Assembly: GCA_964532335.1 (NCBI GenBank) | Contig: CAZHHV010000001.1 | Coordinates: forward strand, 3,327-37,259 | Length of the DNA: 33,933 nucleotides | Source of the DNA: an uncultured Nitrospiraceae bacterium | GTDB lineage: Bacteria; Nitrospirota; Thermodesulfovibrionia; Thermodesulfovibrionales; UBA1546 | Direction of reading: 5' to 3' | Shown: positions 1 to 33,933 of the stretch, in pieces | How positions within the stretch are numbered: the first letter of the stretch is position 1 | How the letters are laid out: the number at the start of each line of letters is the position of its first letter | Notes under the pieces: model-generated | What the model was told of the DNA's origin: nothing | Database searches by the model: none | Seen by the model: the letters and a program-made list of their open reading frames with translations, nothing else | Translations under genes and position numbers: made by a program

Positions 1-1
1 T

Positions 2-244
2 CCGCAGGCATTGAAAATAGCGCTGCCCGGCGTTACTAATGATTTCATTGCGCTTTTTAAAGACTCCTCGCTTGTATCTGTAATTGCAATGGTGGAACTT
101 ACAAAGACATACAGCATACTTGCCGCAACCACGCTGAGGTTTTTTGAGCTCGGGCTGATTGTTGCATTGCTTTATTTTGCGATGAGCTATCCGTTGTCTT
201 TGCTTGCAAGAAGATTAGAGAAAAGATTAAGCAATAAAAAATGA
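2..244 (+). CDS. Polar amino-acid ABC transporter permease, C-terminal fragment (5' end lies outside the window)
   Basis: The frame is open from base 2. The translation [35 protein letters not shown] matches the conserved EAA-loop/C-terminal region of His/Glu/Gln/Arg-type permeases. The stop overlaps the start of the ATPase gene (ATGA). The ORF-track start at 11 is a TTG artefact. Confidence 0.8.
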
Positions 245-1005
245 TTAAAGTCAGAGACCTGCATAAATACTACGGAGAACAACATCTCTTTAAAGGCATC
301 AACCTTGAGATAGAGAAAGGCGAGGCTGTGGTCTTTATCGGCCCATCCGGAAGCGGGAAGAGCACATTTCTGAGATGCATTAATGGGCTTGAACATTTTC
401 AGAGTGGCGAGATAGATGTCGGTGACATTGAACTTCATTCCATAAACAGATTGACGCCTGATAAAAAAGACCTTGAATCTATAAGGAAGATCAGACTGAA
501 GGTCGGGATGGTATTTCAGCAGTTTAACCTTTTCCCTCACATGACTGTTCTGGAGAATATAACCGAAGCTCCGCAAAGAGCGCTCGGCATAGGCAGAGAT
601 AAAGCTGCTGAAAATGCGGTTGTCCTGTTAAAGAGGATAGACCTTGAAAAGAAAGTGAACAGTTATCCGGAAGAACTCTCAGGCGGAGAACAGCAAAGAG
701 TTGCAATAGCGCGCGCCCTTGCCATGAAGCCGGAGGCGATGCTCTTTGATGAACCGACATCCTCGCTTGACCCTGAGATGGTAGGAGAGGTTCTTTCAGT
801 GATAAAAGAGCTTGTGGACGAAGGAATGACCACTTTGATAGCAACGCATGAAATGGATTTTGCAAAAGAAGTCGCAGACAGGGTGGTTGTATTTGACCAC
901 GGAGATATTATTGAAACAGGCACGCCTGAGGAGATATTCACAAGCCCCAAGACGGAACGGACAAAGATTTTTTTAAGCCGGATACTGAAAAGAAGCATAA
1001 TATAA
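241..1005 (+). CDS. Amino-acid ABC transporter ATP-binding protein
   Basis: Walker [11 protein letters not shown]-loop, signature [15 protein letters not shown], Walker [12 protein letters not shown] and H-loop ATHEM are all present. It is translationally coupled to the upstream permease. Confidence 0.9.
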
Positions 1006-1107
1006 GATTGCCGTATGGATAATTTTAATATGGCAGCGGGCTTAATTTTGAGGTACAATGAAAATATCAAGGGCAGGAGGGGTGCCCTTAAAGCTGGAGG
1101 CGTATCC

Positions 1108-2826
1108 ATGAAAAATAAGATTGGAGAACTGCTTGTTGAAGCAGGCTTAGTTACATCCGAACAACTCGAAAATGCCCTCAAGATCCAGAAAAATAAAAAT
1201 AAAAGGCTGGGCAAACTACTTATAGAATTAGGCTATGTTAATGAGCTTCAGGTTGCGGAAGCGCTCTCCAAAGAGTTTTCGTTCCCTATAATTGATTGCA
1301 GCATGTATACCATAACAGAAGAATTGCTTTCAATAATACCGAAAGGCACAGCGGAAAAGAAAATAGTTATGCCGCTTGAATTAAAAGATAAAAAACTGCT
1401 GCTTGCCGTGGCTGACCCTCTTGACTGGGAGACTATAGATGAAATCGCATTCAATACAGGATTAAATATTGTTGTTGCTATATCCACCGAGACAAACATA
1501 ATCAATGCGATAGAAACTTATTATAGTTCCACTGAAAAGATATGGGATGTCCTTAAAGAAATCCCTGCATACGAAGGAGTGGAGATTGTAAAAGAGGTTA
1601 AGGAAGAAGAAATCAACATACCCTCAATCTATAAGCTCAGCGAGGAACCACCGATAGTCAAGCTTGTAACCATGCTGTTTGCTAATGCCGCGACAACAGG
1701 CACAAGCGATATCCATATTGAACCGGGAGAAAAGTATGTTCAGGTCAGATATAGGATAGATGGTGCCCTGAAGGCTACAGTTAAATATCCAAAGCACATA
1801 CATGACTCGGTTGTCTCCAGAGTAAAGATTATTTCAAATTTAGACATCACGAACAGGAGACTTCCGCAGGACGGCAGAAGCAAACTGCGGTTCGAAGAAA
1901 GGGATATTGATCTGAGAGTTTCTACAATGCCCTCTTTCTACGGCGAAAATATTGTAATAAGACTCTTGGATTCAGCTACAGGGCTTATTCCCCTCGGTAA
2001 GCTCGGCATCCCTGAGAAAATTCTTAAGCCTTTAATAGACGTCTTCAGCCAGCCGCAGGGCATGCTGCTTGCCACAGGGCCTACAGGGAGCGGGAAAACT
2101 ACGACGCTTTATGCAATCTTACGGCAACTGAACGAAGAGGAATCGCATATTGTCACTATAGAAGAGCCAATAGAATATCAGCTCGCCGGCATAACGCAGG
2201 TAGGAGTTAACGAACCCATCGGGCTTTCCTTTCCTAATGTGCTGCGCTCCACTTTAAGACAGGACCCGGACATCATTATGGTAGGCGAAATCAGGGATAT
2301 TGAAACAGCCAAGATTGTAGTACGCGCTGCCCTTACAGGGCATCTTGTATTAAGCACACTCCACACCAATGACACCGTGTCTACAGTCACAAGGCTGTTG
2401 GATATAGGCTTAGATCCATATTTGATAAGCTCATCCGTATCAGGCATTCTTGCCCAGAGGCTGATAAGGAGACTATGCACTGACTGTAAAGTCGAGACTG
2501 CTCCTCCCGCAGATATGACAAAATGGAAACTCCCGCCTATAGAGAAATTTTACAAAGGAACAGGCTGTAAAAAATGTATGAATACGGGATACAAGGGCCG
2601 CATCGGAGTATATGAATTTTTACTTATGAACACAAAACTCAGAAGGCTGATTGCCAGGCGCGGCACTGCAGACGAACTCTGGGATGCAGCAAGAGAAGAC
2701 GGCATGCTGACTCTTTTTGAGGACGCAATATCAAAGGTAAAAGATGGTATCGCAACATTTGATGAGGTAGCCTCACATATTCCATACTCACACGCAGATG
2801 CCAGAAAAGAAGAGAAATGGAGTTGA
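1108..2826 (+). CDS. GspE/PilB/MshE-family secretion (type II / type IV pilus) ATPase with MshEN-like N-terminal domain
   Basis: Walker A GPTGSGKTTT, Walker B DPDIIMVGEIRD, His box TGHLVLSTLHTND and a tetracysteine motif CTDC...CKKC are present. I prefer the ATG at 1108, preceded by GGAGG at 1096-1100. The ORF is open from 1015. Confidence 0.85.
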   Translation: MKNKIGELLVEAGLVTSEQLENALKIQKNKNKRLGKLLIELGYVNELQVAEALSKEFSFPIIDCSMYTITEELLSIIPKGTAEKKIVMPLELKDKKLLLAVADPLDWETIDEIAFNTGLNIVVAISTETNIINAIETYYSSTEKIWDVLKEIPAYEGVEIVKEVKEEEINIPSIYKLSEEPPIVKLVTMLFANAATTGTSDIHIEPGEKYVQVRYRIDGALKATVKYPKHIHDSVVSRVKIISNLDITNRRLPQDGRSKLRFEERDIDLRVSTMPSFYGENIVIRLLDSATGLIPLGKLGIPEKILKPLIDVFSQPQGMLLATGPTGSGKTTTLYAILRQLNEEESHIVTIEEPIEYQLAGITQVGVNEPIGLSFPNVLRSTLRQDPDIIMVGEIRDIETAKIVVRAALTGHLVLSTLHTNDTVSTVTRLLDIGLDPYLISSSVSGILAQRLIRRLCTDCKVETAPPADMTKWKLPPIEKFYKGTGCKKCMNTGYKGRIGVYEFLLMNTKLRRLIARRGTADELWDAAREDGMLTLFEDAISKVKDGIATFDEVASHIPYSHADARKEEKWS

Positions 2827-2922
2827 AACTCTGTCTAAAGACGCCTTCATCGGCAGCTAACAGCAGCGCAAACTGAATATTCGCCTCTTCTGCATCTTGA
2901 ACATTAGCCGCATAACTTTAAA

Positions 2923-3273
2923 ATGACTTACAAGATTCTGGCAGACATTGTCGTATTTTCCCATTTCCTCTGGATATTATTTCTAATTTTTGGCGCACTC
3001 TTTGGCAGAAAAAACAGGCTCATAAAAATCTTCCATATCTCAGGGCTTGCTTTTGCATTTGTCATGCAGTTGTTTGACTGGTATTGTCCTCTTACACATC
3101 TTGAGGTCTGGCTGAGAGAAAAACACAGCCCTTCCTTAACATACAGCGGTTCATTCATCATCCACTACCTTGAAAAACTAATTTATATAGAAATCCCTTC
3201 ATATTTAATACTCATACTTACGATTCTTTTATGCGGATTCAATACATGGATTTATATGAGAAAGAAGAATTAA
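2923..3273 (+). CDS. DUF2784-family small membrane protein
   Basis: It has three or four hydrophobic segments and the motif DWYCPLTHLEVWLR, which is typical of DUF2784 proteins as I recall them. Confidence 0.6.
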   Translation: MTYKILADIVVFSHFLWILFLIFGALFGRKNRLIKIFHISGLAFAFVMQLFDWYCPLTHLEVWLREKHSPSLTYSGSFIIHYLEKLIYIEIPSYLILILTILLCGFNTWIYMRKKN

Positions 3274-4646
3274 ATGCTCAAAAGCGCTTTTAAGCCCCTG
3301 ACTGCCCTTTCAGGCGAAGGATAGACCGGGATTTTTGCTTTCTCAAACAGTGACGTAAGCCTCATGGATATTCCGCTTTCTGCGATATGGGCAATCAAAG
3401 GCTTTCTTATCTCTTCTTTGGCTTTTTTAAGCATTGGCGCAAGCCCTTCTGTTATTCCAAGGACATTCGGCAGCGCAATGATTAAGAAGCCGTCATAATC
3501 ATCTTTCAACTCATTTAAAGCAGTTGTATAGTCTGCATCGTTCACCTGAGCTGTCAGGTCAATGGGGTTATTGATTCCATAAAAATGCGGGAATATCTGT
3601 TTGAGTTTCTCCGTTTTATCATCCGTTAGCTTTGCCACCTCAAGCCCCTGTTTTATGCATTCATCAGCAGCAAGAACTCCTGAGCCTCCGCCGTTTGTAA
3701 TGATAAGAACTCTGTTGCTACCCCCCTTAATTCCCCCCTTGGCAAGGGGGGATACAGAGGGGTAAAATGCAAGCGCCTTTGTCGCATCAATAAGCACATC
3801 AAAATCCTCCACTTCCCTTATTCCGAACTGTCTGAGAATGGAATGGAAGACCTCGTATTTCCCAGCAAGCCTTCCTGTGTGCGAGAATGCCGCAGCCTGC
3901 CCGCTTTGGCTCTTGCCTGACTTAAGCAGGATAAAAGGTTTTTTGACGGATAATATCTTTGCCTTTTCTATAAACCTCCTGCCGTCAACAACAGATTCAA
4001 TGTATGACACTACAACATCCGTATATTTATCATCGGCAAGGTATTCGTACAAATCAGATTCATTTATATCAACAGCATTGCCGTAAGTAAGCGCCTTTGA
4101 TATGCCTGTGTTTGATGCCCTCATTGCTCCGATAAGACAGCTAAGTATAGCGCCGCTCTGTGATACCACAGCAACATTGCCTTTCTTAGGCCTTTTTAAC
4201 CTCTCATGCGGAAGGAAAAATGTATCCAGCCTGTGAGATGGATTATATATGCCCATGCAGTTTGGGCCGAGAATTCTAATGCCTATTTCTTCTCCTATTC
4301 TTTTTACTTCCTCCTGAAGGGCTGTTTCTCCCACTTCCGCAAACCCGGAACTGGCAATGATTACACTTTTTGTCCTGCCAGCAAGCTCTTTGAGTATTTG
4401 CGGGACTTCAGCAGCAGGCCTCATGATTATTGCCAGATCAACCGGTTCGGGAATATCACGGGCAGAAGGATACGCCTTTAAACCCATAAGCTCGCCGTAT
4501 TTCGGATTAACAGGATAAACCGTGCCTTTGAATTTGAGTAGGTTTTTAAGTATCACTCCGCCGAGCTTTTCCTCTGTATGCGCAGCGCCGATTAAAGCAA
4601 TGGATTTTGGTTTAAAAAGAGAATCAAGGTTCACATTGTTATCCAT
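3270..4646 (-). CDS. ADP-forming acetyl/acyl-CoA synthetase-like protein (alpha-type CoA-binding plus CoA-ligase domains, no ATP-grasp domain)
   Basis: The N-terminus LFKPKSIALIGAA...VYPVNPKY is a CoA-binding Rossmann motif. A phosphohistidine-type motif FSHTGRLAG and a second-domain motif ITNGGGSGVLAAD are present. The start is uncertain: I prefer the ATG at 4646, and the ORF-track start at 4745 is a TTG. Confidence 0.7.
   Translation of the reverse strand: MDNNVNLDSLFKPKSIALIGAAHTEEKLGGVILKNLLKFKGTVYPVNPKYGELMGLKAYPSARDIPEPVDLAIIMRPAAEVPQILKELAGRTKSVIIASSGFAEVGETALQEEVKRIGEEIGIRILGPNCMGIYNPSHRLDTFFLPHERLKRPKKGNVAVVSQSGAILSCLIGAMRASNTGISKALTYGNAVDINESDLYEYLADDKYTDVVVSYIESVVDGRRFIEKAKILSVKKPFILLKSGKSQSGQAAAFSHTGRLAGKYEVFHSILRQFGIREVEDFDVLIDATKALAFYPSVSPLAKGGIKGGSNRVLIITNGGGSGVLAADECIKQGLEVAKLTDDKTEKLKQIFPHFYGINNPIDLTAQVNDADYTTALNELKDDYDGFLIIALPNVLGITEGLAPMLKKAKEEIRKPLIAHIAESGISMRLTSLFEKAKIPVYPSPERAVRGLKALLSI
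3721..3762. repeat. G/C-run palindromic element lying in frame inside the acyl-CoA synthetase-like gene
   Basis: The sequence is ccccccttaattCCCCCCTTGGCAAGGGGGGatacagagggg. A perfect 19 nt palindrome lies at 3733-3751. It encodes SVSPLAKGGIKGG immediately before the conserved strand RVLIITNGGG. Confidence 0.7.
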
Positions 4647-4716
4647 AGGTTTTACTATATTATAATTGCACATTAAAGACAAATCAGCCCATGAATCTTG
4701 TGCCTCATACGTCAGC

Positions 4717-4746
4717 TTGACAAATTTAAAAATATGGTTATACAAT
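4717..4746 (+). promoter_or_regulatory. Putative sigma-70-type promoter for the AbrB-like gene
   Basis: TTGACA at 4717-4722, an 18 nt spacer, then TACAAT at 4741-4746. This is followed by the AGGAGG SD and the ATG at 4769. Confidence 0.45.
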
Positions 4747-4768
4747 GTATATACGATAGGAGGCTGAT

Positions 4769-4996
4769 ATGATAAAAAAATTAGTATCTCACGGTAACAG
4801 CGCGGCGCTTATAATTGACAAGCCCATACTCGAACTTTTAGATGTTGATATGGAGACCCCGCTTGAGATTGTCACTGACGGCAGGAATCTGATAATTTCA
4901 CCTGTAGGCACTGCCAAAAGGGAAAAGAAGTTTAAGGCTGCTCTTGAGAAAGTTAACAGGCTTCACGGAAAAACCCTGAGGAAACTTGCAGAATAA
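4769..4996 (+). CDS. AbrB/MazE/SpoVT-family DNA-binding protein (antitoxin-like), no adjacent toxin
   Basis: The N-terminal swapped-hairpin motif LVSHGNSAALIIDKPILELLDV...LIISPV is present. There is a strong SD, AGGAGG at 4758-4763. A TTGACA-18-TACAAT promoter lies upstream. Confidence 0.7.
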   Translation: MIKKLVSHGNSAALIIDKPILELLDVDMETPLEIVTDGRNLIISPVGTAKREKKFKAALEKVNRLHGKTLRKLAE

Positions 4997-5023
4997 GTGA
5001 AGGAAAAAATGATGCAGTAATTT

Positions 5024-6448
5024 TTAAAATCCTGCTGAGATACGGGCAAAATTAATAACTGCGGAAGGCAGCACTCCAATAAATAGGACTGCAATTACTG
5101 TTATTGCAAGCGCGAGGGCTACTCCATGAGAGACAGAAAGCTGAACTTCAGTCTTGGGTTCTTTCATGTACATATACATTACGATCCTCAGATAAAAATA
5201 TGCTGATATCGCGCTGAATATAACTGCTGTCACGGCAAGCCACGTATATCCTGCGCTTACTGCGCTCATAAAAAGATAAAACTTGCCCATAAACCCCGCT
5301 GTAGGCGGAATCCCTGTGAGTGAAAACATAAATACAAGCATCAAGGCAGCAGCCAATGGATGTGTCTTTGCGAGCCCCTCATAATCAGAGATATCATCTC
5401 CCTTAAATCCCTCTGACCTGAGCATAATCACAACTGCAAATGCGCCTATGTTCATGAATGCATAAATAAACATATAATTCAGAACGCTTGCCATGCCCTC
5501 TGATGTCCCTGCAATTATCCCAAGAAGCACATAACCTGCATGCGCTATTGAAGAATACGCAAGCATCCTTTTTATGTTTGTCTGTGAGATTGCGACTATG
5601 TTCCCGACAGCCATCGTAAGTATCGCTATCGGTATAAGAATGCCTGTCCATTCAATTCTTGCCGCGCCGAATGCTGTCATGAAAACCCTTCCAAGCACAG
5701 CAAACCCTGCCGCCTTGGGGCCTACTGACATAAATGCAGTGATGGAAGTAGGCGCGCCTTCATAAACATCAGGCGCCCACATGTGGAAAGGAACAGCAGC
5801 TATCTTGAATGAGAACGCTACTGCAAACATAATCATGGACAGCATTAAAACAGGATTGCCTGAAAGTCCATTACTGGATATGTAAGAAGATATCGCCTTG
5901 AGGTCTGTTGTGCCTGTAAGCCCGTATATCATTGATGTGCCATAGAGCAGAAATGCTGATGCAAATGCGCCAAGGAGGAAATACTTCATTGCGGCTTCGT
6001 TAGACTTTATGTCATGTCTCAGGAACCCTGCAAGCACATAAGTGCTCAATGCCATAAGTTCAAGCCCAAGATAGAGAGTTATCAGGTCTCCCGCTGACGC
6101 CATAAGCATCATGCCGAGAGTGGAAAAAAGTATAAGGCTGTAATATTCCCCGAAATTCACTTTTTCTATTGCGATGTATTTCACTGATATAAGGACAGTG
6201 AGAACGACATTCAGCATAAAAATAAGCTTGAAGAACAGGCTGTAACCATCAGCTATAAACATCCCCTTAAATGTGGTTCCCGCGGAACCGGCAAGCAAAT
6301 ATGTAACTACTGCAGCACTCACTATGCTCAGGAATGCAATCGTCTCTTTTCTTTTAATCACAAGCTCTGAAAGCAGAATGAGAAGAGCAAGGCACGTCAT
6401 CACGATTTCAGGCATCACAGGCCCAAGGTCAGGCATTACAAACGGCAT
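5024..6448 (-). CDS. nuoN: NADH-quinone oxidoreductase subunit N
   Basis: It is a polytopic antiporter-like protein at the last position of the nuo operon. The ATG at 6448 is preceded by AGGAGG. The ORF-track start at 6451 is a TTG one codon upstream. Confidence 0.93.
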   Translation of the reverse strand: MPFVMPDLGPVMPEIVMTCLALLILLSELVIKRKETIAFLSIVSAAVVTYLLAGSAGTTFKGMFIADGYSLFFKLIFMLNVVLTVLISVKYIAIEKVNFGEYYSLILFSTLGMMLMASAGDLITLYLGLELMALSTYVLAGFLRHDIKSNEAAMKYFLLGAFASAFLLYGTSMIYGLTGTTDLKAISSYISSNGLSGNPVLMLSMIMFAVAFSFKIAAVPFHMWAPDVYEGAPTSITAFMSVGPKAAGFAVLGRVFMTAFGAARIEWTGILIPIAILTMAVGNIVAISQTNIKRMLAYSSIAHAGYVLLGIIAGTSEGMASVLNYMFIYAFMNIGAFAVVIMLRSEGFKGDDISDYEGLAKTHPLAAALMLVFMFSLTGIPPTAGFMGKFYLFMSAVSAGYTWLAVTAVIFSAISAYFYLRIVMYMYMKEPKTEVQLSVSHGVALALAITVIAVLFIGVLPSAVINFARISAGF

Positions 6449-6468
6449 CAAAATCCTCCTTCACAATT

Positions 6469-6534
6469 TGTCATTCCGAGCATTGCGAGGAATCTCGCTT
6501 TTTGAGATTGCTTCGGCTTTGCCTCGCAATGACA
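6469..6534. repeat. Intergenic palindromic element (TGTCATTCCGAG...CTCGCAATGACA), nuoN-nuoM junction
   Basis: The terminal inverted repeat matches at 11 of 12 positions. There is an internal perfect 10 bp IR, cattgcgagg (6481-6490) paired with cctcgcaatg (6522-6531), plus nested short stems. Confidence 0.8.
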
Positions 6535-6536
6535 AC

Positions 6537-8075
6537 TCATTTGATAATCTCCAGAATATTTTTTGCAACACCTGCCTCATGCATGCCTCCCGAATTTACC
6601 CTCTCAAGCAGATGTTTTACAGACTCATGCATGAATCCGAGGAAAGCATTGGGATAAACTCCAATCCAGAATATAAGTATAATCATCGGCAGAAGTGTGA
6701 TTATTTCTCTTAAATTGATATCTGCAAGCCCTGCAACCTTCTGGTTTGTCTCCATGAAAAATACCCTCTGATAAAGCCAGAGCATATAGCCTGCGCCTAT
6801 GATTACCCCTGTTGCTGCAAGGACACCTGCCCATTGATTCGCCCTGAACCCTCCGAGGATAACCAGAAACTCCCCGATAAACCCGTTTGTTGCAGGAAGT
6901 CCTATTGATGCAAGCGTAAACACCATAAACAAGGCCGCATACACGGGCATTACAGAAGCGACCCCTCCATAATCCGAAATCTGCCTTGTATGGGTCCTGT
7001 CATAAATCATTCCAACGCTTAAAAATAATGCGCCTGTGACTATTCCATGGTTTATCATCTGGAGTATGCCGCCCTCCATGCCCTGCGAATTCAGGGCAAA
7101 GATTCCAAGAGTCACAAAACCCATGTGGCTCACAGAGCTGTATGCAATGAGCCTTTTCAGGTCTGTCTGCGCAAGACATATTACTGCGCCGTAAATTATC
7201 GCTATAACAGAGAGCGTAAGCATCACAGGCGTCATTGCCCTTGATGCATCAGGGAATAACGGCAATGAGAACCTGATAAAACCATAAGCGCCCATCTTGA
7301 TAAGCACGGCAGCAAGGATAACACTGCCTGCTGTCGGAGCCTCTGTATGCGCATCAGGAAGCCATGTGTGCACCGGGAACATCGGAACCTTAACGGCAAA
7401 TGCTGCAAAGAAAGCCCAGAAGAGCCAGAGCTGCAATTGATACGGATATGATTTTGTCATGAGTTCAAGTATGTCAAATGTCCTGCCGGCTTGATAATAA
7501 AGAACGATTATTCCAATAAGCATCAGCACGCTTCCGACAAGCGTGAAGAGGAAAAATTTCACCGCAGCATAAATCCTGTTAGGTCCGCCCCATACGCCTA
7601 TCAAAAGATACATGGGTATAAGCATTGCCTCCCAGAAGAGATAAAAAAGTATGAAATCCAATGAACAAAAAACGCCTATCATTGCGCCTTCCATTATCAG
7701 AATGGAGATATAAAATTCTTTTGTCTTTGTTTTTATAGAATTCCATGAGATAAGAATGCAGAGTATTGTAATAAGGGTTGAGAGAAGGACAAACAGAATG
7801 CTTATGCCGTCAATGCCGAGATGATAATTAATATTTAATGAAGGAATCCATGAATGTTTTTCTACAAACTGCATGAGATGCGTGGACTTATTGAACTCTG
7901 TGAACAAAGGAATTGAAATAATAAACGCCGCCGTGCTCACAATAAGGCTCAGCCATTTTATGAGGTTTTCATTAGACCTGCTTATCAGGAGCAAAAGCGC
8001 CGCGCCTGCAATTGGCAGGAATATCAATGTGCTCAGTATGGGGAACCCCAAATCATTCATTATCACCTGCTCCAT
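6537..8075 (-). CDS. nuoM: NADH-quinone oxidoreductase subunit M
   Basis: It is a 512 aa Mrp/antiporter-like subunit with motifs such as VPMFPVHTWLPDAHTEAPTAGSVILA. Operon position supports the call. Confidence 0.95.
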   Translation of the reverse strand: MEQVIMNDLGFPILSTLIFLPIAGAALLLLISRSNENLIKWLSLIVSTAAFIISIPLFTEFNKSTHLMQFVEKHSWIPSLNINYHLGIDGISILFVLLSTLITILCILISWNSIKTKTKEFYISILIMEGAMIGVFCSLDFILFYLFWEAMLIPMYLLIGVWGGPNRIYAAVKFFLFTLVGSVLMLIGIIVLYYQAGRTFDILELMTKSYPYQLQLWLFWAFFAAFAVKVPMFPVHTWLPDAHTEAPTAGSVILAAVLIKMGAYGFIRFSLPLFPDASRAMTPVMLTLSVIAIIYGAVICLAQTDLKRLIAYSSVSHMGFVTLGIFALNSQGMEGGILQMINHGIVTGALFLSVGMIYDRTHTRQISDYGGVASVMPVYAALFMVFTLASIGLPATNGFIGEFLVILGGFRANQWAGVLAATGVIIGAGYMLWLYQRVFFMETNQKVAGLADINLREIITLLPMIILIFWIGVYPNAFLGFMHESVKHLLERVNSGGMHEAGVAKNILEIIK

Positions 8076-8093
8076 TGCTTACTCCGACTCACC

Positions 8094-8171
8094 GTCATTC
8101 CTGCGGAGGCAGGAATCCAGGCTTGCCATAGAAATAGAAACTCTGGATTCCGCATCAAGTGCGGAATGACA
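8094..8171. repeat. GTCATTCC...GGAATGACA double-hairpin element, nuoM-nuoL junction
   Basis: The sequence is gtcattccTGCggagGCAggaatccag, then a 22 nt spacer, then ctggattccGCAtcaagTGCggaatgaca. The reverse complement of the right arm is identical to the left arm of the element at 17653. Confidence 0.85.
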
Positions 8172-8226
8172 GACTTGTTGATGACTTCTTTAGAGATTTG
8201 ACAATTCATTTTTTCTCCTCATCCAC

Positions 8227-10146
8227 CTACCTCAACAACATCACTGCCATTATTATCAACAAGCCCAGCGCCATTATTGCTGCATAGTGCTGTAACAAAC
8301 CTGTCTGGACTTTCCTCAGAATCCGGCTGAATTGTCCGATCCCTTTTGGGACACCATTAACAATAGCCTCAATAATCCTTGCATCCGTAATCCCGATGAG
8401 TATATTTTTGGCTGTCCAGATTGTTGGCCTCACGATTATAAAACTGTAAAGTTCATCCACATAGTATTTATTCCAGAGTATTTTATATGCGGCATTGAAT
8501 TTCTGAGCGAGCATGACAGGGATATCAGTCTTTGCAAGATAGAATAATGCTGCAAGCCCTATCCCTGAAAAACCTGCGATTACTGATATTGCCATCACCA
8601 TCCATTCCTCTGCATGTGTGCCGTGCGCTTCGGGATGCCCGAGCACAGGTTTTAAAAATTCCGTGAAATGCACGCCTCCTCCAAGCAGATGGGGAATCCC
8701 AATCCATCCTGATGCAACAGCGCCGACGCAGAGAATCACCAATGGTATTGTCATGGCCTTTGGAGATTCATGGAGATGATGTTCCTGTTCGTGCGTGCCC
8801 CGGAATTTTCCGTGGAACGTGAGGAATATAAGCCTGAATGAATAAAATGCTGTAAGGAACGCAACAACAGTCCCGATAGCCCACACGAATTTCCCCACAG
8901 GACTCTGCCCTGAATATGCAAGCCAGAGTATTTCATCCTTGCTGAAGAATCCTGCAAAGCCGGGCACGCCTGCAATGCTCAATGACGCAAAGAGCATTGT
9001 CCAGTATGTAATTGGCATATATTTCTTAATGCCGCCCATCTTCTGAAGGTCAAGCTCTCCTGACATTGCGTGCATTACGCTCCCTGCGCACAGGAAAAGA
9101 AGGGCTTTAAAAAATGCATGTGTGTAAAGATGGAACATTCCTGCGGTGTAAGCTCCGACTCCTGCTGCAAGGAACATATATCCGAGTTGGCTGATGGTTG
9201 AATACGCTATAATCCTTTTTATATCATTCTGTACAAGGCCGATAGTCGCAGCAAAGAGTGATGTTATAGCCCCTGTTAATGCAACCACTATAAGCGCTGT
9301 TTCAGAAAGGCTGAATATCGGACTGCACCTTGCAACGAGGAAAACACCTGCCGTAACCATTGTTGCCGCGTGTATCAGCGCGCTGACAGGGGTAGGACCC
9401 TCCATTGCATCAGGAAGCCAGACATGAAGCGGCATCTGCGCTGACTTCCCAATTGAGCCGCAGAAAAGAAGAAGCGCAATCAATGTCATAAGATGCACGT
9501 CATATCCAAGGAAATTAATTGTTTGTGCTGCAAGGCCCTTTGCCTGTGAAAAGACAGGCTCATAATAAACGGTTCCGAATGTGAGGAATATCATTATTAT
9601 TCCGAGACCGAAGCCGAAGTCGCCAAACCTGTTCACTATAAAAGCCTTTTTGCCTGCGTCAGAGGCTGACTTCTTGTCAAAGTAATATCCTATGAGAAAG
9701 TATGAACACAAGCCGACCCCTTCCCATCCAAAATACAACTGGAGGAAGTTATTAGCCATAACAAGCATGAGCATACAGAAAGTAAATAGACTGAGATATG
9801 CAAAAAACCTGTAATATCCTTTATCTCCATGCATATAACCAACAGAATATATATGTATGAGGGTACTGCAGGTTGTTACAACAACAAGCATTACCGCAGT
9901 AAGCGGGTCAATAAGAAAACCCACAGAGACCTTGAATTCGCCGGAAACAATCCATGAGTAGATGTCTTCATTTATAACCTTGCCTGACAGGACATCAGGC
10001 AGTGTCATTACAGTCACAACCCATGACCCGGCAACCGCAAGTATTGATACCCAGTGGCTATGCTCCTTCAGATACTTCCTGCCGAAAAGAATATTTATCA
10101 AAAAAGCGGCAAGCGGCAGAAATGGTATTAAAAGATAGTTGTTCAT
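8227..10146 (-). CDS. nuoL: NADH-quinone oxidoreductase subunit L
   Basis: It is a 639 aa antiporter-like subunit with a long C-terminal extension, containing MPLHVWLPDAMEGPTPVSALIHAATMV. Confidence 0.95.
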   Translation of the reverse strand: MNNYLLIPFLPLAAFLINILFGRKYLKEHSHWVSILAVAGSWVVTVMTLPDVLSGKVINEDIYSWIVSGEFKVSVGFLIDPLTAVMLVVVTTCSTLIHIYSVGYMHGDKGYYRFFAYLSLFTFCMLMLVMANNFLQLYFGWEGVGLCSYFLIGYYFDKKSASDAGKKAFIVNRFGDFGFGLGIIMIFLTFGTVYYEPVFSQAKGLAAQTINFLGYDVHLMTLIALLLFCGSIGKSAQMPLHVWLPDAMEGPTPVSALIHAATMVTAGVFLVARCSPIFSLSETALIVVALTGAITSLFAATIGLVQNDIKRIIAYSTISQLGYMFLAAGVGAYTAGMFHLYTHAFFKALLFLCAGSVMHAMSGELDLQKMGGIKKYMPITYWTMLFASLSIAGVPGFAGFFSKDEILWLAYSGQSPVGKFVWAIGTVVAFLTAFYSFRLIFLTFHGKFRGTHEQEHHLHESPKAMTIPLVILCVGAVASGWIGIPHLLGGGVHFTEFLKPVLGHPEAHGTHAEEWMVMAISVIAGFSGIGLAALFYLAKTDIPVMLAQKFNAAYKILWNKYYVDELYSFIIVRPTIWTAKNILIGITDARIIEAIVNGVPKGIGQFSRILRKVQTGLLQHYAAIMALGLLIIMAVMLLR

Positions 10147-10150
10147 TTTC

Positions 10151-10453
10151 TCATCCCTTCATCTCATCCATTTCATCAACATGAACAGTGTCCTTGTTCC
10201 TGAACAGCGCGATAATTATCGCAAGCCCTATCGCGGCCTCTGCCGCTGCGACAGTGATTATAAAGATAACAAGAATCTGCCCTCTCATGTTCTGCAGGTA
10301 ATGGCTGAATGCCACAAGGCTGATATTCACTGCATTCAGCATAAGCTCTATTGACATGAACATTATTATGATATTCCTTCTTGTAAGGAACCCGAAGACT
10401 CCTATCATAAAAACCACTGCGCTCAACATCAGATACCAGTTCAAAGGAACCAT
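10151..10453 (-). CDS. nuoK: NADH-quinone oxidoreductase subunit K
   Basis: It is 100 aa with 3 TM segments and a conserved membrane-embedded Glu ([22 protein letters not shown]). Confidence 0.95.
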
Positions 10454-10467
10454 AGCTTGCTCCGCAA

Positions 10468-10529
10468 GAATTCAAAATTTAAAATTGAAAATTCAAAATT
10501 CTTGAATATTGGATATTGAATATTGAATC
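10468..10529. repeat. AT-rich two-armed tandem-repeat hairpin, nuoK-nuoJ junction
   Basis: The left arm has about 8-9 nt units (aaaattcaa / aaattgaaa). The centre is attcaaAATTCttgaat. The right arm has 8 nt units (atattgga / tattgaat). The arms are only partly complementary. Confidence 0.6.
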
Positions 10530-10538
10530 TTCTTTTCA

Positions 10539-11051
10539 TCAGCTTCTTGTCTTCCTTTTCGCGAGTACTATTGCCCCTATAATCGCAACAAGCAGCACAA
10601 GGGAAGCTATTTCAAAAGGAAAAAGGTAATCGGTGTATAACAGAGTTCCAAGCGCCTTTGTATGAGTCTCCTGTTTTATAAATTCAATGGAATATTTTCC
10701 GGCAGGCCCCGGCACAAAAGACTTTACTACACTCAAGACAATCACAAGCAAAGCCGCAGTTACAAAAAGCCCGGCGGGCCATGCGCCTATAAATCTTTTT
10801 ACTTTAAGTTCCTCCCTAAGATTCAGAAGAAGCAAAACAAAAAGGAACAGCACGAGTATTGCTCCTGCATAAACTATAATCTGTATTGCCGCGATAAACT
10901 CGGCGTTCAGGAACAGATAAAGACCTGCAATGTGCAAGAAAAGCAAAAGCATCCACATAACGCTGTGCACAGGGTTGCTTCTCGTAACAACCAGCAGCGA
11001 AAAGATGACTATCGCAGAAGCGTAATATGCAAAAAATAATTCAGGCAACAT
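10539..11051 (-). CDS. nuoJ: NADH-quinone oxidoreductase subunit J
   Basis: It is about 170 aa, hydrophobic, and in the expected operon position. The ATG at 11051 has GGAG 6 nt upstream. The track start at 11054 is a GTG. Confidence 0.92.
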   Translation of the reverse strand: MLPELFFAYYASAIVIFSLLVVTRSNPVHSVMWMLLLFLHIAGLYLFLNAEFIAAIQIIVYAGAILVLFLFVLLLLNLREELKVKRFIGAWPAGLFVTAALLVIVLSVVKSFVPGPAGKYSIEFIKQETHTKALGTLLYTDYLFPFEIASLVLLVAIIGAIVLAKRKTRS

Positions 11052-11068
11052 CACACGCTCCGCTTTTC

Positions 11069-11146
11069 TGTCATTCCAGCAGTTCTTAAGCGGGAATCCA
11101 GAAGATTAATTAAAAGACTGGATTCCGTGTCAAGCACGGAATGACA
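11069..11146. repeat. GTCATTCC...GGAATGACA double-hairpin element, nuoJ-nuoI junction
   Basis: The sequence is tgtcattcc...gggaatccag, then a spacer, then ctggattccGTGtcaagCACggaatgaca. The reverse complement of the right arm is identical (29 nt) to the left arm of the element at 25976. Confidence 0.85.
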
Positions 11147-11186
11147 TTTTTTATTGTCCTTTGTGTCTCTTTGAGATATATGTGTT

Positions 11187-11738
11187 TTATTTTGCATTCT
11201 TAACTCCCCTAAACATCGCCTGGCCTTCATATCCATGGAAGTCCTCTGCTTTCGGTCTCCAGAAATCTCTGAAATATCTCCTGCCTTTCTCTCCTGCAAA
11301 ATATTTATCCCAGTTAGAGAGAAGTTTTTCTTTCGTCATATAAAAAGGCTCTCTTGAATAATCCGAATATTCGTAATGCTCGCTCAATGTGATTGCGCCG
11401 AAAGGACATGCCTCAACGCAGAACCCGCAGTAAATGCATCTGAGAACCTCTATCTCATACCTGTCCACAACCTTTGTATGGTCTTCGCCGTCCGATGTGT
11501 AGATGTATATGCACTTTGACGGGCAGTAAGCTCCGCAGAGTCCGCAGCCAACACACTTCATCCTGCCATTTTCATCCTTCGCAAGCGCATGAAGCCCCCT
11601 GAACCCCGGCTTCACAGGCCTTTTAACCTTGGGATAGCGCCTGGTCACAGCAGGTGTGAACATGGTTTTGAGAGTCAATGCAAGACCCTTCAGAATCTCC
11701 ACAAAAAATATAGTCCTTATTAATTTAGCGGCTGTCAT
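11187..11738 (-). CDS. nuoI: NADH-quinone oxidoreductase subunit I (2x[4Fe-4S] ferredoxin)
   Basis: Two CxxCxxCxxxCP motifs are present (CVGCGLCGAYCP, CIYCGFCVEACP). The start is uncertain: ATG at 11738, or TTG at 11774 in the ORF track. Confidence 0.9.
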   Translation of the reverse strand: MTAAKLIRTIFFVEILKGLALTLKTMFTPAVTRRYPKVKRPVKPGFRGLHALAKDENGRMKCVGCGLCGAYCPSKCIYIYTSDGEDHTKVVDRYEIEVLRCIYCGFCVEACPFGAITLSEHYEYSDYSREPFYMTKEKLLSNWDKYFAGEKGRRYFRDFWRPKAEDFHGYEGQAMFRGVKNAK

Positions 11739-11785
11739 GCTGAATAAAATGAATTGCCTCGTAGTAAGTTGCAAGGCAGAAAGTC

Positions 11786-11861
11786 TGTCATTCCGGCTTG
11801 TCCGGAATCTTTTTTTGTTTTTAAAAAGGATTCCCGACGCGCTTTGCTTGCGGGAATGACA
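11786..11861. repeat. GTCATTCC...GGAATGACA element, nuoI-nuoH junction
   Basis: The sequence is tgtcattccGGcttgtCCggaatc, then a T/A-rich centre, then ggattcccgacgcgctttgcttgcgggaatgaca. Confidence 0.8.
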
Positions 11862-11898
11862 ACTGTTAGGTTTTTAATTGTCGAAGCATTAATGTGTT

Positions 11899-12951
11899 TC
11901 ATACCAATATTTTCACTAATCCAGTTACTACTATATTCAATAAAGCTAATGGGATTAATATCTTCCATCCTATAGCCATAAGCTGGTCATACCTGTATCT
12001 CGGCAGTGTTGCCCTGGCCCAATAATAAAAGAACATAAAGGCATAAACCTTTATCAGAAACCACACAATACCGGGCACATTCAGCAAGAAAGGCATTGCA
12101 TCTGAAATAAACTTCGGTATTGTCCACCCTCCCAAAAAACACAATGCCGCTATAGAAGACATTATCAGCATCGCCGTGTATTCGCCGAGGAAAAATAGTG
12201 CGAACCTGAATCCGCTGTATTCCGTAAAATATCCTGCAACAAGCTCGCTTTCCGCCTCCGGCAGATCAAAAGGGAGCCTGTTCGTCTCTGCGAATGCAGC
12301 AACAACAAATATAAAGAAACCTAAAAACTGCGGTATGGCAAACATTCCTGCAGGATATTGATGCTGTGCCCTGACAATATCAGAAAGGTTAAGGGAACCT
12401 GCCATCATCATAACGCCCACAAGGCTAAGGCCCATTGCAATCTCATAACTGATTACCTGTGATGCTGACCTCAGCCCGCCAAGGAATGAATATTTGGAGT
12501 TTGACGCCCACCCTGATAATATAATTCCATAAGCTCCGAGAGAAGACATTGCAAAAAGAAAAAGCAGGCCTATATTTATGTGAGCTATCACAAAGCCGTC
12601 GAAAAACGGAAGCACTGACAATGACGTGAGAGCCGAAACCATGAATATGACAGGCGCAAGATAGAACAACGGCTTATCTGCATTTGCAGGTATAATGTCT
12701 TCTTTAAAGAACAGTTTTATCCCGTCTGCAATCGGCTGTAATAATCCATGCCATCCTACTTCAATGGGGCCAAGCCTTACCTGCATGTGACCTATTACTT
12801 TGCGCTCCCAGTAAGTTGCATAAGCAACATGAAGAAGCGTTATTCCAAGGACAACGGCGATATTTACGAGAATAATCCCAATATCTATCCCAAGCTTAAT
12901 CATAGGGTTCATTGCAGCCGCATTATCTATAAACTGAAGAATGTCGTTCAT
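11899..12951 (-). CDS. nuoH: NADH-quinone oxidoreductase subunit H
   Basis: It is a 350 aa polytopic protein with ND1/NuoH motifs (ERKVIGHMQVRLGP, FAETNRLPFDLPEAESELVAGY). Its start overlaps the nuoG stop (ATGA). Confidence 0.95.
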   Translation of the reverse strand: MNDILQFIDNAAAMNPMIKLGIDIGIILVNIAVVLGITLLHVAYATYWERKVIGHMQVRLGPIEVGWHGLLQPIADGIKLFFKEDIIPANADKPLFYLAPVIFMVSALTSLSVLPFFDGFVIAHINIGLLFLFAMSSLGAYGIILSGWASNSKYSFLGGLRSASQVISYEIAMGLSLVGVMMMAGSLNLSDIVRAQHQYPAGMFAIPQFLGFFIFVVAAFAETNRLPFDLPEAESELVAGYFTEYSGFRFALFFLGEYTAMLIMSSIAALCFLGGWTIPKFISDAMPFLLNVPGIVWFLIKVYAFMFFYYWARATLPRYRYDQLMAIGWKILIPLALLNIVVTGLVKILV

Positions 12952-15620
12952 AAACCAGCCTTCTCTATAGCTACTGTATTCCCATCCAGAACAGGGGCCC
13001 TTGTAACAGGCTCTATATCATAGCCCATCAATCTATATGCGCTCTTGCCTTCAAAATTATTAGTGAGCATGACTGAAAAATTGTCTAATGCTTTATCGAT
13101 AACCACAGGCAGTTCAATTGAACCAGTCTTTGTGGAAACTCTGACAACTTCACCCTCTTTAAAGGAAAGCTCCTTAGCTGTATCCGGACTTATTCTTACA
13201 ACCGCCTCAGGATATATCTTCACAAGTGCAGGCACCCTTCTGCTCAAAGTGCCTGAATGGAATAGCGGCCTTTCAATTCTAAGATAAAGTTTCCCGTTAA
13301 CACTAAGTCTCTCTGCATTATGCGCCTGAATCTCTTCCATCATATCCCTTAATGGTTCTCCCTTATAAGGATAAATTCCCTCTCCTTTTTCTATATCTTC
13401 ATATGTAAGGTTTTTATGTAAAGGGGATGCCTTGCAAATCTCATTGAATATATCTTCAACATTTGAGCAATCGAACTTCTTACCCATATTCTTTGCGATA
13501 TTAGAGATAATCCTCCAGTCCTCCATCCCCTCCCTGTTTACTGCCTTTCTCACACGCTGTATTCTTCTTTCCATGTTTGTGAATGTGCCGTCCTTCTCAG
13601 CCCAGCTAAGCGCAGGCAGCACAACATCGGCAAGCATCCCTGTTTCTGTAAGAAATATGTCCTGCACAACAAGGAACTCGATATTTTTAAGCGCTGATTC
13701 CGCTGAATTAGAATCAGGAAGATTATAAGCAGGATTTTCACCCATTACATACATTGCTTTCAGAGAGCCGTTTCTCGCAGTGTCTATCATCTCAAATATT
13801 GTAAGCCCTTGTTTTTCAGGTATCTCACTCTTCCAGATGCTTTCGTATCTTCTTCTGAACTCCACATAAGAAACGGGCCTGTATCCTGGCAGTATATCAG
13901 GTGCGCATCCCATGTCAAGAAGTCCCTGCTCATTTGCCCTGTCAGAAAGCAGATAGATCCTTCCGTTAATAAGATAGTTTATTGCTGATAGGAGCAGGAG
14001 CTTGTAGCTTGCTCCATTACTCTGTGTCGTCTCCTTACCTATTGCTATTGATGGGTTTGTGGATTCTGAAAGGATATTCAAAAACTCATTAAACTCTTTC
14101 TCTCCGATATTGCAGATATTCTTCACATCCTCAACAGAGGTGTTTATATCCTTTATCTTTGCCTCAAGTTTAGGATTTGCATCCGAAAGTCCTTTCTTAT
14201 TTTTTAGTGCAGTAACAATACCTTCAAGCAGAACATCTTCTGTGTATAAGACCGGCACAAGCTTTTGTGGACTGAAATATTCAAGACCTTTGAAATTCCC
14301 TATTGTCAGTATGTTACCACCATTTCTTGAACATGCCCTTATCTGAAGCCCGAGGATAGGATTTATTGTTGTTGGGTCTCCGCCGATCACAAATACAAGA
14401 TCAGAATTCGAAAGACCGGATATTATGTTTGCTGTTGCGCCTTGCCCAAAGATATTCTCTATAAAATTCTGGGCGCCTGCAAAGCCTGTCCTTGCAGTGC
14501 TGTCAATGTTATTTGTCCCGAGCGCAACTCTCATAAATTTCTGGAATATATAATTGTCCTCATTCGTGCATCTCGGTGAGGCAATTCCAGCTATTGCAGA
14601 ATTGCCATACTTCTCTTTAATCTCTGATAGTTTTTTTGCAACAAGGCTTATGGCCTCTTCCCATGTAGCTTCTCTGAAGAGAGACGAGAGACGAGTGACG
14701 AGTGACGAGTTTAATTCAGACATCCATTGCTTATCGTCCTTCGTCCTTCGTCCTTCGTCCTTACTTTCCCTCGGAGCTATTCTTATAAGAGGTGTTGTCA
14801 GCCTCTCTTTGCTTCCTACAAACTCATATCCGAATCTCCCCCTCGTACAGAGAAGCCCGTTATTAACAACAGAACCGATTCTGGGAACAACCCTCTTAAT
14901 CACATCATCACGAACCTGAACAATAAGAGTACATCCAACACCGCAATAGGGACAGATTGTCTCTGTCTCATTCACCATCTGCCACGGCCTGTAACTGTGC
15001 CTGTGGAGTCTTGACATGACTGCTCCGACAGGGCATACAGAGATACAGTTCCCGCAGTATTCGCAATCATATTTGCCGCCCGAGAAAGGCTCAATGTGGG
15101 AATGGCCTCCCCTGCTTATAACGTCAATCGCCGAGGCGCCCTGAACCCCCTCGCACATCCTGACGCATCTGGTGCACATAATACATCTTTCCATATTTCG
15201 AACAATAACAGGGTCTTCGAGGCTTTCAGGAACTTTTCTCTTCTTTTCTTTATATCTACCCTTTGCAGGTCCGTATTTTTCTACAAGGTCCTGCAATTCG
15301 CACTCACCTGCCTTATCGCACACAGGACAATCGAGCGGATGGTTAATAAGCAGAAATTCGAGTGTGCCTCTTCTGACATTGGCTATCTGTTCTGTTTCTG
15401 TTCTGACAACCATTCCGTCAGCAACCATAAGAGTACAGGCTGTCTGAAGTCTTGGTATCTTTTCGACTTCGACAAGACACAGCCTGCATCCGCCGTATCT
15501 TCCAAGCTGTTCATGCCAGCAGAGAGTGGGTATCTTTATCCCTGCAGACCTCGCAGCCTCAAGCACAGTGACAGGCTTCTCTAATTTAATCTCTTTGCCG
15601 TTAATGGTGACTGTAATCAT
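12948..15620 (-). CDS. nuoG: NADH-quinone oxidoreductase subunit G (75 kDa type, with non-catalytic molybdopterin-like domain and an in-frame repeat insertion)
   Basis: The N-terminal [2Fe-2S] region (CRLCLVEV), the His-ligated cluster HPLDCPVCDKAGEC, and the 4Fe-4S motifs are present. In the molybdopterin-like domain, STARTGFAG replaces the FDH Cys/Sec-His site. Confidence 0.93.
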   Translation of the reverse strand: MITVTINGKEIKLEKPVTVLEAARSAGIKIPTLCWHEQLGRYGGCRLCLVEVEKIPRLQTACTLMVADGMVVRTETEQIANVRRGTLEFLLINHPLDCPVCDKAGECELQDLVEKYGPAKGRYKEKKRKVPESLEDPVIVRNMERCIMCTRCVRMCEGVQGASAIDVISRGGHSHIEPFSGGKYDCEYCGNCISVCPVGAVMSRLHRHSYRPWQMVNETETICPYCGVGCTLIVQVRDDVIKRVVPRIGSVVNNGLLCTRGRFGYEFVGSKERLTTPLIRIAPRESKDEGRRTKDDKQWMSELNSSLVTRLSSLFREATWEEAISLVAKKLSEIKEKYGNSAIAGIASPRCTNEDNYIFQKFMRVALGTNNIDSTARTGFAGAQNFIENIFGQGATANIISGLSNSDLVFVIGGDPTTINPILGLQIRACSRNGGNILTIGNFKGLEYFSPQKLVPVLYTEDVLLEGIVTALKNKKGLSDANPKLEAKIKDINTSVEDVKNICNIGEKEFNEFLNILSESTNPSIAIGKETTQSNGASYKLLLLSAINYLINGRIYLLSDRANEQGLLDMGCAPDILPGYRPVSYVEFRRRYESIWKSEIPEKQGLTIFEMIDTARNGSLKAMYVMGENPAYNLPDSNSAESALKNIEFLVVQDIFLTETGMLADVVLPALSWAEKDGTFTNMERRIQRVRKAVNREGMEDWRIISNIAKNMGKKFDCSNVEDIFNEICKASPLHKNLTYEDIEKGEGIYPYKGEPLRDMMEEIQAHNAERLSVNGKLYLRIERPLFHSGTLSRRVPALVKIYPEAVVRISPDTAKELSFKEGEVVRVSTKTGSIELPVVIDKALDNFSVMLTNNFEGKSAYRLMGYDIEPVTRAPVLDGNTVAIEKAGL
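14683..14761. repeat. Two-armed heptamer tandem repeat inside nuoG coding sequence
   Basis: There are four heptamers, GACGAGA plus 3x GACGAGT, at 14683-14710. A 23 nt spacer follows, then 4x TCGTCCT at 14734-14761. The GACGA and TCGTC cores are complementary, 5 of every 7 nt. Confidence 0.85.
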
Positions 15621-15667
15621 GATTTATCCAAATCTGCTAATACGTCCCTCTCTAAAACCCCACTTTT

Positions 15668-15731
15668 TGTCATTCCCGCTTGTCGGGAATCTTTCTTTTC
15701 CCAGAAGGATTGCGGACAAGCTGCAATGACA
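15668..15731. repeat. GTCATTCC...GCAATGACA element, nuoG-nuoF junction
   Basis: The sequence is tgtcattcccgcttgtcgggaatctttcttt...ggattgcggacaagctgcaatgaca. It is nearly identical to the copy at 17047. Confidence 0.85.
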
Positions 15732-15743
15732 TGGAAATACTTT

Positions 15744-17003
15744 TTATTCAAATTTACACTTCCCATCTTTTATATGTTCCTCAAACTCATTTCTGAAATG
15801 TTTTATGAAATTCTGGACAACAGATGCTGCTCCGTCTCCCAGCGGGCAGAATGTCTTGCCAAGCATATTCCCTGAAACAGAAAGCAAAAGTTCTATATCT
15901 CCTTCCACGCCTTCGCCGTTTTCTATCCTTTCAAGAATACTTCTCAGCCATCCTGTGCCTTCACGGCATGGTGTGCACTTTCCGCATGATTCATGCTCAA
16001 GGAATTTCAGCGCCCTATGGCATACTTTAACGAGACACACTGTTTCATCCATCACAATCACGGCGCCTGAGCCAAGCATGCTCCCGTGCTTTGGCATATT
16101 TACAAAATCCATAGGGCAGTCTATCTTATCCGCAGGAAGCACCGGCGTTGTAATCCCGCCCGGAATCACAGCCTTAAGATTCTTCCCTCCCTTAATTCCT
16201 CCGCAGTGTTTATAGATTATGTCCCGCAGGATTGTGCCCATAGGCAGTTCATAAACACCGGGTTTTTCAACATGACCGCTTACACAATAGAGTTTGGGGC
16301 CCGGGCAATCAGAACTTCCGATCTTTGAATATTCCTCACCGCCAATTTCTATAATAAGGGGAATGTTTGACAGCGTCTCTACGTTATTGACAACAGTAGG
16401 TTTTGCAAAAACGCCCACATTAACAGGGAACGGCGGCCTCGTCCTCGGCTGTCCCCTATCCCCCTCCAGTGATTCTATTAAAGCGGTCTCTTCGCCGCAT
16501 ATGTATGCGCCTGCGCCGCGATGAACAGCGAGATGAAACTTTATGCCCTTCCCTAAAATATCATCGCCGAGAAGATTGTTTTCATATGCCTGAGCGATTG
16601 CCCTATTCAGGATATGATATGCGCCCGGATACTCGCCTCTCAGGTATATGTATCCGTACTGTGCTCCGATTGCATAACCTGATATGACCATGCCCTCTAT
16701 CAGGAGATGGGGATTCTTCTCAAGTATAGGCCTGTCTTTGAATGTGCCCGGTTCTCCTTCATCTGCATTGCATAGGAGATATTTCGGGAATTTCGTATCA
16801 GCGCATGCAAAGGACCACTTCATTGCAACCGGGAACCCTGCTCCGCCCCTTCCCCTTAACCCTGCTTTTTTCACTATATCAGTTATGTCGTGCGGCTTGT
16901 CCTCAAACGCCTTCGGAAGACTCCTGTATCCGCCAATTTTTTTGTACTCGTTAATATCAGCTGAATTCGGGTTGTCTATGTTCTTTAAAAGTACTTTTTC
17001 CAT
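15744..17003 (-). CDS. nuoF: NADH-quinone oxidoreductase subunit F (FMN/NADH-binding)
   Basis: GRGGAGFPVAMKW, CNADEGEPGTFKDR and the N3 cluster motif ESCGKCTPCREG are present. Confidence 0.95.
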   Translation of the reverse strand: MEKVLLKNIDNPNSADINEYKKIGGYRSLPKAFEDKPHDITDIVKKAGLRGRGGAGFPVAMKWSFACADTKFPKYLLCNADEGEPGTFKDRPILEKNPHLLIEGMVISGYAIGAQYGYIYLRGEYPGAYHILNRAIAQAYENNLLGDDILGKGIKFHLAVHRGAGAYICGEETALIESLEGDRGQPRTRPPFPVNVGVFAKPTVVNNVETLSNIPLIIEIGGEEYSKIGSSDCPGPKLYCVSGHVEKPGVYELPMGTILRDIIYKHCGGIKGGKNLKAVIPGGITTPVLPADKIDCPMDFVNMPKHGSMLGSGAVIVMDETVCLVKVCHRALKFLEHESCGKCTPCREGTGWLRSILERIENGEGVEGDIELLLSVSGNMLGKTFCPLGDGAASVVQNFIKHFRNEFEEHIKDGKCKFE

Positions 17004-17046
17004 AACCTTAAACTTTTAATAGAAATTCATAAGTGAAACCACGGTT

Positions 17047-17107
17047 TGTCATTCCCGCTTGTCGGGAATCTTTCTTTAGGAAGGATTGCGGACAAGCCGC
17101 AATGACA
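17047..17107. repeat. GTCATTCC...GCAATGACA element, nuoF-nuoE junction (with outer imperfect IR 17029-17042 / 17124-17137)
   Basis: The first 31 nt are identical to the copy at 15668, and the right arm differs at 1 nt. The outer ataagtgaaaccac / gtggtattacttat pair is complementary at 12 of 14 positions. Confidence 0.85.
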
Positions 17108-17168
17108 GAACAAAAATGGTCATGTGGTATTACTTATGGTCTTATTAGTAACTTCTAACTCTTTCCTC

Positions 17169-17633
17169 CTATTTATATTTCGCTAATATTTCCTCTATAT
17201 ACTTTTCCGTAAGATTCTCATAAAAATCGTCATTCACAAGCATTGCAGGCGCTGTGCCGCATGCGCCTATGCATTCCATGATAACAAGTGAAAACCTTTT
17301 GTCAGGAGTTGTCCCTCCGGGTTCAAGCCCGTATTTATTCTTAAGAAAGTCTGAAAGCTTCTCTGCGCCGAGTATCATGCATGAGACATTTGTACATAGC
17401 TGTATAACATGCCGTCCCATAGGCTTATGCTTATACATTGCATAAAACGTCCCCACTCCTCTTGCAATCGCCTTTGGAACACCGAGAGCATCTGAAACAG
17501 CTTCATATGCATCAGCTCCGAGATGCCCGAATTCTCTCTGAGCAATATAAAGGGCAGGCAATAGCGCCGCGCTCGCATCAGGATACTTCTGTCGTATCTC
17601 ATTCAGTTCTTTTATGGCTGCTTCGCTAAACAT
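17169..17633 (-). CDS. nuoE: NADH-quinone oxidoreductase subunit E ([2Fe-2S])
   Basis: It has a thioredoxin-like fold with C-x4-C...C-x3-C (LCTNVSC...CIGACGTAP). Confidence 0.93.
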   Translation of the reverse strand: MFSEAAIKELNEIRQKYPDASAALLPALYIAQREFGHLGADAYEAVSDALGVPKAIARGVGTFYAMYKHKPMGRHVIQLCTNVSCMILGAEKLSDFLKNKYGLEPGGTTPDKRFSLVIMECIGACGTAPAMLVNDDFYENLTEKYIEEILAKYK

Positions 17634-17652
17634 TTCCTTAAATTTTCCTCGC

Positions 17653-17723
17653 CGTCATTCCGCACTTGATGCGGAATCCAGAGCTTCTGATGAGAACTGG
17701 ATTCCCGCCTGCGCGGGAATGAC
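17653..17723. repeat. GTCATTCC...GGAATGACA double-hairpin element, nuoE-nuoD junction
   Basis: The sequence is gtcattccGCActtgaTGCggaatccag, then a 15 nt spacer, then ctggattccCGCctgcGCGggaatgaca. Confidence 0.85.
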
Positions 17724-17740
17724 AAAACTAAAAACTGTAT

Positions 17741-18931
17741 TCACCTATCGCATTCTCCCAAGACTATGTCAATACTCCCTATGTTTGCGATAACGTCTGC
17801 GACAAATCCACCCTCGCATAATTTCGGCAGAATTGATGCATGAACAAAAGAGGGCGCTCTCACTCTCATCCTGTACGGCTTGCCGGTGCCGTCGCTTACA
17901 AAATAAAATCCGAGTTCCCCTTTAGGAACCTCTGTAGCAGAATATATCTCTCCTTCAGGAACAACCGGACCTTTTGTTATCAGGACAAACTGATGTATGA
18001 GATGTTCCATGTCCTTTAAGACCATATCTTTGGGAGGAAGGGTAAACTTGGGGGCATTAGCCATTACAGGGCCTGCAGGCAGTTTTTCTATGCACTGTTT
18101 AATTATCCTGTTTGCCTGCTTCATCTCGCCCATCCTGACAAGATACCTGTCATAGCAATCTCCGTTTTTCCCCAAAGGGACATCAAACTCAACCCTGTCA
18201 TAAGCATCATAAGGGGCATGTTTTCTTACGTCATAGTTCACGCCGGAGCCCCTCAGCATACCGCCTGTAAGCCCCCAGTTGACAGCCTCTTCTGCGGAAA
18301 TAACGCCTATGCCGACTGTCCTCTTCTTCCAAACCCTGTTTTCAGTGACAAGTGTTTCATAGTCATCCATCCTGTCAGGAAACTCAAGAACAAACTCATA
18401 GAGTTCATCAAGAAATTCCTGTGAAATATCATTCCTAACTCCGCCAATCCTCGGATAACTTACCGTGAGCCTTGCCCCGCACAATGTTTCAAAAAGGTCA
18501 AGGATGCGCTCTCTTTCCCTGAATGCATATAAAAATGGAGTTGTTGCGCCGATATCAAGGACATGTGTTCCAAGCCATATAATGTGGCTTGAAATCCTTC
18601 CCATCTCAGCGACCATGGTTCTGATAAACTTTGCCCTTTCAGGCGCTTCAATGCCAAAAAGTTTTTCAACGGCATTTACATAGCCGACATTGTTGTTCAT
18701 GGATGATATGTAATCGAGTCTGTCGGTTAGGGGAAGTGCAGAAAAATACGTCCTGTTTTCTCCGAGTTTCTCTATCCCCCTGTGGAGATAACCAACATGA
18801 GGAGCGCATTTAATAACAGTCTCGCCGTCAAGGGTAAGCACAAGCCTAAGAACCCCATGGGTTGCCGGATGCTGGGGCCCCATGCTGATGGTTAGTTCCC
18901 TTGTCTCAAATGTCTTTTCTATTTGTTCCAT
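17741..18931 (-). CDS. nuoD: NADH-quinone oxidoreductase subunit D
   Basis: It is 396 aa of the 49 kDa / NiFe-large-subunit-like family ([14 protein letters not shown]..., ends ...DIVLGECDR). Confidence 0.95.
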
Positions 18932-18938
18932 AGTTTTT

Positions 18939-18990
18939 GGTGTCAGTGTCAGTTGTCAGTAGCTGACACTAATCACTGTCACTATTCACT
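18939..18990. repeat. Two-armed 6-7 nt tandem-repeat hairpin, nuoD-nuoC junction
   Basis: The left arm is tgtcag tgtcag ttgtcag, the loop is tag, and the right arm is ctgacac taatcac tgtcac tattcac. The perfect core palindrome tgtcagTAGctgaca lies at 18954-18968. Confidence 0.75.
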
Positions 18991-18994
18991 TTAG

Positions 18995-19528
18995 TTATTC
19001 CTGCCATTCAAACTCTTTAAATCTCTTTGCCCTGTCAAGAACTGCCTTAAACCCTGACCATTCCTTCTCAGTCCCCTTCAGCGGATAATCCTTTCTCAGT
19101 GGATGGCCCTCCCAGTCCTCAGGCATAAGGACTCTCCTGAGATCCGGATTACCTTTAAAAATAATCCCGAACATGTCATAGCATTCCCTTTCATGCCAGT
19201 TTGCGCCGGCCCATACAGCAGTAACAGAATCAATCTCAAGACTGCTCTCAGGCACCTCTGCCTTTAACCTTATTGCATGACAGCGCTTTATAGAATAAAG
19301 ATGATAGACAACCTCAAACCTCTTTTCATTTCTCCCCTGATAGTCCACACCGCATACATCAACAAGATAGTCAAAACAAAGGTCAGAATCGTCATGGAGA
19401 TACCTGCATATTTCAAGGATTCTGTCTTTCTTTAATGTGACAGCGGCCTGCTCCCTGAATTCCTTTACCTCAAGGACTTCATCCGGAAACTTATCTTTAA
19501 TCTTACTCGCTATCTCTAAAGGTTCCAT
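18995..19528 (-). CDS. nuoC: NADH-quinone oxidoreductase subunit C
   Basis: It belongs to the 30 kDa subunit family (ANWHERECYDMFGIIFKGNPDLRR) and is not fused to nuoD. Confidence 0.93.
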   Translation of the reverse strand: MEPLEIASKIKDKFPDEVLEVKEFREQAAVTLKKDRILEICRYLHDDSDLCFDYLVDVCGVDYQGRNEKRFEVVYHLYSIKRCHAIRLKAEVPESSLEIDSVTAVWAGANWHERECYDMFGIIFKGNPDLRRVLMPEDWEGHPLRKDYPLKGTEKEWSGFKAVLDRAKRFKEFEWQE

Positions 19529-19536
19529 GTTCTTAG

Positions 19537-19602
19537 TGCAGTAGCTCAGCAGCGCAGTAGCGCAGTAGTATCCTTACTGCTGCTCTGTTGCTCTGCTGCT
19601 CT
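19537..19602. repeat. Two-armed octamer tandem-repeat hairpin, nuoC-nuoB junction
   Basis: The left arm is tgcagtag ctcagcag cgcagtag cgcagtag. The loop is tatcct. The right arm is (t)tactgctg ctctgttg ctctgctg ctct, which is partly complementary. Confidence 0.7.
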
Positions 19603-19606
19603 ATTT

Positions 19607-20119
19607 TTACCTCCACCTGCTCCATCTGAAATGCTCGCCTTTTATCTTTTCCTGAAGCTTTATTATCCCTTCAAGCAGAGTCTCAGGCCTTGGAGGACAG
19701 CCCGGTATATAAACATCCACAGGCAGGAAACTGTCGCATCCCTGCACGGTGCTGTATGTATTGAATATGCCTCCTGAACATGCGCAGCTCCCCATTGAAA
19801 TAACATATCTTGGTTCCGGCATTTGGTCATAGACCCTTCTCACAATCTCAGACATCTTCTTCGTTACAGTGCCTGCGACAATCATAAGGTCCGCCTGTCG
19901 TGGAGAGCCTCTGAAGATAACCCCCATCCTGTCCAGGTCATAGTGTGACGATCCCGTCGTCATCATTTCAATGGCGCAGCATGCAAGCCCGAAGGTCACG
20001 GGCCATAAGGACGAGCTTCTTCCCCAGTTGATGAGCTTGTCCATTGAGGTGATAATGATATTGGGCGACAGTATTTTTGTGCCTTTTTCAACCTCAACAA
20101 GATTAACCGCTGTGTCCAT
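19607..20119 (-). CDS. nuoB: NADH-quinone oxidoreductase subunit B (N2 cluster)
   Basis: It belongs to the PSST family ([11 protein letters not shown]...GSCACSGG...CPPRPE). Confidence 0.95.
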
Positions 20120-20142
20120 TAATATATACCTTACCCCTTTTT

Positions 20143-20226
20143 TTGCGTTTATTGCGTTATAGCGTTATTGCGTTCATTGTTTTCATTATTTTACGCTACA
20201 ACGCTATAACGCTTCACGCCATAACG
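20143..20226. repeat. Two-armed octamer tandem-repeat hairpin, nuoB-nuoA junction
   Basis: The left arm carries GCGTT every 8-9 nt (at 20145, 20154, 20162, 20170). The right arm carries ACGC every 8 nt (at 20193, 20201, 20209, 20217). There is a perfect 13 bp pairing of gcgttatagcgtt (20154-20166) with aacgctataacgc (20200-20212). Confidence 0.8.
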
Positions 20227-20231
20227 ATTTT

Positions 20232-20603
20232 TCAGTCCCATTTAAATGCCTCCTTTTTCCATGCATAAACATAGCCGACAAAAAGTATCACTATAAAAAT
20301 AACCATCTCAATAAATGCGTATAGTCCAATCCTGTCAAATACAACAGCCCAGGGATAAAGGAAAACAGCCTCAACGTCAAAGATAACAAAGAGCATGGCG
20401 ATAATATAGAATTTAACAGAAAATCTGTATCGCGGCTCTCCGACAGGCAGGTTGCCTGATTCATAAGGCATAAGTTTTTCAGGGTATGGCCTTTTCAGTC
20501 TGAGGAGTTCACCGATTAATAAGGCGCCCATTCCGAAGGCCGTTGCGACCATCAAAAATATAAGAACAGGCAAATAATCCGAAGGCAAATAAGTTCCGGG
20601 CAT
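20232..20603 (-). CDS. nuoA: NADH-quinone oxidoreductase subunit A
   Basis: It is 123 aa with 3 TM segments of the ND3 family (YESGNLPVGEPRYRFSVKFYIIAMLFVIFDVE) and is the first gene of the operon. Confidence 0.93.
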   Translation of the reverse strand: MPGTYLPSDYLPVLIFLMVATAFGMGALLIGELLRLKRPYPEKLMPYESGNLPVGEPRYRFSVKFYIIAMLFVIFDVEAVFLYPWAVVFDRIGLYAFIEMVIFIVILFVGYVYAWKKEAFKWD

Positions 20604-20752
20604 AGATTTATTTTTAATCTAAAATCTCAATAAGATAATTTAAGTTCTCAATCGTTGTCAAGGGGAAAAGCATTCAGGTTTCATAATCTCGATTTTACCT
20701 GTTATTTTAATTACTTGCATAAATTCTCAGAAATGGTATAAATTTCTTAGGT
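20604..20752. promoter_or_regulatory. Divergent control region between nuoA (minus) and the histidine kinase gene (plus)
   Basis: This is a 149 nt AT-rich spacer. Weak candidates are TTGCAT-16-TATAAA at 20715-20742 on plus, and TTGACA-18-TATCTT on minus (plus coordinates 20661-20632). Neither is strong. Confidence 0.3.
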
Positions 20753-21748
20753 ATGATTGTAAAAAAATCTCTGCATTCATTGACCGGGAAGCTTATCATT
20801 GCCATAGGCACTCTTATGGTAGTAGTGAGCGCTGTCTTCTGGTATTTCCTGATACAACGGCAGGAGAAAGAACTTCTTGGCAATGCTGTAAAGTACGGTT
20901 CATCCTTTCTTAACCATGTAAAAGAGAGCACTCGCCATGATATGCTTGCCTTCCAACCACCTCTGACCCAGCAGACTCTTGAAGTATTAGGCTCTGGAGA
21001 GGGAGTCATCAATGTCAGGATATTAGATGCCAAAGGCAGAATTGCTTATTCATCAATAAAAGAAAAGAAAGGAGTCTTGCTTGATAAAAATGAAATGCCA
21101 TGCATCTCATGCCATTCTAAACCTCTGGAAAGAAGAGAGATGCCATTATGGGCTGTTAACAGAGGAAAAGAAGGCTATAGGATTCTGACTATTGTGCGGC
21201 CGATTCATAATGAACCTGCATGCTATACCTCTTCCTGCCATATTCATCCTAAGGAACAGCAGATTCTTGGGTTTGTGAAGGCAGACCTTTCATTATCTAT
21301 TCTGGATGAAACACTGAAAAAACAGAAGATAGCCATTACAGCCTTTCTCATTGGTTTTATCTGTTTATTGTCAGTAGTCCTCTGTACGATTCTATGGAAG
21401 ATTGTGTCTGTCCCTTTAAGTATGCTTACTCATGGCATGAAACGAGTGGCTGCAGGCGAACTCGATTATGTAGTGGAGATAAAAACAAAGGATGAGATTG
21501 GAGATCTTGCAAGGGCGTTTAATGCGATGACCGCAGATCTTTCAATAGCTAAAAAAGAGCTGATTGAATGGGGTACTACGCTCGAAAAAAAGGTTGAGGA
21601 GAAGACTGAAGACATAAGAAGGGCACAATCACAGCTCATCCATTCAGAAAAACTCGCTTCATTGGGAAGGATGGCAGCAGGCGTTGCCCACGAAATAAAC
21701 AGCCCGCTTACAGGCATAGTCACCTTTAGTCATCTCTTGCTTAAGTGA
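20753..21748 (+). CDS. Sensor histidine kinase, N-terminal part (TM1, periplasmic CXXCH/CX4CH domain, TM2, HAMP, first DHp helix with H-box), ending at an in-frame TGA
   Basis: TM segments lie at about residues 12-34 and 192-216. CISCH is at 21101-21115 and CYTSSCH at 21221-21241. A HAMP-like region ([13 protein letters not shown]) and the H-box [17 protein letters not shown] are present. Confidence 0.8.
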
Positions 21749-22333
21749 TTTCCAGAAGGCAGTCAGGAAAAGGAAGACATAAATATAATTATTGAGCAGG
21801 CAAATAGATGCTCTAATATCATAAAGGGGCTTCTTGGATTTGCCAGGGCAACATCAACAGATAAGACCCTTACAAGCATAAATGATGTTGTGCTAAGCGC
21901 TCTAAATATGGTAAGGCATAAGGCAGACTTTTTCAATATAAAGATTGTCTTAAATCTTGATGAGACTCTGCCGCCTGTGATGGCAAATGCATCCCAGCTC
22001 CAACAGGTATTTTTAAATATGATTATAAATGCAGCAGATGTAATGGAAAGCGTAGGGATATTGACCATTGCCACACGAAGGCAGACGAAAGACGGAATGC
22101 CCTTTACAGAGGTAGAATTTAGAGATACAGGACAGGGCATATCTGAGGAGAACATGTCAAAGATATTTGAACCATTCTTTACAACAAAACCAGTCGGGAA
22201 AGGCACAGGTCTTGGTCTTGCTGTAAGCCATGGTATCATTCAGGACCATGGAGGCAAGATACTGGTGAGAAGCAAATTAGGAGAAGGAACAAGTTTCTTT
22301 GTAAGATTTCCAGCATATGAGGGTAAAGTATGA
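21749..22333 (+). CDS. Same histidine kinase, C-terminal part (second DHp helix plus HATPase_c with N, G1, G2 boxes), in the same frame directly after the TGA
   Basis: The frame (mod 3) is the same as that of 20753-21748. The translation continues FPEGSQEKEDINIIIEQANRCSNIIKGLLGFAR..., with N box QVFLNMIINAADV, G1 DTGQGI and G2 GKGTGLGLAVS. There is no credible independent start; the first in-frame start codon is a GTG at 21890. The stop overlaps the next gene (ATGA). Confidence 0.75.
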   Translation, partial: FPEGSQEKEDINIIIEQANRCSNIIKGLLGFARATSTDKTLTSINDVVLSALNMVRHKADFFNIKIVLNLDETLPPVMANASQLQQVFLNMIINAADVMESVGILTIATRRQTKDGMPFTEVEFRDTGQGISEENMSKIFEPFFTTKPVGKGTGLGLAVSHGIIQDHGGKILVRSKLGEGTSFFVRFPAYEGKV

Positions 22334-22707
22334 GCAAAGGAAAGATTCTTGTTATAGATGATGAAGACATAGTTCTTATAAGTTGTAAGAGGGCGCTTGA
22401 GCCTGAAGGTTATGATGTAAAAACAGTCAAAAGCGGAGTGGAAGGCTTGAAGACTGCTGAGAATGAGGATTTCGATATTGTGATGACAGACCTGAAGATG
22501 CCTGACGTGGATGGCATAGAGGTTTTACGGATTATCAAAGAAAGAAAACCTGCCGTTGAAGTTGTTATCATGACAGGCTATCAAACTGTAGAGACAGCTG
22601 TTAAGGCTATAAAGCTCGGCGCATTTGATTATATTGAAAAACCGTTCACCCCTGAACAGATAATCTCTGTGATAAAGAATGCCATTGCTCATGAATCAAA
22701 AATGTAA
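22330..22707 (+). CDS. Single-domain response regulator (CheY-like receiver)
   Basis: It has DD at the N-terminus, the phospho-acceptor motif MTDLKMPDVDG, MTGY and EKPFTPE, and no output domain. It is translationally coupled to the kinase. Confidence 0.9.
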   Translation: MSKGKILVIDDEDIVLISCKRALEPEGYDVKTVKSGVEGLKTAENEDFDIVMTDLKMPDVDGIEVLRIIKERKPAVEVVIMTGYQTVETAVKAIKLGAFDYIEKPFTPEQIISVIKNAIAHESKM

Positions 22708-22719
22708 CCTGAGGTATAG

Positions 22720-22800
22720 ATGAATAGGACTAAAGTCCTCGTGATAGATAATGAAGATATTGTAAGGGCAGGATATTGTGGATTTAGTTCAGAAAGTTAA
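22720..22800 (+). pseudogene. Decayed receiver-domain remnant (26 codons)
   Basis: It translates to MNRTKVLVIDNEDIVRAGYCGFSSES*. The first 15 residues parallel the N-termini of the three intact receivers (KILVIDDEDIV...), after which the frame terminates. Confidence 0.4.
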
Positions 22801-22832
22801 TGTAGTATGTAACGCAGAAAGGAGGCATAATC

Positions 22833-23606
22833 ATGGGGGAAAAAGGGAAAATATTGGTGCTGGATGATGACCCTGTTGTTACTCTGAGCTGTAAAAGGAT
22901 TTTAGGTGCAGAAGGTTACAACATCATAACAGTAGACAGAGGCGAAGACGCAATTAAAAAGGTCTCCAATGAGGAATTTGACCTCCTGATATCTGATATA
23001 AGACTGCCTGATGTTAGCGGAATTACTGTTTTAAAAGAATCAAAGATTATCCAGCCAAAACTTGACGTTGTCATAATTACAGGTTATCCCACATTAGAGG
23101 ATGCCAAGGAGTCTGTGAGGCTCGGCGCGCTCGAGTTTATCGAAAAGCCCTTTACTCCCGAGTTTATGGTAAATGTTGCCAAAAAAGTATTTGACAGCAG
23201 GGGATGGATATTAAGGAAGGCGTTTATAGACGATTTCAGAAATGATATCGTTTCACTGAGGGATACTGAAAACCCGGTGATATTTTATAAGGAAGGAACA
23301 TGGGCAAGACCGCTGAAAAATGAAATATGGGAGATCGGGTGCGATGTAAGATACTGGCTGTTAGCAGGCCAACTCACATATATTGAGCTTTCTGAAAAGA
23401 TTGATATGCTTATAGCAGGGGAGCCGTTTGGCAAAATCTTATCAAGCACAGGACAGACCGAGAACCTTATTTCACCAATAACAGGCAGGGTTAAAGAGAT
23501 CAACATTAATGCTAATACTGCTATGAGCGCACTTATAAGGGATAACCTCAGTGAGGGGTGGTTGCTCTGGCTTGCGAGGATTGAACTGATAACAACATTG
23601 CCTTAA
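22833..23606 (+). CDS. Response-regulator receiver fused to a glycine-cleavage-H-like (lipoyl-fold) domain lacking the lipoyl lysine
   Basis: The REC domain has DDD, ISDIRLPDVSG (D55), ITGY and EKPFTPE. The C-terminal roughly 105 aa, FYKEGTWARP..EIGCDVRYWLLAGQLTYIEL...ISPITGRVKEIN...SEGWLLWLA, align by eye to GcvH (YtkeHeW..vGit..aq..lGdivfveLp...sPvsGevvevN...GWl.ki). The SD is AGGAGG. Confidence 0.8.
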   Translation: MGEKGKILVLDDDPVVTLSCKRILGAEGYNIITVDRGEDAIKKVSNEEFDLLISDIRLPDVSGITVLKESKIIQPKLDVVIITGYPTLEDAKESVRLGALEFIEKPFTPEFMVNVAKKVFDSRGWILRKAFIDDFRNDIVSLRDTENPVIFYKEGTWARPLKNEIWEIGCDVRYWLLAGQLTYIELSEKIDMLIAGEPFGKILSSTGQTENLISPITGRVKEININANTAMSALIRDNLSEGWLLWLARIELITTLP

Positions 23607-23663
23607 CCCTGTTAGAGAACTTCCTCTAACGGGATAAAAATTTGACAAGCGAAGGAGAAACTT

Positions 23664-24497
23664 ATGTTTAAAATCTTAAAAAAGGAAGAGCTATCAGAAA
23701 GCATAACCCTATTTGATATTGATGCGAAAGATATTGCAAAAAAGGCAAAGCCAGGCAATTTTATTGTTCTTAAGATTCATGAGGAGGGAGAGAGGATACC
23801 TTTAACTATTGCTGATTTTGATAGGGAAAAAGGAACCATAACTACTGTATTCCAGAAGGTTGGAAAGTCAACCTATCACCTTGGAGCATTAAATGAAGGT
23901 GATTTTATAACTGATGTTATAGGCCCTCTCGGTATTCCTTCCCATATAGAAAATTTTGGAAAGGTTGTCTGTATAGGTGGTGGAGTTGGAATTGCGCCTA
24001 TTTACCCGATAACAAAGGCATTAAAAGAGGCAGGTAATATAATAATTTCTATCATAGGCGCAAGGACAAAGTCACTCCTTTTCTGGGAAGAAAAAATGCG
24101 CAAGGTATCAGATGAACTAATTATTACGACAGATGATGGCTCTTACGGCAGAAAGGCAGTGGTAACTATTCCATTGGAAGAACTTCTGAAGGAGGGCAAT
24201 ATAAATTTAGTAGTCGCTATCGGCCCTGCTATTATGATGAAATTTGCCTGTAAGACAACAGAAAAATACAATGTAAAAACTATAGTTAGTTTAAATTCAA
24301 TCATGATTGATGCAACAGGGATGTGCGGCGGCTGTAGAGTAGGGGTAGGAGGGGAGACAAAGTTTTGCTGTGTTGACGGCCCTGAATTTGATGGACATAA
24401 GGTTGATTTTGATCTGCTTATGGAAAGACAGAAGATGTATCTTGATGAGGAAAGGTTAGCCATGCAAAGGTATAGAGAAAAAATGGGGGTGAAATGA
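23664..24497 (+). CDS. nfnA: NADH-dependent reduced ferredoxin:NADP+ oxidoreductase subunit A (SudB/PyrK-like FAD/[2Fe-2S] protein)
   Basis: It is near-collinear with the Thermotoga NfnA sequence as I recall it (MFKIL.K.EL...KPGNF..L.IHE.GERIPLT.AD.D.EKGTIT...GMCG.CRV.VGGE.KF.CVDGPEFD.H.VD). The SD is AAGGAG. Confidence 0.85.
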   Translation: MFKILKKEELSESITLFDIDAKDIAKKAKPGNFIVLKIHEEGERIPLTIADFDREKGTITTVFQKVGKSTYHLGALNEGDFITDVIGPLGIPSHIENFGKVVCIGGGVGIAPIYPITKALKEAGNIIISIIGARTKSLLFWEEKMRKVSDELIITTDDGSYGRKAVVTIPLEELLKEGNINLVVAIGPAIMMKFACKTTEKYNVKTIVSLNSIMIDATGMCGGCRVGVGGETKFCCVDGPEFDGHKVDFDLLMERQKMYLDEERLAMQRYREKMGVK

Positions 24498-25945
24498 GCA
24501 TGGAGGAAAAAGAGGAGAAAAAAGAGGAAAAAAAACCAAAAAAGAGAGTAAAGATGAGGGAACAGGACCCTCTGGTGAGGGCGAGGAATTTTGATGAGGT
24601 TCCTTATGGATACACCCCGGATGATGCAGTTGAGGAGGCATCAAGATGCCTGCAGTGCAAGAAACCTGCCTGTAGAGAAGGGTGCCCTGTAGAGATAGAT
24701 ATACCGCCATTTATACAGCTTATCACCAAGCATGATTTCATTGGCGCTGCAAGAAATATCCGTGAAAAAAACAGCCTTCCTGCTGTTTGTGGAAGGGTAT
24801 GTCCACAGGAGATTCAATGTGAAGCCTTATGTATCTTAGGGAAAAAGGCAGAGTCTGTTGCCATAGGCAACCTTGAGCGATTTGCAGCAGACTATGACAG
24901 GGTTCATGGAAAGTTTGAGATGCCTGAGATGGCAGAGCCAAATGGCAGAAAGGTTGCTATTATCGGCTCAGGTCCTGCCGGATTGACAGCAGCAGGCGAC
25001 CTCAGAAAAAAGGGTTATGAGGTTGCTGTTTTTGAGGCGCTCCATGAACTGGGTGGTGTTCTTGTCTATGGCATCCCTGAGTTCAGACTTCCCAAGAAGA
25101 TTGTCAAGGCTGAAATATCATATCTTGAAAGGATAGGGGTAAGGTTTCAAACTAATGCAGTGATTGGAAAGCTCTATACAGTTGATGAACTATTGAACAG
25201 CCACGGATATGATGCCTGCTATATTGGAATAGGCGCAGGGTTGCCTATGTTTATGGGAATACCAGGAGAAAACCTAAACGGTATTTACTCTGCGAATGAA
25301 TTTTTAACAAGGGCAAATCTAATGAAGGCATATCTTTTCCCTGAGTATGATACACCGATAAAGAGAGGCAAAAAGGTTGCTGTATTCGGCGGCGGCAATG
25401 TCGCTATGGATGCTGCAAGGGTGGCCCTCAGACTTGGTGCAGATAAGGTCTATCTTATATACAGGCGTTCTGAGGCTGAGATGCCGGCAAGAAAGGCAGA
25501 AGTTCATCATGCACATGAGGAGGGAATAGAATTCTTGCTATTAACAAATCCAACAAGATTTATTGATGACGGCAAGGGGAATGTCTGTGGGGTTGAATGT
25601 ATAAAGATGGAATTAGGAGAGCCTGACGAATCCGGCAGAAGGAAACCGATTCCTATTAAAGGCAGTGAATTTCAGATTGAGATAGATGTTGCAATACCTG
25701 CACTCGGAACAAGGGCAAATCCAATTTTAACAAAAACCGTGCCTGATTTAAAATTAAACAAGAGGGGGTATATTGTAGCTGAAGAGGAAACAGGCATGAC
25801 CTCAAAACCAGGCGTCTTTGCAGGCGGAGATATAGTTACAGGCTCTGCAACGGTTATCCTGGCTATGGGCGCAGGAAGAAAGGCAGGAAGGGCGATTAAT
25901 GAATATATAAAATGGAAATACTGGAACTTTAGCATGAGTAAATGA
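24494..25945 (+). CDS. nfnB: NADH-dependent reduced ferredoxin:NADP+ oxidoreductase subunit B (GltD/SudA-like)
   Basis: The N-terminal motif NFDEVPYGYTPDDAVEEASRCLQCKKPAC..GCPV is present, along with a 2x[4Fe-4S] region and the dinucleotide folds KVAIIGSGPAGL and VAVFGGGNVAMD. It overlaps the nfnA stop (ATGA). Confidence 0.85.
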   Translation: MSMEEKEEKKEEKKPKKRVKMREQDPLVRARNFDEVPYGYTPDDAVEEASRCLQCKKPACREGCPVEIDIPPFIQLITKHDFIGAARNIREKNSLPAVCGRVCPQEIQCEALCILGKKAESVAIGNLERFAADYDRVHGKFEMPEMAEPNGRKVAIIGSGPAGLTAAGDLRKKGYEVAVFEALHELGGVLVYGIPEFRLPKKIVKAEISYLERIGVRFQTNAVIGKLYTVDELLNSHGYDACYIGIGAGLPMFMGIPGENLNGIYSANEFLTRANLMKAYLFPEYDTPIKRGKKVAVFGGGNVAMDAARVALRLGADKVYLIYRRSEAEMPARKAEVHHAHEEGIEFLLLTNPTRFIDDGKGNVCGVECIKMELGEPDESGRRKPIPIKGSEFQIEIDVAIPALGTRANPILTKTVPDLKLNKRGYIVAEEETGMTSKPGVFAGGDIVTGSATVILAMGAGRKAGRAINEYIKWKYWNFSMSK

Positions 25946-25975
25946 GTAATACAACTTTCGCAGATGATTTTTGGT

Positions 25976-26049
25976 TGTCATTCCGTGCTTGACACGGAAT
26001 CCAGTTCCACAATATATCCCTCTGGATTCCCGCTTTCGCGGGAATGACA
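25976..26049. repeat. GTCATTCC...GGAATGACA double-hairpin element downstream of nfnB (nested inside a perfect 12 bp outer IR, 25952-25963 / 26069-26080)
   Basis: The sequence is tgtcattccGTGcttgaCACggaatccag, then a spacer, then ctggattccCGCtttcGCGggaatgaca. The outer pair is caactttcgcag / ctgcgaaagttg. Confidence 0.85.
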
Positions 26050-26119
26050 GAAGGCGTTTTTAAAAGTGCTGCGAAAGTTGACTTATTGACTCAATTAAAA
26101 GAAGGGAGGAGTTATTTTT

Positions 26120-26989
26120 ATGGCAAATGCTACCAAAATTCTTGTTGTGGACGATGAAGCTATAGTAATAAGAAGCGCTGAAAGGGTTCTTAAGGCTGAA
26201 GGTTATAATGTTGAAGGGGTTCTTAGTGGAAGAGAGGCTATGCTCAAGATGGAACAGAGCAGTTATGACCTTGTCTTAACAGACCTTAAGATGCCAGAGG
26301 TGGATGGAATCACATTGATAAGATGGATGCGGAAATTCCGACCTTCTATCGGTATTGTAATCATTACAGGCTATCCATCACAGGAGACAATTAAAGAAGC
26401 CCTTGAATTAGGCATTATTGATTATGTCCCAAAACCCTTTACACCGGCAGTTCTGACAGATGTAACACACAGGGCATTAGAATGGCTGAAAGGAAAGGCA
26501 TACATTGAAGAAAAGCCTAAAGAGGAATTCCCTCCTTCTATGCTCAATGAACTGGACAGAGTCATAAAAGAACATAAAAATAAAGCCGGCAGCCTCATAC
26601 CTGTGCTTCAGCGGGCTCAGGAGATTGTAGGCTACCTTCCATCGTTTATACAGAAGCGAGTTGCAAAGGGACTGAATATTCCTGCAGCAGAGGTGCATAG
26701 CGTTGTCTCATTCTATTCATTCTTTACTATGAAACCCAGAGGGGAACACCTCATCAGGCTCTGTCTCGGGACTGCCTGTTATGCAAAAAAATCAGAGGCA
26801 ATTCTGGAGAAATTCATGTCAGAATTAGGTGTAAATGTTGAGGAGGTTACAGAGGATAAAAAGTTTTCACTTGAGACTGTCCGATGCCTTGGCGCATGCG
26901 GTCTCGCACCAGTGGCAGTAGTAGACGAAGATACCTATGGTTTACTGCATCCAAAGAAGGTAAGAGAGGTTATTAATGTATATAGATAA
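26120..26989 (+). CDS. Response-regulator receiver fused to a NuoE/HydC-like thioredoxin-fold [2Fe-2S] subunit
   Basis: The REC domain spans residues 1-125 (DD11-12, D55 in LTDLKMPEVDG, ITGY, K105 in PKPFTP). Residues 140-289 are NuoE-like (LIPVLQRAQE..GYLP) with C215-x4-C220-x35-C256-x3-C260. The SD is GGGAGGA. Confidence 0.85.
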   Translation: MANATKILVVDDEAIVIRSAERVLKAEGYNVEGVLSGREAMLKMEQSSYDLVLTDLKMPEVDGITLIRWMRKFRPSIGIVIITGYPSQETIKEALELGIIDYVPKPFTPAVLTDVTHRALEWLKGKAYIEEKPKEEFPPSMLNELDRVIKEHKNKAGSLIPVLQRAQEIVGYLPSFIQKRVAKGLNIPAAEVHSVVSFYSFFTMKPRGEHLIRLCLGTACYAKKSEAILEKFMSELGVNVEEVTEDKKFSLETVRCLGACGLAPVAVVDEDTYGLLHPKKVREVINVYR

Positions 26990-27003
26990 AGAGGAGGTAA
27001 ACT

Positions 27004-27387
27004 ATGCCAAGACTAACTATAGATGATTTAAGAAAGATTAAAGAACAACATAAGGCAACCTTTACCTTAAGGGAAGGCGGCTACAGGGCAAAAGTTACCG
27101 TCCATATGGGGACATGCGGCATAGCTGCCGGCGCAAGAAATATAATGACCGTTTTAATGGACGAAATAGCACAGGTCAAGGTTGAAGATGTGATTGTTAC
27201 TACATCAGGGTGTGCGGGACTTTGCGCCCGTGAACCCATGGCCACAGTAGAGATAGTAAATAATCCTCCGGTCAGATACATTGACCTGACAGAGGAAAAG
27301 ATTAAAGAGATATTTAAGGAACATATTATGGGTGGTAATGCAGTAGAAAAATATGCATTGGCTATTGGAAGTGAGACGACATATTAA
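27004..27387 (+). CDS. HndB-like small thioredoxin-fold [2Fe-2S] ferredoxin
   Basis: It is 127 aa with VTVHMGTCGIAAGA...TSGCAGLCAREP, the pattern seen in HndB / HydB-N-terminal-type domains. The SD is AGGAGG. Confidence 0.8.
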   Translation: MPRLTIDDLRKIKEQHKATFTLREGGYRAKVTVHMGTCGIAAGARNIMTVLMDEIAQVKVEDVIVTTSGCAGLCAREPMATVEIVNNPPVRYIDLTEEKIKEIFKEHIMGGNAVEKYALAIGSETTY

Positions 27388-27399
27388 CCCTTCCTCTTT

Positions 27400-27420
27400 C
27401 CTCCCCTTACTAAGGGGAGG
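27400..27420. repeat. CCTCCCCTTA-C-TAAGGGGAGG palindrome between the HndB-like and NuoF-GltD genes
   Basis: It is a perfect 10+1+10 palindrome embedded in a C/T-rich then G/A-rich context (27388-27440). It has the same CCCCTT...AAGGGG core as the element inside the gene at 3721-3762. Confidence 0.7.
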
Positions 27421-27446
27421 ATGGGTGGGGTAGAGGAGAGAAATTG

Positions 27447-30400
27447 ATGGAAAAGTTTCGTGCAAATGTGATGCTCTGTGCAGGGACAGGTTGTATTGCG
27501 AGCGGAACTATGAAGGTTAAGTCCGCCCTCGTGGAAGAATTGAGAAAGAGGGGGCTTGAAAATGAGATACAGGTTATCATGACAGGCTGTAATGGCTTCT
27601 GTGCACAAGGACCTATTGTGTCTGTCTACCCTGATAATATCTTTTACCAGGCATTAAAGGTAGAGGATGTCCCTCATCTGGTAGAAGAACATTTCTTAAA
27701 GGGCAGACCTGTAAAGAGATTGATGTATCAGGAACCAGACAAGAAAATAACTGTTCCAGCTATGGGTGAGATACCTTTCTTTAAACATCAGGTGCTTCGT
27801 GTCCTGCGAAATAAAGGACTCATTGATCCTGAAAAGATTGAAGAATACATTGCCAGGGATGGTTATCTTGCTGCTGCAAAGGCGCTCACTGAGATGACTC
27901 CTGAAGAAATAATAAAAGTTGTAAAAGACTCGGGTGTAAGGGGCAGAGGCGGCGCAGGGTTTCCGACGGGTTTAAAATGGGAATTTGCCTCAAAGTCAAA
28001 GGCAGACCAGAAATTTATGCTCTGCAATGGCGATGAGGGGGACCCTGGTGCGTTCATGGACAGGTCTGTTATGGAGTCTGACCCGCATTCAGTAATTGAA
28101 GGTATGATTATAGGCGCTAGTGCCATAGGCGCAAGCAAAGGCGTTATCTATGTAAGGGCGGAATATCCTCTTGCTGTAAAACGTCTTCAACTTGCTATTG
28201 ATCAGTGTTATGATGCAGGACTGCTCGGGAAAAACATCCTTGGCTCAGATTTTAATTTTGACCTCAGCATATACCTTGGTGCAGGCGCCTTTGTCTGTGG
28301 CGAAGAAACAGCCCTCATGCGTTCTATTGAAGGAAAACGCGGGATGCCAATACCAAGGCCGCCCTTCCCTGCACAAAAAGGGCTCTGGGATAAACCTTCA
28401 GTCCTGAATAATGTTGAAACCTTAGCCCAGATTGCTCCGATAATATTAAATGGCGCTGAATGGTATAAAAGCCTCGGGACCGAGAAAAGCACAGGAACAA
28501 AGGTATTTGCCCTTACAGGCGCTATAAGCAATGTAGGTCTGGTTGAAGTTCCTATGGGAATTCCCCTGAGGACAATTATATATGATATCGGAGGCGGGAT
28601 AAGAAAGGGGAAATTCAAGGCTGTACAGCTTGGAGGTCCGTCAGGCGGCTGTATTCCTGAAAGCCTTCTCGACACCCCTGTCACGTATGAAGATATTGTA
28701 GCAACAGGCGCCATTGTCGGCTCTGGCGGCATGGTCGTTCTGGATGACAGCAACTGCATGGTCAGTTTAGCTAGATTCTTCCTCGGCTTTACAACAGAGG
28801 AATCCTGCGGAAAGTGTCCTCCGTGCAGGGTAGGGACAAAGATTTTATTAGATATGCTTACGGATATCACAGAAGGCAGGGGAAAAGAGACTGATGTCGA
28901 GACGCTAGAGGACCTCAGTAGAGATATTATTGCCACATCTCTATGCGGCCTTGGACAGACAGCCCCGAATCCTATCCTTACTACAATTAAATATTTCAAA
29001 GATGAGTATGAAACTCATATCAAATATAAGAGATGTGAGGCAATGGTCTGCAAGGAGATAATATCATCTCCCTGTCAGCATACCTGCCCTATTGGCACAG
29101 AAGTGCCTGTCTATGCAGCCTTAATCGCCCAAAGACGCTTTGATGAGGCAGTTCAGGTTATTAGAAAAGACAATCCACTGGCAAGTGTCTGCGGCCGTGT
29201 CTGTACTCACCCCTGCGAATCCAATTGCAAATCAGGAGAGGCGGGAAAACCCCTTGCAGTAAGGGCACTGAAGCGATTTGCTACTGATTACGGGCTGCAA
29301 ACAGGCTACAAATTACCGATTAAACGCAAAGAGCCAAAAAATAAAAAGGTTGCCATTATAGGCTCAGGGCCAGGAGGGCTCACAGCAGGTTGCTTCCTTG
29401 CCATAGAAGGTTATGATGTTACAATCTTTGAGGCAAAGTCTGTTTTAGGTGGTATGCTGAGAGTAGCCATACCTACATATCGTTTGCCAAGAGAGCTGCT
29501 GGATGCTGATATTGACGCCATTAAAGAGGCAGGGGTTAAATTCCAAACAAATACAGCATTGGGGAAAGAAATCTCTATTAACAGCCTTTTCAATGATGGG
29601 TATGAAGCTATTTTTATCTCAGTCGGCGCCCATAAGCCGATGGACCTGGGCATCCCTGGTGAGGATAGCGAAGGGGTCATAGGCTCTTTGAAATTTCTTG
29701 AGGCAGTAAATCTGGGCAAAGATATAAAGGTTGGCAAAAGGATTGGTATTATCGGTGGGGGGAATGCTGCAGTTGACGCTGCCAGGGCTGCACATCGCCT
29801 TCCAAATACAGAGAAGGTTACACTTATCTACAGAAGGACAAGGGCAGAGATGCCGGCATTTAAAGAGGAAGTGGATGCTGCAATTGAAGAGGGTATTGAT
29901 ATACAGTTCCTGAGCGCACCAACAAGGGTATTAACACAAAATGGAAAACTTGCCGGCATTGAGGCTATCCGTATGGAATTAGGAGAACCAGATGCAAGCG
30001 GAAGAAGAAAACCTGTCCCTATTAGCGGTTCTGAATTTATCATAGAATTAGATACATTAATAAGGGCAATCGGGGAAGCTCCTGATATTACATTCCTTGG
30101 AGGTCAGGGACTTGAGATTTCTAAAAGGAATACCCTTGTAGTTGACCCTGAGACTTTAGCCACTAAAAGAAAAGGGGTCTTTGCCGGTGGAGATGCGGTG
30201 ACCGGTCCAAAAACCGTTATACATGCTATTGCAGCCGGTAAGTTAGCCGCTGAATCCATTGATAAATATCTCAGGGGGGAAAGCATAGAAAGGGAATACA
30301 ATGTAACCCGACCATCCATGTATATTGAACCGGTTGAGCTGACCGATGAGGAAATAGAGAGCGCTGCCCGGCCTGAGATGTCCCATCTGCCTATAAAAGA

Positions 30401-30587
30401 TAGGGTTAAGAACTTTAAAGAGGTGGAATTAGGTTTCACTGAAGAGACGGCAGTTAAAGAGGCAAGGAGATGCCTAAGATGTGAATTAGGAACGATGGAA
30501 GGCACACAAGCAATGCAGGAAATGCGAGAAAAGAAAAAAATCGAAAAAGAAAAATTACAGAAGGCAGGAGGAGTCAAAAATGATTGA
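27447..30587 (+). CDS. Fusion protein: N-terminal [2Fe-2S] domain plus NuoF/HydB-like FMN/NADH module plus GltD/NfnB-like Fe-S/FAD/NAD(P)H module
   Basis: Counting from the TTG at 27444: CAGTGC...GCNGFCAQGP lies in residues 10-57. GRGGAGFPTGLKW, CNGDEGDPGAF and ESCGKCPPCRVG lie in residues 165-462. From about residue 530 the GltD-like region begins, with CQHTCPIG...VCGRVCTHPCESNC, KVAIIGSGPGGL, IGIIGGGNAAVD and GVFAGGDAV. The ATG at 27447 has the SD GAGGAGAG upstream. Confidence 0.85.
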   Translation: MEKFRANVMLCAGTGCIASGTMKVKSALVEELRKRGLENEIQVIMTGCNGFCAQGPIVSVYPDNIFYQALKVEDVPHLVEEHFLKGRPVKRLMYQEPDKKITVPAMGEIPFFKHQVLRVLRNKGLIDPEKIEEYIARDGYLAAAKALTEMTPEEIIKVVKDSGVRGRGGAGFPTGLKWEFASKSKADQKFMLCNGDEGDPGAFMDRSVMESDPHSVIEGMIIGASAIGASKGVIYVRAEYPLAVKRLQLAIDQCYDAGLLGKNILGSDFNFDLSIYLGAGAFVCGEETALMRSIEGKRGMPIPRPPFPAQKGLWDKPSVLNNVETLAQIAPIILNGAEWYKSLGTEKSTGTKVFALTGAISNVGLVEVPMGIPLRTIIYDIGGGIRKGKFKAVQLGGPSGGCIPESLLDTPVTYEDIVATGAIVGSGGMVVLDDSNCMVSLARFFLGFTTEESCGKCPPCRVGTKILLDMLTDITEGRGKETDVETLEDLSRDIIATSLCGLGQTAPNPILTTIKYFKDEYETHIKYKRCEAMVCKEIISSPCQHTCPIGTEVPVYAALIAQRRFDEAVQVIRKDNPLASVCGRVCTHPCESNCKSGEAGKPLAVRALKRFATDYGLQTGYKLPIKRKEPKNKKVAIIGSGPGGLTAGCFLAIEGYDVTIFEAKSVLGGMLRVAIPTYRLPRELLDADIDAIKEAGVKFQTNTALGKEISINSLFNDGYEAIFISVGAHKPMDLGIPGEDSEGVIGSLKFLEAVNLGKDIKVGKRIGIIGGGNAAVDAARAAHRLPNTEKVTLIYRRTRAEMPAFKEEVDAAIEEGIDIQFLSAPTRVLTQNGKLAGIEAIRMELGEPDASGRRKPVPISGSEFIIELDTLIRAIGEAPDITFLGGQGLEISKRNTLVVDPETLATKRKGVFAGGDAVTGPKTVIHAIAAGKLAAESIDKYLRGESIEREYNVTRPSMYIEPVELTDEEIESAARPEMSHLPIKDRVKNFKEVELGFTEETAVKEARRCLRCELGTMEGTQAMQEMREKKKIEKEKLQKAGGVKND

Positions 30588-33042
30588 GCTTACAATCAAT
30601 GACAAAAAAATAACTGCAGAGGAAGGCTCCACAATCCTCCAAACCGCAACAAAAAATGGTATTAAGATACCAAATCTATGCTTTGACAAAAGACTCAGGC
30701 CTTATGGCGGATGCAGGCTTTGTGTTGTTGAGGTAGAGAAACAGCCGAGGCTTTTTGCTGCATGCTCAACCCCTGTTGCTCCTGGAATGGTTGTTAAAAC
30801 CGATACTCCTAAACTCAGAAAAGCCCGCCAGACAGTGCTCGAACTTCTTCTTGTGCATCATCCGCTGGACTGCCCAATATGCGATAAGGCAGGCGAATGC
30901 GACCTTCAGGACCTCGCATATGAATTTGGCAAACCTGAAGGACGTTTCATAAGACACAGAAAAGAAACCCCGCCTGATGTCAGAGGACCACTAATAGAGC
31001 TTACTTCAAACAGATGCATTCTATGTGGCAAATGTGTACGAATCTGTAGTGAATATCAAGGAAGAGGGGCATTGGGACTGATAGGAAGGGGATTTCCTAC
31101 TGTTGTTCAGCCCGCATTCGGTGAAATCCTTGAATGCGACTACTGCGGCCAGTGTATTGATATATGCCCGACAGGCGCGCTTTTGAGTAAGCCGTTCAAG
31201 TTTCAGGCACGTGCATGGTTTCTCGATGAAAAAGACACAATCTGTCCTTTCTGCGGATGCGGCTGCACTCTTACTTTGGGTATAAGAGAAGGGAAGATAT
31301 TAAGATCAAGAGGCCAGGAAGACAATGGAAGGAGCGAAGGCAACCTGTGCGGCAGGGGCAGGTTTGGATTTGATTACATATACAATGAGAGCCGTCTTAA
31401 AACGCCTTTGATAAGAAAAGAAGGTTCACTGGTTCCTGCAACATGGGATGAGGCATTATCATATATAAGCGATAGCCTGAATTTTATTATCAATTCTTAC
31501 GGAAAAACATCAGTAGGCGCTCTCGGCTCTCACAGATGTACGAATGAAGACAACTTTATGCTGAAAAAGTTCATGATGAACGTTGTTGGTTCAAACAACT
31601 TTGACTCTGCTGCCGCATTCGGATATTCAAAGGTTCAGCAGGCTCTCGATAAGGCATTCGGATTAAAGACCCATCCGATTAACCTGAAATCACCATTGGG
31701 CAAGGAAGTTATTCTGATAATTGAATCGGATATCAGCATTACACATCCTGTATTCGGACTTAATATCCTTCAGGCAAAAAGAGAAGGCTCAAGGCTTATT
31801 GTCGCTGATTCAAGGGAGACAAAACTCACAAGGCATAGTACGACTCAACTAAAAATGAGACAGGGCGCTTCTGTTGCGCTGCTCAATGGAATAATGAAGA
31901 TAATAATAGATAAGGGTCTTTTCAACAGGGAGATAGTTTCCAAGACCCCGGGGTTTTCAGAATTCGAAAAGGGCCTTAATGATTACATCTCTGAAGATGT
32001 CTCAAGGATTACAGGGATTTCCGTAGAGGAACTCGTATCTGCTGCAGAGACTATTGCAAGGGCTAAAAGCAGAATGATCTCATTCACAATCAATTCGACA
32101 GAGAACACAAAAGGAGCAGATCTGGTTTTTGCAGCTTCGAATCTTGTAATCCTCTTAGGCGATGAGACAGATACATTGCAGATCCCTGCTGAATATGCAA
32201 ACACATTTGGAGCTTACAAAATGGGAATAAGGCCGGATGCAGATGGAAAGAATCTATTTGATATGCTTTATGAATCGGGCTCACTCCATGCCCTTTATAT
32301 AATGGGCGAGGATCCTGTTTCAGCATTTCCTTACAATTCAAAGATTATAAGGACACTTAAATCGCTCGAACTGCTTGTTGTTCAGGATATTGCCCTGACA
32401 GAGACAGCCAAGCTTGCGCATGTTGTGCTTCCTGCATCAAGCTGGGCAGAGAAAGACGGCACATTCATTAATGCCGAGGGGGTTGCGCAGACATTGAAAA
32501 AGGCAATAGACGCCCCCGGCCAATCACTGCCAGACTGGCAGATCCTGAGAAATCTCTCGTTATCAATGGGGACTGATATTGGGATAAGGAGTATAGAAGA
32601 CATCTCAAGGGAGATAAACTCGTCAATCGTCAATCGTCAATCGTCAATCGTCAATCGTCAATCGTTTAATCCTGTGTTATATACACGCGGAGAAGAGCCT
32701 GATACAGAATATCCATTGTCACTTGTCACAAGAGATATCCTTCAGCATTCAGGAACGATGACAACACGCTCAAAGGCGCTTGACCTTGTTGTTCCCGAAC
32801 CTTTTCTTGAGATTAATGATGAGGATGCCAAAAAATTCGGCATATCTGACAACAGCCATGTTAAGGTTTCATCAAGGAGAGGCACAGTATATCTGAAGGC
32901 AAAGGTTTCTGATGTTATACCTTCTGGAACTGTTTTCACTTCAGTTCATTTTCCTCACGGCCGTGTTAATGCGCTCACAAATCTCTCAGAAAATGGCACA
33001 GCAACCCCAGACGCTGTAAGAGTAGAAAGGGTTATAATATAA
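30580..33042 (+). CDS. NuoG-like / formate-dehydrogenase-alpha-like Fe-S molybdopterin-fold subunit lacking the catalytic Cys/Sec-His
   Basis: It has an N-terminal [2Fe-2S] region (CRLCVVEV), HPLDCPICDKAGEC, 2x[4Fe-4S] motifs, and the motif CPFCGCGCTL...LCGRGRFG. NNFDSAAAFGYS occupies the position of NNvD.CARvUH in FDH. The SD is AGGAGG and the start overlaps the upstream stop. Confidence 0.85.
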   Translation: MIELTINDKKITAEEGSTILQTATKNGIKIPNLCFDKRLRPYGGCRLCVVEVEKQPRLFAACSTPVAPGMVVKTDTPKLRKARQTVLELLLVHHPLDCPICDKAGECDLQDLAYEFGKPEGRFIRHRKETPPDVRGPLIELTSNRCILCGKCVRICSEYQGRGALGLIGRGFPTVVQPAFGEILECDYCGQCIDICPTGALLSKPFKFQARAWFLDEKDTICPFCGCGCTLTLGIREGKILRSRGQEDNGRSEGNLCGRGRFGFDYIYNESRLKTPLIRKEGSLVPATWDEALSYISDSLNFIINSYGKTSVGALGSHRCTNEDNFMLKKFMMNVVGSNNFDSAAAFGYSKVQQALDKAFGLKTHPINLKSPLGKEVILIIESDISITHPVFGLNILQAKREGSRLIVADSRETKLTRHSTTQLKMRQGASVALLNGIMKIIIDKGLFNREIVSKTPGFSEFEKGLNDYISEDVSRITGISVEELVSAAETIARAKSRMISFTINSTENTKGADLVFAASNLVILLGDETDTLQIPAEYANTFGAYKMGIRPDADGKNLFDMLYESGSLHALYIMGEDPVSAFPYNSKIIRTLKSLELLVVQDIALTETAKLAHVVLPASSWAEKDGTFINAEGVAQTLKKAIDAPGQSLPDWQILRNLSLSMGTDIGIRSIEDISREINSSIVNRQSSIVNRQSFNPVLYTRGEEPDTEYPLSLVTRDILQHSGTMTTRSKALDLVVPEPFLEINDEDAKKFGISDNSHVKVSSRRGTVYLKAKVSDVIPSGTVFTSVHFPHGRVNALTNLSENGTATPDAVRVERVII
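32621..32665 (+). repeat. Perfect heptanucleotide tandem repeat (CGTCAAT)x6 plus CGT inside the NuoG-like gene
   Basis: Read directly from the sequence: six exact 7 nt units followed by cgt. It translates as SSIVNRQSSIVNRQS, a 7 aa periodicity arising from 21 nt. Confidence 0.95.
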
Positions 33043-33062
33043 CCGTTTAAAAATTTTTAAGC

Positions 33063-33401
33063 ATGACATTAAACGAAATCAAAAGAATACTCAACGCAGT
33101 GGCGCTCTCAAAGATAGAAGATATGAATCTCAATATTGTAAGGGCTTACTGTGCCGATCTCATGAGTGATGTGCTTGCATTTTCTATAACAAATTCCCTT
33201 TTGATAACACATTTAACAAATACACAGGTAATTCGCACTGCTGAGATTGCGGATGTCAAAACAATAGTATTTGTTCAGAGTAAAAGGCCTGATATAGAAA
33301 CAATCGCATTAGCAGACACAAAGAATATCCCTCTGCTTGTAACCGATCTTTCGATGCATGAGACATGCGGGAAACTTTACGAGAAAGGACTAAGGAGTTA
33401 G
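33063..33401 (+). CDS. DRTGG-domain small regulatory protein
   Basis: It is 112 aa. DLMSDVLAF...LLITHLTNTQVIRTAEIADVKTIVFVQSKRP...NIPLLVTDLSMHETCGKLY resembles the DRTGG domain as found in HydABC-type gene clusters (from memory). Confidence 0.65.
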   Translation: MTLNEIKRILNAVALSKIEDMNLNIVRAYCADLMSDVLAFSITNSLLITHLTNTQVIRTAEIADVKTIVFVQSKRPDIETIALADTKNIPLLVTDLSMHETCGKLYEKGLRS

Positions 33402-33415
33402 CTTAATACTAAAAA

Positions 33416-33892
33416 ATGAGTAACAAGGTCATTGAAGGAGTTTTTTTTCTTACGGGCAAGGATTTCTCTAATGCGGGCGCTGCCTCAAGCAATTTGAAGG
33501 GAATATTAGAAGGCATGAGTGTTCAGCCAGATATTATAAGAAGGGCTGCTATAGCAGCATTTGAGGCAGAGATGAACACGATTATATACTCTGTGGCAGG
33601 AATGATGAATTATTGCATAACTCCTGAAATAATACGAGTTGTCCTTAAGGATGTCGGTCAGGGCATCGAAAATATTGAACTTGCCATGAAAGAGGGATAT
33701 TCGACAGCCCCGGACTACATAAGAGAAATGGGGTTTGGCTCAGGTATGGGCCTTCCGAATATCAAAAGGAATGCGGATGAGATGAACATCAATTCCACGG
33801 TCGGTGAAGGCACAACGCTTGAATTTATTATATACCTGAACAAGAAAGAAGAATTAAAAGGAGCGCGCTATGAAACTGCAGGAAATTGTTAA
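33416..33892 (+). CDS. Small HATPase_c protein (RsbW/SpoIIAB-like anti-sigma kinase / histidine-kinase-like ATPase)
   Basis: N-box-like EAEMN, a G1-like DVGQGI and a G2-like GFGSGMGLPNIKRNAD...GTTLEF are present. There is no DHp or H-box. Confidence 0.7.
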   Translation: MSNKVIEGVFFLTGKDFSNAGAASSNLKGILEGMSVQPDIIRRAAIAAFEAEMNTIIYSVAGMMNYCITPEIIRVVLKDVGQGIENIELAMKEGYSTAPDYIREMGFGSGMGLPNIKRNADEMNINSTVGEGTTLEFIIYLNKKEELKGARYETAGNC

Positions 33893-33933
33893 TAGACTTT
33901 CCCTTGATGTAAAAACGCCTTCTCTGGATCTAA
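33870..33933 (+). CDS. 5' end of a further ORF (possibly another DRTGG/CBS-type regulator), truncated by the window edge
   Basis: An ATG at 33870 overlaps the end of the HATPase gene. Only 21 codons of translation (MKLQEIVNRLSLDVKTPSLDL) are visible. Confidence 0.3.
   Translation, partial: MKLQEIVNRLSLDVKTPSLDL

Follow-up and report, generated by a model that had tools for sequence, protein, structure and literature searches.

The complex I operon nuoABCDEFGHIJKLMN in the window (the whole 33,933-nucleotide stretch of DNA analyzed), which belongs to a Thermodesulfovibrionia-like (Nitrospirota) genome, raises the question of why most of its genes are separated by palindromic spacers and whether these spacers control the nuo mRNA or are repeats that the operon tolerates. 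Gene identities were assigned by NCBIfam/Pfam. The junctions measure 112 (A/B), 78 (B/C), 63 (C/D), 107 (D/E), 165 (E/F), 123 (F/G), -4 (G/H), 124 (H/I), 132 (I/J), 85 (J/K), 4 (K/L), 151 (L/M), and 85 (M/N) nt. Eleven of the 13 are 63 to 165 nt long, contain a palindrome each, and sum to 1225 nt, in agreement with an earlier note on this DNA, which gave 11 long palindrome-bearing junctions (63 to 165 nt; ~1.2 kb) and named nuoG/H as the only overlap and nuoK/L as 4 nt. The start codons of nuoI, nuoJ, and nuoN were corrected by alignment to relatives to the conserved ATG 11738, ATG 11051, and ATG 6448, respectively, which brings the summed length to 1267 nt; with the start at ATG 11738, the nuoH/I junction is 160 nt long. 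The same note held that nuo genes usually abut, which is true of E. coli (junctions of <=15 nt in 9 of 12 cases) and several close relatives but not of Nitrospira, where nuo junctions are mostly 60 to 140 nt.

Table. Positions of the nuo operon and of the palindromic elements in the window
Feature	Position	Strand	Remarks
Promoter-like site TTGACA-18-TATCTT	20661-20632		Upstream of nuoA
nuoABCDEFGHIJKLMN operon	5024-20603	-	Host of the elements
nuoA/B STR hairpin	20145-20225		5' arm ~4 x GCGTTATN, 3' arm ~4 x ATAACGC
nuoB/C STR hairpin	19538-19602		Arms (AGAGCAGC)n and (CTACTGCG)n
nuoC/D STR hairpin	18940-18990		Arms (AGTGAYW)n and (ACTGACA)n
nuoD/E SRM-like inverted pair	17654-17723		Outward; sense strand TGTCATTCCCGCGCAGGCGGGAATCCAG ... 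CTGGATTCCGCATCAAGTGCGGAATGAC
nuoE/F SRM-like doublet	17048-17106		GTCATTGC/GTCATTCC subfamily, A/T-rich spacer
nuoF/G SRM-like doublet	15669-15730		Near-copy of the nuoE/F element
STR hairpin within nuoG	14679-14762	-	In frame; arms (AAGGACG)4 and (CTCGTCW)4
nuoH/I SRM-like doublet	11787-11860		
nuoI/J SRM-like doublet	11070-11145		Shares one identical half-site with the 25977 copy
nuoJ/K STR hairpin, weak	10468-10529		Arms (ATTCAAT)4 and (AATTTTR)4-5
nuoL/M SRM-like doublet	8094-8170		One half-site identical to one in nuoD/E
nuoM/N SRM-like doublet	6470-6533		GTCATTGCGAGG subfamily; then GAAGGAGG and start of nuoN
Eighth SRM-like doublet, outside nuo	25977-26048		Between GltD-like and response-regulator/NuoE-like genes

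The palindromes fall into two classes. The first is marked by the 8-mer GTCATTSC, which occurs 18 times in the window against 2.2 expected (maximum of 100 shuffles, <=7). Sixteen of the 18 units form eight outward-facing pairs, one outside nuo and seven at D/E, E/F, F/G, H/I, I/J, L/M, and M/N, exactly the junctions to which double hairpins had been ascribed before. Each doublet is a 60- to 77-bp composite of two outward-facing hairpin repeats with the layout 5'-(T)GTCATTSC-stem/loop-GSAATC(CAG) ... spacer ... (CTG)GATTSC-stem/loop-GSAATGAC(A)-3', the single hairpin following the pattern GTC-ATTSC...GSAAT-C. All 16 half-sites have GTC ahead of the palindrome, ATTSC/GSAAT at the stem base, and C directly after the palindrome. 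Stem positions 6 to 8 vary among copies with pairing mostly kept (position 6: CG, 17; GC, 14). Over all loci, 90 of 106 adjacent half-site pairs face outward, and paralogous doublet copies are 92% to 100% identical in parts. The nuoE/F element, 92% identical to the nuoF/G copy, lies within a larger inverted repeat whose arms, 17124-17138 and 17028-17042, are predicted to pair as an outer helix. No target-site duplication was seen at the elements.

By resemblance, the single hairpin of the doublets appears to belong to the NTS/dRS3/"Ssn-related motif" (SRM) family or to be closely allied to it as a variant. The NTS hairpin repeat was first described in Neisseria. The family is cut as ssDNA by the GIY-YIG nuclease SsnA, and the small Neisseria enzyme binds the ssDNA hairpin motif and cleaves a few bases upstream; the GTC and the following C are decisive for cleavage and binding, and NTS-motif RNA is not bound (PMC11893778). 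Two half-sites (17697-17724 and 26022-26049; 0.07 expected) match the published SRM regular expression and are identical to the Neisseria NTS consensus save for the first base (1 mismatch). That only 2 of 16 match this strict expression counts against the family assignment; the exact NTS consensus is present in the related loci L035 and L043 (L numbers denote the loci and contigs compared).

In the published NTS-ssnA-NTS unit, the ssnA gene is flanked by NTS repeats (PMC11893778). Metagenome locus L136 has this layout, with a 94-amino-acid GIY-YIG ORF (Pfam, 5.6e-12) between two outward SRMs; it is an unrelated metagenome contig and has the sole GIY-YIG gene found adjoining SRM-type repeats. 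No ssn (GIY-YIG) gene was detected in the window or in the nuo loci of its relatives. Two other GIY-YIG genes, in L017 and L038, differ in both type and flanks. REPINs are inverted doublets of REP-like hairpins, and the GTCATTCC units share this arrangement. The analogy to REP/BIME elements drawn in the earlier note therefore stands for the class of element (REP-like hairpins in inverted doublets); the proposed role in mRNA stability gained no positive support.

The second class comprises STR hairpins, whose arms are degenerate 7- to 8-nt tandem repeats. They are present at all four junctions previously described as carrying two-armed tandem-repeat hairpins (A/B, B/C, C/D, and J/K) and at one site in nuoG that had not been listed before. 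The detector used found no such hairpin when run on 49 kb of E. coli or on 10 Markov resamplings of the window. The nuoC/D hairpin ends 8 nt ahead of the nuoD ATG, which has no obvious Shine-Dalgarno motif. The nuoJ/K arms carry about one mismatch per 7-nt unit and are followed, just ahead of the nuoK ATG, by a small hairpin, CTTGC-GGAG-CAAG, with GGAG in its loop. The nuoG hairpin lengthens NuoG by about 30 residues, placed between its Fe-S and molybdopterin-like domains, and in the protein alignment this 30-column insert is missing from L002, L003, L005, L006, and L029. In relatives, STR arms overlap the 3' end of the ORF ahead of them, and across many species of Nitrospira almost all nuo junctions are long and STR filled. 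We found no description of STR hairpins, including those of the Nitrospira nuo operons, in the literature.

The comparison with related genomes that the earlier note had proposed showed that the elements are absent or different in close relatives. At 73% to 88% DNA identity, the same junctions overlap, are <=15 nt, or hold different elements, indicating that the elements of the window are lineage-specific insertions. Counterparts of the doublet-bearing junctions are -1 nt in L029 and 5 nt in L005 (D/E); 4 to 15 nt in L005, L012, L013, L016, and L004 (E/F); overlaps of -4 or -1 in L005, L012, L016, and L007 (F/G); 4-nt overlaps in L003, L005, L013, L016, and L004 (H/I) and in L002, L007, and L011 (M/N); and 3 to 7 nt in L002, L003, L013, L016, L011, and L004 (L/M). 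For the STR-bearing junctions, a 10-nt overlap (ATGGGACTGA) joins nuoA to nuoB in L029, L005, L006, L013, L004, and L008; this overlap motif is retained at the end of nuoA in the window, after which come the insert, the motif GGGGTAAGG, and a new start for nuoB, so that the ancestral overlapping nuoB start has, to judge from the sequence, been displaced. The nuoB/C junction is a 19-nt overlap in L005, and L029 has an orthologous copy of the hairpin with ordinary divergence, from which it follows that this element is old and vertically inherited. The nuoC/D counterpart holds other elements (a different STR in L029, an SRM doublet in L006, and another also in L011). At nuoJ/K, L002, L003, and L029 carry orthologous copies that differ in the number of units (L003 has a hairpin of a single unit), and the junction is 1 to 4 nt in L005, L012, L016, L007, L011, L004, and L008. 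The nuoI/J doublet is 98% to 100% identical to that at the same junction of L003, with the flanking coding DNA at 53% to 87% (about 74%). This near-identity cannot be the outcome of neutral vertical descent; a recent transfer, site-specific insertion on repeated occasions, or strong constraint has to be invoked.

In silico folding of the junctions, also suggested before, gave z scores on the transcribed strand of -2.7 to -5.5 at 9 of 11 (A/B, -5.3; B/C, -3.3; C/D, -4.3; D/E, -3.7; E/F, -5.5; H/I, -3.4; I/J, -2.7; L/M, -3.2; and M/N, -2.7) and weaker values at J/K (-1.4) and over the whole F/G junction (-1.6), where the element itself is still a long hairpin. Hairpins must occur in any polycistronic nuo transcript. 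Four tests of RNA-level selection (comparison of strands by folding, covariation, avoidance of terminators, and occupancy of nuo against flanking junctions) were negative or weak. The sense strand had no clear folding advantage: the difference in energy (sense minus antisense) averaged -1 kcal/mol, and 7 of the 11 window junctions folded better as antisense. Covariation in the orthologous Nitrospira F/G hairpin was weak: the term was positive, 1 of 16 pairs was compensatory, and broken pairs occurred. The sense strand was not significantly depleted of terminator-like T tails (5 versus 9), and no Rfam family was matched. The proposal that the hairpins were selected as a means of setting the stability of mRNA segments, and with it stoichiometry, thus received no positive support from the strand folding, covariation, and terminator tests.

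One exact 28-nt half-site was found in >120 metagenome contigs, the matches listed having a GC content of 30% to 61% and many of them lying near contig ends. It occurs in every intergenic context type, and the contexts among the matches listed (34 co-directional, 8 convergent, and 12 divergent) match the background (239, 61, and 43, respectively). Over 42 related loci, occupancy was 11% for nuo junctions and 9% for flanking co-directional junctions (P = 0.73), with STR hairpins at 5% in both. In the window, which was picked for this very feature, 11 of 13 nuo junctions but 3 of 12 neighboring ones are loaded (P = 0.005), and SRM doublets occupy 7 of 13 versus 1 of 12 (P = 0.03); this stronger loading of nuo speaks against tolerated insertion, subject to the same choice of window. 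Heavily loaded nuo operons also occur in the relatives L029, L037, L036, L034, and L006. In Nitrospira-like loci, STR hairpins were present in 5 of 67 co-directional and 0 of 47 convergent or divergent flank junctions.

The best reading is that the elements are REPIN/MITE-like selfish repeats tolerated between cistrons rather than purpose-built mRNA control, and we consider it probable that two classes of small palindromic insertions, operating at the DNA level, colonized nuo and are merely tolerated in its transcript. A genome-wide expansion of miniature repeats tolerated by the operon had been the fallback of the earlier note. It is better supported than the stability idea because the elements are absent or different at the relatives' junctions, the half-site is scattered over all intergenic contexts, one element lies within a coding sequence, and nuo is no more occupied than its flanks in the 42 related loci. 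Recruitment or selection of the palindromes as 3'-exonuclease blocks or RNase III/E sites that tune stoichiometry in a 15.5-kb nuo mRNA, and that might also uncouple and reinitiate translation, seems unlikely to us. It would agree with the stable transcribed-strand hairpin in every long junction, with the nuo loading of the window (picked for it) and its recurrence in the five relatives and in Nitrospira, with the co-directional bias of the Nitrospira-like flank hairpins, and with the SD-like motif after most elements and the GGAG loop by the start codon in one STR family. The E. coli nuoL/M junction itself holds a REP, and there are literature precedents: REP elements stabilize upstream mRNA, Correia/NEMIS elements are RNase III substrates, and ERIC elements alter the stability of the flanking transcript (PMC2229807). 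However, the folding advantage is not strand specific, the orthologous hairpin combines weak covariation with broken pairs, sense-strand T tails are not significantly depleted, nuo and flanking occupancies are equal in the 42 relatives, and the within-window comparison is biased by the selection of the window. Moreover, overlapping genes suffice in close relatives, lineages differ in the element at a given junction, one element is located within nuoG, and SsnA binds the NTS repeats, to which the SRM hairpins are similar, but not RNA.

For the STR hairpins, local origin by replication slippage in one arm of a short intercistronic hairpin and palindrome-templated copying into the other, with no transposition, would lead unrelated junctions to converge on one architecture; we think it improbable. 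The J/K series from one unit (L003) to four or five (window, L002, and L029), all sharing one site and one 3' flank, the wide variation of units by junction (TCAAGG, ACTGACA, GCGTTAT, AATTTTR, GCAGCAGA, and AAGGACG), the ordinary divergence of orthologous copies such as B/C in the window and L029, and the 5' position of the G-rich arm in 53 of 76 arm-skewed hairpins, which would fit a shared constraint rather than shared ancestry, all favor it. On the other hand, unit families and even the loop ATGGAATTCAT are shared between genomes at nonequivalent junctions (L002 F/G, L006 I/J, L029 J/K and K/L, L011 K/L, and L037 C/D and D/E), a whole hairpin lies in nuoG where relatives have no precursor, and the A/B element took the place of an overlap, where no spacer existed that could have expanded. 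Misassembly or chimeric joins in a metagenome-assembled contig whose true operon is compact would be a very remote explanation. The family does break assemblies, many of the listed metagenome matches being at contig ends and contig L001 stopping inside the D/E hairpin, and the I/J patch is nearly identical in another MAG. Even so, the independently assembled Logan contig L001, the only public contig encoding the exact NuoD protein, matches the window at every base of the C/D junction and of the first part of D/E; every junction has its own sequence with intact stops, starts, and SD-like motifs; the same element types occur at nuo junctions of relatives in other groups' assemblies; and the reading frame is preserved across the nuoG insert.

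Under the preferred reading of tolerated insertions, the outward doublet may be the remnant of an NTS-ssnA-NTS unit after loss of the gene, which would make it a REPIN/MITE-like nonautonomous derivative. With an Ssn enzyme presumably encoded in the present genome, copies may spread or be homogenized via ssDNA intermediates, recombination, or gene conversion, sometimes across lineages; the lack of target-site duplications and of an ssn gene in the window and in the relatives' nuo loci weighs against this. STR hairpins would have been inserted first and later lengthened or shortened by slippage. A 14-gene operon would offer 13 potential intercistronic sites, and insertions, presumably neutral, would persist only if the stop codon upstream of them and a ribosome-binding site downstream were kept or supplied; the nuoG insert probably survives because it keeps the reading frame and lies in a domain linker. 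Effects on the nuo mRNA are possible, as the hairpins would fold in the transcript and might alter its decay or processing as a side effect. The persistence of long STR-filled nuo junctions over many Nitrospira species could mean use and is a point against tolerated insertion. [quoted passage not shown]

The nuo operon of the window (Table) lies in DNA of ~43% GC, and the best relatives of its NuoH protein are found in Thermodesulfovibrionia-type Nitrospirota MAGs (83% to 87% amino acid identity), including SURF_35, HGW-Nitrospira-1, a Ca. Sulfobium MAG, and a Hainich groundwater bin. The junction lengths reported in the earlier note on this DNA were matched exactly on recheck: 11 of the junctions between neighboring nuo genes are 63 to 165 nt long (1,225 nt in sum), and only G/H (4-nt overlap) and K/L (4 nt) are tight. 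Alignment with relatives moved the start codons of nuoI, nuoJ, and nuoN to the ATGs at 11738, 11051, and 6448, respectively, after which the H/I junction measures 160 nt and the long junctions total 1,267 nt.

Features of the window and their coordinates
Feature	Position	Strand	Remarks
nuoABCDEFGHIJKLMN, complete	20603..5024	minus	Separate nuoC and nuoD; NuoG of 890 aa
In-frame STR hairpin in nuoG, (AAGGACG)4 - loop - (CTCGTCW)4	14679-14762	minus	Missed in the earlier note
75-aa ORF (MIKKLVSHGNSAALIIDKPILELL...)	4769-4996	+	Takes up most of the 278 nt downstream of nuoN
HAMP/HisKA/HATPase histidine kinase gene	20753-22333		Single in-frame TGA at 21746-21748 (...SHLLLK*FPEGSQ...)
Simple hairpin CCCTGTTAGAG...CTCTAACGGG	23607-23663
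Palindrome of a third family, C-rich 5' side (...TCCCCCTTTAGTAAAGGGGGA...)	27388-27443		Between orf127 and the NuoF-GltD gene

Two kinds of palindromic elements occupy the long junctions, in the positions where they had been placed before. The 8-mer GTCATTSC occurs 18 times in the window (2.2 expected), and 16 of these copies form eight outward-facing pairs of hairpin half-sites, here called SRM doublets. Seven of the pairs are in nuo (D/E, E/F, F/G, H/I, I/J, L/M, and M/N), and the eighth is outside it at 25977-26048. The hairpins at A/B, B/C, C/D, and J/K, here called STR hairpins, each consist of two complementary arrays of 7- to 8-nt tandem repeat units. When the transcribed strand was folded, most of the long junctions were far more stable than shuffled sequences (z scores of -2.7 to -5.5), F/G (whole junction, -1.6) and J/K (-1.4) being weak. 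The window holds eight SRM doublets within 34 kb, and assemblies break at these repeats. The only Logan contig carrying this NuoD, 1.3 kb in length, has the same sequence across C/D and into D/E, where it stops within the hairpin; since this independent assembly agrees with the window over both, misassembly is unlikely. The E/F doublet is enclosed by an outer inverted repeat (17028-17042 and 17124-17138; CATAAGTAATACCAC/GTGGTTTCACTTATG), which suggests that the element was inserted into an older palindrome.

A full-text literature search with the 8-mer of the GTCATTCC units led to the Neisseria Transformation Sequence (NTS), CGTCATTCCCGCGMAVGCGGGAATCYRG, of Chenal et al. 2025 (PMC11893778). 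The NTS contains the repeat dRS3 (ATTCCC-N8-GGGAAT), and a third related motif is the degenerate Ssn-related motif, SRM (PMC11893778). The 94-aa GIY-YIG nuclease SsnA binds and cuts NTS, dRS3, and SRM hairpins as single-stranded DNA only and does not bind the RNA form of NTS; a GTC directly before the palindrome and the C right after it are decisive for cleavage and binding, respectively, and ssnA typically lies between repeats, as NTS-ssnA-NTS (PMC11893778). In the window, the half-sites at 17697-17724 and 26022-26049 match the NTS consensus except for the first base, and both satisfy the SRM regular expression (0.07 hits expected by chance). They are the only 2 of the 16 half-sites that pass the strict SRM expression or match NTS with at most one mismatch, the remaining 14 differing in the top of the stem and in the loop. 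Membership was therefore judged by individual determinants, and the 14 are named NTS/SRM-like variants rather than canonical members. The stem base ATTSC...GSAAT is present in all 16 half-sites, stem positions 1 to 5 being partly imposed by the search pattern, and so is the GTC 5' of the palindrome, which belonged to the search word. A C directly 3' of the palindrome, outside the search word, is likewise found in 16 of 16, with CAG there in 9. Stem positions 6 to 8 are mostly paired, with differing pair types, among 42 copies from the window and its relatives, and in two relatives (comparison loci L035 and L043) the NTS consensus itself occurs without a mismatch. Of the 106 pairs of adjacent half-sites counted over all loci, 90 point outward, and folding of the window junctions predicted hairpins spanning the whole doublet.

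The window copies share with NTS, dRS3, and SRM the core of GTC, ATTCC(C) stem, variable top, (G)GGAAT, and C, often followed by CAG. They are also intergenic, hairpin forming, and, within the window, multicopy, and their outward arrangement is that of NTS-ssnA-NTS and of the metagenome contig L136. However, the host belongs to the Nitrospirota and not to Neisseria, most copies differ in stem top and loop (e.g., GYRCTTGAYRC; 14 of 16 fail the strict expression), and the main form is a tight, gene-less doublet of 60 to 77 bp inside an operon. On these sequence grounds, the SRM doublets are best explained as belonging to, or sitting next to, the known NTS/SRM-Ssn family. The half-site variant GTGCTTGACAC, present at 11110-11140 and 25985-26015, has a perfect TTGACA in its loop. 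At I/J, an ATTAAT follows the loop TTGACA by 17 nt on the nuo sense strand, and the two may form an element-borne promoter-like site; a consensus promoter scan made no call there.

An ssn-type gene was sought by a GIY-YIG regular expression scan of the metagenome loci and by tblastn of the window and loci with two consensus queries. The window and loci L002 to L081 yielded no such gene. The matches were L136, an unrelated metagenome contig, and two unrelated UPF0213-like genes adjoining tRNAs (L017 and L038). L136 carries a 94-aa GIY-YIG ORF (Pfam PF01541, 5.6e-12) between two outward-facing SRM-like hairpins; for its protein, a PDB sequence search was uninformative and NCBIfam gave no match. 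From this layout and the prevailing outward pairing, we infer that the doublets are gene-less, REPIN/MITE-like derivatives of an NTS-ssnA-NTS-type unit. By eye, the eight insertion sites showed no consistent target site duplication, and the hairpins themselves act as terminal inverted repeats. In L038, copies of a 40-nt direct repeat, ACGCTTAGCGTGGTTGACGGGGACGCTGAGCGTCCCACC (18535-18575 and 18881-18921), lie on either side of the 70-aa GIY-YIG gene by the tRNA genes, an association different from that of SRM and ssn.

The STR architecture is found again in the nuo operons of many Thermodesulfovibrionia and in those of Nitrospira proper, at the gene junctions, with unit families that include TCAAGG, ACTGACA/CAACTGA, GCGTTAT/CGTAATG, AATTTTR, GGTCAAT, and ATCTGTC. 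Our STR hairpin detector made no calls in Markov-resampled sequence, in 49 kb of Escherichia coli, or in six non-Nitrospirota nuo loci (L044 to L049). In Nitrospira (L050 to L081), nearly all nuo junctions are 60 to 140 nt long, and many contain STR hairpins of several unit families, such as the ATCTGTC units at F/G in seven loci. The AAATT type, with its ATGGAATTCAT loop, is clearly dispersed, being found at F/G, I/J, J/K, K/L, C/D, and D/E in different genomes, and in this type a small hairpin showing GGAG adjoins the downstream start codon. Of 76 skewed STR hairpins, 53 have the G-rich arm as the 5' arm. The J/K hairpin has one unit in the relative L003 and four or five elsewhere, indicating that the number of units changes in place. 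Two Zixibacteria loci (L058 and L069) have long direct arrays, (CGGATTAAA)n, instead of STR hairpins.

The known repeats most similar to the STR arms are the cyanobacterial STRRs and the TAACTGA heptamers, the latter being intergenic repeats of Beggiatoaceae, Cyanobacteria, and Bacteroidetes (MacGregor 2015, PMC4679880). Shared features are the 7-nt intergenic units, which often run to within a few bases of a start codon with no obvious Shine-Dalgarno sequence, the stops in all frames, and, in some arms, the units (CAACTGA)n or (ACTGACA)n, one base off TAACTGA. However, the published sets are direct arrays with no predicted structure, with a single inverted set among 170 in BOGUAY (PMC4679880), whereas the arrays studied here are paired with their own reverse complements as hairpins and vary widely in unit sequence. 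Assignment to the STRR/TAACTGA group was therefore rejected; what is shared is the heptamer period and, in some arms, the unit sequence. Within the limited reach of our literature search, we found no paper on repeats at nuo junctions or on hairpin repeats of Nitrospira or Thermodesulfovibrio, and no description of the hairpin form of STRs.

One STR hairpin is translated, adding ~30 residues (...IAPRESKDEGRRTKDDKQWMSELNSSLVTRLSSLF...; 30 alignment columns) to the linker that joins the Fe-S and molybdopterin-like domains of NuoG, at a point where five orthologues with no insert read RKNGVLE. Rickettsia palindromic elements (RPEs) are similarly found in frame in conserved coding genes and are translated as an extra peptide segment (PMC2229807). 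The nuoG hairpin resembles them as a palindromic repeat lying in frame in a conserved gene and missing from orthologues, but RPEs are 105 to 146 bp long and have no tandem repeat arms, and here there is a single in-frame case, plus one candidate in nuoG of the relative L006.

The coding DNA of the closest relatives is 73% to 88% identical to that of the window, and in one or more of them the genes at the same junctions overlap or lie a few bases apart. In six relatives, A/B is a 10-nt overlap, and the other distances, negative when genes overlap, are -1 or 5 nt at D/E, -4 or -1 at F/G, -4 at H/I, 1 to 4 nt at J/K, 3 to 7 nt at L/M, and -4 at M/N. The occupants of C/D differ, the window having one STR hairpin, L029 another, L011 a third STR type, and L006 an SRM doublet. 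At A/B, the insert cut off the ancestral overlapping start of nuoB, and a new ATG follows the element; in relatives, STR arms reach into nuoF and nuoI at their 3' ends. Together with the in-frame copy in nuoG, these short or differently occupied junctions, the displaced start, and the arms within ORF ends show events at the DNA level.

The two families appear to differ in age. Between the window (11049-11145) and L003 (7857-7950), the I/J doublet, together with the ~19 nt that separate it from the nuoJ start codon, is 98% to 100% identical, whereas the coding DNA around them is only 53% to 87% identical, which suggests recent transfer, repeated insertion, or homogenization. In contrast, the B/C STR hairpin common to the window and L029 has diverged at the ordinary rate. 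The SRM doublets thus appear young, exchanged, or homogenized, and the STR hairpins appear old. On a further and rather unlikely reading, near-identical SRM doublets between flanks of only ~74% identity may be the borders of Ssn-limited recombination tracts or may have been exchanged horizontally. Some relatives have whole extra ORFs between nuo genes: L003 at nuoD/E (1317-1813) and nuoK/L (8816-9430), of which, by eye, one is cNMP-binding-like and one KilA-N/ORF6N-like, and L005 at nuoG/H (9176-9919; TPR-repeat by eye). The K/L insert of L003 terminates in half an SRM (...GCGGGAATGACAAC).

The reading preferred in the earlier note, that the hairpins tune the nuo mRNA, gained no positive sign of such selection from folding strand, covariation, T tails, or the junctions of relatives. 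Over 133 junctions, the folding energies of sense and antisense strands differed by a mean of -1 kcal/mol, which is no usable signal, and 7 of the 11 window junctions fold better as antisense. RNAalifold of the orthologous F/G STR hairpin from seven Nitrospira loci gave a covariation term of +0.8, with 1 of 16 pairs compensatory and several pairs broken, and terminator-like T tails followed half-sites 5 times in sense and 9 times in antisense, a difference that was not significant. Rfam yielded no credible family in a gathering-threshold search of the whole window or an E-value search of 4700-27500, the best hit, FtrB, scoring 28 bits where the threshold is 66. An effect of the hairpins on nuo mRNA would nevertheless be compatible with these results, and REP, Correia, and ERIC elements offer precedents. 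REPs act as 3'-exonuclease barriers in mRNA (cited in PMC12306157). The 163-nt nuoL/M junction of E. coli K-12 (L202, 8043-8205) itself holds a canonical REP-like palindrome, GTAGGTCGGATAAGCCGCCTTCGCGGTGCATCCGAC, which gives palindromes between nuo cistrons a precedent. Like REP/BIME/REPIN elements of E. coli and Pseudomonas, the SRM repeats are short, imperfect, many-copy palindromes located after or between operon genes, and they often form inverted doublets with a short spacer that can fold into one long hairpin (eight in the window). They are, however, another sequence family, and the NTS/SRM family is associated with a GIY-YIG nuclease rather than with a Y1 transposase of the IS200/IS605 type such as the RAYT that mobilizes REPs. 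No RAYT-type gene was noticed, the ORFs between outward half-sites having been listed by size. Correia/NEMIS and ERIC elements are reported to alter the processing or stability of flanking mRNA, NEMIS via RNase III (PMC2229807). They too are palindromic MITE-like inserts, and Correia and ERIC are cotranscribed with flanking genes. Correia and ERIC have defined terminal inverted repeats with TA target duplications and lengths of 105 to 155 bp; in the elements studied here, no such duplication was seen by eye.

The fallback of the same note, a tolerated expansion of miniature repeats, is favored over regulation. The exact 28-nt half-site (four degenerate positions) occurs in more than 120 metagenome contigs, a lower bound, with many matches near contig ends and a GC content of 0.30 to 0.61 among the first 80 matching contigs listed; only one or two of the 80 loci examined contain nuo-like genes. 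Codirectional, convergent, and divergent gene contexts number 34, 8, and 12 for the elements and 239, 61, and 43 for the background (crude ORF caller), and the elements, like the background in this respect, are thus not operon specific. In the 42 Thermodesulfovibrionia-like loci compared, 11% of nuo junctions and 9% of codirectional flanking junctions hold a structured element (P = 0.73), and STR hairpins are present in 5% of each. For GC-rich Nitrospira loci, the denominators are rough because the ORF caller yields false ORFs there. In the window itself, 11 of 13 nuo junctions and 3 of 12 neighboring ones are loaded (P = 0.005), a comparison of 25 junctions in a stretch chosen for this very feature. 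A split of the loci into heavy and light loaders was discounted as circular. The elements at the nuo junctions are best read as palindromic insertion sequences of two families, which this long operon tolerates between its cistrons. For the STR hairpins, a functional proposal can be formulated that we regard as rather unlikely: that they are an undescribed, Nitrospirota-wide, portable intercistronic spacer whose co-opted role is to uncouple translation and divide long respiratory operon mRNAs into segments. In such a spacer, the G-rich 5' arm would supply stops in all frames, and the 3' side would, in at least one family, present a Shine-Dalgarno motif in a small loop. The spacer would fill most nuo junctions in Nitrospira as in Thermodesulfovibrionia and would also occur in frame in proteins.

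With respect to the tolerated palindromic insertions, what is new for the SRM doublets is the host phylum and the form of a known repeat family, and the advance is modest. NTS/SRM-like repeats are extended to the Nitrospirota, earlier experiments having concerned mainly Neisseria, plus a Wolbachia homologue. Their commonest form there, the gene-less outward doublet, supports the view that MITE-like derivatives arise from NTS-ssnA-NTS units. The STR hairpins are the exception: their presence across Nitrospira nuo operons is a pattern that looks unreported, and its phylum-wide extent merits a dedicated look. The window also offers a natural experiment: nearly all of the translationally coupled gene pairs in a 14-gene respiratory operon have been separated, and the operon has not been destroyed. 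The opened junctions and the translated palindrome in the conserved NuoG should be useful for studies of translational coupling, REP-type mRNA effects, and complex I assembly. In practical terms, such repeats break short-read assemblies, shift apparent starts (nuoI, nuoJ, nuoN, and nuoB), and inflate proteins in MAG annotation.

The 75-aa ORF downstream of nuoN resembles AbrB/SpoVT-type antitoxins by eye and had no Pfam match at an E value of ≤0.001. Palindromes of the third family were also seen in relatives, at 608-651 and 9607-9649 of L006, at H/I and K/L of L036, and at H/I of L040; the L006 copy at 9607-9649 apparently lies inside nuoG. In the histidine kinase gene, HATPase_c continues in the same frame past the TGA (Pfam, 3.6e-22), and the interrupted gene may be a pseudogene, contain a sequencing error, or have a read-through site.

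What the first reader, a model, noticed from the sequence alone, without database searches (positions are those of the whole stretch)
8094..26049. GTCATTCC...GGAATGAC element family: modular arms shared between copies, and compensatory changes preserving hairpins
Eight copies lie in the window, at 6469, 8094, 11069, 11786, 15668, 17047, 17653 and 25976. Several observations follow directly from the sequence.

(a) Arms are exchanged between copies. The reverse complement of the right arm at 8094 equals the left arm at 17653 over 28 nt. The reverse complement of the right arm at 11069 equals the left arm at 25976 over 29 nt. The copies at 15668 and 17047 share an identical 31 nt left end.

(b) Each arm is itself a hairpin of the form ATTCC-NNN-loop-NNN-GGAAT. 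The variable triplets co-vary so that pairing is kept: GCA/TGC, GTG/CAC, CGC/GCG, TGC/GCA, and for the copy at 11786 a 2 nt GG/CC pair.

Compensatory variation argues that the structure itself is under selection, at either the RNA or the DNA level, rather than these being decaying junk. No transposase is present, so the elements would be non-autonomous (MITE- or REP-like).
Basis: seen in the sequence. Interest (0 to 1): 0.6.

Follow-up and report, generated by a model that had tools for sequence, protein, structure and literature searches.

The report
Hairpin-pair DNA repeats of the Ssn/CGTC type
The eight GTCATTCC...GGAATGAC elements are real copies of a hairpin-forming repeat family already known from Neisseria, Rickettsia and others (CGTC-tagged REPs, or Ssn-related motifs). 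It is abundant in this Nitrospirota genome, where it fills seven gene junctions of the complex I (nuo) operon.

Summary
GTCATTCC occurs 14 times in the window against 1.1 expected. The genome holds about 284 hairpin arms against 3-10 in shuffles, and 69 inverted doublets.

The "exchanged arms" are mostly one asymmetric doublet seen in both orientations. A doublet joins two different arm classes, A1+A2 or Bc+Bg, and their stem variants combine freely.

The compensatory changes hold up. Variable stem positions pair in 49/50, 31/31 and 105/106 copies, and in 139/147 arms from 118 public loci.

The kind is known. Tag (C/T)GTC, an AT-started stem, a 4-5 nt loop, a CCA tail, no target duplication, and placement between co-directional or convergent genes all match CGTC-tagged REPs (Di Nocera 2013). 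Two window arms are 27/28 identical to the Neisseria NTS, which is cut as ssDNA by the small GIY-YIG nuclease SsnA (Chenal 2025).

In related genomes, 22 Ssn-type genes are flanked by these arms, and the Ssn clades track arm class. This assembly has no such gene. Its single RAYT-like gene is flanked by a different palindrome.

An earlier follow-up of this scan, on another piece of this genome, had already linked its mini-hairpins to the same literature.

Verdict: new member of a known kind, with extra variants. Interest is moderate.

The parts
6469..6534 (.). Doublet at the nuoM|nuoN junction. The left arm is irregular (TGTCATTCCGAGCATTGCGAGGAATCTCG). The right arm is class C (rc TGTCATTGCGAGGCAAAGCCGAAGCAATCTCA).
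   Evidence: Congeners G001, G003, G008 and G010 have no element at this junction.
8093..8171 (.). Class A doublet at the nuoL|nuoM junction. It has an A1 arm (TGC-GGAG-GCA, + strand, 8093-8120), a spacer, and an A2 arm (GCA-CTTGA-TGC, - strand, 8143-8171).
   Evidence: As DNA it folds into two separate hairpins, z = -4.6. In G001, G003 and G008 the two genes are 4 nt apart.
11069..11146 (.). Class A doublet at the nuoI|nuoJ junction. It has a long-loop A1 variant (+, 11069-11101) and an A2 arm (GTG-CTTGA-CAC, -, 11118-11146).
   Evidence: The right arm is 100% complementary to 25976-26005. Congeners carry unrelated sequence at this junction.
11786..11861 (.). Class B doublet at the nuoH|nuoI junction. 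It has a B arm (GG-CTTGT-CC, +) and a long-loop B variant (rc TGTCATTCCCGCAAGCAAAGCGCGTCGGGAATCCTT).
   Evidence: It folds as one long hairpin, z = -5.3. It is absent in G001 and G010.
15668..15731 (.). Class B doublet at the nuoF|nuoG junction. It has a Bc arm (TTCC CG-CTTGT-CG) and a Bg arm (TTGC, one mismatch).
   Evidence: G010 holds a different class C-like pair at this junction.
17047..17107 (.). Class B doublet at the nuoE|nuoF junction. It has a Bc arm (CG/CG) and a Bg arm (TTGC GG/CC). It is nested between an outer inverted pair at 17028-17042 and 17124-17138.
   Evidence: It folds as one long hairpin, z = -6.0. G010 has an empty site.
17653..17724 (.). Class A doublet at the nuoD|nuoE junction, in the opposite orientation to 8093. 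It has an A2 arm (+) and an A1 arm (rc TGTCATTCCCGCGCAGGCGGGAATCCAG).
   Evidence: The A1 arm matches the published SRM pattern and 27 of 28 positions of the Neisseria NTS consensus (PMC11893778). The fold is a four-way junction, z = -4.5.
25976..26049 (.). Class A doublet between two + strand genes (24494-25945 and 26120-26989). It has an A2 arm (GTG/CAC, +) and an A1 arm (rc TGTCATTCCCGCGAAAGCGGGAATCCAG).
   Evidence: The A1 arm matches the SRM pattern. z = -5.2.

Best explanation
The elements are CGTC-tagged repetitive extragenic palindromes, the family also called dRS3/NTS in Neisseria, RPE-4/-6 in Rickettsia, and Ssn-related motifs (SRM).

Anatomy. Each arm has an unpaired 5' tag (C/T)GTC, a 7-9 bp stem that starts A-T/T-A, a 4-5 nt loop and a short tail. 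Two arms of different class sit inverted, with tags outward and tails inward, around a 10-50 nt spacer.

Most likely mechanism. The arms act as single-stranded DNA hairpins. Small single-domain GIY-YIG nucleases of the Ssn type recognise them strand-specifically and cut ssDNA just 5' of the tag. An arm-ssn-arm cassette is the autonomous-looking unit, and the short doublets are its non-autonomous companions. They have accumulated in transcribed, promoter-free spacers, here in seven nuo junctions.

Shown here: the anatomy and copy number; pairing kept by compensation; no target duplication; presence or absence at the same junctions among congeners; arm-flanked ssn genes in related genomes, with Ssn clade matching arm class.

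Taken from the literature: Ssn binds and cuts NTS-bearing ssDNA.

Inferred and unproven, also in the literature: that Ssn spreads the repeats.

This assembly has no Ssn-clade gene. Its copies are therefore either orphans or served by a gene that was not assembled.
For: Anatomy. The tag is conserved up to the T at position -3 and no further (T 231 and C 33 of 280). Tails are CCAG (94 arms) or CYTT. The classes and their stems are listed. These features match the description of CGTC REPs in PMC3733652: the tag may read TGTC, stems are 8-9 bp beginning with AT, loops are 4-5 nt, the tail is CCA, inverted dimers predominate and are often heterodimers, and no transposase is associated.

Match to NTS. 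The NTS consensus is CGTCATTCCCGCGMAVGCGGGAATCYRG. The window arms at 17697-17724 and 26022-26049 differ from it only at the first base.

No target duplication. 0 of 67 doublets have one for k >= 3.

Location. 43 doublets lie between co-directional genes, 8 between convergent genes and 1 between divergent genes.

Empty sites. Congeners have empty sites at the same junctions.

Relatives. Of 30 hits to an Ssn-type query, 27 have an arm within 150 nt, most within 50 nt. Twenty-two arm-flanked full-length proteins form a supported clade (96/97) that excludes four unflanked GIY-YIG proteins. Clades B (100/99), C (95/91) and A3 (95/91) each go with one arm class. The labels need 4 changes on the tree, which is the minimum, against 15.6 in shuffles.

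Genome level. Nine of the 10 genomes with no class A or B arm lack an Ssn-clade gene. Nine of the 12 genomes with 40 or more arms have one. All 4 genomes with a clade B ssn have class B arms. None of the 17 genomes without class B arms has a clade B ssn.
Against: G000 has about 284 arms but no Ssn-clade gene. It has only an 87-aa GIY-YIG outside that clade, not flanked by arms, plus a 602-aa GIY-YIG-containing frame that I take to be UvrC. G003 (99% complete, 30 contigs, 89 arms) and G007 also lack one.

Only 30 of 284 arms fit the published SRM search pattern.

Membership of the relatives' proteins in cd10448 could not be tested. Pfam gives only GIY-YIG, and no Ssn structure is in the PDB.

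The ssn cassettes carry two arms of one class, while the doublets are heterodimers, so doublets are not simple deletion derivatives.

Insertions differ from empty sites by extra nucleotides on both sides, so the exact mobile unit is undefined.

Related genomes are not independent samples. No cleavage or mobility was measured.
Confidence: 0.72

Rival explanations
1. These are REP/REPIN elements mobilised by a RAYT (REP-associated tyrosine transposase of the IS200/IS605 type), as in E. coli and Pseudomonas.
For: The doublet architecture, the absence of target duplication and the ssDNA-hairpin logic resemble REPINs. The genome has one Y1_Tnp gene (C48:2829-3494, E 6.6e-14). Its best NCBIfam hit is the REP-associated tyrosine transposase model (68.9 bits).
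Against: The tag is (C/T)GTC, not GTAG. The Y1 gene scores below the NCBIfam cut-off of 80. It is flanked by its own 21-nt inverted repeat AAATGGGGACAGCGCCCATTT, which occurs only 3 times in the genome, and not by GTCATTCC arms. None of the 12 Y1 loci fetched from relatives holds an arm. G033 has 81 arms and no Y1 match, while G010 has a Y1 gene and no class A arm. Di Nocera et al. also found no Y1 gene flanked by CGTC repeats.
Confidence: 0.07
2. These are miniature inverted-repeat transposable elements (MITEs) moved by a DDE transposase that recognises the TGTCATTCC... terminal inverted repeats.
For: The elements are 57-100 bp with terminal inverted repeats. They are present or absent between congeners. 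Copy number is patchy, from 0 to 382.
Against: No target-site duplication was found: 0 of 67 for k = 3-8, and fewer than expected for k = 2. Each terminal repeat is itself a compensated hairpin. Single arms are common (146 unpaired). No insertion sequence with these ends was seen, and there is no IS110 gene. The only gene found between such arms is ssn.
Confidence: 0.04
3. The hairpins are kept mainly because they work for the host at the RNA level. They would act as intercistronic mRNA stabilisers, processing sites or attenuators that set subunit ratios in operons such as nuo. How they spread would be secondary.
For: 51 of the 52 doublets that could be placed lie in regions that are transcribed (between co-directional or convergent genes), and only 1 lies between divergent genes, against 5-9 expected. 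Seven nuo junctions are occupied. A ribosome-binding site remains between the element and the next start codon. G-T intermediates such as TGC/GCG occur. Class B arms are followed by T-rich tails.
Against: Congeners run the same nuo operon with 4-nt junctions and no element. Class A orientation relative to transcription is random, 6 against 5. Copy number ranges from 0 to 382 among relatives, so there is no general requirement. According to PMC11893778, SsnA does not bind RNA. This reading is compatible with the main one as a secondary, exapted role.
Confidence: 0.15

Closest known systems
CGTC-tagged REP superfamily, families CGTC-1 to -4 (Di Nocera, De Gregorio & Rocco 2013, PMC3733652). It includes Neisseria dRS3 and Rickettsia RPE-4/RPE-6.
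   Same: The tag is CGTC, often TGTC. The stem begins with A-T/T-A pairs. A1 has 8 bp and a 4-nt loop, like CGTC-1. A2 has 8 bp and a 5-nt loop, like CGTC-2. A3 has 9 bp and a 5-nt loop, like CGTC-3/4. The tail is CCA. Inverted dimers are often heterodimers, with 20-100 bp spacers that have complementary ends. The elements lie between co-directional or convergent ORFs. No transposase is associated.
   Different: The host phylum is Nitrospirota, which is not among the five phyla listed in that paper. Class B has a 7-bp stem and a CYTT tail. Class B doublets pair a TTCC arm with a TTGC arm. Class C (TTGCGAGG...GAAGCAAT) has an internal loop. Seven junctions of one operon are occupied.
NTS / Ssn-related motifs with the SsnA GIY-YIG ssDNA nuclease (Chenal et al. 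2025, PMC11893778)
   Same: Two window arms are 27/28 identical to the NTS consensus. In related genomes, single-domain GIY-YIG genes of 95-110 aa are flanked on both sides by inverted arms (the NTS-ssnA-NTS architecture). Genomes rich in arms mostly carry such a gene.
   Different: This genome's assembly has no Ssn-clade gene. Only 30 of 284 arms fit the published SRM pattern. At least four arm classes, each with its own Ssn clade, coexist in one order, and up to two Ssn clades occur in one genome. Nuclease activity and cd10448 membership were not tested here.
REP/REPIN/BIME elements with RAYT (E. coli, Pseudomonas)
   Same: These are also short palindromes with an unpaired tag. They form inverted doublets that fold as hairpins, have no target duplication, lie in intercistronic positions, and have a dedicated ssDNA-hairpin enzyme flanked by its own repeats.
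   Different: The tag here is not GTAG, and the partner enzyme is a GIY-YIG nuclease, not a HUH Y1 transposase. The RAYT-like gene in this genome is flanked by an unrelated inverted repeat.
Neisseria Correia elements and other bacterial MITEs
   Same: They are of similar size, have terminal inverted repeats, insert in intergenic and operon positions, and are co-transcribed.
   Different: Correia elements make a TA target duplication and derive from DDE-type IS ends. Here there is no duplication, and the ends are compensated hairpins.

Membership tests
CGTC-tagged REPs (Di Nocera 2013) | An unpaired 5' tetranucleotide tag, CGTC (TGTC allowed) | tested here: met
   Upstream of CATT, position -3 is T in 231 and C in 33 of 280 arms, position -2 is G in 264, and position -1 is T in 266. 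There is no conservation beyond -4.
CGTC-tagged REPs (Di Nocera 2013) | A stem of 8-9 bp starting with A-T and T-A, and a loop of 4-5 nt | tested here: met
   A1 is 8 bp with a 4-nt loop, A2 is 8 bp with 5 nt, and A3 is 9 bp with 5 nt. Class B is an exception, with 7 bp and 5 nt.
CGTC-tagged REPs (Di Nocera 2013) | A 3-nt tail fitting CCA | tested here: inconclusive
   Met for class A, where 94 arms end in CCAG. Not met for class B, whose tails are CCTT (65 arms) or CTTT (51 arms).
CGTC-tagged REPs (Di Nocera 2013) | Mostly inverted dimers, intergenic, between unidirectional or convergent ORFs, with no flanked transposase gene | tested here: met
   There are 69 inverted doublets. Of these, 43 are between co-directional genes, 8 convergent and 1 divergent. 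The Y1 gene is flanked by another palindrome.
NTS / SRM-Ssn system (Chenal 2025) | Sequence fits the NTS consensus or the SRM degenerate pattern HGTCWYN(0-2)YYVSBRHN(0-5)WNVSBRGN(0-2)RNCYNB | tested here: inconclusive
   The genome has 43 SRM matches against 3-5 in shuffles, 2 of them in the window. Only 30 of 284 arms fit, and there are 0 strict NTS matches because the first base is T, not C.
NTS / SRM-Ssn system (Chenal 2025) | A small single-domain GIY-YIG gene (ssn) flanked by the repeats on both sides | tested here: not met
   Not met in this genome. It has one 87-aa GIY-YIG without flanking arms, outside the Ssn clade. It is met in relatives, where 22 arm-flanked genes were found in 15 genomes. 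The assembly is 95% complete in 233 contigs, with a minimum contig length of 1.5 kb.
NTS / SRM-Ssn system (Chenal 2025) | The protein belongs to CDD family cd10448 and cuts ssDNA next to the motif | not testable with these tools
   No CDD search was available. Pfam gives only PF01541. No Ssn structure is in the PDB, and the best hit is the UPF0213 protein 1zg2 at E 0.007.
REP/REPIN with RAYT | A GTAG tag, and a RAYT gene flanked by the same REPs | tested here: not met
   The tag is (C/T)GTC. The only Y1 gene has different flanks. No arm is present in 12 Y1 loci of relatives.
MITE (DDE transposon derivative) | A target-site duplication flanking the terminal inverted repeats | tested here: not met
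   0 of 67 doublets have a duplication for k = 3, 4, 5, 6 or 8, at every boundary offset tried.

The most novel reading that the evidence does not exclude
Thermodesulfovibrionia may carry a set of at least four co-evolving pairs of Ssn nuclease and hairpin class (A1, A2/A3, B, C). The arm-ssn-arm cassettes would then be true mobile elements whose GIY-YIG enzyme acts as the transposase. That would be a transposition chemistry not yet demonstrated in bacteria. The heterodimeric doublets would be dual-specificity passengers that avoid forming one perfect long palindrome. Genomes such as this one would keep hundreds of orphan copies after losing the enzymes, and some copies would be exapted inside operons.
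Probability: 0.2. Interest if true: 0.75.

Novelty: new member of a known kind. Interest (0 to 1): 0.38.

Why it matters
The finding is explained by existing literature, so its main value lies in placement and extension.

First, it puts the CGTC/SRM repeat family in Nitrospirota (Thermodesulfovibrionia). Density there is high: about 284 arms in 2 Mb, and seven junctions of the complex I operon are occupied.

Second, the published SRM search pattern finds only about a tenth of the arms here, so surveys based on it undercount the family.

Third, within one bacterial order, distinct Ssn clades are each flanked by their own arm class. That is a ready-made panel of candidate enzyme/site pairs for the ssDNA-cutting applications proposed for Ssn, and a natural system for asking how a 95-residue protein reads a hairpin.

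Fourth, genomes with many arms and no Ssn gene bear on the open question of how these repeats spread and persist.

Tried and rejected
- Rfam gave no match in the window.
- No IS110-family transposase is present in the genome.
- RAYT as partner was rejected.
- A target-site duplication was sought at eight boundary offsets and six lengths, and none was found.
- I tested whether empty sites always keep a TGTCAT(T) target. Junctions e6469 and e17047 suggested this. It did not hold at blocks 27, 30 and 50, where the filled sites carry extra, unrelated nucleotides on both sides. I dropped the idea.
- I looked for a strand bias of arms along the complete genome G034. An apparent all-plus run was an artefact of how the list was sorted. 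One search shows the strands mixed, and without origin and terminus positions nothing can be concluded.
- tblastn of the relatives' Ssn proteins against this genome found only the divergent 87-aa gene.
- The flanks of that 87-aa GIY-YIG gene hold only a partial arm end (CAGGGAATGAC).
- The supplementary tables of PMC11893778 are not held. I could not check whether Nitrospirota genomes are already listed there.


Full report

Yes. GTCATTCC occurs 14 times in the window against 1.09 expected, and no shuffle reaches 14. Thirteen occurrences belong to eight elements. Their exact extents are 6469-6534, 8093-8171, 11069-11146, 11786-11861, 15668-15731, 17047-17107, 17653-17724 and 25976-26049. The hit at 823-830 is a chance match in coding sequence.

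- 8136-8170 against 17654-17688: 97% complementary over 35 nt.
- 11117-11146 against 25976-26005: 100% complementary over 30 nt.
- 15660-15698 against 17039-17077: 95% identical over 39 nt.

The window lies in a 2.05 Mb, 43% GC, 233-contig genome. Earlier notes of this scan place it in Nitrospirota, class Thermodesulfovibrionia.

Genome-wide I find 284 arms of the form CATT[C/G]C-stem-loop-stem-G[C/G]AAT, against 3-10 in shuffled genomes. They include 69 inverted doublets.

**2. Anatomy**

Conservation outside the hairpin stops at the T of TGTCATT. At position -3, T occurs in 231 and C in 33 of 280 arms. Further out there is only a weak pyrimidine bias.

The arms fall into classes:
- A1: 8-bp stem, 4-nt loop (mostly GAAA), tail CCAG.
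- A2: 8-bp stem, loop CTTGA, tail CCAG.
- A3: 9-bp stem, loops such as ATTTA or CTTGA, tail CCAG.
- B: 7-bp stem, loop CTTGT, tail CYTT. It comes with either TTCC/GGAA (Bc) or TTGC/GCAA (Bg) at the stem base.
- C: TTGCGAGG...GAAGCAAT, with an internal loop.

Doublets have tags outward and tails inward, and they are almost always heterodimers. There are 27 Bc+Bg and 16 A1+A2, against 4 A1+A1 and 1 Bc+Bc. Classes A and B essentially never mix.

The copy at 17653 is the 8093-type doublet (A1, spacer, inverted A2) in the opposite orientation, and 25976 relates to 11069 in the same way.

Arms are modular in a weaker sense. Among the 15 A1+A2 doublets tabulated, the A1 stems TGC, CGC, CGT and CAC occur with the A2 stems GCA, GTG and GGG in seven combinations.

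Folded as single-stranded DNA, class A doublets give two separate arm hairpins. In one case they form a four-way junction with the tag and tail helices. Class B doublets give one long imperfect hairpin. The z-scores run from -4.5 to -6.0.

In a Bc/Bg pair, the two arms differ at four positions. These positions are compensated within each arm but mismatched between the arms. Each arm therefore folds, while the doublet is not a perfect long palindrome (my reading of the sequences).

**3. Compensation**

To avoid circularity, I searched again with patterns that leave the variable positions free. The variable pairs are fully paired as follows:
- A1: 49 of 50 copies (147 Watson-Crick cells, 2 G-T, 1 mismatch).
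- A2: 31 of 31 copies.
- B: 105 of 106 copies.

The distinct fully compensated variants are TGC/GCA, CGT/ACG, CGC/GCG, CAC/GTG and TGT/ACA for A1. For A2 they are GCA/TGC, GTG/CAC and GGG/CCC. For B they are CG/CG, GG/CC, GA/TC and AG/CT. A few G-T intermediates are present (TGC/GCG, CGC/GTG).

An independent sample comes from 118 loci of other public genomes, retrieved with NN left free. There, 139 of 147 class B arms are fully paired. The shuffle mean is 74 and the maximum of 1000 shuffles is 91. A fifth variant, TG/CA, also appears.

So the stem is maintained. Two caveats apply. Only four or five independent variants exist per class, because copies are amplified from few founders. Shuffling the distinct variants of this genome alone gives weak significance (7/2000, 157/2000 and 85/2000). 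Maintenance may also reflect what the element needs to be copied rather than a host function.

**4. Where they sit, and whether they move**

Pfam identifies the minus-strand genes of the region as nuoN, M, L, J, I, H, G, F, E and D. Doublets occupy the junctions M|N, L|M, I|J, H|I, F|G, E|F and D|E.

Genome-wide, using crude gene calls, 43 doublets lie between co-directional genes, 8 between convergent genes and 1 between divergent genes. Divergent junctions make up 10% of junctions and 16.5% of intergenic bases. Orientation relative to transcription is random for class A (6 against 5). It is mildly skewed for class B (14 against 5).

No target-site duplication exists: 0 of 67 for k = 3 or more, at eight boundary offsets.

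Congeners at about 90% identity have empty sites. In G001, G003 and G008, nuoL and nuoM are 4 nt apart, and nuoM/nuoN carry no element. G010 lacks the E|F element. Further empty sites occur elsewhere in the genome.

The filled sites differ from the empty ones by the doublet plus 6-60 unrelated nucleotides on either side. The exact inserted unit therefore cannot be defined at this divergence.

Copy number of class A arms among 40 relatives runs from 0 to 382. It is patchy even within the genus. Class B runs from 0 to 122, and this genome has the most.

**5. What it is**

A note from an earlier follow-up on another piece of this genome pointed to CGTC-tagged REPs and Ssn-related motifs (e1-4381121). 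I checked both papers.

Di Nocera et al. 2013 (PMC3733652) describe CGTC REPs as follows. The tag is often TGTC. Stems are 8-9 bp, almost always beginning with AT. Loops are 4-5 nt and the tail is CCA. Inverted dimers predominate, with heterodimers common, and spacers are 20-100 bp. The repeats lie between unidirectional and convergent ORFs. G-T pairs are frequent, and no transposase gene is flanked by them. Class A here fits every point. Class B departs in stem length and tail. That paper lists five host phyla, and Nitrospirae is not among them.

Chenal et al. 2025 (PMC11893778) define the Neisseria NTS as CGTCATTCCCGCGMAVGCGGGAATCYRG. They show that SsnA, a 94-residue single-domain GIY-YIG protein, binds it and cuts upstream of it, only in ssDNA and only on one strand. 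They also show that ssnA homologues are typically flanked by such motifs.

The window arms at 17697-17724 and 26022-26049 differ from the NTS consensus only in the first base. Their degenerate SRM pattern gives 43 matches in this genome against 3-5 in shuffles. It captures only 30 of my 284 arms.

**6. The partner gene**

This genome has one Y1 transposase gene (C48:2829-3494). Its best model is the REP-associated tyrosine transposase, at 68.9 bits against a cut-off of 80. It is flanked by its own 21-nt inverted repeat AAATGGGGACAGCGCCCATTT, present only 3 times in the genome. None of 12 Y1 loci from relatives holds an arm. G033 has 81 arms and no Y1 gene. RAYT is therefore not the partner.

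The genome has two GIY-YIG matches. One is a 602-aa open frame that I take to be UvrC, from its length and domain only. The other is an 87-aa protein without flanking arms.

In relatives the picture is different. Using a small GIY-YIG protein of congener G008 as query, I found 30 hits in 16 of the 40 related genomes. Of these, 27 have an arm within 150 nt, most within 50 nt. The usual layout is arm(+) - gene - arm(-). The gene commonly reads into the downstream arm, so its last residues and its TGA stop are supplied by the arm and tag.

In a maximum-likelihood tree, the 22 arm-flanked full-length proteins form a clade (96/97). It excludes four unflanked GIY-YIG proteins, among them the 87-aa protein of this genome, which sits on a long branch. 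Inside the clade, proteins flanked by class B arms (100/99), class C arms (95/91) and A3 arms (95/91) are each monophyletic. A1-flanked proteins form an unresolved grade. The arm-class labels need 4 changes, the minimum possible, against a mean of 15.6 in shuffles.

At genome level:
- 9 of the 10 relatives with no class A or B arm lack an Ssn-clade gene. The exception, G029, has class C arms around its gene.
- 9 of the 12 genomes with 40 or more arms have one.
- All four genomes with a clade B gene have class B arms.
- None of the 17 genomes without class B arms has a clade B gene.

Related genomes are not independent, so these counts are descriptive. The three arm-rich genomes without the gene (G000, G003, G007) are all in one genus.

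For G000, non-assembly is possible. The minimum contig length is 1.5 kb, and 17 contig ends lie within 150 nt of an arm against about 10 expected. G003 is 99% complete in 30 contigs, so real loss is also plausible. The read-level test could not be run.

**7. Mechanism and rivals**

Best reading, confidence about 0.7: the arms are ssDNA hairpin sites of Ssn-type GIY-YIG nucleases. Arm-ssn-arm cassettes are the autonomous-looking units. The doublets are non-autonomous companions that accumulate where they do least harm, namely in transcribed spacers without promoters.

That Ssn actually spreads the repeats is an inference. It is also unproven in the literature.

The heterodimer rule fits the explanation Di Nocera et al. 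offer, that perfect long palindromes are unstable. It also raises the possibility that each doublet presents sites for two different Ssn specificities, one on each strand.

A host-level RNA role, such as differential stability of nuo cistrons, cannot be excluded as a secondary effect. It is not required, since congeners lack the elements.

MITE and RAYT readings fail their defining tests.

**8. Novelty and score**

The kind is known, and the closest members are nearly identical in sequence. What is new:
- The host group.
- The B and C variants with their own Ssn clades.
- The poor recall of the published search pattern here.
- The density in one essential operon.
- The arm-rich, Ssn-free genomes.

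I rate it a new member of a known kind, with interest about 0.38.

Noticed in passing
G000:C48:2829-3494 (L001 1204-1869, - strand), with flanks at L001 1187-1207 and 1909-1929: A RAYT-like Y1 transposase gene (221 aa) is flanked by its own 21-nt inverted repeat AAATGGGGACAGCGCCCATTT. That palindrome occurs only 3 times in the genome. It resembles the 'TIRYT' arrangement of Di Nocera et al. and is unrelated to the GTCATTCC arms.
   Followed up: partly
G000 genome-wide, for example the arms listed (GCACTTG-TCTACGACTCGTAGAGA-TGC). None lies in the window.: A second small palindrome, CTACGA[CG]TCGTAG, has 23 copies in the genome. It sits nested inside the loop of at least four A2-type arms, so one repeat is inserted into another.
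   Followed up: partly
window 17028-17042 and 17124-17138, around the doublet at 17047-17107: Some doublets (8 of 69) lie inside a larger inverted pair of a third repeat, roughly YTACTAAkrAGwyCATAAGTRArrCCAC. This recalls the 'target palindromes' reported around some CGTC dimers. The search pattern used was loose: 89 hits against 61 in a shuffle.
   Followed up: partly
Relatives' loci L062-L090, for example L066 (G022), L062 (G008) and L074 (G005): The ssn open reading frames run into the downstream arm. The C-termini are ...SGFLPTQE, ...SGFPDRVGE and ...GRIPDKPE. The TGA stop is part of the AATGACA tag, so arm and gene overlap.
   Followed up: yes
nuo junctions of congeners: L015 (G001) and L017 (G008), aligned to window 11030-11270 and 11700-11935: Where this genome has hairpin doublets, congeners carry unrelated simple tandem repeats (GGTGAATA-like units in G001, GCGCAGTA x4 in G008). 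The same operon junctions therefore collect different repeats in different species.
   Followed up: no
window 32620-32668 and 14675-14713: There is a tandem heptamer TCGTCAA of about 7 copies at 32620-32668. A complementary-looking GAGACGA/GTGACGA run lies at 14675-14713, inside the nuoG reading frame. The two are 82% complementary over 39 nt.
   Followed up: no
L092-L209 (public genome contigs): Exact class B arms occur mostly in Nitrospirota/Thermodesulfovibrionia MAGs, including Ca. Magnetominusculus and Ca. Sulfobium. They also occur on single contigs labelled Nitrospinota, Chlorobiales, Gemmatimonadota, Fibrobacteria, Ignavibacteria, Deferribacteres and Dehalococcoidia. The cause could be horizontal spread or mis-binning.
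   Followed up: no

Follow-up and report, generated by a model that had tools for sequence, protein, structure and literature searches.

A hairpin-capable heptamer repeat lies in frame in nuoG of a Thermodesulfovibrionales bacterium at a site of variable length

Results

The nuoG gene and its in-frame insert

The window (the whole stretch of DNA that was analysed, 33,933 nt, from an uncultured Nitrospiraceae bacterium) carries a nuo operon of 14 genes, in which nuoG is flanked by nuoF and nuoH. The NuoG protein contains the Pfam domains Fer2_4, NADH-G_4Fe-4S_3, Fer4_Nqo3, Molybdop_Fe4S4, Molybdopterin and Molydop_binding, and its nearest homologues are the NuoG proteins of Nitrospirota/Thermodesulfovibrionales metagenome-assembled genomes (MAGs). 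The nuoG allele of the window is called WIN, and L-numbers denote the loci compared with it (n = 208). The following features make up the site.

12948–15620, minus strand: nuoG, which hosts the insert and encodes the 890-aa NADH-quinone oxidoreductase subunit G
14685–14774, minus strand: in-frame insert of 90 nt, encoding roughly P283 to S312, from a DNA alignment of WIN, L004, L002, L003 and L005
14775–14779, minus strand: 5ʹ half of the outer stem, TAGCT, located in the IAPK flank at the conserved Ile-Ala codons
14734–14762, minus strand: 5ʹ arm on the sense strand, (AAGGACG)x4.1 with all copies identical, encoding KDEGRRTKD (Tandem Repeats Finder; find_repeats family D1)
14711–14733, minus strand: 23-nt spacer forming the hairpin loop, encoding DKQWMSEL
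14675–14710, minus strand: 3ʹ arm on the sense strand, two CTCGTCA, two CTCGTCT and a degenerate CTCTTCA, encoding NSSLVTRLSSLF
14666–14670, minus strand: 3ʹ half of the outer stem, AGCTA, within conserved Glu-Ala-Thr codons

The limits of the insert were set against the short allele of L002, the closest insert-free relative, and the initial annotation, which had placed it at 14679–14777, was right to within a few bases. The insert adds 30 residues after ...TPLIR and leaves the reading frame intact. At this site NuoG (12948–15620, minus strand) reads ...RLTTPLIRIAPRESKDEGRRTKDDKQWMSELNSSLVTRLSSLFREATWEEA, and the NuoG-like paralogue of the same window (30580–33042, plus strand, 820 aa) reads ...RLKTPLIRKEGSLVPATWDEA. 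BLASTP of the two proteins left a 30-residue gap exactly at the insert, in agreement with the translation and with the excess of about 30 residues originally noticed. The orthologue alignment pointed the same way: the insert is missing from the paralogue, from most orthologues and from all solved homologues, for which the PDB alignments end at residue 280 and pick up again at 311–314. Most orthologues (modal length 860 aa) read ...PLIK-KNGVLE-ATWEEA here, and the length of the site varies by 0–30 residues among orthologues.

The insert site is the boundary between the Fe4S4 domain (218–268) and the molybdopterin domain (273–710). In the AlphaFold2 model of NuoG, pLDDT was below 50 at residues 287–310 versus 82–83 in both flanks. 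Together with the variable length of the site, the model is consistent with the earlier proposal of a charged loop, predicted here to be disordered and to lie on the surface where the fold tolerates extra residues. The peptide itself would have no function of its own. An example of a tryptic peptide expected for the insert is TKDDKQWMSELNSSLVTR.

Repeat architecture and folding

The sense strand of the insert reads, in order, (AAGGACG)x4, a 23-nt spacer and four units of CTCGTCA or CTCGTCT. Tandem Repeats Finder recovered both of the heptamer arms that had been described around this spacer, giving on the plus strand one array at 14734–14762 (period 7, 4.1 copies, 100% matches, unit TCGTCCT) and another at 14675–14710 (period 7, 5.1 copies, 89% matches, unit TGACGAG). 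The terminal 3ʹ-arm unit, CTCTTCA, coincides with the conserved Leu-Phe-(Arg) codons of the flank, and the SEL codons of the spacer are common to the L004, L204 and L206 alleles.

The units of the two arms share by complementarity a 5-nt core, GACGA/TCGTC, and the arms form five Watson-Crick pairs per 7 nt. One extra pair per unit is possible on the plus strand as G·U, the same position on the sense strand being an A·C mismatch. In the minimum-free-energy folds of both strands, TAGCT (14775–14779) pairs with AGCTA (14666–14670). Over 131 nt the plus strand folded at −41.9 kcal/mol (z −4.0), with none of 200 shuffles as good, and the sense strand at −37.9 kcal/mol (z −1.8), with six of 200 shuffles as good.

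The excess of G over C was +11 in the 5ʹ arm and −8 in the 3ʹ arm. The GC-skew profile of the window tracked gene orientation, and skew was therefore rejected as a guide to replication direction or to the better antisense fold. The AAGGACG unit is free of stop codons in all six frames, and those of the 3ʹ arm have none on the sense strand. No Rfam family was matched anywhere in the window, and a promoter and terminator scan around the insert gave no prediction coincident with the hairpin.

Related arrays elsewhere in the window

Repeat arrays of similar design were found at nuo junctions and in the paralogue.

10469–10528, unstranded: two-armed heptamer hairpin at the nuoJ/nuoK junction (AATTCAA / TTGAATA), part of a cassette with conserved ends TGAAAAGAAG ... 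CTTGCGGAGCAAGC-ATG
18940–18990, unstranded: two-armed hairpin at the nuoC/nuoD junction (GTGTCAG / CTGACAC)
19534–19602, unstranded: two-armed octamer hairpin at the nuoB/nuoC junction (TAGCGCAG / CTGCTGCT)
20143–20213, unstranded: two-armed octamer hairpin at the nuoA/nuoB junction (TTGCGTTA / TAACGCTA)
32620–32665, plus strand: in-frame heptamer array with a single arm, (TCGTCAA)x6.6, within the NuoG-like paralogue; it encodes SSIVNRQSSIVNRQS

The two-armed design that the initial annotation had likened to the intergenic junctions is thus present at four nuo junctions, and all 12 nuo junctions with an intergenic gap contain some class of strong hairpin. The AATTCAA cassette has three copies within 1 kb of L019 and lies at the nuoI/nuoJ junction of L004 and L003, while the nuoJ/nuoK junction is empty in L004 and L005. 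The nuoB/nuoC octamer hairpin has an 85%-identical copy at the nuoH/nuoI junction of L005; the AATTCAA and GAGCAGCA junction hairpins are both present at non-orthologous junctions in relatives. All four intergenic two-armed hairpins of the window contain stop codons on both strands, and every intragenic array found is stop-free on its sense strand. The lead-in of the paralogue array, TAAACTCGTCA, is identical to that of the nuoG 3ʹ arm.

Allele variation at the insert site

Among Thermodesulfovibrionales/Nitrospirota MAGs the insert site is a hotspot. Fourteen long alleles retain R-IAPK and (L)FRE as flanks around cores that are mostly unrelated, with at least eight unrelated cores, plus the empty state, in genomes about 92% identical. 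Nearly all cores consist of local 7–8-nt tandem units, many fold back, and all 14 long alleles are in frame. The IAPK and FRE flanks are conserved as amino acids and vary synonymously in DNA, and an Fdh-like paralogue in L035 (38–46% identity) has them too.

The nuoG genes of WIN, L004, L005 and L002 are 90–97% identical in DNA, yet they show four states at the site, one of them without an insert, and their identity profiles form a mosaic, indicating recombination. In a neighbour-joining tree the long alleles were scattered and the core types did not follow the tree. The tree was rejected as a test of whether the long allele arose once, since it was reticulate and patchy and repeated gain and recombination could not be separated.

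The WIN core recurs in L003 (GCA_030683185.1) minus exactly three heptamers (21 nt), with a 3ʹ arm of one unit only. The L206 allele carries (CTCCGAA)x4, built from neighbouring Ser-Glu-Leu codons, and the units of the L019 allele derive from the same codons. In L004 and L204 the site holds a different kind of core, a dispersed G6/C6 hairpin element, which is also found in frame in the ACD-like gene of the window and in the nuoG-like gene of L035. The hairpin was significant in six of the 11 alleles tested, with the antisense fold beating the sense fold in WIN and most other significantly folding alleles; L003 retains the insert without a hairpin, indicating that the stem is not strictly required.

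Arm length changes by whole units, and frame-keeping changes alone were seen. One trait of contingency loci is present, namely four perfect copies of a 7-nt unit (not a multiple of 3) inside the nuoG reading frame. Frame-switching polymorphism in unit number was not found, as WIN and L003 differ by three units, in frame, and the 14 long alleles all keep the frame.

The unit pair in other organisms and genes

Arrays of (AAGGACG)n with (C/T)TTCGTC recur in many unrelated organisms and genes. On unrelated metagenome contigs, genes for GltB, AroA, a penicillin-binding protein (PBP), an ABC-F protein and an NRPS carry the AAGGACG/CTTCGTC pair in frame. The G-rich arm of the pair is almost always the 5ʹ arm, and neither the loops nor the ends of family members are conserved. 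When a synthetic two-arm peptide was searched against proteins, the matches were all hypothetical ORFs of 40–97 aa from several phyla and did not reveal host genes, and a literature search on the peptide and repeat DNA of the insert and on small dispersed or tandem heptameric repeats found nothing specific.

Discussion

Comparison with known repeat systems

Rickettsia palindromic elements (RPEs) are reportedly hairpin-forming repeats that sit in frame in conserved protein genes and place their peptide at sites tolerated by the fold; they are said to be dispersed copies of 100–150 bp with a few consensus sequences, confined to one genus. The nuoG insert resembles them as hairpin DNA that preserves the reading frame at a tolerant site, but it consists of 7-nt tandem units without a consensus element, has a lineage-specific core and belongs to a Nitrospirota host. 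Membership of the RPE family is not expected, since the host gene has its nearest relatives in Nitrospirota/Thermodesulfovibrionales. The comparison with RPEs drawn initially fits the insert in its consequence and finds no support as to a transposed element. The insert has inverted arms, as a MITE does, but its ends grade into conserved codons and no target-site duplication was found.

The tandem repeats of Borgs, which are archaeal extrachromosomal elements, are said to be direct rather than inverted, with intra-ORF units that are multiples of 3 nt. According to Schoelmerich et al. (2023, PMC9879509), Borg repeats are fast-evolving, originate locally in ORFs and add low-complexity, probably disordered peptide. 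The nuoG insert is similar in that it evolves fast, probably arose locally and adds a low-complexity peptide.

In Xanthomonas the GGGAATC arrays are paired and convergent, with a 7-nt unit, and occupy numerous loci of each genome in varying unit numbers (Rehm et al. 2015, PMC4692102). They share with the nuoG insert, whose spacer is 23 nt, two close arrays on opposite strands, the capacity for a stem-loop and the G-rich array in first position, but their G-tract units are quadruplex-capable, intergenic and under-represented in coding sequence (PMC4692102), whereas the nuoG units AAGGACG/CTCGTCA have no G-tract and lie in frame inside an essential gene. REP and BIME sequences, including intragenic REPs and those with GTAG or CGTC tags, are small palindromes found mostly between co-directional genes, with some intragenic cases and possible RNA hairpins (Di Nocera et al. 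2013, PMC3733652). Every nuoG arm unit contains CGTC, like the CGTC-tagged REPs; however, REPs are single palindromes of 20–40 bp with an unpaired terminal tag and one sequence at high copy number. No such terminal tag was found in the nuoG insert, in which CGTC is internal to each unit and paired in the stem. The nuoG arms are tandem arrays, and neither a high copy number nor a RAYT transposase was seen in the 34 kb covered. Among the long simple repeats of prokaryotes heptamers are the most frequent, and the STRR heptamer TAACTGA of cyanobacteria and Beggiatoaceae is common to distant phyla, with variable unit numbers, positions near translational starts and no evident transfer mechanism (MacGregor 2015, PMC4679880). 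The STRR resemble nuoG-type arrays in these features, but are almost all one-armed, direct and intergenic, with only one inverted case reported (PMC4679880).

Origin of the insert

The insert is best read as fast-evolving repeat DNA that the protein tolerates, not as a functional domain. On balance we lean towards an inverted microsatellite of local origin, altered by slippage, filtered for an open frame and without a peptide function. The CTCTTCA unit that ends the 3ʹ arm, the codon-derived arrays of L206 and the three-unit difference between WIN and L003 indicate local repeat birth and slippage. The microsatellite would have grown in a permissive surface turn of NuoG, directly after the fourth Cys of the N7-type 4Fe-4S site, replacing the ancestral K-N-G turn. 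The tandem units of 7–8 nt often stem from adjoining codons and would be gained or lost through replication slippage; a second arm may result from fold-back synthesis, from template switching or from selection favouring a stem, and the same routes may keep the arms partly complementary. Alleles would pass between lineages by homologous recombination, and the insert would persist as neutral or selfish DNA wherever the protein bears it, its low complexity being dictated by the nucleotide repeat.

Several observations weigh against such a local birth. The 5-nt complementary core GACGA/TCGTC is not explained by independent seeding from two flanks, and no template-switch signature could be demonstrated for the nuoG arms. 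The IAPK...FRE flanks recur in the Fdh-like paralogue of L035, the junction hairpins of like design behave as copy-and-paste cassettes, and the G6/C6 hairpin element is inserted at the very nuoG site in L004. The AAGGACG pair in unrelated organisms would be accounted for by an element that spreads, or by a process specific to the sequence, no less readily than by coincidence.

A bolder reading, less likely than not, is that the nuoG insert is an instance of an undescribed cross-phylum class of ORF-compatible two-armed heptamer hairpins that colonise housekeeping genes (NuoG, GltB, AroA, PBP, ABC-F, NRPS), with the unit pair GACGAAG/CTTCGTC and a peptide of the form ...KDEGRRT...loop...SSFVLRP.... 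That the G-rich arm is nearly always 5ʹ, whichever strand is read, would then point to a specific mode of DNA synthesis, such as snap-back copying of a simple-repeat array, over transposition or chance.

Alternatively, a pre-formed non-autonomous two-armed hairpin element of MITE, REP or RPE type may have inserted and slipped later, different elements repeatedly hitting the same hairpin-prone site. We regard this as possible but doubtful. The close relative L002 without any insert speaks for insertion, as do the G6/C6 element (nuoG site of L004 and L204, ACD-like gene, nuoG-like gene of L035), the junction hairpins at non-orthologous junctions, one with conserved ends and three L019 copies, and the AAGGACG/CTTCGTC pair in frame in GltB, AroA, the PBP, the ABC-F protein and the NRPS. 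However, the 34-kb window and the 208 loci hold no other copy of the WIN core bar the orthologous L003 site, the loops and ends of the AAGGACG family are not conserved, the array grades into conserved flank codons, and there are relatives whose arrays are plainly built out of local codons. Neither a target-site duplication nor conserved termini of the MITE kind were found around the insert, and WIN has no flanking direct repeat. Of the original proposal, a repeat element inserted while the frame stayed open, the in-frame hairpin-capable insert is real; the transposition of a pre-formed element is not supported as proposed, given a core with no second copy in the window or the 208 loci apart from the L003 site, the missing termini and target-site duplication, and units derived from local codons.

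Selection of the stem-loop as RNA, whether to stabilise the mRNA internally, to provide a processing site or to make translation pause once the Fe-S domains have emerged, and as part of the hairpin system of the nuo junctions, appears unlikely. Unrelated cores fold significantly in six of 11 alleles, hairpins fill 12 of 12 gapped nuo junctions, and the site falls between the Fe4S4 and molybdopterin domains, all of which would suit such a role. Nevertheless, the sense fold is weaker than the antisense fold (z −1.8 vs −4.0 in WIN, and likewise in most other significant alleles), L003 lacks the hairpin, many orthologues do well insert-free and no known RNA family was matched. That the insert serves the protein, for example as a loop of the N-module for regulation or docking, with DNA symmetry that is incidental, is very improbable: the frame is always kept and the IAPK and FRE flanks vary synonymously, but the core peptide is not conserved even at about 92% genome identity, its low complexity is set by the nucleotide repeat, and AlphaFold2 confidence is low at the insert. 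An assembly artefact such as a chimeric fold-back is hardly credible, for although amplification and assembly errors can create inverted repeats, the independent MAG L003 has the same core and site with a different unit count, and thirteen further independently assembled alleles are all in frame.

Significance

Inverted microsatellites are usually seen as intergenic curiosities, and the locally generated microsatellite favoured here suggests that an essential respiratory gene can also harbour their birth and turnover, making lineage-specific disordered loops for which frame and stop codons are the only visible filters. In the annotation of MAGs, such inserts lengthen proteins and produce spurious small ORFs. 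The nuoG hotspot provides a natural series for the birth, growth and replacement of such hairpins, and should the GACGAAG/CTTCGTC family prove to span phyla with a fixed arm polarity, an uncharacterised mutational mechanism would be indicated.

Anatomy of the nuoG insert

The window holds a complete nuo operon of 14 genes, transcribed on the minus strand from nuoA to nuoN, with the insert in nuoG.

20232-20603 (-), nuoA, start of the 14-gene nuo operon
12948-15620 (-), nuoG, 890 aa, with the usual set of Fer2, 4Fe-4S and molybdopterin-like domains (Pfam)
5024-6451 (-), nuoN, end of the 14-gene nuo operon

The nearest homologues are NuoG proteins of uncultured Nitrospirota/Thermodesulfovibrionales; the top match was 90% identical, and the database search returned no identical record. 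After ...RLTTPLIR, the translated protein reads IAPRESKDEGRRTKDDKQWMSELNSSLVTRLSSLFREATWEEA. On the sense strand, the insert consists of four perfect AAGGACG units, 23 nt, two CTCGTCA units and two CTCGTCT units, and the 3' array ends in CTCTTCA, which is the conserved flank with Leu-Phe-Arg codons. The description of the repeat hairpin in the initial annotation was accurate. Its estimate of about 30 extra residues relative to the NuoG/FdhA-like paralogue in the window (30580-33042) also holds, as the alignment has a gap of 30 residues at exactly the insert point. Among 120 close orthologues, the majority are 857-864 aa long (exactly 860 in 44) and the majority read PLI(K/R)-KNG-(V)LE-ATWEEA at the site. 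For most solved homologues, which include Thermus Nqo3, E. coli NuoG, the mitochondrial 75-kDa subunit and several formate dehydrogenases, the alignment ends near residue 280 and resumes at 311-317 where a second stretch exists.

Each 7-nt unit contributes five Watson-Crick pairs (GACGA/TCGTC) between the arms. At the sixth position, the plus strand has G.U and the sense strand A.C, which accounts for the more stable fold of the plus strand (-41.9 kcal/mol, z -4.0) compared with the mRNA (-37.9 kcal/mol, z -1.8). Hairpin propensity was significant in 6 of 11 alleles, often with the antisense strand better, which argues against a strict requirement for the stem at the mRNA level. The nuoG stem coincided with neither an Rfam family nor a terminator-like site.

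In an AlphaFold2 model from 70 sequences, pLDDT was below 50 at residues 287-310 and 82-83 in the adjoining blocks, weak support alone because the N-terminal Fe-S domains were also modelled poorly. Length at the site varies by 0-30 residues among orthologues, and this speaks more strongly for a permissive loop.

A hotspot of alleles at the nuoG site

In place of KNG, 14 orthologous or paralogous alleles carry R-IAPK, a core and (L)FRE. The flanks vary synonymously, like ordinary coding sequence, and most cores are mutually unrelated.

Table. Cores of long alleles in the window and in relative or metagenome loci (L numbers)
Window and L003: AAGGACG and CTCGTCA arms
L004 and L204: AGTCAGG units and a G6/C6 hairpin
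L005: CAGCTNA units
L007: NACGCNT units
L008: GGTTCAA units
L019: TCCGAAA units with an inverted copy
L205 and L207: 8-nt arms ACGGAGAN and CATTCACC
L206: (CTCCGAA)x4, a one-armed array
L208: CCTCACT units
L035: 16-nt and 8-nt arms

Four site states occur among the window, L004, L005 and L002, the last being the short ancestral form, while nuoG DNA identity on either side is 90-97%. In a neighbour-joining tree of nuoG built with the insert site masked, long alleles were scattered and core types were discordant with the tree. Together with mosaic pairwise nuoG identity profiles, this patchiness points to recombination between lineages, which appears to shuffle the alleles.

The NuoG-like gene of L035 (10001-12784) is 46% identical to the window's NuoG across the first 385 aa, and its codon 387 is TGA in frame (...NNIDHCAR-TGA), the selenocysteine or cysteine position of formate dehydrogenases. 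It holds two inserts, a G6/C6 hairpin and a two-armed insert with the same IAPK...FRE flanks.

Proposed local birth and slippage of arrays

The window and L003 share their core, and their 3' arms differ by exactly 21 nt, or three heptamers, because of which L003 forms no hairpin. The L206 array repeats four times the CTCCGAA that codes for the Ser-Glu-Leu found in several alleles, and these codons are also the source of the L019 units. On these comparisons, the unit change and the flank-derived units are the apparent signature of arrays born locally and altered by slippage. Since 7 and 3 share no common factor, successive units of an array fall in each of the three frames in turn. The sense strand lacks stops in every array found within a gene, and the four intergenic two-armed hairpins of the window have stops on both strands; freedom from stops is a simple filter on which repeats survive in genes.

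The paralogue has an in-frame perfect (TCGTCAA)x6.6 at 32620-32665 (+), which encodes SSIVNRQSSIVNRQS and has no complementary arm. An identical lead-in, TAAACTCGTCA, precedes this array and the nuoG 3' arm, at non-homologous protein positions.

Dispersed hairpins and junction cassettes

A dispersed G6/C6 element and junction hairpins that recur at other junctions in relatives keep insertion alive as a possible origin. The L004 core includes a C6-N8-G7-N6-G7 hairpin (10895-10914), and the L204 core is the same type minus 45 nt containing the C-run. In the window, a C6/G6 hairpin (CCCCCCTTGCCAAGGGGGGAATTAAGGGGGG) at about 3717-3762 (-) is carried within the reading frame of an ADP-forming acetyl-CoA synthetase-like (ACD-like) gene (ORF 3270-4745), to which it adds the peptide PSVSPLAKGGIKGGS. 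The element also occurs at residues ~119-135 of the L035 gene, away from the IAPK...FRE site, and in L007, L013, L022, L023 and L073.

The window's nuoJ/K junction hairpin (AATTCAA/TTGAATT, 10454-10538) is a cassette whose two ends are conserved: TGAAAAGAAG directly after the upstream stop codon, and CTTGCGGAGCAAGC, a small GGAG-loop hairpin, just ahead of the next ATG. It recurs at three successive L019 junctions (3995-4085, 4596-4660 and 4963-5045) and at nuoI/J of L004 (14296-14366) and L003 (4190-4250); nuoJ/K is empty in L004 and L005. Copies differ in unit number, and the nuo junction occupied varies by genome. The nuoH/I junction of L005 contains an 85% match to the window's nuoB/C hairpin.

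A second repeat class of conserved sequence, a nested palindrome (TGTCATTCC(C)GC..GGGAATCC..loop..GGATTCC..GCGGGAATGACA), fills eight further intergenic gaps in the window, of which seven belong to the nuo operon.

6452-6536, intergenic
8076-8226, intergenic
11055-11186, intergenic
11775-11898, intergenic
15621-15743, intergenic
17004-17168, intergenic
17634-17740, intergenic
25946-26119, intergenic

Counting both hairpin classes, all 12 gap-leaving nuo junctions have a strong stem-loop. The window's nuoD/nuoE gap is only 107 nt (17634-17740) and hairpin-bearing, whereas the closest relative (L004/L001, 7577-8044) has a cNMP-binding-domain gene there. About 2 kb between a T2SSE-like gene and nuoN (2946-5022), with a DUF2784 gene and the ACD-like gene, has no counterpart in L004, where its flanks are ~200 nt apart; a small AbrB-like ORF in 4746-5023 was called by eye.

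A wider heptamer family with arm polarity

Scanning metagenome contigs for (AAGGACG)x3 gave at least 120 stretches, with at least 122 arrays recovered from the fetched loci (at least 126 counted by cluster) and a GC content of 0.42 to 0.72 among the matches listed. Among the 126 arrays listed, 33 were followed within 90 nt by three or more (C/T)T(C/T/G)G(T/C)C units, and only 5 had such units upstream; the arm rich in purines and G therefore lies 5' whichever strand is read. This polarity comes from metagenome loci L084-L203. The nuoG-related loci L004-L083 gave 26 other two-armed pairs, 24 of them informative; the G-rich arm was 5' in 18 of these, against 6 with the opposite order. The polarity agrees with the 'convergent' pairs of Xanthomonas (PMC4692102).

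Family copies lie in frame in glutamate synthase, EPSP synthase, PBP transpeptidase, ABC-F ATPase and DUF2298 genes (Pfam), and in a putative NRPS ORF assigned from its sequence alone. They encode ...TKDEGRRT...loop...SSFVLRPSS..., the same pattern as KDEGRRTKD...SSLVTRLSS in the window; a literature text search for such strings found no match. On a 58% GC metagenome contig, L192 (~4160-8260), one NRPS-like ORF of >2700 aa contains four or more in-frame two-armed heptamer hairpins, including GACGAAG/CTTGGTC, GACGAAG/CTTCGTC and GGGGCTG/CCCCAGT, the last unit of the latter pair being the cyanobacterial STRR1 heptamer.

Origin and meaning of the insert

The initial annotation had read the insert as an inserted element comparable to Rickettsia palindromic elements. 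That reading was partly right. As hairpin-forming repeat DNA in frame in a tolerant loop, the insert is indeed like those elements in consequence, but its anatomy is that of an inverted microsatellite, arising and turning over locally, at a hotspot that takes in dispersed hairpin elements as well. Among described patterns, it comes nearest to the paired convergent heptamer arrays of Xanthomonas (PMC4692102); new here are the position within a coding sequence, the series of alleles and a cross-phylum GACGAAG/CTTCGTC family with fixed polarity.

Follow-up and report, generated by a model that had tools for sequence, protein, structure and literature searches.

The hairpins that separate nuoA, nuoB, nuoC and nuoD in this genome are copies of a non-coding hairpin repeat class that is present throughout the genome and the lineage. 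They are discrete units belonging to multiple families, and they have been copied around the genome. The elements are probably selfish, and we consider it reasonably likely that those of the nuo operon are gene-less, REP-like relatives of intervening sequence (IVS)-type cassettes, whose intercistronic mRNA stems could be cleaved by RNase III or could block exonucleases. They constitute a real and informative variant, not a new kind of element.

In the window, i.e., the whole stretch of 33,933 nucleotides that was analysed, each of the nuoA/B, nuoB/C and nuoC/D spacers is built of two arrays of 6- to 8-nt units that face each other and fold as a strong hairpin. The two-array design recurs, with weak fold scores, in the nuoJ/K spacer and in an in-frame segment of nuoG. 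The features are as follows:

17741 to 20603, minus strand: host genes nuoD (17741-18931), nuoC (18995-19528), nuoB (19607-20119) and nuoA (20232-20603), from the ORF list
20120 to 20231, minus strand: nuoA-nuoB spacer, 112 nt, with a hairpin at 20145-20219
19529 to 19606, minus strand: nuoB-nuoC spacer, 78 nt, with a hairpin of the GCAGTAGC/CTGCTGCT 8-mer family
18932 to 18994, minus strand: nuoC-nuoD spacer, 63 nt, with a hairpin of the TGTCAG/CTGACA family
10454 to 10538, minus strand: nuoJ-nuoK spacer, AT-rich paired arrays detected with TRF
14675 to 14762, minus strand: paired heptamer arrays, in frame within nuoG, detected with TRF

The identity of the host genes was established by tblastn against 45 Nitrospirota loci and by Pfam matches on identical contigs (Oxidored_q4, Oxidored_q6 and Complex1_30kDa), and the junction labels given in an earlier, sequence-only reading of this DNA agree with the gene boundaries of the ORF list. 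That reading had described paired tandem-unit arms at the three junctions and at nuoJ/K, and the same design inside nuoG. TRF found arrays at all of these places. At nuoA/B, an array at 20143-20179 (TTGCGTTA, 4.4 copies) faces one at 20193-20213 (ACGCTACA, 2.6 copies); on the plus strand, the arms are made of GCGTT(T)ATT/GCGTTATA units (20143-20179) and ACGCTAYA units (20193-20226). The sense-strand RNA folds at -32.3 kcal/mol (z -5.3), and 3′ of the hairpin it carries an A-run, then a new Shine-Dalgarno sequence (GGGGTAAGG) and then a new nuoB start codon. The nuoB/C arrays, at 19534-19568 (TAGCGCAG, 4.4 copies) and 19577-19602 (CTGCTGCT, 3.2 copies), fold at -28.8 kcal/mol on the sense strand (z -3.3), and those of nuoC/D, at about 18939-18960 (GTGTCA, 3.3 copies) and 18963-18990, at -20.6 kcal/mol (z -4.3). 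At nuoJ/K, 4.7 copies of AATTCAA (10469-10501) abut 3.9 copies of TTGAATA (10502-10528), and the fold is weak (sense, -15.4 kcal/mol, z -1.4; antisense, -17.7 kcal/mol, z -2.7). Within nuoG, TGACGAG (14675-14710, 5.1 copies) faces TCGTCCT (14734-14762, 4.1 copies) on the plus strand, which reads GGACGAA ... CTCGTCA on the sense strand. The 890-aa reading frame of nuoG (12948-15620) is uninterrupted, and the sense-strand RNA of the segment folds at -33.3 kcal/mol (z -1.7); neither this fold nor the sense-strand fold of nuoJ/K is significant against shuffles.

Another seven nuo junctions, absent from the sequence-only reading, carry hairpins of a different family. Rfam gave no match at the gathering score over the whole window and only chance-level matches in the flagged region, all with E values above 0.5. 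The flagged units (TGTCAG, GCAGTAGC, GCGTTATA, AATTCAA and GACGAGG) contain no GGG tracts. The elements are not assembly artefacts, since contigs from three other sequencing runs are 99.95 to 100% identical across them. The population is represented in runs SRR12113399, SRR12113404 and SRR12113406.

The genome surveyed, a 2.05-Mb Thermodesulfovibrionia MAG, contains 650 tandem arrays with periods of 5 to 10 nt, which comprise 257 distinct units, with a peak at period 7 and an intergenic density about eight times that of coding sequence. Strong arrays of period 7 or 8 number 238 versus about 2 expected under a Markov model, and those with at least 3.5 copies reach 11.6 per 100 kb, compared with 0.1 per 100 kb in a third-order Markov simulation. 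The assignment to an STRR-like class of short tandem repeats thus fits, with periods of 6 to 8 nt. A scan for facing complementary arrays, which the sequence-only reading had proposed, showed that their arrangement is non-random. The 106 neighbouring array pairs have a median duplex energy of -24.6 kcal/mol, as against -7.8 kcal/mol with random partners and -9.1 kcal/mol with the partner reverse-complemented, and 56% of them lie below the 5th percentile of the null, compared with 6.6% of controls. By arithmetic from the array densities, about 20 adjacencies would arise by chance, so that the arrangement exceeds what tandem-repeat density alone predicts. Roughly a quarter of the arrays are paired. 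Strong hairpins numbered 123 (medians: 24 pairs, loop of 8 nt); the typical order is a G-rich array, a short loop and a complementary C-rich array, the 5′ arm being G-rich in 88 of 117 hairpins (p = 4e-8). Some tandem arms run outward from an unrelated C6/G6 palindrome core.

The same tandem-arm design is found in unrelated phyla, including Acidobacteriota, with lineage-specific units. Raw TRF density (score 30) did not discriminate between phyla, because loci of Acidobacteriota carry this design as well and those of other phyla score equally high. No report of such repeats in Nitrospirota was found in the literature searched.

Each flagged element is a member of a multi-copy family or similar to one. 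The impression that the unit differs at every site therefore holds within the window but not genome-wide, where units recur as families. Fifteen multi-copy clusters account for 70 of the 123 strong hairpins, and no second copy was detectable for the other 53. Twenty-five pairs of elements align through the loop at 85% identity or more; in many of these, the alignment stops 0 to 5 nt from the hairpin ends, with unrelated sequence beyond, as in C22/C24, C17/C90, nuoA/B with C38, and nuoB/C with C30. The nuoA/B element forms a four-copy cluster with C38:9891, C38:10245 and C76:7943, and it aligns with the C38 copies from hairpin end to hairpin end, loop included. The nuoB/C element belongs to a 17-copy cluster, and its alignment with C30:15330 covers exactly the hairpin. 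The TGTCAG/CTGACA family of nuoC/D, whose units are composed of AGTG plus two or three variable bases, occupies 32 genomic loci, nearly all of them paired.

Comparisons with related genomes revealed rapid turnover: from one sister species to another, elements at a given site have been gained, lost or replaced by a different family. Genome G001 has a collinear nuo operon (90 to 93% identity), with an alignment that is interrupted at most gene junctions; G001 has no elements at nuoN/M, nuoK/J, nuoF/E, nuoC/B and nuoB/A, and its site orthologous to nuoJ/K is 6 nt long. In the same-genus genomes examined, the nuoA/B site is empty, nuoA and nuoB overlapping or leaving about 23 nt between aligned blocks. 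The nuoB/C junction is empty in G001 and G198, carries a TGTCAG-family hairpin in G156 and in the metagenome contig L085, and has a hairpin of GTAAT units in L002. At nuoC/D, three families are found among close species, so that a hairpin of some family is kept: besides the element described here, a GCAGCAG-family hairpin in G001, L002 and G156 and a GATACAG/ATCATGC-family hairpin in G198, L084 and L086. The nuoG site of G001 holds a different element of identical length (103 nt between anchors) around a C7/G6 palindrome, and at other orthologous loci one family is likewise swapped for another of the same architecture. The filled and empty nuoA/B, nuoB/C and nuoJ/K sites show no evident target-site duplication, but the events are not clean insertions.

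The arms also change by whole units. L085 has elements orthologous to those of nuoA/B and nuoC/D, with one extra 8-nt unit in the former and one extra unit (+6 nt) in the right arm of the latter; each difference affects a single arm, and both versions fold. Copy number, which the sequence-only reading had suggested comparing between strains or reads, differs by whole units in L085; four samples share one and the same consensus sequence.

With respect to genes, the hairpins occupy co-directional gaps, nearer the upstream ORF, with medians of 6 nt from stop codon to hairpin and 16 nt from hairpin to start codon (60 cases). They are also found inside the coding sequences of unrelated genes whose reading frames appear intact, although the counts of elements inside genes depend on a crude longest-ORF gene caller.

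A potential partner of the arrays came from the genes flanked by them. The genome has three genes for PF05635 proteins (23S rRNA intervening-sequence protein, S23p), scoring 119 to 137 bits, and all three are flanked by arrays (TCAGC/GCTGA, AGAGCAG and GACGAGG/TTCGTCC) of unit families that the gene-less hairpins also use. The gene at C76:8781-9092 is bracketed by the nuoB/C unit family, and that at C57:2176-2493 is surrounded by the unit family of the nuoG element. Across the order, 27 of 29 sampled PF05635 genes are array-flanked, and array density at these genes is 5.7 per kb, compared with 0.57 per kb in the remainder of these loci. By eye, the flanking arms are usually complementary and have the same G-rich 5′ polarity. 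In full-length cassettes of the genome and the order, the PF05635 gene thus sits in the loop of an inverted-repeat stem, whereas the flagged nuo elements are gene-less. The assembly, which is incomplete, contains no PF05635 gene for the large TGTCAG family, and two long spacers in relatives, nuoB/C of L038 (474 nt) and nuoE/D of G001 (514 nt), contain single ORFs of 148 and 155 aa, respectively, that by eye are not S23p-like. Because hairpins already occur within each 130-nt flank of the PF05635 genes, the duplex energy between flanks was not discriminating, and array counts were used instead. PF05635 proteins and arm units co-vary, the nearest proteins carrying the same arm units; the matching pairs come from orthologous loci, so that vertical descent accounts for the pattern, which does not provide independent support. 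The PF05635 protein is a four-helix bundle that is not known to have any enzymatic activity.

Known IVS insertion sites include helices 9 and 25 of 23S rRNA. The flagged elements instead occupy protein-coding genes, here those of the nuo operon, or the gaps between them. In Coxiella, the IVS sits in helix 45 and has a 28-bp terminal stem that is cut by RNase III and an S23p ORF in its loop, and its stem region contains two or three variable tandem GACAGAT heptamers (PMC4990558). The IVSs of Coxiella burnetii and Leptospira share with the elements described here a long terminal-inverted-repeat stem, an S23p gene in the loop of full-length versions and variable-number tandem heptamers in the stem region, and they are regarded as selfish (PMC4990558). 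Unlike IVSs, most elements here are gene-less, with an 8-nt loop and whole arms made of repeat arrays, and cleavage of their stems is only predicted; an RNase III gene (rnc, C20:9095-9484) is encoded in the genome.

We searched for a mobilizing enzyme for the hairpins and identified none. The single RAYT-like gene (C48, Y1_Tnp) scores 68.9 bits against NF047646, for a cut-off of 80. It is flanked by its own 23-nt inverted repeat, unrelated to the tandem-arm hairpins, and its REP AAATGGGCGCTGTCCCCATTT has 10 matches with at most three mismatches, two of which flank the gene. A RAYT was rejected as the mobilizer, as the C48 gene has its own REP in about 10 copies and no tandem arrays nearby. No parent IS of the hairpins was found.

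Other repeat systems resemble parts of this arrangement. REP, BIME and REPIN elements of Proteobacteria are likewise short, dispersed, extragenic, multi-copy hairpins located just after stop codons inside operons. Occupancy of REP sites is often conserved while their sequence is species-specific; REPs stabilize the mRNA that precedes them, and translation of a gene is lowered when a REP lies within about 15 nt of its stop codon. They have a fixed consensus of 20 to 40 nt, in contrast with the tandem-repeat arms, the many in-frame copies and the lack of a cognate RAYT here. Rickettsia palindromic elements are small palindromic repeats tolerated in frame in conserved genes, as are those described here, but they have a fixed consensus and their arms are not tandem repeats. 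A close parallel to the paired arrays is known from Xanthomonas campestris and X. axonopodis: in two genomes, Rehm et al. (2015) counted 70 to 75 pairs of GGGAATC heptamer arrays in convergent orientation and noted their stem-loop potential (PMC4692102). As here, 7-nt arrays lie close together on opposite strands, mostly in intergenic, co-directional gaps and closer to the upstream ORF, and their length and sequence vary between close species (PMC4692102). The Xanthomonas repeats consist of one quadruplex-forming G-tract unit, whereas this genome, from a different phylum, has 257 units in many families, mostly without G-tracts and with periods of 6 to 8 nt; many copies in reading frames, discrete dispersed units and the PF05635 link also set it apart. 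The sequence-only reading knew of no description of the paired-arm version; precedents are provided by these GGGAATC pairs (PMC4692102) and by the stem heptamers of the Coxiella IVS (PMC4990558). Cyanobacterial STRRs and the TAACTGA repeats of Beggiatoaceae are similarly dispersed heptamers, mainly intergenic, often near starts or stops and patchily distributed (PMC4679880). They are almost entirely one-armed, with one or few units (for TAACTGA, MacGregor 2015 listed 169 direct sets and 1 inverted set; PMC4679880), whereas about a quarter of the arrays here are paired and the units are highly diverse. The STRR1-3 units had no match among the 60 most frequent canonical units here; the STRR hosts are heterocystous cyanobacteria, as opposed to a Nitrospirota/Thermodesulfovibrionia MAG.

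The hairpins might instead have arisen in situ, a short local seed expanding by replication slippage and an intrastrand template switch ("quasipalindrome correction" or snap-back synthesis) copying the arm, with families due to mutational bias or convergence. The whole-unit differences between relatives are in line with such a process, as is the C12:14492 locus, where every unit differs in concert between G000 (CAGTGAA) and G001 (AAGTGAA) and the opposite arm matches the change. At C6:4150 the center is conserved between species and the arms differ; the diversity of units, the 53 singleton hairpins, the arms that extend from C6/G6 cores and the lineage-specific units of unrelated phyla could be accounted for in the same way. 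However, copies at unrelated loci share their loops and the order of unit variants, with similarity ending at the hairpin ends, no GCGTTATA seed is evident by eye at the empty nuoA/B site of sister species, and 7-nt units in reading frames cannot grow singly without a frameshift. We therefore regard an origin in situ as rather unlikely. The units could also be protein binding sites, on DNA or RNA, for instance for a pentameric S23p/Avd-like four-helix bundle, with the hairpin secondary to an iteron-like array. The bracketing of almost all PF05635 genes by arrays, the arm units shared by the nearest proteins and the uniform period of 6 to 8 nt across unrelated sequences would agree with this. 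That 257 units face only three PF05635 genes, that the matching protein/arm pairs are at orthologous loci and that the Coxiella S23p protein is probably not made in vivo (Warrier et al.; PMC4990558) make it quite improbable.

An effect of the hairpins on nuo expression might have been selected, in line with the potentially tunable structure suggested in the sequence-only reading: register-shifting stems would adjust the complex I subunits in their relative expression or stability, and the number of units would serve as the knob. Alternative registers are indeed available, since the minimum-energy fold represents only 9 to 27% of the ensemble and a relative with an extra unit in one arm still folds. 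The location of hairpins in nuo junctions, a few nucleotides after stop codons, and the retention of a hairpin of some family at nuoC/D across species also speak for regulation. Selection at the RNA level is nevertheless not supported, because intergenic hairpins have no sense-strand stability bias (n = 67, p = 0.36); nor was there element-specific covariation, own arms pairing no better than arms swapped within a family (p = 0.16). Within reading frames of unrelated genes, where the same elements are found, antisense folds are 5.6 kcal/mol better than sense folds (p = 1e-6), which may reflect either composition or selection against mRNA structure. Close relatives have overlapping genes at the same junctions, and the identical consensus in four samples gives no sign of phase-like switching. 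A selected regulatory RNA thus appears unlikely. We rejected intrinsic terminators or attenuators inside the operon as very improbable. The stems are stable and contain GC pairs, and 19 of 60 hairpins have a T-run after them on the antisense strand, but part of this T-richness comes from TAA stop codons read on the opposite strand. The hairpins lack a U-run on the sense strand: at least five T within 8 nt 3′ of the hairpin were present in only 4 of 60 cases, and A-runs are more typical. Moreover, termination after nuoA, nuoB or nuoC would abolish complex I.

We thus favor gene-less relatives of IVS-type cassettes. An IVS-type cassette would comprise a stem with an S23p gene in the loop, of which the hairpins would be gene-less, REP- or MITE-like relatives that spread by a hairpin-dependent mechanism. 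They could persist for two reasons: a repeat-built stem can still pair when slippage has changed it, and an operon with closely coupled genes would tolerate a compact stem from stop to start codon. Once part of the nuo transcript, they would form stems of about 24 bp that, by analogy with IVS stems and E. coli REPs, are most likely RNase III cleavage sites and/or barriers to 3′ exonucleases, so that the polycistronic message might be split or differentially stabilized. We regard such an effect on the mRNA as a by-product and not as a selected tunable function.

Tandem repeats of the heptamer type have been on record in bacteria for decades, but no origin or role has gained acceptance for them. 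In this genome, their paired form has entered reading frames and even the closely coupled gene junctions of an essential operon. The elements make "intergenic" regions longer and contribute peptide segments to conserved proteins, and contigs end inside them, which breaks short-read assemblies. Annotation and operon prediction in Nitrospirota and Acidobacteriota MAGs should therefore account for tandem-arm hairpins. If the PF05635 link holds, a widespread repeat class would have a testable partner and a processing enzyme, RNase III. More tentatively, the tandem-armed hairpins of cyanobacteria (STRR), Xanthomonas, Acidobacteriota and Nitrospirota may all be non-autonomous offspring of one cassette type, a repeat-array stem with an S23p/Avd-like gene, whose protein would recognize the arms and promote spread while RNase III processes the stems in rRNA or mRNA. 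If this is true, the STRR puzzle would gain a molecular partner, and IVSs would represent one landing site among many.

The window covers positions 3327-37259 of contig C1 in the source metagenome-assembled genome, G000 (2.05 Mb in 233 contigs, 43% G+C). NuoC relatives place this genome in Nitrospirota/Thermodesulfovibrionia; a Lac Pavin 'Nitrospirae bacterium' MAG is the nearest named record, and UBA8922 the next. TRF detected paired, facing tandem arrays in the nuoA/B, nuoB/C, nuoC/D and nuoJ/K spacers and inside nuoG, and recovered the units named in a sequence-only reading of this DNA. The genes around the first three spacers are as follows:

20232-20603, minus strand, nuoA
19607-20119, minus strand, nuoB
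18995-19528, minus strand, nuoC
17741-18931, minus strand, nuoD

The sense RNAs of the nuoA/B, nuoB/C and nuoC/D spacers fold at -32.3, -28.8 and -20.6 kcal/mol (z -5.3, -3.3 and -4.3, respectively). The folds of the AT-rich nuoJ/K element (z -1.4) and of the nuoG element (z -1.7) were indistinct from those of shuffles. The minimum-energy fold represents 9-27% of the ensemble, depending on the element, consistent with the many pairing registers foreseen for repeat arms.

We identified 650 non-overlapping arrays in G000 (period 5-10, at least 2.5 copies), with a sharp peak at period 7. The 238 strong period-7/8 arrays amount to 11.6 per 100 kb, versus 0.1 per 100 kb in a third-order Markov simulation. 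Neighbouring arrays, separated by a gap of up to 50 nt, formed 106 pairs, where array densities lead one to expect about 20 chance adjacencies. Their median duplex energy was -24.6 kcal/mol, compared with -7.8 for random partners and -9.1 when the partner was reverse-complemented, and 56% of them fell under the 5th percentile of the null, versus 6.6% of controls. The facing arrangement is thus commoner than tandem repeats would produce by chance, and it is genome-wide rather than local. About one-quarter of the arrays have a complementary partner beyond the control level, and a stringent set comprises 123 hairpins (median 24 pairs, 8-nt loop). Array density is approximately 8-fold higher in intergenic than in coding DNA, and about 2.4-fold higher in co-directional than in divergent or convergent gaps; even so, long ORFs, as delimited by a crude gene caller, contain about half of the arrays. 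One perfect one-armed array, TCGTCAA x6.6 at window 32620-32665, has no facing partner and lies within an 820-aa ORF (30580-33042).

In 60 cases where a hairpin separates a stop codon from the next start codon, the median distance is 6 nt from the stop to the hairpin and 16 nt from the hairpin to the start. A sense-strand U-run follows the stem in only 4 of the 60, so the elements are not terminators. The G-rich array is 5′ and the C-rich array 3′ in 88 of 117 hairpins (p = 4e-8). Among 73 ORF-internal elements genome-wide, the antisense strand was more stable than the mRNA strand by 5.6 kcal/mol (55 versus 18, p = 1e-6), which may mean that structure is selected against in coding mRNA, or may be an effect of composition. 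Intergenic hairpins showed no such bias.

The units had appeared to be peculiar to each site, a view that the genome does not bear out. There are 257 canonical units recurring across G000, including GCTGATA (40 arrays), CTGACA (38) and several GCAGCAG-type and GGTGAAT-type units (10-15 each). The TGTCAG family, whose unit is AGTG plus 2-3 variable bases, occupies 32 loci, nearly all paired. Copies at unrelated loci match through the loop, and many lose similarity 0-5 nt from the hairpin ends:

C22 versus C24 (contigs of G000), 92% over exactly 76 nt
C17 versus C90, 96% over 93 nt
nuoA/B element versus two C38 copies, 87% over 83 nt
nuoB/C element versus C30:15330, an aligned copy

Fifteen multi-copy clusters take in 70 of the 123 hairpins; that of the nuoB/C element has 17 members and that of the nuoA/B element 4. 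Such loop-spanning, end-delimited similarity marks the hairpins as discrete elements that have been copied, not as products of independent local expansion.

A second, unrelated repeat is present at seven nuo junctions:

17634-17742, nuoD/E
17004-17168, nuoE/F
15621-15746, nuoF/G
11727-11902, nuoH/I
11055-11188, nuoI/J
8049-8227, nuoL/M
6438-6540, nuoM/N

It is a nested palindrome of about 70-80 nt (GTCATTCC..GGGAATCC-loop-GGATTCC..GGAATGAC) that folds at -27 to -51 kcal/mol, and its family occupies the nuoA/B spacer of a distant relative (L041). One or the other type of hairpin is found at at least 11 nuo junctions. Composite elements combine a conserved C6/G6 nested palindrome core (CCCCCCTT...AAGGGGGG) with flanking tandem 7-mer arms of CATGATG/GATACAG and TATCCTG types:

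G000:C11:24075-24168
G000:C5:27762-27857
G000:C24:10983-11093

Such composites suggest that repeat arms can grow outward from a hairpin to which they are unrelated.

Most of the Thermodesulfovibrionia examined have overlapping or almost abutting nuoA-D genes, and the ancestral nuoA/B overlap ATGGGACTGA is retained in the same-genus genomes examined. In the window, the nuoA stop codon is followed by 112 nt, and both the Shine-Dalgarno sequence and the N-terminus of NuoB are new. The nuo operon of the sister species, G001, is collinear with that of the window (90-93% nucleotide identity), with breaks in the alignment at most gene junctions. G001 lacks the elements at nuoN/M, nuoK/J, nuoF/E, nuoC/B and nuoB/A; at its nuoG site lies a different, composite element of exactly equal length, 103 nt. 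On two other contigs, the orthologous G001 sites often hold another family with this design. Among close species, three families were found at nuoC/D and at least four at nuoB/C. NuoA, NuoB and NuoD of the related genome G156 are 98% identical to those of the window, and those of metagenome contig L085 92-95%; yet the nuoA/B insert is absent from G156 and present in L085, which suggests interspecies recombination. Some relatives also carry extra small genes within the operon, their domains judged by eye:

L178:13989-14456 (G001:C85), 155-aa ORF between nuoE and nuoD, cyclic-nucleotide-binding domain-like
L038:2552-2998, 148-aa ORF between nuoB and nuoC, CBS-domain-like

Contigs from three other runs were 99.95-100% identical through the elements, showing constancy within the sampled population. 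A 98.5%-identical strain has a unit variant, and the right arms of the L085 nuoA/B and nuoC/D elements are longer by one 8-nt and one 6-nt unit; all L085 and window versions fold (-15 to -32 kcal/mol). The G000 hairpins show no sign of selection for a tunable RNA switch of the kind that had been envisaged. Short-read contigs of this population (L082, L083, L174-L177) terminate inside or at the edge of elements, for instance at window 11141, 19611 and ~20208, and the repeats are likely a major cause of the fragmentation of G000.

Arrays also flank genes for PF05635 proteins, the family encoded by 23S rRNA intervening sequences (IVS). G000 has three strong ones (119-137 bits):

C124, flanked by TCAGCTC/GCTGACn arrays
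C76, flanked by TAGAGCAG x8 with ACTACTGCTCTCC, the nuoB/C unit family
C57, flanked by GACGAGG/TTCGTCC arrays, the nuoG unit family

Such genes are present in 34 of 61 genomes of the order (1-9 each), with flanking arrays at 27 of 29 sampled; array density beside them is 5.7 per kb, versus 0.57 elsewhere in the same loci. For most, the two flanks are complementary, as judged by eye. The nearest protein pairs have arm units in common but sit at orthologous loci, indicating co-inheritance rather than specificity. The cassettes share the anatomy of the Coxiella IVS, in which a 28-bp terminal stem cleaved by RNase III carries the S23p ORF in its loop, with 2-3 GACAGAT heptamers varying in number by strain (PMC4990558). 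G000 encodes RNase III.

As a mobiliser we considered a gene resembling REP-associated tyrosine transposases (RAYT):

G000:C48:2829-3494 (L081:1204-1869, minus strand), RAYT-like gene, NF047646, 68.9 bits (below the 80-bit cut-off)

This sole such gene was rejected, having a REP (dispersed palindromic repeat) of its own: perfect 23-nt inverted repeats (TTAAATGGGGACAGCGCCCATTT) bracket it, with about 10 related copies scattered in G000.

Across the phylum, 17 of 301 genomes contain the exact word GTGTCAGTGTCAGT; it is present in all three remaining members of the genus and has a patchy distribution in the order. The design is not confined to this lineage: contigs from Acidobacteriota/Terriglobia, retrieved as distant NuoC relatives, have paired 7-8-mer hairpins at their nuo junctions, built from units of their own (e.g., L072, L080, L133, L155). 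Xanthomonas has 70-75 convergent GGGAATC pairs (Rehm et al., PMC4692102), and the TAACTGA repeats described by MacGregor are nearly all one-armed (PMC4679880).

These data show a class of discrete copied hairpin repeats, in many families. Their arms slip one or more whole units at a time, they turn over fast both between genes and inside reading frames, and they have arm types in common with PF05635 cassettes. The hairpins are probably gene-less, selfish relatives of IVS-type cassettes. Stems built of repeats would survive slippage, and those in nuo mRNA would probably serve as RNase III sites and/or as barriers to exonucleases.

Follow-up and report, generated by a model that had tools for sequence, protein, structure and literature searches.

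A sensor kinase gene cluster with receiver-tagged subunits of an Nfn-Bfu-type oxidoreductase in Thermodesulfovibrionia

In a stretch of 33,933 nt from an uncultured Nitrospiraceae bacterium (the whole of which is referred to as the window), a membrane-bound histidine kinase is encoded next to an oxidoreductase whose NuoE-type [2Fe-2S] subunit carries an N-terminal receiver domain. This placement of a receiver-on-NuoE beside a sensor kinase is kept in at least 74 related genomes, and the conserved receiver-tagged arrangement suggests that cells switch an energy-coupling enzyme directly by phosphorylation. We assign a probability of roughly one half to the reading that the kinase switches the receiver-tagged Bfu module at the protein level, with an additional NtrC branch in some relatives that was lost here. 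The preliminary description of this DNA had proposed that a two-component system is wired directly into two oxidoreductase modules. Both the fusion of REC to NuoE and its association with this kinase family proved to be conserved and not peculiar to this contig, whereas the core of the system is narrower than had been described.

Organization and conservation of the cluster

Pfam searches with the open reading frames of the window reproduced the previously described gene order and domain list gene by gene. The + strand encodes the histidine kinase (HK), a CheY-like receiver (REC1), a receiver stub, a REC–GcvH-fold protein, NfnA, NfnB, REC–NuoE, an HndB-like protein, NuoF–GltD, a NuoG-like protein, a DRTGG protein and a small HATPase. 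The tight spacing with ATGA junctions is confirmed by the ORF coordinates: ATGA overlaps join HK to REC1 and NfnA to NfnB, NuoF–GltD and the NuoG-like gene overlap by 8 nt, and the other intergenic gaps in the cluster are mostly 14–57 nt. A nuoA-N operon on the − strand (5024–20603; ORFs and Pfam), which includes an ordinary 419-aa NuoF, provides context and lies outside the system.

The region is a conserved cluster of Thermodesulfovibrionia (Nitrospirota), with the core HK–REC–(REC-GcvH)–(REC-NuoE)–HndB–NuoF–NuoG-like recovered from 80 loci. In 59 of 74 loci, REC-NuoE is preceded directly by REC-GcvH, and in five more NfnAB is located between the two (64/74). Among the 57 loci with at least 8 kb of upstream flank, a kinase of the window’s family is found in 45, and no such kinase is nearby in 12, which counts against kinase-driven switching. 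REC1 follows the kinase in the related loci. The HndB, NuoF and NuoG genes are present in 50–54 of 55 related loci. In contrast, NfnAB, which had been regarded as part of the direct wiring, occurs within only 6 of the 80 loci and carries no receiver; the pair is therefore an add-on that is inserted upstream and stands outside the conserved system. It comprises an NfnA-type FAD/NAD-binding [2Fe-2S] subunit (23664–24497, + strand; NCBIfam NF004862, 423 bits vs. cut-off 220; Pfam DHODB_Fe-S_bind) and an NfnB/GltD-type NADPH-binding subunit with two [4Fe-4S] clusters (24494–25945, + strand; TIGR01316, 568 bits vs. cut-off 472; Pfam Fer4_20 and Pyr_redox_2). As an ATGA pair passing the NCBIfam models of both subunits, positions 23664–25945 match classical NfnAB (NfnSL).

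Receiver domains and their fusion to NuoE and a GcvH fold

Domain assignment identified the N-terminal domains of both fusion proteins as genuine receivers with the acceptor residue D55 in place. The three intact receivers of the window are encoded on the + strand by REC1 (22330–22707; Pfam Response_reg, E 1e-32), which overlaps the kinase stop through ATGA, by the REC–GcvH-fold gene (22833–23606; Pfam REC and GCV_H, the latter with 26.2 bits vs. cut-off 22.2) and by REC–NuoE (26120–26989; Pfam REC and full-length 2Fe-2S_thioredx). They share 38–46% identity with each other, in agreement with the paralogy noted earlier, and 27–34% with CheY. All five catalytic residues (DD, D55, T83, K105) are present in each, and the receivers are predicted to be phosphorylation-competent. 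In REC-GcvH, D11, D12, D55 and K105 are invariant in 68 orthologues and T83 is found in 67 of them, one being gapped. The GcvH-like fold assigned before is supported by Foldseek, in which the top matches of the AF2 model are GcvH structures (E 1e-6, TM 0.6–0.65), but the domain cannot be lipoylated, as a conserved Gly replaces the lipoyl-lysine in the 68 orthologues.

REC–NuoE is a NuoE/HydC/StnA-type subunit (BfuC), in which the receiver is joined to a complete NuoE part by a flexible linker of ~15 residues. In the PDB it is matched best by HydC (7q4v_C and 7t2r_C) and StnA (8oh5_A); all BfuC-type chains that rank among its top structural matches (HydC, StnA, NfnC) have ~150 aa and no receiver. 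In the AF2 model (pLDDT 84.6), the receiver is tethered N-terminally to the NuoE fold through a disordered linker (residues 124–138), and no REC–NuoE interface is defined (pTM 0.48). Like CheY, CheB, PleD, RssB, PorX and the Fe-S-binding receiver FixT, the receivers would represent canonical receivers acting on the activity of a protein or partner instead of DNA. In contrast to these systems, the outputs in the window are an Fe-S subunit of a multi-subunit flavin-based oxidoreductase and a GcvH-fold domain. Neither a receiver fused to an oxidoreductase Fe-S subunit nor one fused to a GcvH-fold was found in the literature searched; for NuoE/HydC/HndA-type subunits this holds for the literature covered, including a Bfu family survey searched by key terms, in keeping with the earlier remark that no such system was known to its writer.

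Direct phospho-control of the enzyme is plausible, and no account of it was found in the literature searched. According to the model we favor, the kinase would sense the periplasmic redox state and phosphorylate free REC1, REC-GcvH and the receiver on BfuC. The phosphorylated BfuC receiver, together with REC-GcvH as accessory partner, would then change docking or oligomerisation and hence how the [2Fe-2S] domain of BfuC swings, so that the enzyme would be switched as a protein. In solved Bfu enzymes, this swing controls the passage of electrons between the FMN and the low-potential branch; for one Nfn-Bfu enzyme of known structure, the C-terminal domain of BfuC is described as making a movement that “gates electron bifurcation” (PMC12018979).

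The NuoE receiver could also be a constitutive assembly or dimerisation domain, or a responder to acetyl phosphate as a metabolic signal, with kinase and REC1 being mere neighbours. REC–NuoE recurs in distant HydABC- and Hdr-type clusters, and several distant REC-NuoE families (P0246, P0247, P0279, P0297) possess degenerate receivers in which acidic pocket, acceptor Asp or Thr is missing, which suggests that a receiver on NuoE can function without phosphorylation. One of these lies in an Hdr-type cluster without kinase (locus L082), and Bfu enzymes work as higher oligomers (PMC10482914). However, D11, D12, D55, T83 and K105 are 100% conserved in the 80 REC-NuoE orthologues of the window clade, which are 56–81% identical, and this invariance argues for selection on phosphorylation chemistry. 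Moreover, the kinase linkage in 45/57 loci speaks against mere neighbourhood, as does a HydABC [FeFe]-hydrogenase cluster (locus L084) in which a canonical REC-NuoE has another kinase as its neighbour. We consider this explanation improbable.

Composition of the oxidoreductase

Downstream of REC–NuoE follow, on the + strand, a small HndB/HydD-like thioredoxin-like protein with three Cys residues (27004–27387; weak Pfam 2Fe-2S_thioredx match), which is present in 50 of 55 related loci, and NuoF–GltD (27444–30587; Pfam and PDB matches), a BfuB/HydB-type NuoF fused to a GltD/NfnB-like NADPH/FAD module. Pfam detects in the latter the N-terminal 2Fe-2S domain, Complex1_51K, NADH_4Fe-4S, Fer4_20 and Pyr_redox_2; by type, the NuoF part would hold the N-terminal [2Fe-2S] cluster, FMN and a [4Fe-4S] cluster. 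Residues 4–541 match the HydB-type chains 7t2r_B and 7q4v_B, and residues 542–1014 match the GltD domains of 9bov_A, 9n5u_A and 8oh5_C (StnC). The GltD/NfnB-like module replaces the usual C-terminal ferredoxin-like domain of NuoF with two [4Fe-4S] clusters, while in relatives NuoF is not fused, has 623 aa and contains a Fer4 dicluster. Solved Bfu enzymes reduce ferredoxin at the ferredoxin-like B3/B4 domain; since NuoF–GltD lacks this domain, it is uncertain by analogy whether the window enzyme uses ferredoxin or bifurcates electrons. Only one of the 55 relatives (L002) shares the fusion with the window, and NuoF–GltD proteins without REC are common in other phyla. The fusion is a rare, probably imported variant in the window, and it does not bear out its earlier placement in a receiver-gated wiring.

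The adjoining NuoG-like subunit (BfuA; 30580–33042, + strand) exhibits NuoG/FdhA architecture, with [2Fe-2S] and [4Fe-4S] clusters and an FdhF-like molybdopterin domain (Pfam). It passes the NuoG model TIGR01973 and fails the Fdh-alpha cut-off, consistent with its previous assignment, to which one correction applies. The molybdopterin-type domains are complete, but have Gly-Tyr in place of the catalytic Cys/Sec-His (Cys386-His387 of FdsA, 6tg9_A), as in all of the at least 26 cluster-encoded orthologues among those listed, and the FdhF-like formate-dehydrogenase domain is predicted to be catalytically dead. Next are a DRTGG-domain protein (33063–33401, + strand; weak Pfam match below cut-off) and a small HATPase_c-only protein (33416–33892, + strand; Pfam HATPase_c and HATPase_c_2, just below cut-offs), which is weakly SpoIIAB-like (NCBIfam spIIAB, E 4e-12, below cut-off). 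The DRTGG gene opens a conserved group of accessory genes (DRTGG, HATPase, DRTGG-like, PHP, HATPase). Of 46 loci, 32 contain this group, placed after NuoG in some and beside HK-REC in others.

The closest known enzymes are StnABC/Nfn-Bfu (8OH5, 9BOV/9BP5, 9N5U), the Sporomusa-type electron-bifurcating NADH-dependent ferredoxin:NADP+ transhydrogenases. Shared are the NuoE-like [2Fe-2S] subunit, the HydB-type NuoF with N-terminal [2Fe-2S], the GltD/NfnB-like FAD/NADPH module and a NuoG-like Fe-S subunit whose terminal FdhF-like domain is inactive. The PDB matches to HydB, StnC and NfnA, together with the published make-up of StnC as GltD, NuoG and an inactive FdhF domain (PMC10482914), point to this Stn-like inventory. 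However, in the window GltD resides at the C-terminus of NuoF and not inside the NuoG-like subunit, an HndB-like subunit is added, and the NuoE-like subunit has the N-terminal receiver that the matched solved BfuC chains lack. HydABC/Hnd-type Bfu clusters share the HydBC-like core, the HndB/HydD-like small subunit and the DRTGG–HATPase–PHP–HATPase set; they differ from the window, which lacks the hydrogenase H-cluster domain and a catalytic site in BfuA and adds a classical His-Asp two-component system in which subunits carry fused receivers. With its NuoF–GltD fusion and inserted NfnAB, the module of the window is best read as a domain-shuffled Stn/Nfn-Bfu-type transhydrogenase plus classical NfnAB.

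A highly improbable alternative is that the NuoE/NuoF/NuoG-like trio serves as a ferredoxin-coupled input module for the divergent complex I, with receiver phosphorylation selecting the docked module. In most relatives the trio lacks a third-substrate domain, and the unfused relatives have no obvious third-substrate subunit; the divergent nuoA-N operon adjoins the cluster in 30 of 57 loci, and the NuoG-like protein passes a NuoG model while lacking a catalytic site. Yet the nuo operon holds its own complete NuoEFG and is not adjacent in 27/57 loci, and the GltD NADPH module suggests a soluble transhydrogenase in the window by analogy with Stn.

Sensor kinase and transcriptional output

The kinase (20753–22333, + strand) comprises TM1, a periplasmic domain of ~160 aa, TM2, HAMP, HisKA and HATPase_c (Pfam). 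Its haem-type motifs, C117xxCH and C157x4CHxH, lie in the periplasmic domain between the TMs and are 98–100% conserved among 46 homologues. Motifs and domains thus agree with the preliminary description, but the reading frame contains an in-frame TGA stop codon (21746–21748). This codon position is K/R in 49 homologues, and a near-identical Logan contig from an independent assembly (L081) has AGA there, the gene being called as 526 aa; the TGA is therefore probably a SNP or an assembly error. Of note, a stop codon in the kinase of the window counts against kinase-driven switching, though the independent assembly does not contain it.

The window encodes no HTH or AAA+ domain (Pfam); for the three receivers this had been stated before. 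In 17 relatives, however, a σ54 NtrC-type regulator (REC-AAA+-HTH_8) is encoded directly 5’ of REC-GcvH, and it comes after HK–REC in those loci that have the kinase. At this position, the window has retained only a 26-codon receiver N-terminus stub with the motif VIDNED (22720–22800, + strand), which encodes MNRTKVLVIDNEDIVRAGYCGFSSES* and matches receiver N-termini only, confirming the decayed remnant suspected earlier. A TGGCAY-N5-TTGCW site occurs 39–112 nt upstream of REC-GcvH in 17/17 loci with the NtrC-type regulator and in 8/50 without it; no σ54-type site was found upstream of REC-GcvH in the window. The 17 relatives, which include L016, L048 and L002, the only relative with the NuoF–GltD fusion, thus resemble NtrB/NtrC-type systems with a σ54-type −24/−12 site, whereas the window keeps the stub and lacks the site. 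Since the NtrC-type gene occupies the stub position in these relatives, including L002, the absence of DNA-binding output applies to the window lineage alone and appears to be a secondary loss. Retention of regulator and matching promoter-like site in 17 relatives further indicates that the ancestral kinase output may have been mainly transcriptional. In our model, the kinase cluster of about a quarter of the related genomes would also feed the σ54 NtrC-type activator driving the operon, a branch that would have been deleted in the window lineage.

Less likely than this model, but the strongest of its competitors, is that the receiver-tagged redox proteins are signal modulators instead of targets, the true output being the NtrC-type σ54 activator, in cis or in trans depending on lineage. 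How readily the fused receiver takes up or gives back phosphoryl groups would then depend on the redox state of the [2Fe-2S] cluster in NuoE or of the complex around it, and REC-NuoE and REC-GcvH would tune the output by serving as sinks for phosphate or by inhibiting the kinase through feedback. The strict co-occurrence of regulator and σ54-type site fits this idea. An identity of 59% between REC1 and the NtrC receiver of L016 makes it probable that the receivers compete for one kinase. A single-domain receiver that binds Fe-S and feeds back on its kinase, reported in PMC7078487, provides a precedent. However, in 33/57 loci the kinase occurs with no NtrC encoded in cis, most of these loci also being without the σ54-type site. 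Furthermore, the NuoE part makes up a whole BfuC subunit, with NuoF and NuoG always encoded after it, which argues that REC–NuoE is an enzyme subunit first.

Gene order and receiver domains of the cluster

ORF listing combined with Pfam and NCBIfam scans confirmed one series of genes on the plus strand, which runs from position 20753 to the end of the window. The series starts with a membrane-bound histidine kinase comprising HAMP, HisKA and HATPase_c domains (20753..22333), followed by a free CheY-like receiver of 125 aa (REC1; 22330..22707), a receiver stub of 26 codons (22720-22800), a protein combining a receiver with a GCV_H domain (REC-GcvH; 22833..23606), NfnA and NfnB (23664-25945), and a protein combining a receiver with a full-length NuoE domain (REC-NuoE; 26120..26989). 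Downstream lie the genes for an HndB-like protein, a NuoF–GltD fusion of 1047 aa (27444..30587), a NuoG/FdhA-type protein of 820 aa, here referred to as NuoG-like (30580..33042), and finally a DRTGG protein and a small HATPase_c protein. ATGA overlaps join the kinase and REC1 genes as well as the two nfn genes, and the NuoF-GltD and NuoG-like genes overlap by 8 nt. Gene order, overlapping junctions and the decayed receiver remnant, which is the 26-codon stub, are thus as given in the preliminary description of this DNA. Both Nfn proteins exceed their NCBIfam cut-offs (NF004862, 423 vs. 220; TIGR01316, 568 vs. 472), and this adjacent pair is classical NfnAB. No intergenic terminator-like match is present on the plus strand inside the cluster; in the entire window, such matches are somewhat commoner than in shuffled controls (19 vs. 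11.8 ± 3.7). Counts of σ70 promoter-like sequences equal those of shuffled controls, and no Rfam family matched in the window.

A complete nuoA-N operon, encoding an ordinary, non-Bfu NuoF of 419 aa, is located divergently from the kinase gene (5024 to 20603, minus strand). As this head-to-head layout is kept in 30 of 57 evaluable related loci, the operon and the kinase cluster may have the regulatory region 20604-20752 in common. The NuoE/NuoF/NuoG-like proteins of the kinase cluster could also be read as an alternative input module for the adjacent complex I, which we consider very improbable. Ordinary flanks are an acyl-CoA synthetase-like gene (ADP-forming) after nuoN (3270-4745, minus strand) and, farther upstream, genes for a T2SSE/MshEN secretion ATPase and an ABC ATPase (1015-2826, plus strand).

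The three intact receivers had been claimed to be paralogous, and they proved to be genuine receiver domains. Scores with Pfam model PF00072 were 112.8, 84.6 and 98.2 bits (cut-off 30.2), and all three possess the full catalytic set consisting of the DD pocket, the acceptor Asp, the Thr/Ser and the Lys residue. They share 38-46% identity with each other and 27-34% with CheY. The catalytic residues are invariant (100%) in 80 orthologues of REC-NuoE and likewise 100% conserved in 68 orthologues of REC-GcvH, save T83 (67/68, one sequence being gapped). In an AlphaFold2 model of REC-NuoE, a disordered linker of ~15 residues tethers the receiver N-terminally to the NuoE fold. The model of REC-GcvH is poor in its receiver half (pLDDT 25-55, shallow alignment), and only the C-terminal domain (pLDDT 70-91) was used. 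All 21 top Foldseek matches of this domain in the PDB are GcvH or GcvH-like structures, and PF01597 (GCV_H) scored 26.2 bits at a cut-off of 22.2. The hairpin carrying the lipoyl-lysine, ESVKA, reads SSTGQ in the window and the Gly residue at the Lys position is kept in 68 orthologues, so that a role of this domain as lipoyl carrier is excluded.

Domain inventory of the enzyme

To classify the enzyme, we applied the features defining the HydBC-type bifurcating core (Bfu) after Schut et al. 2022, in which BfuA is the NuoG-like, BfuB the HydB-type NuoF and BfuC the NuoE-like subunit. REC-NuoE exhibits the features of BfuC, i.e. a full-length match to PF01257 and the conserved Cys motifs CLGTAC and CLGAC, and its NuoE part is structurally nearest to HydC and StnA (TM 0.86-0.92). 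The N-terminal [2Fe-2S] domain of BfuB is found in residues 6-82 of NuoF-GltD (PF01257, 25.1 bits vs. 24.8; 4 Cys). Residues 4-541 of this protein have their best PDB matches in the HydB-type chains of bifurcating hydrogenases (7t2r_B, 7q4v_B), and residues 542-1014 in the GltD-like domains of 9bov_A and 9n5u_A (NfnA of Nfn-Bfu) and of StnC (8oh5_C).

The NuoG-like protein passes the NCBIfam model of NuoG, and its score with the Fdh-alpha model TIGR01591 is below the cut-off (472 vs. 666). Residues Cys386-His387 of FdsA from R. capsulatus align to Gly-Tyr, and this substitution, within a 'DSSAAFGY'-type motif, occurs in 26 out of 26 cluster-encoded orthologues among those listed. Missing the Cys/Sec-His pair and scoring below the cut-off, the subunit is no formate dehydrogenase. 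StnC, a subunit of the Sporomusa-type Nfn-Bfu transhydrogenase Stn, unites [2Fe-2S], GltD-like NADPH and NuoG domains with an FdhF domain that is catalytically inactive (PMC10482914). The window encodes the same domain inventory, including a NuoG-like/dead-FdhF subunit. However, whereas StnC carries GltD on the NuoG-like subunit (PMC10482914), the GltD module of the window extends NuoF at its C-terminus, and this fusion gene immediately precedes the gene of a separate NuoG-like/dead-FdhF subunit. By its domains, the enzyme is therefore predicted to be a Sporomusa-type (Stn/Nfn-Bfu) transhydrogenase that is cut differently.

Among the Bfu features, BfuB normally ends in a ferredoxin-like 2x[4Fe-4S] domain (clusters B3/B4), which is the site of ferredoxin reduction in a solved Nfn-Bfu structure (PMC12018979). 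This domain is absent from the window, where NADH_4Fe-4S (residues 442-525) directly adjoins Fer4_20, the first part of the GltD module, and the dicluster domain from the related locus L016 gave no tblastn match in the window. Unfused relatives do have the dicluster domain; their NuoF is a HydB-type protein of 623 aa, as is the case in nearly all relatives. In the window, the GltD module with its two clusters takes the place of the B3/B4 domain, and the enzyme may or may not still use ferredoxin.

Distribution among relatives and in other phyla

Searches with REC-NuoE returned 6718 database matches at E ≤ 1e-10. The best 120 of these exhibit 70-92% identity and contain both Pfam domains throughout, and every organism-named match among them originates from Nitrospirota. 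A scan of species-representative genomes yielded 527 relatives. From these, the best 80 loci, almost all labelled Nitrospirota/Thermodesulfovibrionia, were searched by tblastn with every protein of the window, and the counts below refer to the loci evaluable for the respective feature. REC-GcvH is located directly upstream of REC-NuoE in 59 of 74 loci and is separated from it by NfnAB, as in the window, in another five. A kinase of the same family is linked to the cluster in 45 of 57 loci, while HndB (50/55), NuoF (52/55) and the NuoG-like subunit (54/55) are present almost throughout. From these counts, the conserved unit is HK–REC–(REC-GcvH)–(REC-NuoE)–HndB–NuoF–NuoG-like. The claimed link between a two-component system and an oxidoreductase is thus real and by no means unique to this contig. 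NfnAB, which had been regarded as part of the wiring, turned out to be a passenger found in only 6 of the best 80 loci. The NuoF–GltD fusion is present as described, but among the relatives it recurs solely in locus L002 (1/55). Hence, the window represents a variant of the conserved unit that gained NfnAB and a GltD-fused NuoF. In its kinase, NuoG-like and DRTGG genes, the window is nearest to locus L057 (89%), and in the block comprising NfnAB, REC-NuoE, HndB and NuoF-GltD to L002 (79-92%). This mosaic similarity across 20753-33892 suggests a recombinational exchange of the middle block. Three of the loci carrying NfnAB (L051, L052, L066), which have no kinase nearby, possess a second pair of NuoF and NuoG-like genes directly downstream of the first (~15800-20400).

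Beyond this clade, full-length REC–NuoE proteins are rare. An exhaustive search among representatives at 50% identity detected only about a dozen clusters, whose named members belong to Thermodesulfovibrionales and Dissulfurispiraceae; the database annotation of the REC-fused proteins is generic only. Distant REC-NuoE proteins, 31-32% identical in the alignment, sit with other Bfu enzymes, i.e. with a HydABC [FeFe]-hydrogenase in loci L084 and L085 and with an HdrA/MvhD/HdrBC-type enzyme in L082 and L083. The cluster in L084 encodes Rex, a Cache-type kinase, REC-NuoE, a protein of 117 aa, HydB, the [FeFe]-hydrogenase HydA, a free receiver and HydF/G/E. The cluster in L082 encodes DRTGG, REC-NuoE, BfuB, a small BfuA, HdrA, MvhD and HdrBC-like proteins and contains no kinase. 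The receiver is canonical in the L084 type and degenerate in the L082 type, with one example of each. The kinase-less type speaks for the alternative that the receiver has a structural role or responds to acetyl-phosphate, in either case independently of a kinase. Against this stand the frequent kinase linkage and the fully preserved catalytic residues among the closer relatives, and we regard such a role as quite unlikely.

NuoF-GltD fusions are widespread in KSB1, Aminicenantes and Latescibacterota, where NuoE comes without a receiver. The receiver was therefore added to an enzyme family that already existed, and it has been kept across different classes of Bfu enzymes. In locus L087 (GCA_040960625.1; 600-12400), receiver-less NuoE and NuoF-GltD are encoded between glnA and a GltB-like Glu_synthase gene, and the preceding genes code for DRTGG, HATPase, a HydS-like [FeFe]-hydrogenase-domain protein, PHP and HATPase. 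This arrangement may represent a Bfu-type (NADH/ferredoxin-linked) glutamate synthase with a sensory module of its own. In L086, an Aminicenantes MAG (4400-17800), a NuoF-GltD protein of 1273 aa adjoins an HdrA-like/Fer2_4 fusion and MvhD. A PAS histidine kinase and an NtrC-type regulator come next, making this a receiver-less relative with conventional two-component control.

Kinase, transcriptional branch and a possible switch of electron bifurcation

The window kinase contains the HAMP, HisKA and HATPase_c domains and the H-box residue H313, and its frame is interrupted by an in-frame TGA at 21746-21748 (codon 332). The same codon specifies Lys or Arg in 49 kinase homologues. Over window 19000-23868 (4869 nt), contig L081 of an independent Logan assembly (run SRR12113399) departs from the window sequence at two bases only; it reads AGA in place of the TGA, a single A/T difference, and encodes an intact kinase of 526 aa. 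The other difference, C/A at 19958, lies within nuoB. The homologues and the AGA in L081 exclude selenocysteine or another recoding, against which also counts that TGA serves as stop codon elsewhere in the cluster. Likewise, a true pseudogene was not adopted, because, given the single A/T difference, the TGA is most simply explained by a SNP or an assembly error. The interruption is therefore no evidence of a dead system. Between two hydrophobic helices, the periplasmic segment bears the motifs C117xxCH and C157x4CHxH, which are 98-100% kept in 46 homologues, bearing out the earlier designation as a haem-motif kinase. No cytochrome domain was matched by Pfam in the kinase, and at the motif level the segment fits a putative two-haem c-type sensor.

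The preliminary description had also stated that the system lacks a DNA-binding output. Indeed, no gene of the 34-kb window codes for an HTH or AAA+ domain. However, this reflects a lineage-specific loss, as 17 related loci carry a gene for an NtrC-type σ54-dependent regulator (REC, AAA+, HTH_8) immediately upstream of REC-GcvH (L002, L016, L024, L034, L037-39, L041, L043-45, L047, L048, L050, L054, L068, L074; identified by Pfam in L016 and L048 and by tblastn). L002, the only relative with the NuoF-GltD fusion, is among them. The gene follows HK–REC where a kinase is present and occupies the position of the stub in the window. A σ54-type -24/-12 site (TGGCAY-N5-TTGCW) was detected 39-112 nt upstream of the REC-GcvH start in 17/17 of these loci and in 8/50 loci without the regulator, while it precedes 0/46 kinase genes and 3/78 REC-NuoE genes. 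Several of the eight (L001, L027, L042, L078) have no NtrC gene within the 10 kb upstream flank despite the site, so that these genomes may encode an unlinked regulator. Some members of the family would thus possess, in the kinase cluster, a conventional transcriptional branch, driving an operon whose products carry receivers.

The window lineage is without this branch. The regulator (REC, Sigma54_activat, HTH_8) is absent from the window except for the 26-aa receiver stub, and no intergenic match to a σ54 promoter within 2 mismatches was found in the window, where the total count is below chance and a targeted scan was negative. The 16 informative residues of the stub fit the N-termini of REC1 and NtrC equally well, and therefore its assignment to NtrC is positional only. 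The NtrC loci speak for a further alternative, in which the fused receivers act in feedback or as a phosphate sink and tune the NtrC-type output, so that an enzyme subunit would feed redox information back into the two-component system. As 33 of 57 loci have the kinase but no NtrC, we consider this rather unlikely.

In anaerobes whose life is close to the thermodynamic limit, the balance of NADH, NADPH and ferredoxin is set by flavin-based electron-bifurcating enzymes of the HydBC/Bfu type. We know of no described mechanism for their post-translational regulation, which is our own assessment and not an established gap of the field, and the literature searched contained none for Bfu-type enzymes. 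A receiver domain together with NuoE, HndA, HoxE or HydC was not mentioned in this literature either, which is a weak absence as most subscription journals lay outside the search. In the Bfu family survey, no mention of receiver, CheY, kinase, DRTGG or fusion was found by term search. Both components of the finding are of known kinds, one being response regulators whose output is not on DNA and the other Bfu-type enzymes.

The NuoE-like subunit of Nfn-Bfu has a C-terminal [2Fe-2S] domain, which swings between FMN and B3/B4 and 'gates electron bifurcation' (PMC12018979), and Stn functions as a tetramer of heterotrimers (PMC10482914). A phosphorylatable receiver on exactly this subunit provides a concrete, testable handle, which is kept across a whole class of subsurface sulfate/sulfur bacteria and is found again in versions linked to hydrogenase and to Hdr. 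Phosphorylation-dependent docking or dimerization of the receiver could alter the [2Fe-2S] swing or the oligomeric state and thereby switch the enzyme at the protein level, with REC-GcvH as second phospho-dependent partner and REC1 as competing or connecting receiver. To protein-level switching by receiver phosphorylation as such, we assign a probability of about 0.5. The more specific proposal, namely that the two-component system switches electron bifurcation directly because phosphorylation of the BfuC receiver locks or releases the [2Fe-2S] domain or changes the oligomeric state, assisted by the REC-GcvH-fold partner, is put forward tentatively as one possibility. If correct, a Bfu-type NAD(P)H/ferredoxin oxidoreductase would respond within seconds to a kinase with a periplasmic haem sensor, which would start or stop the enzyme, or shift it between coupled and uncoupled modes, with no need for transcription. 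Response regulators would then gain a new class of output.

Finally, 32 of 46 loci contain a set of five genes, DRTGG–HATPase–DRTGG-like–PHP–HATPase, located behind NuoG or immediately behind HK–REC. The set, whose first HATPase is SpoIIAB-like and whose PHP protein is a phosphoesterase, hints at a possible second regulatory layer of Ser/Thr or partner-switching type. In L016, for example, it spans 15743-18160. The first two genes of this set lie at 33063-33892 of the window, which ends ahead of the last three.

Follow-up and report, generated by a model that had tools for sequence, protein, structure and literature searches.

A receiver fused to a lysine-less H-protein domain, a candidate docking regulator encoded beside NuoE/F/G-type redox modules in Thermodesulfovibrionia

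Proteins of the GcvH family (PF01597) share a hybrid barrel-sandwich fold, and some of them are found outside the glycine cleavage system (GCS). GcvH-L of Streptococcus pyogenes and Staphylococcus aureus (PDB 5a35), a non-GCS H-protein paralogue in a regulatory context, is both lipoylated and ADP-ribosylated. The GcvH-like LbpA proteins of the sHdr system work with the Hdr-like complexes of sulfur oxidisers; the lipoyl-lysine is strictly conserved in all 95 aligned proteins, and two cysteines are conserved as well in most LbpA proteins, the exceptions being archaeal (Cao et al. 2018, PMC6067878). Among response regulators, CheY, the ClpXP adaptor RssB and PorX have an intact receiver and no DNA-binding output. 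Electron-bifurcating, NuoEFG-like complexes of the HydABC/Bfu type, in turn, combine subunits resembling NuoE and NuoG with a small 2Fe-2S protein and with a NuoF that has a 2Fe-2S domain at its N terminus and 2x[4Fe-4S] domains at its C terminus, and DRTGG/HATPase/PHP proteins encoded in the same operons serve as their regulators (Schut et al. 2022, PMC9304861); the terms "receiver", "kinase" and "glycine cleavage" are absent from the text of that paper. Here, we analysed a 33,933-nt stretch of DNA from an uncultured Nitrospiraceae bacterium (assembly GCA_964532335.1, contig CAZHHV010000001.1, positions 3,327 to 37,259; hereafter the window), in which a response regulator with a GcvH-like output domain, REC-GcvH, is encoded. 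The first-pass annotation of the window had regarded this architecture as undescribed. Our literature search indeed found no paper or solved structure on REC-GcvH, nor any paper on the REC-NuoE fusion encoded nearby, a mention in Galperin's 2006 response-regulator classification being possible. However, REC-GcvH proteins are plentiful in sequence databases, where they are auto-annotated (JGI: [quoted passage not shown]), and are uncharacterised rather than unseen.

The REC-GcvH gene (22833..23606, plus strand) encodes 257 amino acids in an unbroken ATG-to-TAA reading frame and is preceded by an AGGAGG ribosome-binding site. Pfam recognised a Response_reg domain at residues 7-114 (84.6 bits) and a GCV_H domain at residues 152-247 (26.2 bits, gathering cutoff 22.2, E 8.3e-6), and in the protein a conserved, long helix connects an intact receiver with a domain of GcvH fold. 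An AlphaFold model built on an 82-sequence alignment reached a mean pLDDT of 85.4 with a pTM of 0.51, which leaves the domain orientation uncertain; in an earlier run on 28 sequences (pLDDT 61.8) the receiver was unusable, while the GcvH part sufficed for a fold search. With the 82-sequence model, receiver matches dominated the Foldseek results, and no PDB entry covered both domains together.

The receiver (22851..23174, plus strand) has the (beta/alpha)5 CheY-like fold, its model superimposing on the CheY-like structure 3crn with a TM score of 0.93 and an rmsd of 1.4 Å. In the alignment with CheY, residues D11, D12, D55, T83, F102 and K105 correspond to CheY D12, D13, D57, T87, Y106 and K109. 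As judged from this alignment, the phospho-acceptor pocket is intact, with the catalytic and switch residues all kept, and Asp55 (codon 22995..22997, plus strand) is the predicted phospho-acceptor. According to DSSP on the second model, helix alpha5 runs on as a single linker helix spanning residues 109-133 (23157..23231, plus strand), although residues 121-130 within it have a pLDDT of only 56. The helix carries the motif RGWILR(K/Q)AFID(D/E)FR, near-invariant in two family alignments, and RssB and PorX were among the structural matches to the receiver plus linker. Like these proteins and CheY, REC-GcvH is predicted to act by binding protein, and it differs from all three in having a lipoyl-fold domain as its output.

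That the C-terminal domain (residues 148-257; 23274..23603, plus strand) has the H-protein fold, as the first-pass annotation had proposed by eye, was borne out independently by sequence, profile and structure comparisons. A phmmer search of PDB sequences returned H-proteins only, with Mycobacterium tuberculosis GcvH (3hgb) as the best match (E 5.7e-6). Comparison of the family profile with the canonical GcvH profile by hhalign gave a probability of 99.0 % (E 7e-18, 98 columns) and reproduced all the hallmark segments that had been named, pairing YKEGTW with EHEW, IGCD with VGIT, LTYIEL with MVFVDL, SPITGRVKEIN with APVSGEIVAVN and GWLLWLA with GWIFKIK. The Foldseek check that had been suggested recovered the same fold, the top matches being the H-protein structures 2ka7, 3klr, 1htp and 9c19 (E ~2e-6, target TM 0.60-0.65, ~105 columns); GcvH-L (5a35) was also among the matches. 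The domain is acidic (pI 4.9) and unlike canonical GcvH in that its hairpin is one residue longer, the C-terminal helix is missing and a receiver is fused to it. Aromatic-rich motifs are conserved across the close family, and NPVIFYKEGTWARP, WEIGCD.RYW and SEGWLLWLA are near-invariant. Purifying selection acts on the domain (dN/dS ~0.10, an approximate value since dS is near saturation, with a median of 2.1), and we rejected the idea of a decaying pseudo-domain on these grounds.

The hairpin tip that holds the lipoylated lysine in GcvH is occupied in REC-GcvH by Thr206-Gly207-Gln208 (23448..23456, plus strand). The lipoyl-lysine column falls on Gly207 (23451-23453) according to MAFFT and phmmer, and on Thr206 according to hhalign. 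The motif SSTGQTE had been read correctly at this site, but its true span is 23442-23462, ~3 nt from where it had been placed. A multiple alignment over 86 loci confirmed the predicted loss of the lysine: the column is glycine in 85 loci and serine in the remaining one, the -1 column (Thr206 in the window) varies among G, S, T, E, R and A, and lysine occurs nearby at +1 only, in 4 of the 86 loci, and never at -1 or 0. The sole nearby lysine of the window protein, K201, is not kept in relatives, some of which also have F, L or V in place of its sole conserved cysteine, C169. Going by these alignments, REC-GcvH proteins cannot be lipoyl carriers despite the label "glycine cleavage system protein H" that they bear in several databases, and their output would be neither catalytic nor a carrier, because the column is glycine in all loci except the one with serine. 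Neither the scanned genes of the window nor those called in loci L001-L005 of the close family included gcvT, gcvP or lpd, and no lipoate ligase was found among the window genes examined. REC-GcvH is set apart from GcvH-L by the absent lysine and the fused receiver. It differs likewise from LbpA, which has no receiver, in having neither the conserved lysine nor the cysteine pair; moreover, within the close family, Pfam detected no hdr genes in the flanks of the window and of L001-L005.

Instead of gcvT and gcvP, REC-GcvH adjoins signalling genes and a NuoEFG-like redox module. Upstream lies a cognate-looking histidine kinase (20753..22333, plus strand; Pfam HAMP, HisKA and HATPase_c), whose extracytoplasmic loop contains a CxxCH motif (21101-21115) and a Cx4CH motif (21221-21241); both of these haem-c motifs are conserved in the sensor loops of 52 homologous kinases. 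The window copy is broken by an in-frame TGA at 21746-21748, where tblastn showed K, R, Q or H in homologues; the signalling pathway may be broken in this genome, or the assembly may be wrong at this codon. Between the kinase and REC-GcvH a stand-alone receiver protein is encoded (22330..22707, plus strand; Pfam 112.8 bits), its start overlapping the kinase stop codon; this protein and the REC-GcvH receiver share 46.8 % identity. A kinase and a stand-alone receiver arranged in this way would fit a REC-GcvH receiver that is competent for phosphorylation, and the kinase layout recurs beside REC-GcvH in most loci. Counting REC-NuoE, three paralogous receivers (REC-only, REC-GcvH and REC-NuoE) are found at one kinase locus. 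A promoter and terminator scan of 20500-27500 gave the same counts as shuffled sequence and was uninformative on operon structure.

Immediately downstream in the window are nfnA-like and nfnB-like genes (23664..25945, plus strand; NCBIfam and Pfam), so that the description of REC-GcvH as directly upstream of nfnAB is true here, with nfnA starting at 23664. This is a minority state, the pair being an insertion between REC-GcvH and REC-NuoE; of 75 informative loci, only 8 have nfnAB next to REC-GcvH, and this tally ruled it out as a conserved partner. What follows REC-GcvH immediately in 63 of the 75 loci, at a median gap of ~52 nt, is REC-NuoE, a 2Fe-2S subunit similar to HydC/BfuC that carries a receiver at its N terminus (26120..26989, plus strand; Pfam Response_reg and 2Fe-2S_thioredx); in a further 7 it comes after nfnAB. 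In these 63 loci, REC-GcvH and REC-NuoE are followed by a 127-aa 2Fe-2S protein, by a NuoF resembling HydB and by a NuoG-like, non-catalytic subunit. In the window, the 127-aa thioredoxin-like protein (27004..27387, plus strand), which we take to be comparable to HydD, has weak Pfam and NCBIfam matches to 2Fe-2S ferredoxins and is kept across loci. It is followed by a NuoF-like flavoprotein (27444..30587, plus strand; Pfam and NCBIfam), which has a 2Fe-2S domain at its N terminus and is fused to a GltD/NfnB-like module. Most relatives instead have a NuoF of 607-646 aa with C-terminal 2x[4Fe-4S] domains, and in the close family the NuoF-GltD fusion was seen in three sequences only, those of the window, L005 and L022.

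The 820-aa NuoG-like subunit (30580..33042, plus strand; NCBIfam NuoG 473.2 bits, cutoff 470) has a degenerate molybdopterin domain. We rejected its identification as a formate dehydrogenase, since it scored 472 bits against an Fdh-alpha cutoff of 666 and its translation reads AAFGY in place of the ARV(U/C)H motif. Next to it are genes for a DRTGG-like protein (112 aa) and a HATPase_c protein (158 aa; together 33063..33892, plus strand; Pfam), part of the DRTGG/HATPase/PHP set that accompanies the cluster. The neighbourhood matches the HydABC/Bfu-type architecture in its NuoE-like, small 2Fe-2S, NuoF and NuoG-like components, in the domains at both ends of NuoF and in its accompanying regulators (PMC9304861). 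Additional to it here are the receiver on NuoE and the REC-GcvH partner; the NuoG-like subunit is without a catalytic site, and bifurcation is putative.

At least 138 species genomes contain members of the close REC-GcvH family, and almost all of these genomes belong to Thermodesulfovibrionia; other phyla hold a wider class of lysine-less REC-GcvH proteins. In tblastn searches, these distant forms were often fused to HdrC and located beside HdrB (CCG) and Bfu or HdrA modules, with NuoE, a 127-aa protein and NuoF-GltD, or else GltD/HdrA/MvhD, encoded downstream, and with a second, free REC-GcvH directly upstream of the HdrC-fused form. As with LbpA, the HdrC-fused forms link a GcvH fold to Hdr-type Fe-S/flavin proteins. 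Other distant genes show translational coupling to those of giant HEAT+WD40 scaffold proteins or adjoin multihaem cytochromes. In 23 of 32 distant-class loci, several of which are on short contigs, we found a bare pair of histidine kinase and REC-GcvH, sometimes in tandem, with no recognisable redox module. Because such pairs make up about two-thirds of the distant loci, the partner of the class is not universally a bifurcating complex; an exclusive tie of the wider class to bifurcating modules was likewise rejected, many members lying beside HEAT/WD40 proteins, cytochromes or unidentified neighbours.

On this evidence, we propose with evenly balanced confidence that REC-GcvH is a phospho-gated, non-catalytic docking or regulatory subunit acting on the co-encoded NuoE/F/G-type complex. 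We infer, as for all functional claims made here, that it most likely switches this soluble complex by direct protein contact; binding itself, where on the partner it takes place, whether it activates or inhibits, and a receiver-to-receiver pairing with REC-NuoE are of the same inferred kind. In such a scheme REC-GcvH would be a non-DNA-binding response regulator. The neighbouring HAMP kinase would probably use covalently bound haem c to sense the redox state outside the cytoplasm and would be expected to phosphorylate Asp55. Phosphorylation would alter the linker helix or the dimer geometry and so change how the GcvH-like domain binds to the complex, the degenerate H-protein fold, unable to hold lipoate, serving as a pure protein-protein docking module. 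The predicted target is the HydABC/Bfu-type NAD(H)-ferredoxin complex of NuoE (with its own receiver), small 2Fe-2S, NuoF and NuoG-like proteins, and the outcome would be post-translational gating of electron flow. The fusion of the REC-GcvH module to HdrC argues, in Rosetta-stone fashion, for attachment to an enzyme complex, and the HEAT+WD40-coupled members would fit a generic docking role.

Other readings of the locus have to be weighed against this. The first-pass annotation had envisaged a phospho-controlled H-protein mimic that docks on a flavoprotein of the Lpd superfamily, with NfnB and the GltD part of NuoF-GltD as the candidates. Lpd is indeed a docking partner of canonical GcvH, the window has both nfnAB directly downstream and a NuoF fused to GltD, and GltD-type modules also occur at the distant loci L086, L089 and L093-L098. 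However, the low frequency of both nfnAB adjacency and the NuoF-GltD fusion in the close family does not bear out these partners. Nor is such docking a general mechanism, because the 63 of 75 loci with REC-NuoE next (~84 % of the close family) have no detected GltD/NfnB-type gene in their flanks, and the domain is nearly invariant all the same. Other members adjoin WD40 scaffolds or cytochromes, and recognition between GcvH and Lpd proceeds largely via the lipoyl arm, which REC-GcvH does not have. We therefore regard this form of docking as rather improbable, while the general idea of a phospho-controlled docking or regulatory partner is consistent with the evidence. It is also possible, though unlikely, that REC-GcvH acts within the signalling network, as a phosphate sink or connector on the kinase or as a partner of the DRTGG/HATPase/PHP (partner-switching-like) regulators. 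Gene adjacency is equally compatible with action on those regulators or on the kinase itself, and the three paralogous receivers at one kinase locus, the 17 loci in which REC-GcvH directly follows the 183-aa HATPase gene of the set, and the many bare kinase pairs of the distant class all speak for such a role. Yet a highly conserved 110-aa output domain would be superfluous for a pure phosphate sink, the HdrC fusion speaks for direct attachment to an enzyme complex, and the DRTGG/HATPase/PHP set is variously upstream, downstream or undetected, whereas the adjacency to REC-NuoE is nearly constant.

Quite doubtful, in our view, is a domain that binds a small molecule or a non-lipoate cofactor, in the lipoamide-arm cleft or through a lysine of distant members, and so integrates a metabolite signal with phosphorylation. 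The distant class does have a conserved His-Lys four residues before SP(V/I)SG, within an IHK(L/F)W motif, the close family has its conserved aromatic-rich motifs, and a lipoate ligase and a stand-alone GcvH are encoded near L089. Against this, the close family has N, D or E and no conserved lysine at that position, Cys169 gives way to other residues in some relatives, and neither Pfam nor NCBIfam profiles matched REC-GcvH to a ligand-binding family; moreover, lipoyl domains are no longer lipoylated when the target lysine is moved away from the tip of the hairpin. Transcription factors account for the majority of response regulators, and the receiver resembles the FixJ/NtrC type; a DNA-binding C-terminal domain is nevertheless hardly credible, given an acidic beta-sandwich output of H-protein fold with no helix-turn-helix or winged-helix match, and a separate NtrC-type regulator beside REC-GcvH in distant loci. 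A genuine lipoyl carrier of H-protein or LbpA type under phospho-control, for which the GcvH fold and the partnership of LbpA with Hdr-like complexes could be cited (PMC6067878), is effectively refuted by the lysine missing in all 86 loci, by the absence here of the residues conserved in LbpA and by the lack of gcvT, gcvP or lipoate ligase among the window genes examined.

Beyond the role of REC-GcvH at its own locus, we consider it a tentative possibility that these proteins form a widespread, unrecognised class of regulators, in which a lipoyl-less H-protein domain, under the control of receiver phosphorylation, plugs into or bridges flavin-based electron-bifurcating complexes of the Bfu/HydABC and Hdr types and gates them post-translationally, in Thermodesulfovibrionia together with REC-NuoE under a periplasmic haem-c redox-sensing kinase. 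If true, this would amount to a direct two-component switch on electron bifurcation. To our knowledge, the regulation of flavin-based electron-bifurcating and NuoEFG-type modules has been described mainly at the level of transcription. For proteins without the lysine, the label "glycine cleavage system protein H" is wrong and can be corrected. The locus offers a concrete, testable system that combines a kinase with haem-c motifs, a receiver on NuoE and a second regulator that has an H-protein fold put to new use as its output. Should the GcvH-like domain dock on the complex, it would be the first lipoyl-fold domain to serve as a response-regulator output, and two-component phosphorylation would act directly on a NuoEFG-type enzyme.

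The open reading frame at 22833-23606 (plus strand), preceded by a good ribosome-binding site, encodes a protein of 257 aa, REC-GcvH, in which Pfam detected a receiver (REC) domain at residues 7-114 (84.6 bits) and a GCV_H domain at residues 152-247 (26.2 bits, E 8.3e-6). Since the latter score lies just above the Pfam gathering threshold of 22.2 bits and is marginal, the fold of the C-terminal domain was tested in three more ways. The C-terminal 118 residues, compared by phmmer with all PDB sequences, matched only H-proteins, the best being M. tuberculosis GcvH (3hgb, E 5.7e-6). By hhalign, the profile built from seven family members matched that of nine canonical H-proteins at 99.0 % probability (E 7e-18, 98 columns), and each motif pairing with GcvH that had been made by eye in the first-pass annotation was reproduced in this alignment. 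Using an AlphaFold model, H-protein structures (TM0212, bovine, pea, and human) topped the Foldseek list against the PDB, with E of about 2e-6 and target-normalised TM of 0.60-0.65 over about 105 columns. With 82 sequences as input, a second model showed both domains with confidence (mean pLDDT 85.4). The C-terminal helix of GcvH is missing. Together, Pfam, phmmer, profile-profile, and Foldseek comparisons confirmed the receiver plus GcvH-like architecture.

All phosphorylation and switch residues of the receiver (D11, D12, D55, T83, F102, and K105) are present, and the model matched CheY-like structures with a TM of 0.93; REC-GcvH genuinely belongs to the receiver superfamily. In the model, helix alpha5 is unbroken through residue 133, and the near-invariant segment RGWILR(K/Q)AFID(D/E)FR is part of its extension; residues 121-130 have low confidence (pLDDT 56). 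With an overall pTM of 0.51, the model does not fix the relative orientation of the domains. Foldseek found no PDB match to both domains together (query-normalised TM at most 0.48).

The lipoyl lysine is indeed absent, as had been noted on first reading. The hairpin is one residue longer than that of GcvH, and the lipoyl-Lys column falls on Gly207 by MAFFT and phmmer, and on Thr206 by hhalign. In hairpins extracted from 86 loci, Gly occupies the Gly207 column in 85 (Ser in the other), the column before it holds G, S, T, E, R, or A, and Lys is confined to the column after it (4/86). Distant REC-GcvH proteins carry Lys at the corresponding position in 1 case out of 60. Judging from these alignments, the loss is fixed in the family and not a one-off. 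A decaying GcvH-like domain was ruled out by a median pairwise dN/dS against the window of about 0.10, which reflects purifying selection, although dS is near saturation. Furthermore, NPVIFYKEGTWARP, WEIGCD.RYW, and SEGWLLWLA are invariant in the seven-sequence alignment and highly conserved in wider relatives. REC-GcvH thus has the fold of GcvH but not its defining lysine, and should therefore not be annotated as GcvH. It resembles LbpA in that a GcvH fold is paired with Hdr-type complexes; however, Lys is strictly conserved in all 95 aligned LbpA proteins and two Cys in most (PMC6067878), and REC-GcvH is thus not LbpA.

On the plus strand, a HAMP histidine kinase gene (20753-22333) is followed by a stand-alone REC, REC-GcvH, and nfnA and nfnB, and then by REC-NuoE (26120-26989), a receiver fused to a NuoE/HydC-like 2Fe-2S subunit, a 127-aa 2Fe-2S protein, a NuoF-GltD fusion (27444-30587; 1047 aa, TTG start, N-terminal 2Fe-2S domain), a NuoG-like subunit (30580-33042; 820 aa, molybdopterin domain), and DRTGG-like and HATPase genes. 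A complete nuo operon, divergent from this cluster, contains a second, complete nuoEFG set (12948-17633, minus strand). The receiver-NuoE fusion is conserved across Thermodesulfovibrionia loci and points to direct control of a redox-complex subunit by phosphorylation. The 820-aa protein just reached the NCBIfam threshold for NuoG, missed that for Fdh-alpha by far, and has AAFGY in place of ARV(U/C)H, the Sec/Cys-His motif of formate dehydrogenases (as in FdhF), so that the subunit is probably non-catalytic. A 26-codon ORF (MNRTKVLVIDNEDIVR...) at 22720-22797 (plus strand) matches the first 16 residues of extra stand-alone receiver genes found between REC-only and REC-GcvH in many related loci, and looks like a deletion relic.

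In the kinase, the extracytoplasmic loop contains CxxCH (21101-21115) and Cx4CH (21221-21241); across 52 homologues the Cys and His of both are retained whereas the intervening residues vary, suggesting covalent haem c and making a periplasmic redox sensor likely. An in-frame TGA at 21746-21748, in the HisKA region, is a nonsense mutation or an assembly error; the frame runs on perfectly afterwards, and the codon at this position encodes K (33), R (17), Q (1), or H (1) in the homologues. Elsewhere in the window, there are 11 copies of GGAATGACA, with 0.32 expected by chance (6469, 8163, 11069, 11138, 11786, 11853, 15668, 17047, 17716, 25976, and 26041), with every copy in an intergenic spacer and several forming inverted pairs 57-60 nt apart, such as the nested palindromes at 25947-26085. 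These copies are a REP-like palindromic element family.

A protein search returned only 29 REC-GcvH homologues, labelled Nitrospirota. In a scan in which each species was represented by a single genome, 138 genomes carried the family; nearly all of them bear the label Nitrospirae/Nitrospirota or Thermodesulfovibrionia, Ca. Sulfobium included. When the window's own proteins were mapped by tblastn onto 85 related loci, 75 sequences, window counted, had at least 1.5 kb downstream of REC-GcvH. REC-NuoE is the very next gene in 63 of these (median gap about 52 nt), a count that takes in L004, a locus whose GcvH-like match is split by a frameshift. In 8/75, window included, nfnA(B) comes first, with REC-NuoE following in 7; the other 4 deviate, one of them rearranged yet still adjoining NuoEFG-like genes (L053). 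NuoF-GltD is limited within the close family to the window, L005, and L022, each time together with nfnAB. The other NuoF proteins (607-646 aa) have an N-terminal 2Fe-2S domain and C-terminal 2x[4Fe-4S] domains, the HydB/BfuB architecture (cf. PMC9304861). We therefore rejected nfnAB, a minority-state insertion, as the conserved partner. The earlier interpretation of a docking or regulatory partner for NfnAB is thus partly supported, the conserved, putative functional partner being a soluble NuoE/small 2Fe-2S/NuoF/NuoG-like module with a receiver on NuoE.

In a full profile search with HMMER, 67 of 1.84 billion representative proteins matched at E up to 0.001, and the nearest relatives outside the family were further REC+GCV_H proteins. 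Many more came to light in a follow-up search (WOR-3, Deltaproteobacteria, Planctomycetota, Eisenbacteria, and Cloacimonas), and many of these continue into an HdrC-like dicluster domain. Among 32 distant loci examined, 9 (L086, L089, L090, and L093-L098) have a free REC-GcvH followed by a REC-GcvH-HdrC fusion (e.g., L086 9001-10329; WOR-3 and other phyla), with HdrB (CCG) next in 8/9 and no recognisable HdrB in L090. Downstream are either NuoE, a 127-aa protein, and NuoF-GltD with DRTGG/PHP/HATPase genes, or GltD/HdrA/MvhD-type or other pyridine-nucleotide-disulfide oxidoreductase genes. The pairing of a free REC-GcvH with a neighbouring fusion of receiver and redox subunit is therefore found repeatedly in different phyla. 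NuoF-GltD-like fusions were also seen in the WOR-3-type loci L086 and L089. Just upstream of the fusion cluster in L089 lie genes for a lipoate-protein ligase (LplA-B_cat), a CMD-family protein, and a stand-alone GCV_H (469-3019), so a genuine lipoyl carrier may coexist with lysine-less regulators.

In several other distant loci, genes for Cache-HK and acetyl-CoA hydrolase/transferase precede REC-GcvH, and the fourth gene, for a very large HEAT+WD40 protein (about 1050-1130 aa), starts next to the stop codon of REC-GcvH or overlaps it. Pfam confirmed this four-gene layout (L101 4103-11744; also L088, L111, and L112) in L088, L101, and L112; in L111, it confirmed the WD40 protein. Multihaem cytochrome clusters adjoin REC-GcvH in L087 and L091; the remaining loci are short contigs or have neighbours outside the recognition of the reference set. 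The HEAT/WD40 and cytochrome layouts led us to reject an exclusive tie of the wider class to redox enzymes of the above kinds, and the varied neighbours argue for a general docking role of the GcvH-like output, with the operon determining which protein it would bind.

We propose a phospho-gated, non-catalytic role for REC-GcvH as a docking or regulatory subunit which, in Thermodesulfovibrionia, would act on the adjacent NuoEFG-like complex, a reading that we regard as evenly balanced. Phosphorylation would gate docking on this complex; binding, its site, and the direction of regulation we infer, as we do recruitment, which could proceed by REC-REC pairing with REC-NuoE or via the hairpin surface. 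Action within the signalling network instead, on the kinase or the DRTGG/HATPase/PHP regulators that travel with the redox cluster, seems unlikely. The first-pass view, in which an H-protein mimic docks on an Lpd-like flavoprotein, is more doubtful still, as most loci lack such a flavoprotein.

The GcvH-like domain could also bind a small ligand or an alternative cofactor, which we consider quite improbable. A DNA-binding role, for an acidic output domain (pI 4.9) in which Pfam detected no DNA-binding signature, is very hard to credit, and a true lipoyl carrier, despite the H-protein fold, can practically be dismissed given the loss of the lysine.

No description of REC-GcvH or REC-NuoE was found in the open-access full-text literature, and a key paper on the Bfu family (PMC9304861) mentions neither receiver, kinase, nor glycine cleavage. 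The REC-GcvH architecture is thus uncharacterised yet widespread, a response regulator with a protein-interaction output, and although its function is one that we infer, it offers a good starting point for experiments on how NuoEFG/Bfu/Hdr-type redox enzymes are controlled after translation.
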